The translations under genes and the position numbers were made by a program. Below, piece by piece: positions 1 to 64,000 of a stretch of 64,000 bases of DNA (the stretch's first letter is position 1; each line of letters starts with the position of its first letter). The DNA is from Lytechinus pictus (lineage: Eukaryota). Location of the stretch: positions 14,634,001-14,698,000 of the forward strand of contig NC_087250.1 of NCBI RefSeq assembly GCF_037042905.1, in the 5' to 3' direction. Below the pieces are notes generated by a model, which was given only the letters and a program-made list of their open reading frames with translations, was not told where the DNA came from and did no database searches.

Positions 1-12424: not shown

Positions 12425-13433
12425 AACTGGGACTACAGGAAAATTTTTAGCTGGGACTACATGGAAATTTGTAGCTGGGACTACATGGAAATTTGTAGCT
12501 AGAACTACATGGAAATTTGTTGCTGGGACTACATGAAAATTTGTAGCTAGAACTACAGGAAAATTTTTAGCTGGGACTACATGGAAATTCGTAGCTGGGA
12601 CTACATGGAAATTTGTAGCTAGAACTACATGGAAATTTGTTGCTGGGACTACATGAAAATTTGTAGCTAGAACTACAGGAAAATTTTTAGCTGGGACTAC
12701 ATGGAAATTCGTAGCTGGGACTACATGGAAATTTGTAGCTGGGACTACATGGAAATTTGTAGCTAGAACTACATGGAAATTTGTTGCTGGGACTACATGA
12801 AAATTTGTAGCTAGAACTACAGGAAAATTTTTAGCTGGGACTACATGGAAATTCGTAGCTGGGACTACATGGAAATTTGTAGCTAGAACTACATGGAAAT
12901 TTGTTGCTGGGACTACATGAAAATTTGTAGCTAGAACTACACGAAAATTTGTCGCTAAAAGTACATTGAAATTCGTAACTGGGACTACATGAAAATTTGT
13001 AGCTATAACTACATGGAAATTTGTAGCTAGAACTACATGGAAATTTGTAGCTAGAACTACATGAAGATTTGTAGCTAGAACTACATGGAAATTTGTAGCT
13101 AGAACTACATGGAAATTTGTAGCTATAACTACATGGAAATTTGCCGCTTGAACTACATGGTAATTCGTAGCTGGGATTGCATGAAAATTTGTAGCTATGA
13201 CTACATGAAAATTTGTAGCTAGAACTACATGGAAATTTGTAGCTATAACTACATGGAAATTTGCCGCTTGAACTACATGGTAATTCGTAGCTGGGACTAC
13301 GTGAAAATTTGTAGCTATGACTACATGAAAATTTGTAGCTATGACTACATGGAAATTTGTAGCTATGACTACATGAAAATTTGTAGCTAGAACTACATGG
13401 AAATTTGTGGCTGGGACTACATGGAAATTTGCC
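12425..13433. repeat. 24-bp minisatellite, about 42 units
   Basis: Unit CTGGGACTACATGGAAATTTGTAG with variants and a 120-bp higher-order block. Confidence 0.97.
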
Positions 13434-14021
13434 AAATGCTTACATCAAAGATTTTGTCTCAATTATCTTTGTTTATCTAACTTTATATTGGAAGGTTTGA
13501 GCTACCATGATTCAGTAAGACTGATTAGGTGTTGGTGAAGATTTGTTTATATGCCATTTTGACAAGAGTTACGACAAACTTTTGTACATACCATAATTAT
13601 CCTTTTTCATATTAGAAGGATACACAAGAATAATATTTCATATATGTATACATCATATTGGTAATAATATCATTATGTGAGAAGTGAGATTTTTTATTAA
13701 TAGAGTCAATGGCGACAATAGTCAAATATGACTAATCGCCACTCAAACCAACATAAGAAGAAGAAGAAGTTGGTAGATAAATACAAATGATTTGCTTATC
13801 TATTTTTGTCCCCTAATCAATCGCGTCTGTCTAATTGCCCCTTTCTCATGCTCTCATTCAATGTCTCTATCTCTTTTTTTTATACCCCCCCCCCCTTTGT
13901 CTATCCCTAATTCTTCTTTCTCTTCCTTTCACTCTCTTCTCTCCTCCTCTCTCATTTTATATTCTGTCTCTCCTCTCTTTCCATCTCTCTCTCTCTCTCA
14001 CATTTATATTTTTCCTCACAG

Positions 14022-14102
14022 GGTACATTCCAACAGATGTGGATATCAAAGCAGGAATATGAAGAACAAGGGAAGTCGGTCGTCGACAAGAAATGCCCAT
14101 GA
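14022..14102 (+). CDS. ACTL6: ACTL6 terminal coding exon
   Basis: AG at 14020-14021. Encodes [26 protein letters not shown] followed by TGA; the C-terminal KCP is characteristic of ACTL6. Confidence 0.97.
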
Positions 14103-14596
14103 GATTGACCAATCCCCAACGGCCCCATTAGGATGGACCTAAAATACTTGGGATACAATTTGGAATTTCATGACAGCGTTTTCATGAATTTCGTCATACA
14201 TGCCCACAAGTTGCACCAATTTGTGTCATCAATCCATCGTGTTAATGTTAAGAGATTGGTCAATAGCAGTGTACCCAATGCCGTGCATTAATTAGTGTCT
14301 TTCTTTCAAACTGATTTAAAACCACAATTAAGTACAACAGTTTTCCTGAATTTTTTTACTGGTTTTTCCTACCTTTATTCATCCGTGCTCGTGGAATTCA
14401 TAGTTCTAAGCCAAAAAAAATTTCGGCTTCATTTTTATAACAAATCACAGACACAGGTGACAAGTGGGACCTTGCAGCTTGGGTTATTTAAAGTCAAATT
14501 AGGGTTAGTTTTTGCCTTTAAATCAGACAATCCGTAGCTTGACTATGTATTAACATTTATTTCCACAATAAGATCAACAAATAAACTTATGATAAA

Positions 14597-15083
14597 TTAC
14601 AATGGAAGTTCACCCTGAAGAAATAGCAGAAAAAATGATGTTGTTGAAGGTTTGAGGAAAATCTATTAAAGATTAAGAAAGTTATCACATTTTTAAGCTT
14701 TGGATTTACATGTATGACGTCATAAACAAGCAGATGCCCTTATGTTATTTTATATTAAATGCATGAATTGTAATTTTCTAATGGTTCATGATGACTTAGT
14801 CTTTATTTTCTTTTAGGAACGGGTGTGAAATGATTTGTGAATTGATGATACTGAAAGTACAATAAAAAACATTTTAGTTTTTTTAGAATAATGACTTTTC
14901 ATTGATTTTTTACCATATGATATGTAGGAAAGCTGCTTGCATATGATGTCACAAATCAAATAATCAAAATTCTAATAACTTTTTTATTCTTTGATGGATT
15001 TTTCTTAAACCTTCAGCAATAATTTCATTATTTTGTCTGCTGTGTTTACAATAAACATTTGTCATGGTGAACTTCCACTTTAA
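14597..15083. mobile_element. Degenerate Kolobok-type MITE; family also at 36371-36470 and 37640-38452
   Basis: GGAAGTTCACCCTGA ... TCATGGTGAACTTCCACTTTAA. Confidence 0.7.
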
Positions 15084-15093
15084 TGGTCAAATT

Positions 15094-15379
15094 GAGCGTT
15101 GTGGCTCAGTGGATTAGTCTCCAGACTTTGAAACAGGGGGTCGTGGGTTCAAATCCCAGCCATGGCGTAATTTCCTTCAGCAAGAAATGTATCCACATTG
15201 TGCTGCACCCTACCCAGGTGAGGTGAATGGGTATCCGGCAGGATTAATTCCTTGAATGCATGAGCGCTGAAAGGCAGCTCAAGCTAAAGCCGGGGTAATA
15301 ATGAAAATAAACAATGCGCCTCAGAGTACATTATTTCTAGATAGATGGCGCTATATAAATGCCTATTATTATTATTATT
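15094..15379 (+). mobile_element. tRNA-derived SINE
   Basis: A box TGGCTCAGTGG, B box GGTTCAAATCC, central ACCCAGGTGAGGTGAATGGGTA and an (ATT)n tail. A close copy lies at 36492-36778. Confidence 0.9.
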
Positions 15380-16020
15380 GTTAAGTTTTTGTCATTGGGA
15401 ACTTCCCCTTTAATGGTTAAATCCTTGGTATTTTATGCCCATCCTTCTGGGTAATAAATGTCAATCATGTGCGTTGTGTAGATATGTATATACATTTTTG
15501 TACTGTAGAAAAAAAAATCATCAATGACTAATTTATTCACTTTACATACACACCGATATACAGAATGGATGACTGGGTAGTAGACTATCACTGTATATTC
15601 TGTGCTTAAAATTTCTTTAAAAAGGAATCAATGTCCTTGGAGCTTGATAACAAGAATCTAATGCCATATGATCAAATGTATTCATATTGTCATGGTGCAT
15701 ATACATTTATATGTATGGCAGATACAAAAACTTCATTCATTGGTTCATTGTGAGCTACATCGCACAATCTATTTTAGACAGTATCTGTCATGTATCAGTG
15801 GCCAGAATTCATGTTCATATAAAATCATTTCCAATTGGAAATCATCATCGGGTGGTATTTCGGTAATTAAACCGAGGGTATAGCCTAGTCTAGAATTTTA
15901 AACCACACTTATATGGAATGCTGGTCTTCATTTTTCCTCCATGTCCGTGGGAATTATATTGTATCAATTAATTCACCCAAATTCATTTTATTTTTGTATT
16001 TGTTATTCTTCCTATTCCTG

Positions 16021-16177
16021 GTGAGCGTTTTATGAAAGGACTTGTCGGACGTTTTATCCAACAGATCCTGTTTTAACCAACAGTTTACCATGGAAACTGT
16101 GCTCCTCAGCCGATCAAAATCAAGGAAAGTTGTCTGATACGACAACTCGTCTGACAAAAATGTTGATGAAACGCTCC
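16021..16177. mobile_element. MITE (GGGAGCGTTTCAT family); copies at 25176-25329, 25420-26040 (interrupted) and 59771-59910
   Basis: TIR GAGCGTTTYATGAA ... TGAAACGCTCC with C(A/T)G-like flanks. Confidence 0.75.
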
Positions 16178-16418
16178 CCGGGTCTCAATTCATTAGTTGA
16201 TTAGGTGAATGAGTTGACAACTGGCATTCCTTAAAAATGTAGTTTCTAAGTGAACCCAGGGGGTTGTCTTAAGCCCTCATCACACTTGGGGGGGTTAAGT
16301 GAAAAATATCCATGAACTCTGTGTACAACTCTACAACTCGGTTGTAGTAATGTGAAAATATGTTTCTATTATTGTCATGTTTGTTTCTGTTTTTCTTTGT
16401 TGATGTAGATGTTATTGA

Positions 16419-16424
16419 AATAAA
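16419..16424 (+). terminator. Candidate polyadenylation signal for ACTL6
   Basis: AATAAA after a GT-rich stretch. Several other AATAAA occur upstream, so the assignment is weak. Confidence 0.25.
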
Positions 16425-16498
16425 TGTCATACAGTGTAATTATTTACTATATTCCTTGGGGCGAGATATTGTTCATTTAGTGGAGGTTTTATGATGGG

Positions 16499-16541
16499 AT
16501 GATGATGATAGTGATAGTGATGGTGATGGTGATGATGATGG

Positions 16542-16582
<41 letters not shown>

Positions 16583-16594
16583 GTAATGATGGTA

Positions 16595-16626
<32 letters not shown>

Positions 16627-16727
16627 GATGATGATGATGATGGTGATGATGGTGATGATGGTGATGGTGATGATGATGATGGTAATGATCATGGTGGTGG
16701 TGGTGGTGGTGGTGGTGATGATGATGG

Positions 16728-16762
<35 letters not shown>

Positions 16763-16900
16763 GTAATGATGATGGTGATGGTGATGATGATGATGATGAT
16801 GGTAATGATCATGGTGGTGGTGGTGATGACCATGCATGATGATGATAACGATGGTGATGGTTGCGATTGTCATGATGATGATGACAATGATGGTCTAATG
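16499..16900. repeat. (GAT)n/(GGT)n microsatellite
   Basis: Directly visible. Confidence 0.95.
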
Positions 16901-17073
16901 CACGGCAGTGATGTTGACAGGTAGTTAATGACGGTGTTGATAGTGGTATCAAAAACAAGAATTTATCAATTCAAGCCTTAATTTCACTCTCGGACCAAAT
17001 ATAATAAGAATTCGCATCTCAAGTTGGTCATCCCATTCATAACCTTCCCCATTATCTTCAAAAGGATAAATTT

Positions 17074-20000
17074 CACAGTGAGCCACTGCAGTTTTTTCGC
17101 CCTTTTTTCGCCGTTTTGTGTGTTATAACCTATGGGAAATTCAAAGTTGCAGTTTTTTCGCCGTTTTGAAAACGGCTAGAAAAGGGCGAAGAAAGGGAGA
17201 ATTTTTGGAGAAAAAACGGCCAAAAAACGGCTACATTAGGTTTCCTATGTAAACATTGAATTATTATGGAGTGCCATCATTGTTCAATATAAGCGGAGCT
17301 ATTTATTTCCCAATAAAAATGGCGAGAAAACGGCGAATGTTAAGGACAAGGATCCTGTTAGAGGAGTGAAGATACTGATAGAAAACGGCTAATAAACGGA
17401 GAGAAAAGGGCTAGAAAACGGAGACAAAAGGGCGAATGGGTAGTAAGGTGTGTGTTGCATAAAAGGGAGAGAAAAGGGCGAGAAAACGGAGACAAAAGGG
17501 CGAATGGGTAGTAAGGTGTGTGTTGCATAAAATGGAGAGAAAAGGGCGAGAAAACGGAGACAAAAGGGCGAATGGGTATAAGGCGTGCAGTGCATAAACG
17601 GAGAGAAAATTGTGAATGGGTCCCAAGGAGTGCATTGCATGAAAGTGAGAGAATGTGGCGGGACAACGGAGAGAAAAGGGCAGATGAGTTGTAAGAGGTG
17701 AGAGCATGAAACAGAAAAAAAAAAGAAAAGGGCGAATGGGTAGTACGAAGTGCATTGCATAAAATGGCAAAAAGAAATGTGAAAATGTGTGATATGCATT
17801 AAGAAAAAGTGACTATAAAACGTAAAATATATATTTGCAATTTTTATGCCAACTTAAGATTTTCTGAAGAACTCCTTTTGGAAATAAGCTCGTTTTCATG
17901 GGTAATATTTAATAATAATTCTCATTTCATTCATGTAAACAATTTTTTATTTTACTTTCGGGGGGGGGGGGGGGGTTACGCCTTCTTTCATAAATCTTAT
18001 TTACATATTGTATAGGCCTACTACATTAATTTTTTTATTTCAACATTTTTATATTTCATGTGGAATTTGATAAAATGTCAATCAAATGAAAATAAAATTT
18101 AATTGAATTGGATTGAAACTTCTTTGAATACTTTATTCTTTACTCTTATTTTCCCTTCTTCATGGGCGGGAACCCGAGGGGAACGCATGATACGCATCCC
18201 TCACTTTTTGGAAAGGGGGGCATAATATCTTCCCCCTCTACTATTTGTGGTCTTTTATGATGGAGAACAATAAATCATTCAAAGTCGAATGTAGTTAAAG
18301 AGCTTAAATTTGCCCTATTTACTAAAAAAAATGCAAAATTTCTCACGCCGAATATTGGCACGCAGGTTGTCAGGGAAGTAATCTACAAAATTGCATCGTA
18401 ATTTGTTTCATGCAAATCGCTATTAAGTAATTATGCTAATTCATGCGTAATTAGTATGCAAAATCATACTTTTTCCTCTAACTCCCTTTATAAAGTTTAG
18501 AATGTTCTATTTTTTTTTGGTATAAGAACTCTTTGTCTACATGAACAAAATTGTGATATCAGATCAATTTATTTTGTCTTATTGTTTTTTGCAATTCCGT
18601 ATGTATTTCTTTTGTTTTTTACATTTTGTTTTTCATTATTTTTTCGATTAAATTTGTTTGGGACTCTTCTGACAGAGCTGCCAACCGTTACGTTCTTGCC
18701 GTATTTGTTACGTTTTTTCACCCACGACGTTACTTTTTTTCTTTGTAAAATACGTTTTCTTAAAATTTCGATCGTGTAATATGCAGGCCGTCGATGCCCC
18801 TATAACTGGCCGTGATGCCTTTACAAAAAGTGATCAAGTTTTTTCTACCTGGCCGACGTGCCCTTTTTCAAAACTGGTCATGCCCTAGCTTCAGTGTAAG
18901 ATTAAAGTTTACAAAGTTCTCCCATATTTCACAAGCAAAAATACAGAAGAGAGAGAAAAAAAAAACAAAGTTAAAAAATAACTCAGATCAATTAAAACTG
19001 CAAGCCATTTTCCGTGATTTTCTGGGATCTACACACAGACACACACACACGCAAAGTTAGCATACAGTGTACATGTACCAGCTGCCGCACGTGGCTTGGC
19101 CTGCCTGCCTGTGTGGTGTGTGGCAGGCTTGCATGATCGGAGGAGATTTGCAAACTCTGAATCAAAGTGAACAATCTCACATGATTAACAGTTTTTTCCC
19201 ACAAAATCGGCAGGACATTTTCATAATGACATATATATGGATCCTCAGATTAATGATTTGGTGATGGAGTCGTAGGAGCAAGTTATCGAGTTTTCATTAC
19301 TAGATCGATCTAGTTGTTTCAGCTTTTGTTTTGAGTGAAAATGAGTCTTCTCGTGTTCGCACCGATAACAAGAAGAAAATACAATGGGGATAAAGATGGT
19401 GTGATGCCGCGATGTTCATTTGATTAAAGTTTGACAATGTTTCACCTTCAAATTTTATTTGTTTCTAAAAAAATTTAGTTTTCTAACAATTTTTAAATAT
19501 ATTATAAAAAAGACAAATATCAGTAAGATTTTTTGGTTAGATGATTACATTTGTTTTGTTTGCTTGAAGCTTAAATTTTTGTTTTCTCTTTAATTCTTTC
19601 TTCATTTCTTTCTTTATTGCTTTCTTTCGTTCATTTTCTTTCTTTTCTATCTTTTTTCTTCATCCTTTCTTCTATCCTTCCTGCTTGCTTTTTTTTGTTC
19701 TATCTTATTTCAAATCTTTCCTAGTTTTCTTTCCTGATCCTTTCTCTCTGTTCATTTTATTTTCTTACCTTCCTTCCTTACTTTCCTTTTATTTCCTTTC
19801 TTCTTTCTTTCCTTATTTTTGGGGGTTCCCTTCCTCTCCTCTTCTCTTTTCATTCTTTCTGCCATTCCATATTTCTTCCTTTCTTTCATTCTTTTCTTGC
19901 TTTCACTCTCGCATGATAATGCGAAAGGCACTTTTCATGTTCCTGATGCTGCAGTCACATTTCCACTACCACGGCTATGGCGAGTCGAAAACAGCCATTT

Positions 20001-22401
20001 TATTAATGTGTAGATGGTACAAAAAAGTCTTAACGGATGTTGTTGACCCGCCGTAGGGGAAATGTGACTGGGCCATTGGTCATGTAAGTAGTATCCAACA
20101 AACCACTTTGATATACTTTAATTTTTGGGGAGGCATACATCAGCCTCCATGATGTCATGAGCTGGTTCGATCTCGTTGATATATTGGTCAAAACTGTGTT
20201 TTATAGTGTTAAAGACCCCAATGCACTTGAGCTACTTTGTTTTATAGGAAAGCTAACTTTTAAAATGTATAACAGAAGCTTTGGAGTGAATGCCCTAGCT
20301 GTTGCGACTTCAATGGGGTCAATTAATTACACCGTCTCGCACGTTTTGTGAACAATGGAAGGTGTGAATGAAGGTGTGAAGATTGCAGTGAACACCTAAC
20401 AATAGGAAGAATATGTTTCAATTTAAGTTACGCAATGATCACTTGTGATCTCTCGTTGTGTTTCTTCAACCCGGATGAATCCCCAAACCACATTGTCCAA
20501 TCACGGACCTACTACAATAGTCAGCGTTTGTGAAAACGGAATGATAATCGAGGATGATAGTGTATTTTTTATGTAATTAAATAATGATAGTGGTGATAAT
20601 GAAGGGGGATAAAGAGGAAGAAGAGGACGAGAATGATGGTGGTGGTAATGATTTTGATGGCGGTGATGATGATGACAATAACATAATTATTTTTTTTCTT
20701 GATAAACATATTTTGTGTGTAAATTTATAAAAAAGGATGAAATTTTCTTAAGAATTATGATATAAAAAGGACACATTCTTTTTTCCAGACCCGGTTTTGG
20801 AAAAGACTTATATTATAATTTCTGAAACAACTGGGTCTGGAAAAAAGACTTTGGACTTATATTGTACTTTTTGAAACAACCGGGTCTGGAAAAAGACTTT
20901 GCACTTTTGTGCTTTATCAACATATTACTATAGATTTTAGTTTAGAACGGATTCGCCTAAAATCCCTTCAAATTTATTATATTTGTGGGTAAAGTGCATT
21001 ATTACATTTCTGGGTTTAATTGGGTAAAGTGTTATTACATTTTTGGGCGATCAAAAATTATTACATTTGTGGGTAAAGTGTTATTACATTTTTGGGCGTT
21101 ATTACATTTGTGGGTAAACTGTTATTACATTTGTGAGCGATTATCACATTTGTGGGTGTAACAGGCCCCCCCATATGTGCATTTCTACCAATAGCCTATA
21201 TCAATATTATGTTGTTGTTATTATTTGATGAATAATTTTCATAGAAACAACTGGCTCAGAAAACTATTAAACACAGCCTTTCGTGAAAAGCTCCCCTGGT
21301 TGTCCCGAGAAGGTGTGTTTATTTGACTCTCTTCCCTCATCCCACCCTTTCGAGAAAAGCTATCCTGGTTTTCTCGAAAGGGTGCGGCCATTCCCACTTC
21401 GCAAACGCAAACGATCGTAACAAGCCCAAGATAAAGAAAATAATACAGTACAGTATAATTGAATACATTTAGCACATTGCAGCATCTTTCCAAAAGAAAA
21501 ATGATGAAAAAAAATCATATTTATGAAGTATCAATTTTTTAAACATAACAAAATACGGTGAAAATGAATTAATTATAGATTTTTGTTAATTCTCTTATGA
21601 CAGCAGAAAACACGTGTTTGATATACGAACCACAAGTGACAAAAGATTTTACACTCGAAGAGGGGCAAAATCGGAAGCTGAGAATTCTATTTTCAGATAG
21701 AGGCCGATTGATTTCAGCCATTTTAAAATTCTTATTTTTAGTAGGTATTTGTGATTACTTTATGGTGGAATTTTGATGAATTTTAAGAAAAAGTTAGATA
21801 TGATTGAAAGAAATGAAGATTGTTCGGTATTATACACTTCCTTACATTACATGAATGTTATTCCAAGTTGTCTCAAGTACATGCACTCACCCGCTTATGT
21901 GGTACAACATTATTTGCTGATTTGTACTTGTTTAGTCCTATTTATTACTAGTTTTATTACTTTTTTGTGCCTTTCGTCATTTATTAGCAGTTTTGAAGGC
22001 TTTTTTACCGATGGGGGTATTCACCCTTATATTAGCCGTTTTGTAGCCGTTTTCCACAAGGGAGGTATTCGCCCTTTATTAGCCGTTTTGTAGCCGTTTT
22101 CCACAAGGAAGGTATTCGCCATTTATTAGCCGTTTTGTAGCCGTTTCCCACAATGGAGGTATTCGCCCTTTATTAGCCGTTTTGTAGCCGTTTTCTCGAA
22201 GGGAGGTATTCATTATTTTATTCTGATGAAAATCATTGTTGCATACAGTTAGCTTTCCATAGTCGGTACACTTTTTTATCGCCGTTTTTTAGCCGTTTTC
22301 TAGCCCTTTTCTAGCCGTTTCCTATTGGGAAAAAGGGAGAAAAAACGGAGAAAAAACGGCGAAAAAACGGCGAATCACCCAAACCAGTCTGGCTCACTGT
22401 G
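17074..22401. mobile_element. 5.3-kb non-autonomous CAC-terminated DNA transposon (CMC/EnSpm-Chapaev-like) with nested insertions
   Basis: TTT|CACAGTGAGCCA ... TGGCTCACTGTG|TTT. Arrays of TTTTCGCCGTTTT/AAAACGGC subterminal repeats at both ends, and tandem units at 17400-17600 (~66 bp) and 22010-22210 (~46 bp). No intact ORF. Confidence 0.85.
20985..21163. repeat. Array of ATTACATTTGTGGG units
   Basis: About 8 copies of TTATTACATTT(G/T)TGGG, probably one arm of a foldback-type element. Confidence 0.8.
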
Positions 22402-23086
22402 TTTCCAACTCTTTTGTAAGGAATATTTAGTGAGCTTTTTTCGTATCTTTTTTTTAATAGGAGAGCATCAGAACGTTGGTTATCTACTGATTTGAATTCG
22501 TAATACGTCCGACAATTTTGATATAATGGAATAAAGCGGGTTGTGAATGACTATCCCCCCCCCCAGGGGCGGATCCAGGATTTTCCAAAGGGGGGGGGCA
22601 TTTTTTGTACAGAAAAAAAATTAAAAGCCAAAAATAAAGGTGTTTATTCCAATTAATGGTGATGTATGTCAGGAAAGATTTGACAAGCACTTTTATGTAC
22701 TTGCATATGCACTACTTTTCCACTAGCAAATATTTGTTATGATTCTCAAAAGGGGGTACTTTTGATGTGCCCCTATATACCAAAAACGCCACTCCCCCCG
22801 AAGGAAAATTCGAGTTCTGCCTAAGCAGCGTGACTCTCAATTATCTGAATTTCGCTTAATTTCTATCGGGAGAAAGCTATCTCCATGGTACACACTAATT
22901 ATTACATACTTGGCATGCCGACGTCAGCTGGGTTCAAGGACCTCCCTTGAAAAGAACAAAGCAAAACAAACAACGAAAGTGAGAATGAATTACGGAACCC
23001 CTAAGGTGGCATGAATTTTTTTTCTAACTCGTTCCCTCGACTAAAATCATTCCCATGAATTATATCTATAAGTAGAAGGAACGAGT

Positions 23087-23722
23087 CAGGGGCGGATCCA
23101 GCTTTCGCCAATAGGGGGGGCCGAAAAATATTTTCATCAACATTTTTCTCGATTGGCCGCTATTATCTGATTTTTTTTGTTGGTTTTTAAGGGGGTAGTC
23201 CTAACTAAAGAATGAAGTTTTAGTTTTTATTGTTATAAACAAGATAAGGTATTTCGTGGTCTTAATATAATACGCGAGCGCGAGCTCAAATACTTTGATA
23301 TTTTATGTCCTTAGACCTGAAGATTCTGAGCAGTTTTTATAATCATGAAGAAAGATAAGTATCCAACTAAACAATGCGAGCGCGAAGCGCGAGTCGAAAT
23401 TTTAATATAGTAACGTGAAAGGTGACTCAATTATGATTTTTTTTAGTGATTAATGAAGAGGATACAACTATCACCAATTAAATAATTTTATAATTTTATA
23501 TATATTATATTTTCCTATTCTTCCCCTCACCTTTTTCTTGTTTCCTTTCGGGTCGGGCCGGCTGTATGAGGCCTTGTAAATTACACATCATGGGTATAAT
23601 ACCTCTTTCTTACTTTTCTTTCTGTCTTTCATCGTTTCTATCAAGTTACAGAGTACACTTTTTTCTGCAGGTTGCCAAAAACTAGGGGGGGCCGGCTCGG
23701 CCCCCTCCTGGATCCGCGCCTG
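23087..23722. mobile_element. CAG-terminated (hAT-like) non-autonomous element
   Basis: CGAGT|CAGGGGCGGATCCAG ... CTGGATCCGCGCCTG|CGAGT, an apparent 5-bp TSD. Confidence 0.7.
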
Positions 23723-23737
23723 CGAGTTATATATTAA

Positions 23738-24332
23738 AGGGGTAAGGTAAACTGGAAATAATATGATCTGAACAGATAAAGAAAAATCAGACAAACAAAA
23801 CACTGAAAATTTGATCAAAATCAGACAAGGAATATCAAATTTGAGACATTTCAAAGATTTGCATTATTTCGGCGAGACTGTTCGATGCATTACTCATCAA
23901 ACTGCAATGATCAAACTGGTGATATACACCCACTTGTTTTTTGTATTTTATTACATTATATTGATTCAAATTTTGCCCTCCAAGAACAAAAAAGGATTGA
24001 TAACTGATTTAATGCATGAGACATTCATTGCTTTAACTAATTTTATCATGATAGGGTAGACATAGCAAACACGCATGAATAGAAATATGAAATAATTATG
24101 ATTTCATGTAATAACAAAACAAAAGGAAAGTGGGACGTAAAATCATCATCCAACCTAATTAATATCCATAACGACGTCTACATAGCCGTTTTCACAAGAT
24201 ATTGTTATTTCAAAAATTCAATAACTTTGTTTTCAGATTTTCATGAAATTTTCAGCATTTTGCTCGGTGGATTTTATCTATTTATTTATATTTGTAATTA
24301 TTTTCAGCCCTGGGTACCCCCGGGGTACCCAT
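23738..24332. mobile_element. Kolobok-type MITE related to 33863-34477
   Basis: TTAA|AGGGGTA ... TACCCAT|TTAA, with the shared CTGAAAATTTGATCAAAATC core. Confidence 0.75.
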
Positions 24333-25524
24333 TTAAGTCAAGGGAACAAGATACATCACGATCCTGAGATAGGAAAATGTCATGTTACCTTAATGACTCT
24401 TTACACCCAGTCTGTAAGACATGTAAGAAATTAATTTATGGATGACAAATTCGTGGGTACATTGTTTTACATTTTTAAGACCCTTACAGAGAGTATTCCT
24501 ATATACTAAGACCTTTGCTCTCTCTAAAAAATTTCTCTGCATTTGGCAATTCCCTAAAAATAATATGTTGATACTATTGATATGTAAATATAATCAGAAT
24601 GGGACCCGGCCATGGGATCGACCTTCCTAAAATTCATACATGTATATTTTTGTCTTTCATTTCTGGTTCATATTTAAATAGATATGATGCTCTTGGATTA
24701 TGGACCCCCTCATTTCCATTTATGCTCAATATTATTCTGTTTTTTGTTTTACGAAGTAAGAATGCTCGTCTGTAAAATTGTATTTGATTTGTATTACTTT
24801 ATATTACTTTGTATTATGGTTTGAATGGAAATGGAATAAAGAATTGAATTGAATTGAATTATCATGGTTTGAGCCAATGGTGTCGATCTACAGAAAGTTC
24901 TATTCAGCGGGGGGGGGGGGGATATTACGTAATATTAATAACATAAAGTGCCACCCCACCCCTCCCAAATGAATAGAATGTGCAAGCGAATCGACACCCA
25001 TGGCTTGAGCCGATCATGAAGTAAAGGAAGAATGGAGGGAAATGGTCGGAAGTACAATAATGTTGCTTTTCTTTAATATGGAATAACCAAACTGCCTTTC
25101 AAGTACGGACTCCCAAAAATCTTCCGAAAACTTTTAAAGGAGTACGCCCTCTATAGGTCATAGTAAAAAAAACAGGGGAGCGTTTCATCAAGCTTTGTCC
25201 GACAAGTTGTCAGACCTGACATCTTTCTTTAAATTTGATTGGCTGAGAGGCACTGTTTCTATGGTAACAGTCGGATGAAATAGGACTTGTCCGATAAAAC
25301 GTCTGACAAGTCCTTTCATGAAATGCTCCAGAGGCAGCCATTCATTTTTTTTGCCAGTTGCCAAAGTAGAAGAACTTGTCATCCAATCAAAATTAAGGAG
25401 AGACTTCAGATCTGATCTTGGGAGCGTTTCATCAACATTTGTTGTTTCACAGCAGGTCCGAAATCAAAGCAAGAAATTAGGGGAAGAAAACAGTTTTTCG
25501 GGGACGAAATATCCAATAAAATAT

Positions 25525-25822
25525 TTATATTGATATGGACCATTTATAGTGCATCTATACTAGATCCATATACCCTATACTGCGCTTTACAATATTGGTA
25601 TCATAATTATTTCTTACCCCGGCTGTAGCCGAGCGGCCATACAGGCGCTCAAGCAATCGAGGAATTTCTTCCTTTGGGGTACCCATTCACCTCACCTGGG
25701 TTGAGTGCAGCACAATGAGGGCAAATTTCTTGCTGAAGGAAAACACGCCATGGCTGGGAATCGAACCCACGTCCATCAGATTGAAAGACGAGAGTCGTAA
25801 CTACTATAGACCACGATGCCCC
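25525..25822 (-). mobile_element. tRNA-derived SINE
   Basis: Reverse strand has B box GGTTCGATTCC and the same central domain as the SINE at 15094. Confidence 0.85.
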
Positions 25823-26458
25823 TACATTTTGACTGATGACCTTTTTTTTTGGGGGGGGGGGGGGGCTTGTCAATTCTTTTGCCAAAAAAGAGGAGCCGAA
25901 CTCTTATTGAAAACCCTGGCCACGGGGCTGGACAAGTTGTCAGATTTGACAACTTTCCTTGATTTTTGATTGGCTGCAATTTTGCTATGGTAACTGTTGG
26001 ATATAACGTCTAACGATGCGAGTCCTTTGATAAACTCCCCAGACGACAAAATTTTGCGAGATAGCAAAGCGAGAAAGCCGACAAATAATTAGTATTTAAA
26101 TCAAACTTGTGCGAAGAGAGAGCCGATTTTAATTTCGATATGACCCGAAAAGAGACAATTTCAAGTATACCGTTTATTCATGAACAGGATACGTGTAAGT
26201 CTGTCACTAAATAAAAAATATGTGGGCGAAGCGCAAGCTAAATTGACAACGGGAGATTTCAAGCTCCGTTAAAATTCATGGAGAGGATAAAGAATAATAA
26301 GTGCACATATTAAGTGTCCTGATGATGAAAACTATCTCACTAAACAAATAATGCCGGCGCGAAACGCGAGCTGAAGTTTTTTTATTTGTTGACTTGAAAA
26401 TGATAATTTCAAGCACGTTTATTCTATTCAGGTCTGAAACGAGGCATTTCAATCACTT

Positions 26459-28204
26459 CACTGGCGTAAATCCGTGTTGAGGGGTGGGGGGGGGGATGAC
26501 TGAAATATTTTGGCATTTTTTTTGCAATCATGTTTTTAGATATGCAAGGAATTGTAATTGATATGTCCACAGTGGCGTACCATGGCCGGGGTCACGGCAT
26601 TGTGGGGGCACCAGCAAAATTTTTGAATCACTGATTGAGCGCGCGAAGCGCGCTCAGTTGCTAGTTATTCTGACCTAATAGAGACATTTTAAGGACAATG
26701 TCATTGAACGGATATGTATCTCACTGATCAAATAATGCGAGCGCGAAGCGCGAGCTGAATTATTTTTATATTCACACCCAAAAAGGGACATTATAATCAA
26801 ATTTGAGTAATCATAATAGGTACCTGTCTCGCTAAACAATGCGAGCGCGAAGCGCGAGCTGAAATTTTCGTATATTTTGACCCCAAACAGCGAGATTTTA
26901 AGGAATATATTTTAGGAATCCATTAAGAGTATGCATATCTCACCATAGTCATCTAATGCGAGTGCCAAGCGCTTGCTGATTTTATTAGAATTACATCTGA
27001 ACACATGAAACACTTTTTGTAGTCATTGCAATCATGATTATCATACGCATCTCACTAATCAAATATTGCGAGCGTGAAGCGTGAGCAGAAAATTTAGATA
27101 AGTTAGATAATTCAGACCTGACGTGGGGCATTCTAAGGTTTCTTTGTAGGAATTAACTTGGACCATACGTATTTCATTAACCAAATGATGCGAGTGCGAA
27201 GCGCGAGCTGAAAATGTTTGATATTCAGATCAGAAAAAGGGACATTTTAAGGACTGATTTTAGGAATTCATGAAGAGCAGATATATCTCACCAATCCACT
27301 AATGCGAACGTAATCACGGACAGGAAATGTTTTTATATATACGAAGACCTTAACATGGGGCAATCACTTTTTGAGTCATGTAAAAGAAGCATAGGCCTTT
27401 GTCACTACATAAAACAATGATAACTCAAGTGCTAGGAAATATATTTGGTTTATATTGACTTGAAAACGGGATGTTTTAGTACAACAGGATTATATATCTC
27501 GTTGAACAGACAATGCGAGCACCAGGAACAATGGAGACTTAGGCCCTGGGCAAATTATTTTTCATAAAGTTATGATAAAAATGTTTCTTATGTTATGTAA
27601 CATAACATAATTATAATATAATATAACATTATAATGAATAATACTTTCTTCTTTCCCACTACGTTTCTTTTCCTTTCTCCCTCTTTTCTCTTTTTCCCCA
27701 TTTCCCCGGGGTTTTTTTGTCAGCCGATGGGGGGGAGCATGTGCCTCCCATGCCCCCCCCCCGTAGTTACGCCACTGTATGTCCATATGGCAAATACCCC
27801 TCCAATATTATTATCTTTTTACCCCATGATGGTTTAATGGTTTTATTAGAGATTACATTAAAAAAAATTTGACATTCCATCTTAATCCCTTCCCAAAGAC
27901 CCCAACATTGATGAATTGGAAGAAACGGGGGTTTCTCTTCAATGTTATAATAAGGACATAAGTATTTCGTTTGGAAATGGTGAACTGGCTCTTTATTTGC
28001 ATTTTATGATTCAATGATATTGTTTTATTTGTTAAGCGGTATTTTAGGAAGAATTTTCACCAATAAAACAATTATCTCTTGTGATTTTTTTTTATTTCTT
28101 TCGTAAAAAGTGGGGGGGGGGGGATGATTGTACAGGCCATCCCCCCTCCTCGAAAAGTGGGGGGGGGGGGGATATATCCCCCCCCCCCCGGATTTACGCC
28201 AGTG
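26459..28204. mobile_element. CACTGGCG-terminated element containing a nested hAT-like element
   Basis: CACTGGCGTAAATCCG ... CGGATTTACGCCAGTG is a perfect 16-bp TIR. Confidence 0.85.
26570..27777. mobile_element. hAT-like non-autonomous element with 8-bp TSD
   Basis: TATGTCCA|CAGTGGCGTA ... TACGCCACTG|TATGTCCA, with internal ~100-120 bp repeats carrying GCGAGCGCGAAGCGCGAGC. Confidence 0.9.
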
Positions 28205-28456
28205 ATTTCAATAACTTTTTTTTGTAATCGTGAACAGGATGATAATTTATTATAAATAAACTAAGAAAAGTGCAAAGCGTCGACCTCTTCTCTGATATAT
28301 TTACCTGAAAGGGAATATTCAAACCATCGTTTGATACACGAAGAGGATACCCCAACAGATAATGCGAGCATGAAGAACGAGTCGAATTGTTGTTATATAG
28401 TTACTACCATGATAAGGGACATTTCAAGCACTGTTTGATTGATGGAACAGGATAAG

Positions 28457-28707
28457 CATGGCCGTACCCATGATTTTTTTTCCGGGGGGGGGGGCAAACG
28501 CGTAATTCTTTTAAAAATAAACTCAAACGCGAGGGAGCAAAGAAACCGAGTTTGTCTTAGGAAAGTTTTTGCATTTTCCAGAGTAAATTAAAAGGATTTC
28601 CTGCACCCTTTTGGTGAATTCTTTGAAAATTTTCAATAAGAAAAAGTAAGTCATCCAAACTTCGGGGGGGGGGGGGGGCAACTGCCCATCCGCTGCGTAC
28701 GGCCATG
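28457..28707. mobile_element. hAT-like MITE with 8-bp TSD (7/8 match)
   Basis: AGGATAAG|CATGGCCGTAC ... GTACGGCCATG|AAGATAAG. Confidence 0.8.
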
Positions 28708-29799
28708 AAGATAAGTATCCTACTAAACAACAGTGCGAAGCGCGAGCTTATACATTTCCTTTGATAGGAATCGGGACATCATGCATCGTTTGAATTCATG
28801 AAGACGATAAGTATGCCCTATATTACTAGGTAATGCCAACACCGAATATTTTTGTTTTATCTGCTGATCAGAAAACGGGCCATTTCAAGCACATTTGATT
28901 TTGTAATCGTAAACAGGACACGTTTCCTTAATTAAACACACAATACGAGCGCGACTGAAGCGCGAGCCGATTCTTGTTGGTATCTTGAACTTTACAAAAT
29001 TATTTTTAATCACTTTTATTGTGCGATACGTTTTGCATGATTATGACTGTTTCTAAATTGATATCATGATCATTAGGAATAATGCAAGCACGAAGCGCGG
29101 GCTTAATTTAAGTCAGCTTGATTTATGGACCTTAAAACGAGCATTACTGATCAGCACGTTTTGTTATAAGTTCGATAATATTAACTACATGTCTTTGAAT
29201 AAATCGGGCCAAATTGACATTTTGGGGGCTATTTTTATGAACAGATAGCTGTATTTAACATATTTCAGTAAATAAGTAAATACAAGCCCGAAACATGAGC
29301 TACATTTTTGTTATAAAATGTGACAATCAAAACACGTTTTTATTGTAACCAGGAACAACATGTATATCTTACAAAAATTATATACTCTTAGAATAGTTGG
29401 GGGAAAATGCCCAACTTTTAACCAACCCTGGACAACATACTGTCCACACAATTATTGGTTAAAATCTGCCCAAATTGGGTAATAAAAACTAATAATATTT
29501 GGGTAATAAATTTGCACAATATTTGATAATAATTGCCCAGAATTTATATTTCTTACCAACATACATTACCCAACACAGTGGACAGTATGCTGCCCAACAG
29601 TTTTAAGTGTGTATAAATTTTGAAGTTCAAAATAAACTATATTGACTTGAAAATGAGACATCCAATTGCAGATCGGACCATCAATTCGGTACCAAAACTA
29701 AACTTAAACATCAAATTGAAATGACTACAGTGCCAATTTAGACATCCCACTACGCTAATTTCGATGAAAAAGATGTAAAACAGACATTGCGAACAATGG

Positions 29800-30512
29800 G
29801 GGCAATAATAATTCATGCCCATATTCTTTTAAAATTATGAAGTATCTTGTAAATTTTTGAAATAAAATTTGACTTTGACAATCTGGAAATGTTTAAAAAA
29901 GGAATTACATTAGGTGCCCTCAAATATCGGTCTCTAGTTTGCTTTCATCCCTTCATTGTTTTTACATGCCTTCATATACTGAGAGGATGAGAGGGTTTGC
30001 GGGACAAGCTTGGTCGCTTCGCTCCAAATTTTAAGCGGGCAATAATAATTCATGCCCATATTCTTTTAAAATTATGAAGTATCTTGTAAATTTTTGAAAT
30101 AAAATTTGACTTTGACAATCTGGAAATGTTTAAAAAAGGAATTACATTAGGTGCCCTCAAATATCGGTCTCTATAGTTTGCTTTCATCCCTTCATTGTTT
30201 TTACATGCCTTCATATACCGAGAGGATGAGAGGGTTTGCGGGACAAGCTTGGTCGCTTCGCTCCAAATTTTAAGCGGGCAATAATAATTCATGCCCATAT
30301 TCTTTTTAAATTATGAAGTATCTTGTAAATTTTTGAAATAAAATTTGACTTTGACAATCTGGAAATGTTTAAAAAAGGAATTACATTAGGTGCCCTCAAA
30401 TATCGGTCTCTAGTTTGCTTTCATCCCTTCATTGTTTTTACATGCCTTCATATACCGAGAGGATGAGAGGGTTTGCGGGGCAAGCTTGGTCGCTTCGCTC
30501 CAAATTTTAAGC
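29800..30512. repeat. Three near-identical tandem copies of a ~237-239 bp unit
   Basis: The unit starts GGGCAATAATAATTCATGCCC at about 29800, 30037 and 30276. Confidence 0.95.
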
Positions 30513-32029
30513 GTCGTGCCCACCCCATCCCGCCCCCCCCCCACCTGCAGCAGATTTCTACGACCATGCAGCCAACCCTCATGTTCAGCCCCGGTGTTCA
30601 ATTGTTTCTTCCTTGAATGAATATTATCTAGGAATTAATTGAGACTATACAAACTGAACAGAATTAGGACAGGCGCAATACTGAGATTAAAGTAGACATA
30701 ATTGCTGGTATACTGCAAGCTTTTAAACCACATTTCCTTTTAATGTAGCAAAGGCTATTATAATTGTGAAATTTGAAAAGAATCCGATTAACTAAACTAA
30801 AACCCGAATGTTCCATTGATGAGTATATCAAGGAATGGCGCCAGGCATCGGGATATTGTGACAGGTGGGGGGGGGGGGGGGGGACGGGGAGGGCTTGGGT
30901 GTTTGAGGGGGGGGGGGTTAAGGTGACGCAATTTTCTCAATTGATAAGCGGATTGTTCAAAATAACCACTCTGTTTGTGATCGAAAAAAAATTGTCGTAA
31001 TCAACCAATTTTTGGGGGTCAGAATAAGCGCGAAACCATGCATGCATGTTTATCGAAAGGACGGATATTCATTAAAAAGTTAGTTATTTGACCATGCTAT
31101 TAAGTTACAAGACAAAAATCTCTATTGTTTTAAATATTCCTTTTATGATTATTCTTATTTTTTCTTTCTTCCCATTTTTATTATGTCCCCCACTTTCCTT
31201 TCTATATTTTAACGTCTTGGAACTATTTTGAAAAAAGAAGACAATTGTACAAATTTTGTTTGCCCCCACCCCAGGCGTCATCAAGGGGTGTGATGGCTGG
31301 TGTTTGCATTTTTTTTTTTTTTGGGGGGGGGGGTCAAAATTATTTTGGCGGGAAAATCGAAAATGTGTTGACTATTTTCTGTTTTTTTTTTATACTCGAT
31401 TGTCAAAAATTTTCTGAACATAAAGAGGGCCCCTTTGGTCCCTACTTAATTTATTGTTTGATTTGTTTCTTTGATTTTATTATACTGCGTTCAAAATAAT
31501 ACAATATCAAACGCGACATAAACAAAATAATCTATAACATAATCAATATATTCATAATGAATACAAAATAACGATATGAGCATAAATTAGATTTTTAAAA
31601 ATAATAATCATGATAAAAAAAAATCATGAACGCAAGAGACCGCGCCATCGTGAGCGGTAAACTTGAACATCCTAAAAAAATTATGATAATCGAAAACGCA
31701 CCTATCTTTAAGTGTTTTCATATTTTTTTTCAAATGAAATGTTTGGATAAGATCATCCATGCGTGGATCTATGCCCGGGAATACCTCCCCCCGGCCCTTT
31801 TTAATCTATCATACTAATATTGACTATTGTACCCATTTCCTAGAAAACTATTTGATCTGAAAAAAATACTGTGGAGTGTGGAGTAGAAAACCGATAGCAA
31901 GCCAAGTTTGTGGTAGAACCGTATATAACTTTTTACCTCTGTCAAAATTGAGATCATAAATCTTGTTTGAAACAAAAACGTGGGAAAACTATTGTTGAGG
32001 CGATCCCTAATCGGGTATCCACCATCTCT

Positions 32030-32200
32030 ACACAGTACAATGTCAACACAGACACACAGACGAATATCCCGCTAAAAAGACGTGCATTGATTGATCGAAG
32101 GCGTGTACACATTTGACTGACCTGGGCCTGGAAGTTATTTTTTCGTCTGGATCTGGAATTCCGTGAGGAAACACACCCAAATTACCATGGTAACGTTGGA
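32030..32200 (+). promoter_or_regulatory. Candidate promoter / non-coding first exon of the downstream gene
   Basis: Non-repetitive CpG-containing patch with an ETS-like CTGGAAGT, an RFX X-box-like ATTACCATGGTAAC (32181-32194) and a possible donor G|GTAACG. It lies just before the switch to CpG-poor DNA. Confidence 0.35.
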
Positions 32201-32862
32201 AAACCCCGATTTTAACTATCGAATTCCGTAGATCTGAATATTGGCATGTTGAGTGTGGGTGAATTAAGTGATGTCACTCTTTGAAATGCTGTTTTAATGA
32301 AAGTTTAATAAAAACTTTGTTTTGTTGGTGCGTGCAGTTTACAGTGGGTAATCAGTAGCTTGCGGTAGCTCTAACCTGTTGTGTGCCTAGCCTGTCGGCG
32401 TGGCGGGGTTGTTGAATGGCCGATGCATGGCAATATCGCTGTCACTGTCAATTTAAACCAATTTACTTGTGTACGCTTGTGCTTTGAGATATGTGTATAA
32501 CGATAAAGCGAAATCTGAACAGAGGTTACATTTGTAGTAGTTTCAGAGTAAATGATAAGGCCACTAACTTTAGATCTCCAGGTCATCACAGACATCTGAG
32601 CTGAGTCTATCTTTTGAAACTAGATCTACGGTATAGACTTGAAAGTGAACTGAATAAAGGATGATTAATGGAATTGGCCTGGATAGGCAATTGAAATTTG
32701 ATTGGGAAGTTTAGATTGGACGGTGTGACTGTGTGATGAATGAATTTGATAAAAGTGAATGAAAGAATTTTGCAACTACCGGTACATGTACTACTATTGT
32801 TGATTTAACATTAAAACTTTCAAGTACATTTGTCAATAAAGTCAGAAACTTGTGTACATGTT

Positions 32863-33068
32863 CAGTGGTGCTCAAAAGTTAGTGAACTTCACCTGAAAAT
32901 AAATATTTAAAGTGTTCAAGTTCTGCCATGTTTTAGATATTTAATCGTGAGGTCAGGTGCGAAAATACATGTAGTGTTGTCTATAAAGACTATACCGGTA
33001 CTTTGGGTTTCACCACTCATCCTACGAATGAGGTTATAATGGGTTTCACTAACTTTTGAGCACACCTG
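32863..33068. mobile_element. Tc1/mariner-like MITE
   Basis: CAGTGGTGCTCAAAAGTTAGTGAA ... TTCACTAACTTTTGAGCACACCTG|TA. Confidence 0.75.
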
Positions 33069-33862
33069 TAGGTCGGCAGAAATAAATACTGGTATCAATG
33101 CATGCTTTTTGTACTGTAATTTGAAAAGTTGAATACTCTTTTTATGCAGTTAAAAAAAATTATCCTTTAAAACATATTTTTGCACCTCCGTTGACTGTAT
33201 AATGCCTCAAACCACAATGTTATTGTATCTTTTTTCTTCCAAAAGCCTTTCTTTGACTAGCTATTCTTCTTGACTTTACTCCTCAACGTCCCGTATCAGG
33301 AACCACCCAATTGATTAATATTGATTTTCTTTTGCAAACAAATCAATTAAATAATTGTTCACAGCTGAGTAGTTGTTGGAATGCTGGCACAAAGGTTAAA
33401 CACATACATCCCATTGACATTAATGTAGGCTACCTTGAGAGCAGGGTTTTAGTTCGTTTTAAGTGCCACTTTTAGGATTGGAAATTCGCATTGCGCCACT
33501 ATCCAATGTTGCGTTACTTGCGTAGTGAGTGAAGGGGGGGGGGGGTGTAGGGGTCTGTTAAGCTTCAGGGGGCATGGTGGGGGTCAAGGGAGTGGAGCCT
33601 GGAGCGCCCACCCCAAGCTCAAATTTATCCTTTGTTCAAAACTGTCATAACAACAATAATACAAATTTAGCACATGTACATGTACAGCATGCATACACTA
33701 TATTTCTCTTAAATTGTAGTCTGGAATTTTAGTCAACTAGCGTGTTTGGATAAACCATGCACAGTCCTGCAAGCCATCACAAACACAGGGCAAAGATATT
33801 CTACCCCTCTTGTATTTTTCTTGCATTGTCTTGAAACTGAATACTCTGTTGTGTATTATTAA

Positions 33863-34477
33863 AATGATGGTCCGGGCTGAAAATATTTATATCTAAATAA
33901 ATAGAGTAAAATTCACAGAGTAAAATGCTGAAAATTTCATCAAAATTGGATAACAAATATTGAAGTTATTGAATTTTAAAGTTTATCAATATTGAGTGAA
34001 AACAGTGATATGCACACCGTCAAGAATATTCATTAGGTGGGCTGATGATGTCACATCCCACTTTCTTTTTTCTTATGTTATTACATGAAATCATACATGT
34101 AAATGTTTCATTTGTTCATACATGTGTAAATGATGTGTCTCCATTATGATCAAATAAGTTGCGGCAGTAAATAACTAATGCACTTACATGTAATCAGTTG
34201 TCAACCCAATTGTTTTAGTTCTTATTAGAAAAATTTGGAATAAACCTAATTTCATGAAATAAAATACAAAAGAACCAGTGGGGATATGACATCATCAGCC
34301 CACCTAATGAATATTCATAAAGACATGCCTAGAACTGTTTCACCGTAATAATGCAAATCTTTAAAATTCAATAACTTTGTTATTTGTTATCCGATTTTGA
34401 TCAAATTTTCAGCATTTTGCTTTGTGAATTTTACTCTATTTATCGAGGTATAAATAGCTACAGCCTGGACCATCCCT
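33863..34477. mobile_element. Kolobok-type MITE
   Basis: TTAA|AATGATGGTCCGGGCTG ... CAGCCTGGACCATCCCT|TTAA, with long inverted arms. Confidence 0.85.
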
Positions 34478-34531
34478 TTAAAACCAAAAGGATCTATTTC
34501 TAGTACTGCATGTTAAATGTTCCATTTTTAA

Positions 34532-35105
34532 AGGTCAAGTCCACCCCAGGATAATGCTGACTTGAATAAATAGATAAAAATCAAACTAGTATAGTGCTGA
34601 AAATTTCATCAAAATCGGATGTAAAATAAGAAAGTTATGACATTTTAAAGTTTCGCTTATTTTCACAAAACAGTGATATGCACAACTAGGTGAGTCAGTC
34701 GATGATGTCCATCACTCACTATTTCTTTGTTTTTTATTGTTTGAATTATACAATATTGCATTTTTTATAGATTTGACAATAGGGACCAACTTGACTGAAC
34801 CATAGAGTATTCAATAATGCTAATTCCATATGTTCAGGGAGGAATTAATTGTTGTATCACTTGACAATGAGGAGAAAATTAGAATATTTCATATTTCATA
34901 TTTATTAAAATACAAAAGAAATAGTGAGTTGATGACGTCATCAGTCTCCTCATTTGCATATAACTGTTTTGTGAAACTAAGTGAAACTTTAAAATTTCAT
35001 AACTTTCTTATTTTACATCCGATTTTAATGAAATTTTCAGTGTTATGCTTGTTGGATTTTTCTCTTTTTATTCAAATCAACTTTTTGTTGGGGTGGACTT
35101 GTCCT
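34532..35105. mobile_element. Kolobok-type MITE
   Basis: TTAA|AGGTCAAGTCCACCCCA ... TGGGGTGGACTTGTCCT|TTAA. Confidence 0.88.
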
Positions 35106-35189
35106 TTAATGTGAATTTCATAGATACCCAAAGAGTTTGCTATTTCAAATATTTTTTTCCATGTACACTTTTTACCATTAACTGCAAAT

Positions 35190-35640
35190 TCCATGGATCC
35201 CTGCCTACAGTGTACATGTATGCTCTGAATGACTTTTGAACCTTTCTGATGAATAGGCAAAATTATATCCCTGGTTCCCTGCCTATGCCTCCATCGCTCT
35301 ATATATCATTTGAATTTTTCTGGTGAATAGTCAATTAGTCAGAATTATCTTCCTGGCTCCCTGCCTACATGTATATGCCTCCATGTATCTGAACTTTTCT
35401 GGTGAATAGTCAATATTATCTCCCCATTTTCCTGCCTACAAATGTACATGTATGACTCCATTATCATTTAATCTTTTCTTGTGAATAGTCAAAATTGTCT
35501 CCCCAGTTCCCTGCCTATGCCTCCATGTATAATTTGAACTTTTCTGGTGAATAGTCAAAATTATCTCCCCAGTTCCCTGCCTATGCCTCCATGTATCATT
35601 TGAACTTTTCTGGTGAATAGTCAATATTATCTCCTCAGTT
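35190..35640. repeat. ~65-75 bp tandem repeat, about 6-7 degenerate units
   Basis: TTCCCTGCCTATGCCTCCATGTAT...GAACTTTTCTGGTGAATAGTCAA. Confidence 0.9.
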
Positions 35641-36491
35641 CATTGTAGAGTAGCAATTGCACAGTGACAGTATGTAATCACAGGTTGATAATACATGCCA
35701 TATTTTGTGCTACTCCTAGCATATGACCCAAACTTTATCTTTGTTTTTATTACACTTTGTAGATTAAAAGGTGACATTTTGGCAGAATGCCTCGGTTGAA
35801 GTCAGTTCCCTATGAGCTTTCAGATTTTACTGGTACTTTTTTGGTTTTGTTTATTAGAGCAGCAGGTCCAAACAGTAGCTCTGTATAACATTCTTTGTGA
35901 ATTATTGAGCGTGACAACAATGCAAATTCTTTGAACTTGCTTGGTGAATAGACAATACTATTTCACGGTCAATGCAATGTAGGTAGTGGTTTATAAAATG
36001 GCAATAAACCTGTAATAATATGGATTTTTTTTTAGTGGGGAGGGGTGGTGACGATTGATTGATTTTGACATATTCTGAATATGTAAACTGCAGTTGGCTA
36101 TGACCTCATTGTTTTTTGTTTACATTTTTCCAAGTCTGTACCTGCAAATGTGGAATGTGTTTGTTATGTTTCATTCTATGCAATATACACTGCACTGTAA
36201 TCATTACATACTTTTTATCCACAGTACTCAAATGTACAGCTTGAGAAATAATCATTAGACGATGACCGTGTGAGAGCTTTTGTACGAAAGTGGTCTTATT
36301 TATCATTTCTGAAACTTGTATACATGTACAGTGTATTTGTAAGTGGGTGTGTACCAGAGGTACAATTTAAAGGGGAAATTCACCCTGATGATAAAAAGTT
36401 GGTTTTGTAAAAAGCTGAAAAAATAGGAAAATGTTGGGGAAGGTTTGATGAAAAACTGTCAAAGAATATAGAAGAATGGGTATCTAACACT

Positions 36492-36778
36492 TAATAATAA
36501 TAATAATAGGCATTTATATAGCGCCATCTATCTAGAAATATTCTATTCCGAGGCGCATTATTATTATTATTATTACCCCGGCTTTAGCTCGAGCTGCCTT
36601 TCAGCGCTCATGCATTCAAGGAATTAATCCTGCTGGGTACCCATTCACCTCACCTGGGTTGAGTGCAGCACAATGTGGATAAATTTCTTGCTGAAGGAAA
36701 TTACGCCATGGCTGGGATTCGAACCCACGACCCTCTGTTTCAAAGTCAGAGGACTAATCCACTAGGCCACAACGCTCC
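36492..36778 (-). mobile_element. tRNA-derived SINE, same family as 15094
   Basis: A/B boxes and (ATT)n tail on the minus strand; colinear with 15094-15379. Confidence 0.9.
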
Positions 36779-37913
36779 ACTTATCAACATGTATAGTAAA
36801 GCAGTGCAGGATGCATTGTTGCCCCCCAAAAACTTTAAAAACAATTGTATTCACTTTTTAAAGATGATCCCTTACTCCAATGAATGGAGAGGGCAGTATA
36901 CTTTCATGGTCATGGCATTTATATTTTTTTCTCCCACTTTGCCCCCCCCCCCCAGAATCTGAACGACCTATGTAGAGTTTATAATGCAGATCTTTCTGGA
37001 GATCAATTCTAATATATTTTTGCAACTGGTGCCAACAGGAGTGAAATGACATTAAAAAACTTTTTTTCTTAAAAAAAAACATAAACACTCTACATGTATC
37101 ACCATCATCTGTGTTAGTACATGTACATGTAGCTCCATGCTTGTAGAGTGCTTTCCAGAATTTAATAGGGTGTATATCACGCTAAACCTTTTTTTACATC
37201 AAATACAAACATGTTTGTCACCTCTTGATAATCTATGGATTACCAGGGATTAAGATAATCTCATCCCATTATCCTTTTATTGTCAGCCATTCAGCCGAAT
37301 ATCCTCAATGACTCAATTTTGTTCTCCTTTTCTTTCTTATTACCCCCTCTTTTGATAATGATGCTTGATAGATACTCTGGAGCCAAGTGTTGTATGAAAA
37401 TTCAAAATAAGAAGTGCTGTTTTGAAAAGTCTCTCTTCAAAATCTGTTTGGAAAGAAAACAAGAGCCCTTTTTGTTAATGCTTTCCCTTAAAAAACTGAG
37501 ATCACAGTTCAGTTTCTGGAAATGTTTGCTAAATTCTGAGTTGTTGTTCGTCCTTGAAGTTAAGACTGAAATATGGATTATTTTTCTCAAAATATATTTC
37601 TTTCTTTCTTGTACTTTGTTTCTTCTTTCTTTAACAAATATAACAAATATTGGCGAAGGTTTGAGAAAAATCAAAGAATAAAGAAGTTATTAGAATTTTA
37701 ATTATTTGATTTGTGACGTCATTTATGTGAGCAGCCTTCCTACATATCATATGGTAAAAAAAATCAATGAAATATCATTTTCTTATAAAATTGAAAATGG
37801 TTTTTATTGTACCTTCAGAATATCAATTCACAAATCACTTCACACCCGTTTCTAAAAAAAAAAAAAAAAAATAAGTCATCATGAATTGAAAACTGAAATT
37901 TATGCATTTTAGT

Positions 37914-38260
37914 GGAAGCGCCGTGGTGTAGCGGTTCTGACTCTCGCCTTGTAATCAGAGGGTCGTGTGTTCGAATCCCACCATGGCCTAGCGTCCTTTG
38001 GCAAGGCGTCAATCTACAATTTGCCACTCTCCACCCAGGTGTTAAATGGGTACCCAGTAGGATGCGGAAGCCTATGTAGTATGCCTAGCAATTGAGTCTT
38101 GGAACTCTTGTTGGAATGCTCCCCAGGGAGTGGAAAAGGTGCATACATTGTATGGGGGCATGCAAGGATCCGATGACCGGGGTAATAATGTATCTGTAAA
38201 GAGAGACGTCGTTCTGATGTGTTAAGAGCTATATAAACGCGGAATATTATTATTATTATT
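37914..38260 (+). mobile_element. tRNA-derived SINE (second family) inserted in a Kolobok MITE; 3' half also at 59305-59460
   Basis: A box TGGTGTAGCGG, B box GTTCGAATCC, CCACCCAGGTGTTAAATGGGTACC and an (ATT)n tail. Confidence 0.88.
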
Positions 38261-40339
38261 TTATATAACATAACATGGGGGCAGCTGCTTGTACATGTAT
38301 ATGACGTCACAATCAACAACTTGAAATTCAAATTACTTTCTTAATCTTTATAAATGGATTTAACATTTTCCTCAAACCTTCACCAATATTTTTAAAAGTA
38401 TTTTCTGCTATTTTTACGACAAAGCCTTTGTCAGGGTGAACTTCCCCTTTAACCTAAATTGTGATTGGTAGCCCAGTTGAGTGTTTATACAGCACAGGGG
38501 CTTGAAATTGACTCCTTTTGTGTCTGGAGTTTAGTCTTCAAAAACAGACCTTTCTTGTAATAAGTGAAAAATTTCAGCTCAATTTATCTTTTCCTGAAGA
38601 AACAAGAATCTTTGAAATACAAAGATCTACATGTACTTGTATGTTCCCAGACTGCCAAAGAAATAAACATACATACATACATATACTTACATGTACTTGT
38701 ACATGAAATGTGTAGGCATCTACATGTACATTTACATACATAGGCTTTAATACATGTTAAAACAAAAATATATAGTTTCAAAATAGTGCACTTCATGGGG
38801 TTCTTTGAAGAAAAAAAACCTTTTATACAATATCAAACTTCTCTAAAGCTTCAATAGGTAAATACCTGAAATATATGTTTACAGTACTACTTGTGAATAT
38901 GAATATAGGAGTATTAGATTGAGGACTGAATCCAAGACTATACGTCATCTCACAATCCTCTTTTTGACACTCTTGTGTCAGCTTCCCCCAGACAGAAGAG
39001 CTCCTCCCATTATGCATCAACACTTGATGTCCCCGCATAATGCATGCCTCATTAAACTCAGCTCATCACATTGCCAGCCGCAATAGCTGTGACCAGCCCC
39101 AAGAGGTTATACAGGTTTAGGGGCCCAAGCTTTTCAATCCCTATGAATATTCGAATCGGGATCCATTTCTTGGCAGCAATGGGCTTTTGCACAAAGGGGG
39201 TCACTATAAAAGGCTTTGTCTTTTGATAGAGTCTAGTCCTTGTCATTTGTGGCTCTCTTTAATTATCTACATCAGGGAATAATTTTCCTGGTATCACATC
39301 GCAATTTGCTCCACATTTTTGAAAGACTGCTAGATGCATAAAGTCTTTTGTATAGCATATTTTTACATTGGACTGTACATTACTTAGTTGAGGGCTTTTC
39401 TCTTATGACCAAAAATGCTATTCAAATTTGTAAAGCAAAATTATTCCCTGTACATGTACAGGTAGATGTATGGACATGTATGCCCTCCTGCTTTTCTTGC
39501 AATGTTTAATTAAATTTTGAGATAAGAAAGGTCATGGGTACTCCACTCATGCTTTTTTTAAAAGTATTGACTAATTGATTTATTGACTTTCCTACGTGTG
39601 AAGTACATGTCTTAATGTCTAATGAATGGTGTAATACGATTTCCCAATAAATTGTATTTTTTTGTTGCTACATGTAGTTAGGATGGCATGAATTTGAATA
39701 AAAATCATATTTTAAAAACTTGTTTTATAAACCTTTGTTTGAATTTTGAGAGTATTGAATTTGAATTTATTAACAAACTTCATTCATATGGCATGAATAT
39801 TTTGTTTTAACATATATACAATGATAACATGAACAAAAACATTCATAACTGTACATGTATGTCGTATAAATCAGTAATACATCAATACATAGATTTCCAA
39901 TTATTATAAAGATATACATCTATATATACAAAGAGAAATGACGAATTGAAATTTAACATAAAGAAGGTGTAGCATAATGCAATATATACATAAGTTATCT
40001 AATTATCGAATACAAATCAGGAAGTAAATAAATGTATAACGTTAGAGATATATCTTTGGTAATGGTGGCTTTGGTGGCTTTGAGATATTTTGAATGAAAT
40101 TTACAAAGAAAAAATGTACTAGATGTTTGACAAAAACTTTCATAAATGTAGGTCTGTGATTATTTGCTATATTTTGAATTAAAGGGAATGGATGAAATAT
40201 GTCCTCATAGACATGTACATGTATGCAGTTTCTTGTACAATCATGGACCATCATCACACAAAATATACATGTATGTGCAAAATGTCAAATACTTACAATT
40301 TATAAAATGTTGATGAAGTAAGCCTTGTATGATGGCATA

Positions 40340-40374
<35 letters not shown>

Positions 40375-42134
40375 GGGGGGGGGGTTAGGGGTCAGGTCAT
40401 TGACATATTTCTTCTCTTTTCATGAGTAAAAAGGAAATTGCCAAGGTATAGATGGTGTAAATAGGAAAAAAACACACATATACATGTACATCTACAATAC
40501 TGTAAAATAAGCCATGAGATATAAAAGAGAAGACAAAAAAAACCCAAAACAAAACCCAAAACTATATTAAAAGCATTATATAAACAATTAAATAAAGCCA
40601 AACATATTTATTAGCTCTAACAGAGAAGTACTGACACAGAAGTCCTGGATATTCCTGAGTTTTGAACTGGAGGTGAGAACCCTTATAAAACAAGCTTAAT
40701 TAAATATAAAGAGAAATATATATGCATGAGTTTTTCTTTTAAAACTGTACAAACTCAAGAAAACAATGTTCAATAATTATCAATAATGGAAACACTATCT
40801 CCTCTGCAAGTGGTCCCAAAATATTTTTCATTTAACTGGGAGGGGGGATTTAAAATTTTTGTTGTTGATATATTATAGGTCCACTGGTCAAGATATTTTT
40901 TAATGGAAATTACCAATCAAAAGAAATACCCACATTGTTTGGTCTTGGGCCTAGACTAGGGGGTGAAGTGGAGAGCATGAAAGATGCCATCATCTATGCA
41001 AATGAGCTCATGCATTATGCATGAGTGACTCACTGGGTCATCATGCTTGGCCTGCCAGTCGATCCACTCAGAGGAGAGACAAAAATTAGACAGAAATAAA
41101 GAGATAGGGGGAAGGGTGGAAGGGGGGGGGGGCTTGAATGAGGGACTTCTTTGTCTAATATCGGACAGTAAGCTGAGATGGACCTTTAGTTTGGCGGCAC
41201 ATTAGTTTTATGTATCAGAAGTGTCGATGCATTCATAATATGCATTTATATTGAGTGTTAGTGTGAGTTGGCTTGAAATTGACTGATTTTTATGATTATG
41301 AAAATGCTTCCCCCTCTCTCTCTCATTACTCTGATAATCATGCATGGAATTAGTATTTAAAAACAAAGACAAATATTGAATTGAATTGTATTTTTTTTAT
41401 CCACATTGCAGATGACGTCAGTTGAGAATATATATTCTATTCTTTTGAAATCTTTGAAATCATGATATGATTTTGAGTTACTTGGGATGACTTTCAGTAA
41501 TAGAACGATGGTCAGAAACCTCAATATTAAAGATAAGGGATTAATTGATTTACTCATGTAGTGGGAGAGTAATAAAGAAAAAGGAGTAATTTGGAGATAT
41601 AGGATTTACATTATGGACACGGAGAGAGAAAGAAAACAAGATAGATAGAGCGGAAAGAGGAGAGAGAGAGTGGGGGAGGGGGGGAGGATGACAGAGTGAA
41701 TGAGAGAGATAGATAATGTGAGGGAGAGGGAGAGACAAATAGAAAGATTAATAAGATCGGGGGGGGGGGGATGAGGGTGACATAGATGGAGAGAAAGATG
41801 GGGGTGGGGGTAGACAAAACAAAATTAAATACAAAATGTACAAGCATAATGAGAGAGAGTTTTTTTGAGAGCATTTGTGAATTATGACTCTGGAAACCGG
41901 GCATCTACAGTAATCACATGCATAAAATCCTATGTACTTGTTCATTATTAACTAGGTAATAATCCAATTACAGACAGTCCTTTGTCCCTGATATTGGAGT
42001 TTAGGAGGGTATTAGGGTTGTTCATTATGTGGTCTACAAATTATTAGCTAGAAGGTTATGAAGCAAGTTCTGTAGAGTGTGTTTCCAGGCTACAGTGTAT
42101 TTTGTTGTAATGTATCTGTCATACATTATGTGTA

Positions 42135-42365
42135 TTCATCATTATTATCATCATCATCATTCATCTCATCATCATCATCATCATTGTCACCATCATGGTC
42201 ATCATCATCATGATCATCATCATCATTATCATCATCATCATCATCATTCATCTCATTATTATCATCATCATCATCGTCGTCATCATCATCAACATCATCA
42301 TTGTCATAGTCCTCATCACCATCATCAAATACCGTCATCATTATCATCGATCATCACCATAGATC

Positions 42366-42448
<83 letters not shown>

Positions 42449-42482
42449 CATCACCATCATCATCATCAATCATCATCATCAT
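42135..42482. repeat. (CAT)n microsatellite
   Basis: Directly visible. Confidence 0.95.
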
Positions 42483-45262
42483 TCCTAGTGAATTCACGGT
42501 GTGTCACTAGCTAATGGAATTGTCGAAACAAATTTAAAGGGTCTGAATTATCAAGTGAGTCAAGACTATTACTTCCCTCTCGAAATACAATATGACACAG
42601 AGTTTGTAATCTGATTTTATGCATCAAGACCGATGAATTCATAAATTGGTAGAAATGCTGCATAATTGTCCTACATGTACATGATCACTGGAAGGTGCAT
42701 TTTTCTGCTCAAAAGTAAAAGGACCTTTTATTCACCATCACATGTTCACAATTGGAAAGACATATTTTAGGGCGGACAAAAATGATTTAGCACAATAATG
42801 AGTAGAACTATGCCCTTTGAAAACCTGTGTTTCCAGGTTGAAAAAAAAATGTTGATGCAGCCTAAATATAACCCATGACTCAGAGTACTCAACATACCCG
42901 TTTTAATAAATTATTACTTGGAGAAAAGCAAACATACATTGTATGTACAGTAAATCTGTGAACATTAATGTAAATTAATGTAAGGTACATACATGTATGT
43001 AAAAAGCCTTCAACAACTGAATATTGTAAATTATAGGGGGGCGGGTTAGGTAGCAGCTTCTAAATTTTGCCCAATGCACAGTGAATCTGACAATTTCATT
43101 GCATTCAGAGGTTAGTGATGGTTTTCCACTAAAACCAGTATAGGAAATACATGTATATTATGTACAAGAGATTTTGCCCTCATGGCAGTCCCAAATCGCC
43201 CCTAAAATCCACCAAATTGGATGCTTTGGGGCAAATATCTTTTTTTAAGAGTTGCCCCACGATCTACCACCACAATGTTCTTGAATAATTATTTTAGAAG
43301 ATCAATGTTTTACATACTGCAGATTGATGATATATGTTATTGTATGAAAAATTAGCCCTTAAATTGAAAGAAATAGCCCCCCCCCCAGAATTCAGCAATT
43401 GCCCTTTAATATGAAGAAAGAAATAGCCCCTTAACAACAAATAATTCCTACCCAGTACTAAACATTTCTCTAAACCATAGACAAAAGAGGTAATGAAGTA
43501 TAAGTAAGGACCGGTATACATGAGGGCGACGGGCGATGTTGCCCTCATGACAGCCCAAATAGCCCTTTAAATTCCCCCAAAATGCATGCTTTGGGGGCAA
43601 CCGGTCTTTCTAACTTCGCCTCAAGATCTGTTAGAAAAAATATTCAAGATTATTAAACATCAATATTCTGAATGATGGTATTTGCTTTTACTGCATAATT
43701 GCTTGTTACCCCGAAAATGTAGCCCAGGTAATGAAAGAAATAGCCCCCCAAATTTGGCAATTGCCCCAATGTGGAAAAAAGGTAGACCCTAAAAATAAAA
43801 ATGAATTCCTACCTTGGTATGGACTGCGTACTAGCATCTAAGATTTTCAGGGCTTTATACATTTTGGGGGTCACTTTTTCCTTTCCAATTTAACATTCTG
43901 GAATAAAAACTTAAAAATAATTTTATGGTAGGATAAAAATTCATTGTCTTGAACATGAATTATGAATGTTTGACTTGGGTGAAGGTCTTTCTGAGTTCAG
44001 TACCCCGAGGTTTTAACTTGATGACAAAAACATCAGTCATCAAATTTATTTATGAATAATTCATTTGCGAGAGTTCGTTGGTGAAGGCTTACATTTTGTG
44101 AGTTCTAGTCTTGCATTCAGGAATTATACAGTAAGTTTAGTATTTTATCTCTGATATACTTTGAAAATTGTCTACTGGTATTAAAGTACGTTGTAAATGT
44201 TGGCACAGATAGTGTATCTTTTTCTCTTTCCGTCTTTCTCTTTGTTTAGAAAGTCAAAAGCAGAATCTTCGTCGGAGGCAAAATGACCTTTCTCTTTGTC
44301 TCTCTATGCTCTCTTTATCTCACTCTCCATCTATATCTTCCTCTTTCATTTTCTTTCTCCCTCTCTTCCTTTCTCTTCCCCTCTCTCTTTCTCTTCCCCT
44401 CTCTCTTCCCCCTCTCTCCTCCTTCATGCATTTTCTTCCAGAGCTATTTGACACATTTATACATGTACAACATATAAACACTTTGGTGGTAATTTCAATG
44501 GAATCTGTTTTTAAAAAACTCATTTTGAGATTGTTACCACAACTGGTATTTACCTTTATGCTTCATCATTATATTATCTGTCCCTCATTCTTTTTCTGTC
44601 CCTCTTTCTTAATATCTGTCTCTCTATTTCTCTGACCCTTTCTCTCATTCTTAATATCCTTTATCCATTCTGTCAATGCAAACTTCACATTCACATACAT
44701 CTATATAATGATATAAACTGGATATTTGATTTTTTGTTCCTGAAATTCAGACTAATTTCTGAGGATGGATATCGTGTGATGAAAGTAGGCTGTATATTGA
44801 AAGGTCAATTCAAGAGTGATTGTGGTCGAGAGGGGGCGGGATGATGATGATACATGTAGTTCTCTTGTCAATCTATTTCGCAGATTACATATATTTTAAT
44901 CAAATAGTTTTGTAGTAGATACGTGTATATACAGTACACTGTGTCTGCTGCATTTGTGTAGATCCCCTTTTCTCAGTACTGTTCGATAATGATGGGTATT
45001 TTGACTATACTGTGATTTTTTTACAAAAATTAGATTCAGTGAAATTTTTTTATTGTGAGCAGTGCCTCCATTAAAGAAATCTTTTCAGTCGTTCGTTCGT
45101 TCTTTCTTTCTTTCTTTCGGTAACTTGGGGCAGCATCGGTAAAATGAAGAAAATATCCAGAAATTAGCAATTTCGAGAGGAACAAGCCGCTTTCTATCAA
45201 CTCAGCTGAAATAGTTTGGCACTTATGCTCTACGATAATACTGTTTCAGCTCTAAATAAGGA

Positions 45263-45665
45263 GCAGTGAACGTGCATATTCATGAGCTATATACCCGTAC
45301 ATGACTTCGTACATAATTAATGAGCTCACTATTAAAGAAAGAGCACACTCACATTTCACCTGTTCAGGAAAAGGAGCTGTAAGACGTGCATATTCATGAG
45401 CTTTATGCTCCCTGCATGACTTAATGCATAATTCATGAGCCCTCATCCAAGAAGAGAGAGCACAATCACATAGTCAGCTGCAAAGCTGTGATCATCATGA
45501 ATATTCATGAGCCCAATACCCCCTGCATGACTTCATGCATAATTCATGAGCTCCCATCCAAGCAGAGAGAGCACGATCACATTGTCAGCTGCAGAGCCAT
45601 GATCATGCATAGTCATGAGCTCAATACCCCCTGCATGACCTCATGCATAATGCACGAGCTCTCTC
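45263..45665. repeat. Four diverged ~107-115 bp tandem units rich in POU-type sites
   Basis: Each unit reads TGCATATTCATGAGC...CTGCATGACTTCATGCATAATTCATGAGC...GAGAGCAC.ATCACA. Confidence 0.85.
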
Positions 45666-46779
45666 GCCCATGTGTGTACTGGCGTATGAAGAAAGAGATG
45701 AGGGGGAGTGATGGAGAGAGATGGAGAGTGAGAGAGAGAGAGGAGAAACCCCAGACAAGGCGTTAGTATGGTGAGCATGTGTGCGATCACTGGGCGGACC
45801 ATACGAAGCCTCTACCATTGAAACCGTGCATGGAAGATCTATTGTAAACATTCAGATTTTGTTTATTAACCCTGTGGAGTTGCCTTGCAAATGCACCCCA
45901 GTGAATGAATGACCAGTGTGGTTTTTAGCCAGGAATCCATACGTTTCTATCGGATTTTACTCGTATGCATCCAGATTTGTGGTGAGTTTCAAACCATCCC
46001 CACTTTATGGTGTACTGTAGATTCTAGAATCATGCACATCCACCACTGCACAGTGAATCAGGTGGCAGTGAGGTGTATATGATATATCTGGTTTAAGTTG
46101 CAGTTGTTGTCATTGCCATGTATACCCTGGTATCTGGGATCTAGTTTTCATCATCTTGATCAATCTTAAGCAAGATGGACATTGGTCCTGTTTTATTTCG
46201 TTTTTAGGCCTGGGGGCTGTTTCATATATTAAAGCTGTTCATATTAAAGTTAAAAGCGACTTTAAGAGCGACTGGTGAACGTTTCTTACGTGCTTAATAA
46301 TCACCATTGAAAATTTAAAGGTGAAAATCATTTACCATATTCAAGGATCACCAGTTGGTCTTAAAGTCGCTTTTAACTTACGAACAGCTTTATGAAACAC
46401 CCACTGGTCTGCTGTATGACCATTGATTTGCACATCAGGTTTGCACTGATTTTCAGGCTGAAACACTCCTCTACATGTGGGTATAGACTATACATGTAGA
46501 TACTGTACAGTGCAGTATAATACTTGTCATAATTCAATTTGAATTGAATCTTATTTTGTAGCATAATGGCTGAAAATTGAATAGACCGGTTCACTGAGAA
46601 AATATCTTTGTATTGTGTGTGCACGTATATGTAAAGTAGGGAGATGAAGATGCACAAAATAGATGGATACATGGTAATGTACTCATATTGTATTTATTAT
46701 CTTTCATGGTTATAGTTTGTCAAATTATGAGTGAATAGACATGTTCACTGTAGATATTTGCATTGGGTTATATAGATGA

Positions 46780-47290
46780 AGAAAGAGTAGTTTTAATACA
46801 TGGATGCATAGCGGCGGTAGTCATGCGCATTTATATGACACCTAGATAGCTCCTTGTGATTTGATTGGTTGTTTGATATCGTTCATTCAGCCCATTTTGC
46901 AATGACGTCATCAACCGTGCAATTTCGGATCCATTCATCGTGCAATTTTGGATCCATACGATTTTGTCCATTGCACGCGCGCACTGAGACTGCAGCTGCA
47001 GGCACCAGCAGTGCGCATGTTGTAATGACGTAACAATCAACAGACCGAACTCGCACTGAATGAGCATGTTTTGCATCGAAATTCATAAATTTCATATGAA
47101 AAAAAATAAATCAATTTTTAGGTGTCATATAAACCAAATTATGAATGTTTTTCATTCGTGCAATGGACAGAATACTTCATTCGGTGAAAGATGAAATAAT
47201 GATCCATTGGATCCAATCGATCATGTCATCTTTCACCTCATGAAATATTCTGTCCATTGCACTCATAAACATTCATTATTTGTATACTAG
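46780..47290. mobile_element. Crypton-like non-autonomous element (tentative)
   Basis: Inverted pair TTTATATGACACCTA/TAGGTGTCATATAAA plus a terminal long hairpin (TGCAATGGACAGAATA...TATTCTGTCCATTGCA). CpG-rich, with no TSD seen. Confidence 0.45.
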
Positions 47291-47497
47291 TCGCTCATAA
47301 TTTTCTTTTGTAGTACAATGAAGTAATAGACAAGTTCACAGCATAAACTGTATAATATGGAGATATGAAGACGTTTTTAAAATACATGTGGATACATAAA
47401 TGATGTCTTTCCTGCTCAAATATTCCATTTGAATTATTTTCTAATTATTGTGTTTGCGGAAATCCCTATGTGGTGCTCTAGCATTTCAAGGACTTAA

Positions 47498-47892
47498 AGA
47501 GAAATTCCAGTAGTTGCAGTAAACACTGATTTCACGAGAAAGTCTGTAAAACCAGGCTTAATTGTCAGTTTATCATCGAGGATCTAGATCTGGTACAGTT
47601 ACATAAACTGAACTTTGTGAAATCTTGCAATCTACTCTGAAAAATGTTCAGACTGAACTTCCCCAACACAGATAAGCGCACGTGGGACAGTGTATAATTA
47701 TTGCTTTGAGCGTCGGGCCCGACGCTCTACCCGAATCCTGTGCTTATTTGCTGATTTCTCAGCAATTACACAATTTCTTCCAGAATCCTTTGGCACATGC
47801 GTTTTATTTATACAAACAGACACTTTGGTGGTCATTTCAATGGATTATGTACGAACTCATTTTGATATCGTTACCAAAACTAGCATTTACCT
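47498..47892. mobile_element. Kolobok-type MITE
   Basis: TTAA|AGAGAAATTCCAGT ... ACTAGCATTTACCT|TTAA. Confidence 0.8.
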
Positions 47893-47954
47893 TTAAATTC
47901 TTCCATTTGTATGTACTGTTGCTCTAAACACACCTGGGTCGTAAGTGTAGATTA

Positions 47955-48593
47955 ATAGACACCTTTCGTTTTCTGTGACAAGCCATGTGGACGTACGAGA
48001 TTAAGGAATTTTGGGAGCGCTGCGCATGCCCGAAGTAATCTGTGACGAGTCTTCTCGTTCACTGCCCAAATCTGTGACTCGTATTTGAGGGTTTTGACGT
48101 TCGGTGTCATAGTGCTCGAACGAGCGCTAGTTCGTACATGATGACGTCATCCAAGCTTTGCAAAAATGAATGAAGCTGCATCAACATTCGAGTTTCGTTG
48201 ATTCAGCAGGGCTGGTAAACTGCAAATTAATGCTTGTTACCAGCTTTTCCATTACATTTAGTGTGTCCTGTTTTCAGACACTACATATCCGATAGGTAAT
48301 TGATGTTCTATTTCCAAACAACTGTTTTTTCGGCTTTTTGCGCAAGAGTGCAAATGTTGCACCCACAGTCGCCCCACTGGTTCGTAGCGTGATGCTACGC
48401 CTGATTCTCCGGCCGAGCATCGGCCCACGGCCCGCTCGCTATCACGCTGGTATATGCTGTGGCCTGGTACGGGTACGTCGACTTAAATCGAAACTGTTTT
48501 CATCAATGTACGAACGTGATACTGAACGAGCAGTGTCACCACTTCCGGTGGACTAGGCTACGTTGCAGTCGCAGACAATCGAAAGCTTACTAA
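47955..48593. mobile_element. CpG-rich element with imperfect TIRs (Harbinger-like)
   Basis: TAGACACCTTTCGTTTTCTGTGAC ... GTCGCAGACAATCGAAAGCTTACTA, with TAA-rich flanks. Confidence 0.55.
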
Positions 48594-48724
48594 TAATTGA
48601 AATGCTTTGGTCAAAAGACAATGTTCATGTGACAGAAATCAAAACCATTCATAGTTTACAGTTCATTTGTACAAAATCAATATGATGATCGTTGCAGTGA
48701 TGATAAATTTTAGGATTTATAAAA

Positions 48725-49750
48725 GATGATGTTGATGGTGGTGGTGGTGGTAATGATGATGGTGGTGGTGATGATGGTGATGATGATGCTGCTGATGATG
48801 ATGATAGTGATATTGATGGTGGTGGTAGTGATAATGATGGTGATAGCGATGATGATGATTATGGTGATGATGATTATGATGATGGTGATGATGATGGTGG
48901 TGGTGATGATGATGATGATGGTGATGATGATGGTGGTGGTGATGATGGTGGTGGTAATGATGTTGGTGGTGGTGGTGATGATGGTGGTGATGGTGATGAT
49001 GGTGGTGGTGATGATGATGGTGATGATGATGATGATGGTGGTGGTGGTGATGATAGCGGTGGTGATAGTGGTGATGGTGGTGGTGATGGTGGTTGTGAGG
49101 ATGGTGGTGATGATGATGGTGGTGGTGGTGATGATGGTGATGGTGATGATGGTGGTGGTGATGAAACTGATGATGGTGGTGTTGGTGGTGGTGATGGTGA
49201 TGGTGATGATGATCATCATGATGGTGATGATGGTGGTGATGATGATGGTGATGATGATGGTGGTGGTGATGATGGTGATCATGATGGTGATCATGATGGT
49301 GATCATGATGATGATGGTGTTGGTGATGGTGGTGGTGGTGATGATGGTGGTGGTGATGATGGTGGTAGTGATGACGATGATGATGTTGGTGGTGGTGATG
49401 GTTTTGATGATGGTGATGGTGGTAGTGATAATGGTTGTGGTGGTGATGATGATGATAGTGGTGGTGGTGGTTAAGATGATGATGGTGATGATGGTAGTGG
49501 GGTAATGATGATGGTGGTGATGGTGGTGGTGGTGGTGATGATGATGATGGTCATGGTGGTGGTGATGGTGGTGATGATGATGATGGTGGTGGTGATGATG
49601 GTGGTGATGATGATGATGATGATGATGATGATAATGATGATGGTGGTGATGATGATGGTGGTGATGATGATGGTGATGGTGTTGGTGGTGATGATGATGA
49701 TGATGGTTGTGATGATGATGATGGATGATGATGATATGATGATGGTGGTG
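48725..49750. repeat. (GAT)n/(GGT)n compound microsatellite
   Basis: Directly visible. Confidence 0.95.
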
Positions 49751-52700
49751 ACTGGAGAGAAAGGAAAAGAGAGGAGAGAAATACAGTACCACAGCCAAAA
49801 CAGTAAGGAGATGAGAATTATAAAGTTATTAGCAAGGGACCTCAATAAAAAGAGAAGGGAGAAATAATGAATCACATCAAAAAGATACTATGTATTTTTG
49901 TTTCCATCAAGTCTGTGCAGTCCTACATCCTAAAAACCCAATTAAACCACCCTCCCACCAGGGGGAGAGAGAAGATGATAAACACCATCCTATCATCCTG
50001 GAATAGGCCCTCACACCTTAAAGGGGGTTGACTCGCACTATGGGATGATTTGGATGGATGCATTCTTGTCGGCATAAATTACCACTAGGTGCTTTATACC
50101 TTCGTGGCACTATTTAATCAAGAAATTATTCCGTGGTCACAAATTACAGAAATTATGTGCAATTATTAAGTTCTCAATTATGGATTTTTCCAACTAAAGG
50201 AGGAGGAGATATTAGTTTCATTATCATTACCAGCAACTTCATCATCTTCATCACCAATAACATAATCATCAACATCTTCCTTATTCAGGGAATAATTTTC
50301 CTGGTATCACATCGCAATTGCTCCATATTTTTCAGACTATATATATATACTACACAAAACATCTTTTAGTGTACACCCCTGTAGCAGATATTTACATAGG
50401 ACTGAATAGAAAGTAATTGAGAGCATTTCTCTTACATCCAAATTTTGTATTTAAGCAATATTATTCCCTCTCACTATCAATTTATCCTCATCAACAACAA
50501 CATCATCATCACCAATCGTCATCGTCATCATCATCATCAATCATTATGATATTTTATCATCATCATCATCAATTATCATCATTATTGTCACCATCATCAC
50601 TGTCATTGCTACCGTCATCATCAGCACCATCTTTGGCGTCGTCAATATTATCATCATTATCACCAACATCATCATCATCATAATTTTCTTCAATGATATT
50701 GAAGTGAAGTAATCTGGTGGTTCTGACAGACTGACACTAGACTTCATGTTGAGGGTTCAATTCTAAACTTCATATTTTTATACAGTCATCCCTCTAATAT
50801 GCACTTCTGGAGAAATTTCTCTCAAAACGTCTTTCTAATCGTGATACTTAGTAAAGAATGGCAACCGAACGTCACTCTAGGAGTAAACTAAATTTACAGG
50901 CATGCCTCTATACAAATTAATGCACAATCTCTCTCTCAATCCAATACTGTATGAGAGGATTTTCAGATCGGTTCTTAAAATAGAACACAGGTGCCTGGCA
51001 GTGGTTCGTGATTTCATCAATAGAAACTGTTCTTATAGACGCGAGAAGGGGCCCCCATATCATTTTCATAAGGCTTTTTTTTAAGATTGAAATGGAATTA
51101 TGGGAATGTCATTTATTTGCCTGCCAATGGCTCAGGATTTCATCAGTAGCAAATGTTCTTTATCAAAATGAACCGATATCATTTTCATCAGGCAGGCTTT
51201 TGAAATTGAGATGGGATTATGTCATTTATCATAAATATTTACCCAATATTAGCATTTAGTGCTGAACTGCAGTGTGAATACAATAACTTGCCAATTAGTA
51301 TGTTGAGATGTTTTTCAAAACCTATCTTTTGTTTTGGTATAATCCCCCCAAAAGTGCATATGTCACTATTCCAACTCATTACTAGATTTTAATACTTGTG
51401 CCCCAATATGGTTATAATGGTGTGAAGCATTTGTGTTTTATTGGATAAATTTAATGATCATACAAAAAAATAATAATTTGATTTGGTGCTACATAAAAAT
51501 GAAATATCTGCAAATTTCTGTGTATTTTTGTCTTTTGTATATAGTCCTTCTCAATCATGGATTGGGCTGAAAATTTTAGGATATCTTTGTCAGTAGCTTC
51601 TAGTATCTAAGATGAGTGCTTAAACAGCTAATGGACATAAAAATAGAAACATTACAGAGAGAGAAAAATAGAATCATTACCGAGAGAGGATGCTAGATTT
51701 ACATTTAAATCCAAACAGCTGGAAAAATGCTGTATTTGAATTCTAACCCATTGGTAAACTATGCTTTTGTATTATATATTGTAATGTTCAGTGATACTGT
51801 ATAATTCACATTACTGGTCCTTTAACAATAATATAGACAGGCTTTAATATTTTATGTTTAACTGAATATGTGGAAAGATTTTTGGATTTGAAGAGATATT
51901 TTAATTAGCTCTATTTATTTAATTCTACTTAATGGATAGATGAAAGAGAGAGAGAGGGGAGAAAGAGATATAACAGAGAGAGAGTGGAGGGGGGGGGGAT
52001 GTGGGATAGGACTGACGGGGGGGGGGGAACATGTAGGACTGATGGGGGGGGGGGGGTGATACATGTAGAACAAAGGCGGGGGGGGGGATAGTGTGAAGTA
52101 CATAGGGAATCTCAGACTATTTTGAATTTCATCTGTTGAGTGGCAAGTTTATGAAATTTGTATGGGTTTTGAAATGACATTGCACTGCATTGAAAATTTA
52201 CAAAGTGGTTTGGAGAAATCAATTTCCATATAACAAAGGAAGGCAAAATTAAATCCTGAGGATATCAGTTTAAAGTACACCAAAAATCAACCTTTGAATA
52301 GCTGAGAATGTATGAAGGATGACAGGGAATTTTGAATACAAAAAGGACATGCTCCTGGCTACATGCTATTACATTTCTGCCTGTTTAATGTGAATTGTTT
52401 CATTTATTTGCCTTTTTGAAAAAAAATTGCTTGGCTGGTACATGTATCTTGTAAGTCCAAATATCATTTGGTGATTCTTTAGATTTTGAAAATAATCTTT
52501 TAGGATTCAAATTAAATTGAAAATTCAATTGCTCTCAATTAAAACCCCTGAAGTCAGGTTTAATAGACCATGGTCAAACTCTGTGCTAAAATTATGGGAA
52601 GCTTGCAATTAAAATATTTTGTTTATATTGTATATTTCTTATGTTTACTATTTTGTTGTTTCCTTTTGCTTTCATAATAAGGAAAAATACTTCAGTATCA

Positions 52701-53335
52701 TTCCCAGACAATTATGAACAATTTTGGTGTAATATGAGTTAATAAACTAAATGTTTACTGATAGGGATTTATGCTCCAATTGGCTCTCCATACTTAAACC
52801 ACAACTTTAAACCAGGGTTTAATTCAAACCCGAGTTCAGAATACGGGCCATAGTAAATCTTGATTTTCTTGGTCCAAAATAGTACAAATTGATGACACTC
52901 AAGTATATAGTTCACATTACTCACCCTTACCAAAGCTTTTGACAGGCTTTAATCCAGTCTCGAATGCAGTGAATCAGCCAATGGGATTCATGATTCACGG
53001 TCAACAAGCACAGTCAGATTCCCATCGCTTCATTTAATATGATTGACTGTCAGTATTCAATGGTACATGTACAGTTCTTGTATTAAAAAGGGATCCTTCT
53101 TGTATGTTCGGGGGTATTCATGAGTAAATCAAGACGTTTCGGTGAAGGGATTTACTGCAATTTTAATGATTATAATAAAAATAATGATAACGTCAGATAG
53201 AGTTCTGAGAGGACCACACCCTTGAGTGTTATGAAAACGCCAGAAGGCTTGAATGTACAGTAACACCAAATACTATAGTGTTAGAATAGAATTGGTTATG
53301 ATAACACTAAAGGGTGTTTAACAACATGTTCATGT

Positions 53336-53893
53336 ACACCATTACTTTAACACTGAAAAAGCTTGATGTGTTTTTCTTTGAACATTGGTGGAAAGTGTTT
53401 GTAGTTTGAACACTTTTATGTTATTGCAGTGTTGCTTTTATCTCAAGTTTCTTTGCTTTCAACACATTCTATGAGGTGTTTTAACACTATTTAATAATTT
53501 ACTATTTAATGTTATTTCAATCTCTGTGGTGTTTAACAGCTGAGGATGTGTTCATCTCTGGTGTTAATGGTAATGTTAATTAAATGCGATATCAGTTGAA
53601 GAATACATAATATATAGACCTACACCATTAATAACACTGAAAAGCTTGATGTGTTTTCTTTGAGCATTGTGGAAAGTATTTGTAGTTTGAACACTTATGT
53701 TATCACAGTGTTGTTGCTTTTATCTCAATTCTTTTTTGCTTTCAACACGTTCTATCAGGTGTTTTAACACTATTTAGTGTTATTTCAATCTCAGTGGTGT
53801 TTACTGTTTAATAGCTGAGGATGTATTCATCTCTGGTGTTTAAATGTTAATGTTAATTACAGTACATGCAATATCAGTTGAATAATACATAAT
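53336..53893. repeat. Tandem duplication of a ~285-bp unit
   Basis: ACACCATTA...AACACTGAAAAGCTTGATGTG...AATACATAAT at about 53336 and 53622. Confidence 0.9.
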
Positions 53894-54933
53894 GCAATGT
53901 ACCTCCAGTAAAGCCTCTACCAGCTTTAATAACATACCTGATTAAATATGAGTTTCATAAGGTGAGATACGCCCTTCAGGCATTAACGCATCAAGGTCCA
54001 TAAGCTTTGCATTTATTGCCCAAGGCTAAGTGACAGAAGAGCGTAAGCATATGTTTGCATATAATTTGTCTTCCGCTTCCAGGCATATTTGTTCGCAGCA
54101 ATGCTTGTCTTGAGTAAAAGATTAAAGAGGAAGTTCTTCTTTGAATTTCTTATGAAATGAATTAAAAACCTTATATTAAGCATTTCCTAATATTTTCTGA
54201 ATTATAATTAAAAAAATAAATAATTGCCCATATTTTCGTTCAGATACAAACTATTAGAAATATATCAGCCTTTGCTCTTGAAAATGGCAATGATAATATA
54301 TTTCAATATGCAAAGATATACCTTAAAGGTGAAAGAAAGTAGTTTCAGCAAACAATTATTTTATGAGAAATTCTTTTAAATCATGGTTAAATGTCACCAT
54401 ATTATTATAGATCTCGTTCTGTGACATTGAAATAACTTTACCTTTGTGAAATAATGAAATCTTAGCTGAAAACCGATAATTCTGATGATCACTAACACAA
54501 AAAGGCATATGTGGGAAAGTCTATTAATATTCTTTGGAAAATACCCGGTCTGGAATTACGTGTATGCTTATTTTGCTCATTTTTCAGCAAGTACATGTAT
54601 ATGTACACATTTTTTTTTTCAACAGCCATTTTTTATTAATATGCAAACTAGGGTGGCCATTTTATTGGATTTTGTTTGAACTCATTTTGAGATCGTTACC
54701 ACAGCTTGTATGAAAAAATCAAAATGTTATTCATACTCAATCATAGACAAAAGACAGATTCATTGCCAAGGAGAATAAGAGTGCATTTTAATATGGAGCA
54801 GGATTTCTCAATTTACTTGCTTGAATTTATCGGCTCGAAACCTTATAATCCTGGTGTCACTGTGTGGAACACGTGTATGTTTTACTATGGATCCCTCCCT
54901 CTTTTTCTTGAACATGAGATGGTTTCATCTAAA

Positions 54934-55200
54934 TGTCTAATAGTTATGACTCTCGTCTTTCAATCTGAGGGTTGTGGGTTCGATTCCCAGCCATGACGTG
55001 TTTTCCTTCAGCAAGAAATTTACCCACATTGTGTTGCACTCAACCCAGGTAAGGCAAATGCGTACCGGCAGGAATTAATTCCTCAAAAAGCTGTGAGCAC
55101 CGGTAGACTAGCTTTATAGCCAGGGTAATATAGGAGCTCCTTGAGCACCTAACAAGGTTGATACATGCACTGTATACAATAAATCCTATATTATTATTAT
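54934..55200 (+). mobile_element. tRNA-derived SINE, 5' degenerate
   Basis: B box GGTTCGATTCC, the shared central domain and an (ATT)n tail. Confidence 0.8.
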
Positions 55201-55854
55201 GTCATTGATTTCATCTGGATAGAATACTGGTATTAAAAATGTCTGCTTTTTCCATGTCAAATTTTGAGGAGAGTTTGGGATCAACCCTTTCAAGGATTGG
55301 CGCCTCCCAGCCGATTGAAATTACCATCCTCTAATCGTCATGGTAGCAAAGATGAAGAGTGTCGACCGGGGAGAAGTGCTCCGTTCACATGGGGTGACGC
55401 GTTATGTGTGTTTGAGAGAGAGAGAGACAGAGATTACAGAGAGAAGGGAATGGGTAGGGTTTTGGGGAGGGGGGGGGGGGTAGGAGGGGTGGGTGTGGTT
55501 GGGTAGGGTAGGAGGAGAGGGGTATTTGATATGTATTTCAAATATTGTTGTCCTTAATTATTAATTCCAATCTTGTGTGTTCTACTTTTCACCATCGATA
55601 ATCACTTTGATGAGGATTGTGTTTTGCATGAAAATTATTATTGTTATTTTATTTGGCACAAACAATAAGACAGAAATTAATAACAATGTAACTATTAAAA
55701 TAATTTTGATGTTTGAAGCACTCGAGTAGATAATTGCTTGATTAAAAATGGCTTCATGAAAGCATACCATGTTTTATTCTAACAATGCAATCTAAAAAGG
55801 ACTAATCCTTAAATGCAATCAATTTCAAATCCATGGAATGAAAAGAGAGATCAG

Positions 55855-56009
55855 AGCCCCGTTTCATTAAGAGTTACAACTGTTGTAACTTTGCCATTAT
55901 GGCAACTACCATGGTAACCTTGATTTTGATTGGCTGCTGAGCCCTGTTGCCATGGTAGTTGCCATAATGGCAAAGTTTCAACAGTTGTAACTCTTTATGA
56001 AACGGGGCC
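55855..56009. mobile_element. Near-perfect palindromic MITE
   Basis: GCCCCGTTTCATTAAGAGTTACAACTGTTG ... CAACAGTTGTAACTCTTTATGAAACGGGGC. Confidence 0.88.
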
Positions 56010-56154
56010 CCTAGTCTAAAATGAGACTACTAATGATTACTTCACACTATCTCGATGGTGCTATTAGAAAGTCTGCAGTGAGAGACTAGCAATCACTTAG
56101 CACCATCTTTACAGTGGGTACGGTGAAAGATGGGTGATACTTTTGTGTTCTCCA

Positions 56155-56295
56155 GGGCCCCTGTAACATAAAACCTAGCGATTGATCGCAGGGCTGACTT
56201 TAGCGATCGATCATACACAATAATCCATGCAATTATTCGTAGAAATAATCCCTGCGATCGATCTCTATTAAGCTTTATGCTACATGTATGGGCCT
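56155..56295. mobile_element. Palindromic MITE with CAG flanks
   Basis: CAG|GGCCCCTGTAACATAAAAC...GCTTTATGCTA(CATGTA)TGGGCCT|CAG. Confidence 0.7.
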
Positions 56296-58173
56296 CAGTC
56301 GTACAAGATGGATGACTGGATATTAATGTTTAGTTCAGATGGCAGGTGTGTTTACTTTTGAAGAGAGATGAAGAAAAGGAGAAGATATGGATGAGGGGGG
56401 GGGGGGGCAGTCGAAGAGGGGGGAGAAAAGGAGGATAAGGCCGGAGGGAGAGAGATACAGAGGGATATGTTGTGAGAGATAAGGTGAGGAGAGAAGGGGG
56501 GGGGGGTGTTAAAAGGGAGAAAGAAAAGGGAGTGGTCTAAAATAGATGATGAGAGAAGTGATGGAGGTGGGGGGGGGGGGTGTTAAAAGGGAGAAAGAAA
56601 AGGGAGTGGTCTAAAATAGATGATGAGAGAAGTAATGGAGGTTGGGGGGGGGGGGGTAAAGGGGTAGGGGATGTAGAGAGATAAGGGAGAGAGAATGGGA
56701 CTATTGGAGGGGGGGGGGAGGTGGGTAGGAGGAGATATTGAGAAATACATGTATAGGGGGTAGGGAGGTCCTTAACTGATATTTCACTGCAATTTTCTTA
56801 CACAAACAATTCATCAAATATTGCCAATTTGAAGAAGAATGAAGATCCAAAATTAGCCTCCCATTTGTTTGTGAAGAAATAAGACATACATGTAGCCGCC
56901 AGACAATAATTGACTCCTTTCTGTGTAGGATACCATGGCGTAAAGATAAATAGTGTCTGTGAATTATTTATGCATGGTATTAGAGAGAGACATTTTACGT
57001 CTCCGCCATTAAACTGCAAAGTTTACAACCGCAGTAAACAGGAGATAATTGGCTAGATGACTGGCTCTCCAGTTTTGATCATGCTGTGTTCATATCTACT
57101 TCTGATAATGTTCTTTTTAAAGTTCACATCCTCATGTAGCCAGTACTATTCGTCAGCTCCCTGTAGAAGAAGCTTTAATTGTCTGAATGTGGCCAACTCT
57201 TTTGATATATTTTTTTGAACTGCTGGCTTTATTTTTTTTTGTACATGTAGGTGACTTCTATACTGCTTTGAATTTTGTTGTGTATTTTTTATGATCACAA
57301 TGTAAGTGAATATTAGTATTCTCTTTTTAATTAGACCCTATGCTGTAATTAACACCACCAGCTGGTGCTATGAAAGAACCACACCCAAATACACCATTGA
57401 GTGTGAACATAACACCAAACAGATATAACACTAATGATATTTAAGAAGTACCCTGAATTTAACACTGGTGTAAAGTATGCGATGTTGTCCTTTGTCAACA
57501 CTTATAATGAAGCTTTTGAAACACTTGTTTTTGGAGTGTAATCCACGCACAGTTTGCCCTCAAGTGCTTATCTGTGTCAATGATTTTCAGTCTACTCGAT
57601 TTTTCATCTAGATTTTTCAGTATTTCTCAATTTGTTTCGCTGGTCTAAAGCTACATCATATACATGTACTGTATGAACTTCCAATGATGATATGGGAATC
57701 ACAATGTTTTTTTTTACCCGAAACCCCTGAAATCATGAATTATATATTCATGAATATGTGGACCAAGTCACAAATAGTGAAAATTTGACACAACATAAAA
57801 GCCATCATTCTTTAGCCTACACTACAAAACTGGAAAGCAAAATTTAATACAAAAGGTCTTGTCAGTATAAGACTAATGTACTGAGTTGAAATACAGAAAA
57901 TTTTGAATAAATATAAACTGGTCTTGTAGTAAAGACTAATGAACTGAGTTTCTGAGTTGGCGCAAATATTCACTGCTGAATGATATGCGCTGACCTGTAT
58001 ATTAGCTAAAACAACAACAAACAGAAAATTGTGAATAAATATAAAAAGGTCTTATCAGCAAGACTAATGGTAGGGTAGCATGAGACAGCTCATTACTGAA
58101 TGTAAGCAATGTTCTGAATCTTTGAATTAGCACTCTACTGTCTGGAATAGGACCATTTCACATCGGGCATTAA

Positions 58174-58351
58174 AGCTAGGGTTACACCGGAACCGAATCA
58201 GCTGCGAATTCATCCGAATACATGCATTCGGGTGGTTTCGGGAGGGATACTGGAACATTTGAAATCACCGAAACCGTCCGAATCAGACCGTATTTGGGCA
58301 GAATCGGTCCGAATCTATTCGGGGGAATTCGGTTTTGGTGTAACCCTAGCT
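58174..58351. mobile_element. Harbinger-like MITE with TAA TSD
   Basis: TAA|AGCTAGGGTTACACC ... GGTGTAACCCTAGCT|TAA, with internal CCGAA(T) repeats. Confidence 0.85.
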
Positions 58352-58984
58352 TAATTAAGGCAGTGTTCATATAATTAATGAATAGATATATAAGGTTAGA
58401 GCTAAAAGTCCAAAGTTGATTGCCCCCTTTTCACTATTAAAAGGGGGCAGTGTGAATGATAAATTTCAGCATTCATTTTATTAAAATCATTTTTCATAAT
58501 GCAGTGTTTGCTGAATGTGCTGAATAGCTGCATATTTTATGATGGTTGTATTTTCATCAATTTGAGACGTAAAATAAAGCAACTGCAAAGATGCCTGCTT
58601 CATGACACACGGTAACACAGTATTAAAAGTGAATATAAAAGTCTCTGAACTGTAACTCTTGTGAAATTGATTTATAAAGCAAAATAATAATTGAGGATTC
58701 TTTCTTACTATAAAAGAGCATAAAATGTGTGCATGTAAGTGGGGTAGTTCTTGAAAATAATGAAAAATACAGTTTTTCTTTTTTTTTATTACCCCCCCCC
58801 CCCCTGGTATTAACACATCTCTGTTTTCATCAAAATTATGATAAGGTGGTAGGAAATAGATTGCAACCATATACAATGCAAGAAGTTCTATCGAATAACG
58901 CTACCGTTCTGGGCCCCTTTCCATTGCTCAATATTATAATATTATCAACTGATGCTAGATATACTGAAAGAAGAGTCATGCGAT

Positions 58985-59275
58985 TCAGATGAGAGGCCAT
59001 CTTAAATTAACATATCCAACAAAAAGAAAACAGACCGGAGATAGAACATTCACCGTTGCATCCTCAATGGAATGGAACAAACTCCCTCTCACAATAAGAC
59101 AATCGGATCCCCAACAATTGAGTCCTTCAAGAAGTCCCTTAAAACCCTTTTGTTCTAGGCAACTGCCTTCATTTAATATGTCATTCTGATTTTTTGTTTG
59201 TATAAATAAGTTAACTGAAATTGTGAGCGCTTTGGGCCATGTGGGAAAAGCGCGTTATAAATGTTGAGTATTATT
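58985..59275 (+). mobile_element. 3' fragment of an L2-clade LINE
   Basis: Reads GDRTFTVASSMEWNKLPLTIRQ and, after a frameshift, SFKKSLKTLLF; tail GCGCTTTG...GCGCGTTATAAAT...TATTATT. Confidence 0.75.
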
Positions 59276-60932
59276 TCATTTCTCCGAAAATACTGTGAAG
59301 TGTATCTGACTGGAATACTCCCCAGGGAGTGGAGGATGTGCACACATTGTGCGCGGGAATGACTGATTGAATCCGATTACCGGGGTAATAATATATCTGT
59401 AAAGTGCTTAGGCACGTCGTCCCAATGAATTAAGCGCTATATAAAAGCGGATTATTATTTTTAGTGAATTTCCTGGAAACATTGTTTTGTTCCCCCTCAT
59501 TTTTGTATTCAAAATGCACATTAGAATGATTTCTCTTCATGATAATTAGATAATGCGATGCTTTGTTTGATTGATTAATTATCTTTGATTTGAAATTATC
59601 TTTAATTTAATAGAAAAATCAATTGCTTTTTACTATAAAAATATGAATAAATATAAAAAGTGTATATACAAAACTAGGCTTTAGACAGTGTAGTATGGAC
59701 AGTAATAGGGAATCTGGCAATCTGCATGATAAATTTATGGTCAGTTTGCATCCATTTATACAATGAGCAGGGGGAGCTTTTTCATGAAACAAATACCAAC
59801 TGATATTCACTGACTATTGTTATAAGCTACTGAAATGCATGCATCTGATTGGCTCAGAGCATGATAGTCGGTGAAATATCACTGATTATATAGTTTCATG
59901 AAACGCTCCCCAGTGCAAGGTCAAGATTGATAGAGACCTCGCTTTCACTACCCAGCTGAGCCGTTTGCCGAATACCTTTGATTGCAAACGTCGAAATATT
60001 TGTAATTAATTTTTCCTCCGAAGAGAACTCGCACGACAGATGGACAGTTATATTGCACAATTAATTAAGTCTGTCCTTGTACACTGTAATAAAACTTATA
60101 GTGTTAAGTGACACTTGCAGTGTTGACAAAGGACTGTAAAGCACTTTATTCCAGCGTTAGAATTCATGGTGTTTAATAGTTCAAAGCCCATCGATGTTAA
60201 TATCATTTTTTAAGCTCGAGATACAGATTACATGTAAATCAGGGTTTTTTTTTAATTTAAATAAGTTGCGCGCAATATAAAACGCATGACCGCATCATGA
60301 CGCGCACTATTACGTATTGATCAATAAGATTGCACGTTGCATATCGTCTGTATTTTAGTGCGACTCTAAGTCATACTTAACTCTTCGTGAAACATCTCCT
60401 GGTCTTGTATGCCACTCCACACCACAACCAATGTATTCATACACCAGTATGAAATTCATGGTGTTAGATTAACGCCGATATGTGTTATCAAGGAGTTACC
60501 AACACACTCCTTGGTGTTATAATACATTTTGTCCCTTATTTAAAAAGTATTTGGTGTTGTGTTCAAACTCAACACCAAATATTTTCAACACTTGAGGGAG
60601 TGGTCATCACAGGACACCGACGGGTGTTTTCTTCAAATAACACCTTAGTCTTACAGTGTAGTGCTTTCCTCATAGATTAGAGAGCTCTTGGGACAGATGG
60701 ACTGTTCTTGCACAATAAACTTTGTCCTTGTAGCTACAGCAATAAAATGTTCTGCTGTGTTTCTTATGAAAAAAAATTGACAGGTTGAGAAATATTTCTC
60801 AATTCATTCAGGATTTACAGTGTATACCATACTGCCTGAATAAATACAAATGATCAATACATGTATCTGCTTGCTAAAATTGTCTTGTTGTTTGGATAGA
60901 GTTCGCCTTTAAAATATGAATTCCTTTCCTTG

Positions 60933-61142
60933 GGGGTGTTTCACAAAGATTTAAGTATGACTTAGAGTCGCACTTAAATGTCTATTTGCATGGGGTATAA
61001 AAGGCATGACCGCATTGGTCAGATCATGCGAAGAGGATGTGCACTACTGCGTATCGATCAATAAGATTGCGCGTTGCATATCATGTATGCGTCGGCATTT
61101 AAGTGCGACTTAAGTCATACTTAGATCTTTGTGAAACTCCCC
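60933..61142. mobile_element. MITE; an inverted copy lies at 62735-62952 and a degenerate copy at 60240-60400
   Basis: GGGGTGTTTCACAAAGATTTAAGTATGACTTAGAGTCGCAC ... GTGCGACTTAAGTCATACTTAGATCTTTGTGAAAC. Confidence 0.88.
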
Positions 61143-62734
61143 CCTGATCTTGTATTTGTCGTTTCCATCCTCTCCAAATGCCATAGAAATTTCCAATTTT
61201 AAATATCACAGAAATATAAATGTGCCCCAAGCAATTTCCCTGAAACCTCTTCCTCTCAGCGAGGTTTATTGATATTTGATGTAAAGAAGTCTGATAGAAC
61301 CCCTTGTTGCCATGGAAACAAGAACATATGACTCAAGGCAAATTTATTAGAAAAAGTGTAGATTGATTGATTTTGATGTACTGTATGGGGCTATTAAAAT
61401 GTTGACTTTATTTCATGCTGCGCTATTGTAATGCGCACCTGCTCATTAGAGATGCTTTTATATTCATATTAGATTTTAATATTTCTAACTTTGAAATGTG
61501 CACCACAGTTTTAGTTGAATTACAGGAACTTTTTTGTCAACTTTGAGACGGTGATCTTAATTGAAGTAAAGAATACAAAAAATGAAAGAAATTGCCATCC
61601 TCCCTAATAAACAAACAAAAGTTAGAATAGGTGTTGAAGTGACATCTATTGGTCAACACCAATGATTAATTTACGCCTTCTTGGTACATGTATGGCATAT
61701 TTTGACACCTGAGTTTTTGCAGTGTTGATTACTGATTTACTATAAATAAAGCTATCAAATAATTTATCTGATCTAACCCTGTGGTGTTTAATACCTTGAT
61801 GTAAATGAGTTCACAATTTTCCAGTGTCAAGTAGAAAAAAAATCTGTGTTTCTAATTCAAGTACTAAACCAACAAAATAAAATAAATAAAAACCCCAAAA
61901 AGAGAGAAAAATTAACAATTATAAAAGTCACTCATAAAGGTGTTGGCATCACACCAAGGATGAATTTAAGCCATCTACGTGTTTCATCATATTTAACACC
62001 CAACTTTAAAGTGTTGATTGCTTGACTGCCGCTTTACCAACTAAGCTAGCATGCAACCTCTCCAATCTAGTGAAGACGAGTTAACGCCCTCAAGAATTCA
62101 AACATTGAAACTGAGAACGGTTATTCCAAAAATCAGAACTCCCGAACTCATCCGCTGCCCAGTATAAATTGTGTCCTTCCGATTCGAGTACACTTGACAC
62201 CGTCTAATTCATAGAACCATCTGATGTGTGGAACAGTATACACCTGAGGAATGAGAAGCATTAAATGTGTGCATACGACTAATCCGAAATGATGCAATCC
62301 ATGGGGTACATGATGGGGTTACCATGACGATACCTCATCAGAGACGGAGGGATGAAGGGGGCACTTTGGGATAATTTTGGAGGCAGTCGTCAGGTGGGGA
62401 TGACGATGAGTCGCCGTGAGTCATTGTGTCATCTTCGCTTGAAAACCGGTGATGTGTTCAAGCGAGTCAAGAGCATGCTAGCCTGTGTCAAAGGCTGAAC
62501 CATGTTTTGGTGATGCATGAGTCAGGTTTAGACTCTGTTCAAGTGACGAGTCTTCATATATAAAGTCAGCCTTTTTATTGTCTAGATAAAGAAGTAGTGT
62601 ATTGAAAAGTGCCTCCATATGTTATAAGGATTACAATTTTGATTTTATATCATGTCATGTCTGGGAAATTAGACCAAACTAAAATGTCATCAGAAGTCAG
62701 AATATTGGTACTGCTCTCAGTCAGTCAGTAATCT

Positions 62735-62952
62735 GGGGGGGGGGGGGGTTTCACAAAGATTTAAGTTAACTTAGAGTCGCACTTAAATGCTGACGCGTAC
62801 AAGATATGCAACGCGCAATGTTATTGATCAATACGCAGTAGTGCGCGTCCTCTTCGCATGATCTGACCAATGCGGTCATGCCTTTTATACTGCACGCAAA
62901 TAGACATTTAAGTGCGACTCTAAGTCATACTTAAATCTTTGTGAAACATCCC
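62735..62952. mobile_element. MITE, same family as 60933 in the opposite orientation
   Basis: Same TIRs; the internal sequence is the reverse complement of the 60933 copy. Confidence 0.88.
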
Positions 62953-63787
62953 CGTGGTTTCAAATCCGGTTCAGTCTCGGACTACTATACCAGTAGAATA
63001 TTGTTTGTGGTGTTTTTTTTTTACCACTTTTCTTTTATTTTCTTTGATGAACTCAATTTATATAATATCATTCTTGATATAGCCTCTGATTACATTCTAA
63101 AAACAGATCTTTCAAAAAATACATTCTGATTAGATTTTAAGATTATCACACTTTCGTGTAGTACAGATAAAATACATTTTTCAAACCATCGCAATATATT
63201 TTCGCATTCGAGTGTTACAAAATGAATTATTTTCAATCAGATTTATTGCTGCTTTTAGAATTGGAACTGGTTTTGAACTGCATGCATGAGGTTGGATGTT
63301 TTAAACTCTAAAAAAAAAACTGGACCCAAGATGTAGCCTTGAAGAAAGTACCTGTATAACAAACATAGAAAATATTTACTTTTTTGTAGCATGTCGATTC
63401 TTATCCTGTATGATATTAAAGCCATATCATTTTTCAGATACTTTTTATCATTCCTTATAAAAGTAGTTATATGTGACATCATGCTTTATTTGCTGATCAT
63501 CAACTATTTCAGTTTTTATGAAATCATAATTTGACCTTGCATTGTTCCATTTTTCTCCCTACTCCATTTTCTTTCATGCATTCCTAGCACCTGGACACAG
63601 AAAATCATAATCACTGGGAGCTTTGTGCCTACGTCATATCATTAGTGCTTCTCTAGCGCCCTCAAGTCTTGCGTTCAAGACCGGCGCTTACACATTATCA
63701 TATTGATTTTGTATGCTTCCATTTGAATTTCATTCCAATAAGCAGCTTCAGAGTTTTATTGCGCAATAGGAAGAGAACAACTTCTTG

Positions 63788-64000
63788 ATGGAAAATAGGC
63801 ATACTGACTCGGTGTTTATGAAAATTGACAATTCACCGCGCACCACACGTCCAAAACCAAGCATGTTCCAGACCGTATCAGGCGGAGGCAACTCACTTAA
63901 GTTCACAGAGGACACGCCCGAAGAGCGGGAGCGTCGTAGGAGGGTGCAGCAGGAGATGGCGGATGCCGCGAACTCTCCAAGGCGAGTCCCCAAAGGCAAG
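63788..64000 (+). CDS. Probable first coding exon of an unidentified protein (partial, open at window end)
   Basis: GC-rich open frame MENRHTDSVFMKIDNSPRTTRPKPSMFQTVSGGGNSLKFTEDTPEERERRRRVQQEMADAANSPRRVPKGK. There is an in-frame TAG upstream (63767) and a strong acceptor (pyrimidine tract + CTAG) at 63587. Confidence 0.6.
   Translation, partial: MENRHTDSVFMKIDNSPRTTRPKPSMFQTVSGGGNSLKFTEDTPEERERRRRVQQEMADAANSPRRVPKGK

What the first reader, a model, noticed from the sequence alone, without database searches (positions are those of the whole stretch)
32780..61700. Pervasive TA-to-TACATGTA (and TACAGTA) micro-insertions concentrated in one domain: possible mass transposon-excision footprints
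Seen: a by-eye tally gives about 40 TACATGTA in 32.7-62 kb but only about 2 in 16.5-32.6 kb; roughly 1 per 30 kb is expected by chance at this AT content. Internal controls show several are insertions at a TA. (a) In the 35.2-35.6 kb tandem repeat, intact units read CCTGCC-TA-TGCC, while three units carry different expansions at that TA (35206-35220 TACAGTGTACATGTA, 35366-35373, 35437-35452). (b) The right TIR of the 56155 MITE has CATGTA (56281-56288) that the left TIR lacks. (c) The Kolobok copy at 33863 has it at 34094 and 34185 where the 23738 relative does not. (d) 38292 differs from its paralogue near 14935 in the same way. (e) The 53.3-kb duplication has TACAGTA (53858-53864) in only one unit. 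Established: Tc1/mariner elements duplicate TA, and excision leaves TA-CA/TG-TA (Tc1) or TA-CAG/CTG-TA (Sleeping Beauty type) footprints. Inference: a CA...TG-ended element has repeatedly inserted and excised, preferentially in CpG-poor (probably methylated, transcribed) DNA, or an unknown templated-insertion process is acting. A CAG...CTG MITE at 32863 is a candidate donor type.
Basis: partly seen in the sequence, partly recalled or inferred. Interest (0 to 1): 0.8.

Follow-up and report, generated by a model that had tools for sequence, protein, structure and literature searches.

The report
Transposon excision scars peppering urchin DNA
Hundreds of thousands of TA sites in this sea urchin genome have been lengthened to TACATGTA, most likely six-base scars left when cut-and-paste transposons jumped out, so the genome may hold a readable record of past jumps and their repair.

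Summary
TACATGTA occurs 45 times in the window against 1.6 expected: 40 in 32.7-62 kb and 2 in 16.5-32.6 kb. The genome holds 224,046 copies.

The motif arises by a +6 insertion at a TA. All 39 paralogues of a 550-bp repeat read TA where the window copy reads TACATGTA, at both sites. Of 33 sites with a paralogue in 264 kb, 10 show a clean 6-base gap leaving TA and 2 arose by substitution.

Among the 16 words TA-XY-Y'X'-TA, CA, GG and CC are enriched 7-29-fold; TATATATA, a simple repeat, is enriched 5.7-fold.

Best reading (0.75): these are Tc1/mariner excision scars that keep both two-base transposon ends. Donors exist: a Tc1 family with many intact genes and TA|CAC...GTG|TA ends, and a CAG-ended MITE in the window. 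No site was caught holding an element in one copy and a scar in another.

The scar is +6, unlike the published +4 (worm Tc1) and +5 (Sleeping Beauty).

The link to CpG-poor DNA is weak.

The mechanism is known; the scale and scar form turned up in none of my searches. The scan earlier noted a similar pattern in a fungus.

The parts
32783..61692 (.). Domain with 40 TACATGTA sites (1.37 per kb; genome average 0.276 per kb)
33859..34420 (+). Copy of a ~550-bp TTAA-flanked MITE-like repeat (more than 3,000 first-look candidates in the genome). It serves as an internal control for the ancestral state.
34094..34101 (.). TACATGTA, a private +6 insertion at a TA. 39 of 39 paralogues read ATCA-TA-AATG.
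34185..34192 (.). TACATGTA, a private +6 insertion at a TA. 39 of 39 paralogues lack it.
35201..35645 (+). Six tandem units of 66-82 bp. Three units carry different insertions at the same TA (35206-35220, 35366-35375, 35437-35452).
38292..38299 (.). TACATGTA, +6 relative to two paralogues (one 72% identical, outside the window)
14707..14714 (.). TACATGTA in the paralogue of the 38.3-kb repeat, at a different TA. An independent event.
37118..37131 (.). Double scar TACATGTACATGTA. 12 such doubles occur among 180 sites in 264 kb.
32777..32790 (.). Compound scar TA-CCGG-TA-CATG-TA: two different palindromic insertions sharing one TA
32863..33068 (+). 206-bp Tc1-type MITE with 24-nt terminal inverted repeats (CAGTGGTGCTC.../...CACCTG), 92% complementary. 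It sits directly after a TGTACATGT word. It holds one TACATGTA (32966) and one TACCGGTA (32993) inside.
53858..53864 (.). TACAGTA, a +5 insertion at a TA in one of two duplicated units (Sleeping Beauty-type scar)
56281..56288 (.). TACATGTA beside the right arm of a small inverted repeat. The +6 reading is plausible but the alignment is noisy.
18000..22402 (+). Young repeat (copies 94-100% identical elsewhere) inside the motif-poor half. It holds one of the two sites there (19070).
26460..28205 (+). Young 1.75-kb repeat (at least 35 copies, 95-97% identical), no TACATGTA

Best explanation
TACATGTA sites are scars of Tc1/mariner-type cut-and-paste transposition.

Proposed steps (inferred except where noted):
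1. An element with 5'-CA...TG-3' ends inserts at a TA and duplicates it.
2. At excision the transposase cuts the non-transferred strand a few bases inside the element. This is stated in PMC6943129; that the stagger here is two bases is my inference.
3. Each flank therefore keeps TA plus a two-base 3' overhang.
4. The germline's end-joining keeps both overhangs in full and joins them: TA-CA + TG-TA = TACATGTA, a net +6.
5. Elements with GG...CC and CC...GG ends leave TAGGCCTA and TACCGGTA in the same way.
6. A minority of events keep or add one more base (TACA-N-TGTA) or use a three-base stagger (TACAGTA).

Scars accumulate because the element moves on while the scar stays. Each scar supplies two new TAs in a near-preferred context, which gives double scars, (TACATG)n runs and local clusters.

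Shown: insertion at TA; specificity of the inner bases; existence of matching and apparently active donors.
Inferred: the excision itself, the two-base stagger, and the repair route.
For: 1. Insertion at TA.
- 39 of 39 paralogues read TA at both window sites (20 of 20).
- Of 33 sites of 180 with a paralogous alignment in 264 kb: 10 show a clean 6-base gap leaving TA; 2 a 6-base gap without TA; 9 are identical in 93-97% identical segmental duplicates; 2 arose by substitution; 3 have other gap lengths; 7 have only poor alignments.
- Other copies of the same repeat carry their own private events: L042 +6; L044 +6 by eye; L028 TAcacttgTA.
- 7 of 35 six-base gaps in the self-comparison are of the ACATGT class.

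2. Specific inner bases. Of the 16 words TA-XY-Y'X'-TA in 264 kb, three stand out: CA (180 against 6.3 expected), GG (14 against 1.9) and CC (9 against 1.1). The only other word above 2.3-fold is TATATATA (50 against 8.8), a TA simple repeat. Genome-wide: TACATGTA 224,046, TAGGCCTA 66,473, TACCGGTA 20,388.

3. Graded spectrum. TACA-N0-TGTA 180 against 10.2 expected; N1 35 against 8.5; N2 16 against 8.9.

4. Donors.
- A Tc1 transposase (HTH_Tnp_Tc3_2 + DDE_3, 364 aa) gave 150 scored hits of 729 candidates, most with an open frame.
- Its ends read TA|CACTACTC...GAGTAGTG|TA, with 452 end matches genome-wide.
- The MITE at 32863-33068 has CAG...CTG ends; its TA-prefixed terminal repeat has 1,143 hits.
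- Other TA|CA...TG|TA MITEs lie in the 264 kb.

5. Scar flanks are biased in the direction of the Tc1 target consensus CAYATATRTG (PMC9635669, passage). Position -1 is T in 0.12 against 0.31 of all TA sites; -2 is a pyrimidine in 0.63 against 0.50; -3 is A in 0.47 against 0.32. This is after dropping half-sites that abut another scar.

6. Contigs of a separate run hold the sites at 35213, 35366 and 37091-37124 with 0-2 gap letters (table 8, records 9 and 12).
Against: - No filled-versus-scarred pair at one site was found. None of the gaps of 12 bases or more between duplicates in 264 kb is a TA-flanked CA...TG element.
- The +6 form is not the main product reported for worm Tc1 (+4) or Sleeping Beauty (+5). 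Here TACATA and TATGTA are not enriched (126 against 130 expected; 130 against 140), and TACAGTA and TACTGTA only 1.6-fold.
- Credible resident CA-ended TA-flanked elements in the 264 kb number about 6 by my reading, against 180 scars. A crude count of such elements by terminal dinucleotide did not track scar abundance.
- The active Tc1 family has a much sharper target preference than the scars. Position -1 is A in 91 of 100 listed flanks (tallied by eye), against 0.41 for scars. That family alone cannot be the main source.
- For TAGGCCTA and TACCGGTA only 4 sites had paralogues. One looks like +6, one is +9, one is a substitution and one is unclear.
Confidence: 0.75

Rival explanations
1. A TA-targeted insertion process that is not transposon excision puts CATGTA, GGCCTA or CCGGTA into TA sites. 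Candidates are a domesticated transposase or nuclease cutting at TA, with a fixed short filler added in repair.
For: No filled/scarred pair was seen. The product is far more uniform than published Tc1/mariner scars: +6 dominates and +4 is absent. Scars outnumber resident CA-ended elements about 30 to 1 in the 264 kb.
Against: The inner bases are exactly the terminal dinucleotides of resident TA-targeting elements. Three different inner pairs would need three fillers. Cut-and-paste elements are expected to leave more scars than copies.
Confidence: 0.1
2. Replication slippage or expansion of (TACATG)n and (ACAT)n microsatellites creates most sites.
For: 12 of 180 sites are tandem doubles. The 20-mer (TACATG)3TA occurs 449 times genome-wide. 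At some +6 sites the neighbouring six bases differ from the insert by one base (38292, -2697, -89593).
Against: At most polarised sites the flanks have no CATG to copy (34094, 34185, 98540, 101534). Slippage copies local sequence, so it should give many different 6-mers rather than one. It does not explain the strict TA target, nor TAGGCCTA and TACCGGTA.
Confidence: 0.05
3. The motif arises by substitution, for example CpG decay of TACGCGTA or TACACGTA.
For: 2 of 33 covered sites, both in one satellite array, arose from TACATGTG by substitution.
Against: 12 of the 17 covered sites whose paralogue differs and aligns well show a 6-base gap. 39 of 39 paralogues show gaps at both window sites. TACGCGTA occurs once in 264 kb.
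Confidence: 0.02
4. TACATGTA is a selected protein- or RNA-binding motif, or an assembly or polishing artefact.
For: It is a perfect palindrome and strongly over-represented.
Against: Sites are private insertions scattered through decaying repeat copies, with no conserved position. Contigs of a separate sequencing run hold several of the sites (table 8). I know of no sequencing error mode that inserts six fixed bases only at TA (my own knowledge).
Confidence: 0.03

Closest known systems
Tc1 excision footprints in Caenorhabditis elegans
   Same: TA target, duplicated TA retained, inner bases taken from the CA...TG element ends. The symmetric target consensus CAYATATRTG (PMC9635669, passage) runs in the same direction as the flank bias found here.
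   Different: The reported main somatic product is +4 (TATGTA or TACATA; 78% for endogenous Tc1 and 8 of 11 reporter events; PMC12632400, passages). Here +4 shows no excess and +6 dominates. I did not see a report of genome-wide accumulation there.
Sleeping Beauty canonical footprints (TACAGTA / TACTGTA)
   Same: TA + terminal bases + TA, arising from 3' overhangs left by cleavage inside the element and joined by NHEJ (PMC6943129, passages). One clean example lies in the window at 53858.
   Different: That scar is three bases from one end, +5. Here these words are only 1.6-fold enriched, and 5 of the 6 sites with paralogues arose by substitution.
Minos 6-bp footprint in Drosophila (recalled, not checked in any call)
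   Same: A six-base scar: TA plus four terminal transposon bases.
   Different: As I recall it, the four bases come from one end through a mismatched four-base overlap. Here they are two bases from each end, because donor ends seen here (CAGT, CACT, CAAA) are not CATG.
Genome-wide excision footprints found by comparing two rice genomes (PMC4423477)
   Same: DNA-transposon excisions inferred genome-wide from sequence comparison (passages).
   Different: That study found 94 putative excisions, only 8 of them 'perfect' and most with deletions or filler. Here one uniform scar is so common that it distorts the genome's 8-mer spectrum.
Earlier scan note e1-7727027 (fungal chromosome, 7-bp palindromic XY-TNA-Y'X' repeats)
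   Same: A target-site duplication with two mirror-image bases, read as repeated transposon scars.
   Different: Different genome, different target (TNA) and different length. I did not examine it.

Membership tests
Tc1/mariner excision footprint | The extra bases sit at a TA and are flanked by TA on both sides (retained target duplication) | tested here: met
   39 of 39 paralogues read TA at both window sites. 10 of 33 covered sites show a clean 6-base gap leaving TA. See also the tandem units.
Tc1/mariner excision footprint | The inner bases equal the terminal bases of TA-targeting elements resident in the same genome | tested here: met
   TA|CAGTGG...CACCTG|TA MITE in the window, with 1,143 TA-prefixed terminal repeats. 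Tc1 family with TA|CACTACTC...GAGTAGTG|TA ends. Candidates with GG...CC and CC...GG ends.
Tc1/mariner excision footprint | A transposase of the superfamily is present and plausibly active | tested here: met
   PF13358 gave 150 scored hits of 729 candidates, most with open frames of about 364 aa. The frame carries HTH_Tnp_Tc3_2 and DDE_3. Activity itself was not tested.
Tc1/mariner excision footprint | The same site is seen empty, filled with an element, and scarred (direct evidence of excision) | tested here: inconclusive
   No such pair appeared among gaps of 12 bases or more between duplicates in 264 kb. Laid contigs were swamped by repeat copies. The haplotig attempt hit a satellite.
Tc1/mariner excision footprint | The flanks of scars match the transposase's target preference | tested here: inconclusive
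   The bias runs the same way as the Tc1 consensus: -1 not T, -2 pyrimidine, -3 A. It is much weaker than for the active family, where -1 is A in 91 of 100 flanks (tallied by eye).
Tc1/mariner excision footprint | Scar length as described for studied members (+4 for worm Tc1, +5 for Sleeping Beauty) | tested here: not met
   +6 dominates (180 against 10.2 expected). TACATA and TATGTA are not enriched. TACAGTA and TACTGTA are 1.6-fold enriched.
Microsatellite slippage product | The inserted bases are a tandem copy of adjacent sequence | tested here: not met
   Flanks at 34094, 34185, 98540 and 101534 hold no CATGTA to copy. This is met only for the doubles (12 of 180).
CpG-decay product | Paralogues show substitutions at the motif rather than gaps | tested here: not met
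   2 of 33 covered sites arose by substitution, against 12 with six-base gaps.

The most novel reading that the evidence does not exclude
The scars are a genome-wide, datable ledger of germline transposition and of how this animal's germline repairs breaks.

- About 0.3 million TA sites carry one of three palindromic +6 scars.
- New scars arise at roughly one per 200-300 substitutions.
- Their uniform full-retention form would report an end-joining route that joins non-complementary 3' overhangs without trimming.
- Because each scar makes two new near-consensus TA targets, and elements hop locally, scars would breed scars. That would lay 'trails' such as the 32.7-47 kb cluster and seed (TACATG)n microsatellites.

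Transposon excision would then be a major, sequence-specific source of small insertions in sea urchins.
Probability: 0.3. Interest if true: 0.75.

Novelty: new variant of a known kind. Interest (0 to 1): 0.6.

Why it matters
If the reading holds, a single 8-letter word marks about 224,000 past excision events in one animal genome, and two related words mark tens of thousands more.

That would allow several things from sequence alone:
- estimate how often cut-and-paste elements jump relative to point mutation;
- date bursts, by the age of the repeats that carry scars;
- map where elements land in the germline;
- read the preferred repair outcome of a defined double-strand break in a non-model deuterostome.

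It also warns that k-mer or motif-enrichment screens in such genomes will pick up transposon scars as apparent palindromic 'binding sites'.

Tried and rejected
- Laying public contigs on 32,701-52,700. About 150,000-214,000 pieces per DNA run, mostly other copies of the repeats, swamped the tables. Only 12 of 178 indel rows were shown, none at a motif site. This says nothing about polymorphism. Its only use: records 9 and 12 of run X13 span sites with 0-2 gap letters.
- Looking for allelic contigs among small contigs. The piece of C123 I took is a 586-bp satellite, 100% identical to C45.
- Counting TA-flanked inverted-repeat elements by terminal dinucleotide in 264 kb. TTAA-flanked families and nested palindromes confound the count. 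Uninformative.
- Pfam on ten long open frames of the window. No hits, so I did not establish the gene context of the domain.
All genome-wide figures are therefore pattern counts, and all spectra come from the 264 kb around the window plus fetched copies.
- Literature. Searches for TACATGTA; for it together with Tc1 and 'excision footprint'; for sea urchin + footprints + Tc1 + excision + genome-wide; for excision footprints + TA dinucleotide + indels + mariner; and for the three octamers together listed no paper, by title and abstract start, on such an accumulation. Plasterk 1991 (PMC452867) is not held.
- Rejected readings: P-nucleotide or hairpin-type scars (hAT, Transib, RAG), because the inner bases are not mirror copies of the flanks; and PIF/Harbinger for TAGGCCTA, because a TTA or TAA duplication would not put TA directly on both sides (my inference; flanks).

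Full report
WHAT IS THERE

The window is part of contig C6 of an 812-Mb, 368-contig genome. An earlier scan note calls it a sea urchin.

TACATGTA occurs 45 times in the 64 kb. 100 dinucleotide-preserving shuffles gave a mean of 1.61 and a largest value of 5.

In the rich half, 40 of 55 ACATGT are flanked T..A. CATG is by far the commonest four-base filler between two TAs: 40 of 230, with the next at 17.

The word is not local to this window. The genome holds 224,046 copies, or 0.276 per kb, against 85,448 for the same letters read backwards. From base composition alone I would expect about 28,000 (my arithmetic, not a tool result).

In the 264 kb made of the window plus 100 kb on each side there are 180 sites against 6.3 expected from a first-order Markov model.

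IT IS AN INSERTION AT TA

The cleanest control is a ~550-bp TTAA-flanked repeat with more than 3,000 first-look candidates in the genome. I fetched 39 of the 40 best-scoring copies.
- All 39 read ATCA-TA-AATG and GCACT-TA-ATC where the window copy reads TACATGTA at 34094 and 34185 (20 of 20).
- Other copies carry their own private events at other TAs: L042 (+6), L044 (+6 with a neighbouring deletion, seen by eye) and L028 (TAcacttgTA).
- In the 40-copy alignment there are 13 insertions of three or more bases, of which 3 are TACATG at a TA. There are 882 substitutions from consensus in 21,138 compared bases. That is roughly one scar per 200-300 substitutions.

A self-comparison of the 264 kb gave a paralogous alignment for 33 of the 180 sites:
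- 10 show a clean six-base gap leaving TA.
- 2 show a six-base gap without TA in the paralogue.
- 9 are identical in 93-97% identical segmental duplicates, so they were inherited.
- 2 arose by substitution, both in one satellite.
- 3 have other gap lengths (the tandem units among them).
- 7 have only poor alignments.

One private event lies in a 95.9% identical duplicate (-24889), so the process has continued after recent duplications. Of 35 distinct six-base gaps, 7 are of the ACATGT class.

In the 35.2-35.64 kb tandem array, three of six units carry three different insertions at the very same TA. Case (b) is plausible but noisy.

THE GRAMMAR

Among the 16 palindromic words TA-XY-Y'X'-TA in the 264 kb, three non-repeat words stand out:
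- CA: 180 against 6.3 expected.
- GG: 14 against 1.9.
- CC: 9 against 1.1.

TATATATA (50 against 8.8) is also raised, but it is a TA simple repeat. The other twelve lie between 0 and 2.3-fold.

TAGGCCTA and TACCGGTA sites sit in unrelated contexts, and some abut TACATGTA: TACCGGTACATGTA at 32777 and TACATG-TAGGCCTA-CATG at +95.9 kb. Genome-wide they number 66,473 and 20,388.

The spectrum around the main form is graded: TACA-TGTA 180 against 10.2 expected; one extra base, any of the four, 35 against 8.5; two extra bases 16 against 8.9. The +4 words TACATA and TATGTA show no excess (126 against 130; 130 against 140). TACAGTA and TACTGTA are 1.6-fold up.

For the minor words the paralogue evidence is thin.

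WHAT IT MOST LIKELY IS

A strict TA target, a retained TA on both sides, and a fixed pair of inner bases that differs between classes are what excision of TA-targeting (Tc1/mariner) elements should leave. The passages I read in PMC6943129 say three things. The non-transferred strand is cut a few bases inside the element. This leaves 3' overhangs. [quoted passage not shown]

Matching donors exist.
- A Tc1 transposase frame of 364 aa with HTH_Tnp_Tc3_2 and DDE_3 domains gave 150 scored hits of 729 candidates, most uninterrupted.
- Its ends read TA|CACTACTC...GAGTAGTG|TA, with 452 end matches genome-wide.
- The window's own 206-bp MITE (32863-33068) has CAGTGG...CACCTG ends. Its TA-prefixed terminal repeat occurs 1,143 times at up to 2 mismatches.
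- That MITE sits directly after a TGTACATGT word, as if it had landed in the TA of an older scar.
- Other TA|CA...TG|TA MITEs, and candidates with GG...CC and CC...GG ends, lie in the 264 kb.

The donor ends seen start CAGT, CACT or CAAA, not CATG. So the four inner bases are best read as two from each end, with both two-base overhangs kept in full. This step is inferred.

Scar flanks are biased in the direction of the published Tc1 target consensus CAYATATRTG (PMC9635669, passage). Position -1 is rarely T (0.12 against 0.31 of all TA sites), -2 is a pyrimidine (0.63 against 0.50) and -3 is A (0.47 against 0.32). This is after removing half-sites that abut another scar.

WHAT SPEAKS AGAINST IT, AND WHAT IS MISSING

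- I found no site that is filled in one copy and scarred in another. The public contigs did not help, nor did my search for allelic contigs.
- The +6 form is not the main product described for worm Tc1: +4, at 78% for endogenous Tc1 and in 8 of 11 reporter events (PMC12632400, passages). Nor is it the main product for Sleeping Beauty, which is +5.
- A six-base Minos footprint is something I recall but did not check.
- The active family's target preference is far sharper than that of the scars: -1 is A in 91 of 100 listed flanks (tallied by eye). It cannot be the main source, so many families over a long time are implied.
- Resident CA-ended elements are few beside the scars: about 6 against 180 in 264 kb, by my reading. 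That is expected for cut-and-paste elements but is not proof.

THE DOMAIN QUESTION

Site counts are over-dispersed, with a variance-to-mean ratio of 2.0 to 3.8 for 2-8 kb bins. 31 gaps are under 100 bases against 12 expected, and 12 gaps are exactly 6 bases, the doubles.

The window's rich half (1.37 per kb; 1.96 per kb in 32.7-47 kb) is five times the genome mean. Comparable clusters lie at -84 kb and +96 kb. The poor half (0.12-0.18 per kb) is somewhat below the genome mean of 0.276 per kb.

Part of the poor half is young DNA: 18,000-22,402 has copies 94-100% identical elsewhere, and 26,460-28,205 has at least 35 copies at 95-97%. Long CAT/GAT-type arrays fill other parts.

The link with CpG depletion is weak: rho -0.21 at 2 kb, not significant at 4 and 8 kb. 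The CpG-poor first 16.5 kb has few sites.

I think residence time, local hopping and re-use of scars as targets explain the clustering. None of these was tested.

RIVALS

- Substitution or CpG decay is refuted as the main source.
- Slippage explains doubles and (TACATG)n runs (449 of the 20-mer). It does not explain first insertions into flanks without CATG, nor the TA rule.
- A selected motif or an artefact does not fit private insertions in decaying repeats. Contigs of a separate run hold the sites at 35213, 35366 and 37091-37124 (records 9 and 12). That run may or may not be the assembled animal.
- A TA-targeted insertion process unrelated to excision is not excluded. I give it 0.1.

NOVELTY

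The mechanism is textbook. I did not find in print a single uniform +6 scar so abundant that it reshapes a genome's 8-mer spectrum, with two sister words obeying the same rule. The searches were made, read as listings, plus passages of five papers.

The nearest work is the rice comparison with 94 mostly messy excisions (PMC4423477, passages).

The scan itself noted a similar palindromic-scar grammar in a fungus (e1-7727027). I did not examine that note.

I file the finding as a new variant of a known kind, interest 0.6.

Noticed in passing
L045 (G000:C6:20051860-20055291) and L046; hit list: A Tc1 family has many intact 364-aa transposase frames. Its copies often lie in head-to-head pairs 1.3-1.7 kb apart. 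In L045 one copy runs straight into an inverted partial copy.
   Followed up: partly
Window 34.5-35.1 kb repeat and its copies at about -35.4 kb, +101.2 kb, +106.1 kb and +141.0 kb (window-relative): Copies of a second MITE-like family each carry a different 17-24-base insertion at the same spot beside a TGCA word. Examples: CATCGTGGTCGGTATGCA, TGCATACCAGCCAGGATG, TGCATGCTGACTAAGATG. This could be a variable cassette or another kind of scar.
   Followed up: no
Window 18000-22402: A 4.4-kb element has a 100% identical copy on C11. That copy is split in two pieces about 875 bp apart, with a 6-base overlap of the query (2313-2318). This is a very recent insertion or deletion in one of the two.
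   Followed up: no
G000:C123:20001-30000 (L067) and C45: Small contigs C123 and C45 share 100% identical stretches made of a 586-bp satellite. A 97% identical three-unit block lies on C17.
   Followed up: partly
264 kb around the window: The palindrome TGACGTCA occurs 23 times against 2.2 expected. At least some copies sit in a repeat family that holds TATGACGTCA (38.3 kb and 14.7 kb).
   Followed up: no
Window 2-7.2 kb, 42.1-42.5 kb, 48.7-49.75 kb: Long imperfect CAT/GAT/GGT triplet arrays. CATCATCA occurs 437 times in the window. These open long frames on both strands, with no Pfam hit on the frames tried.
   Followed up: no
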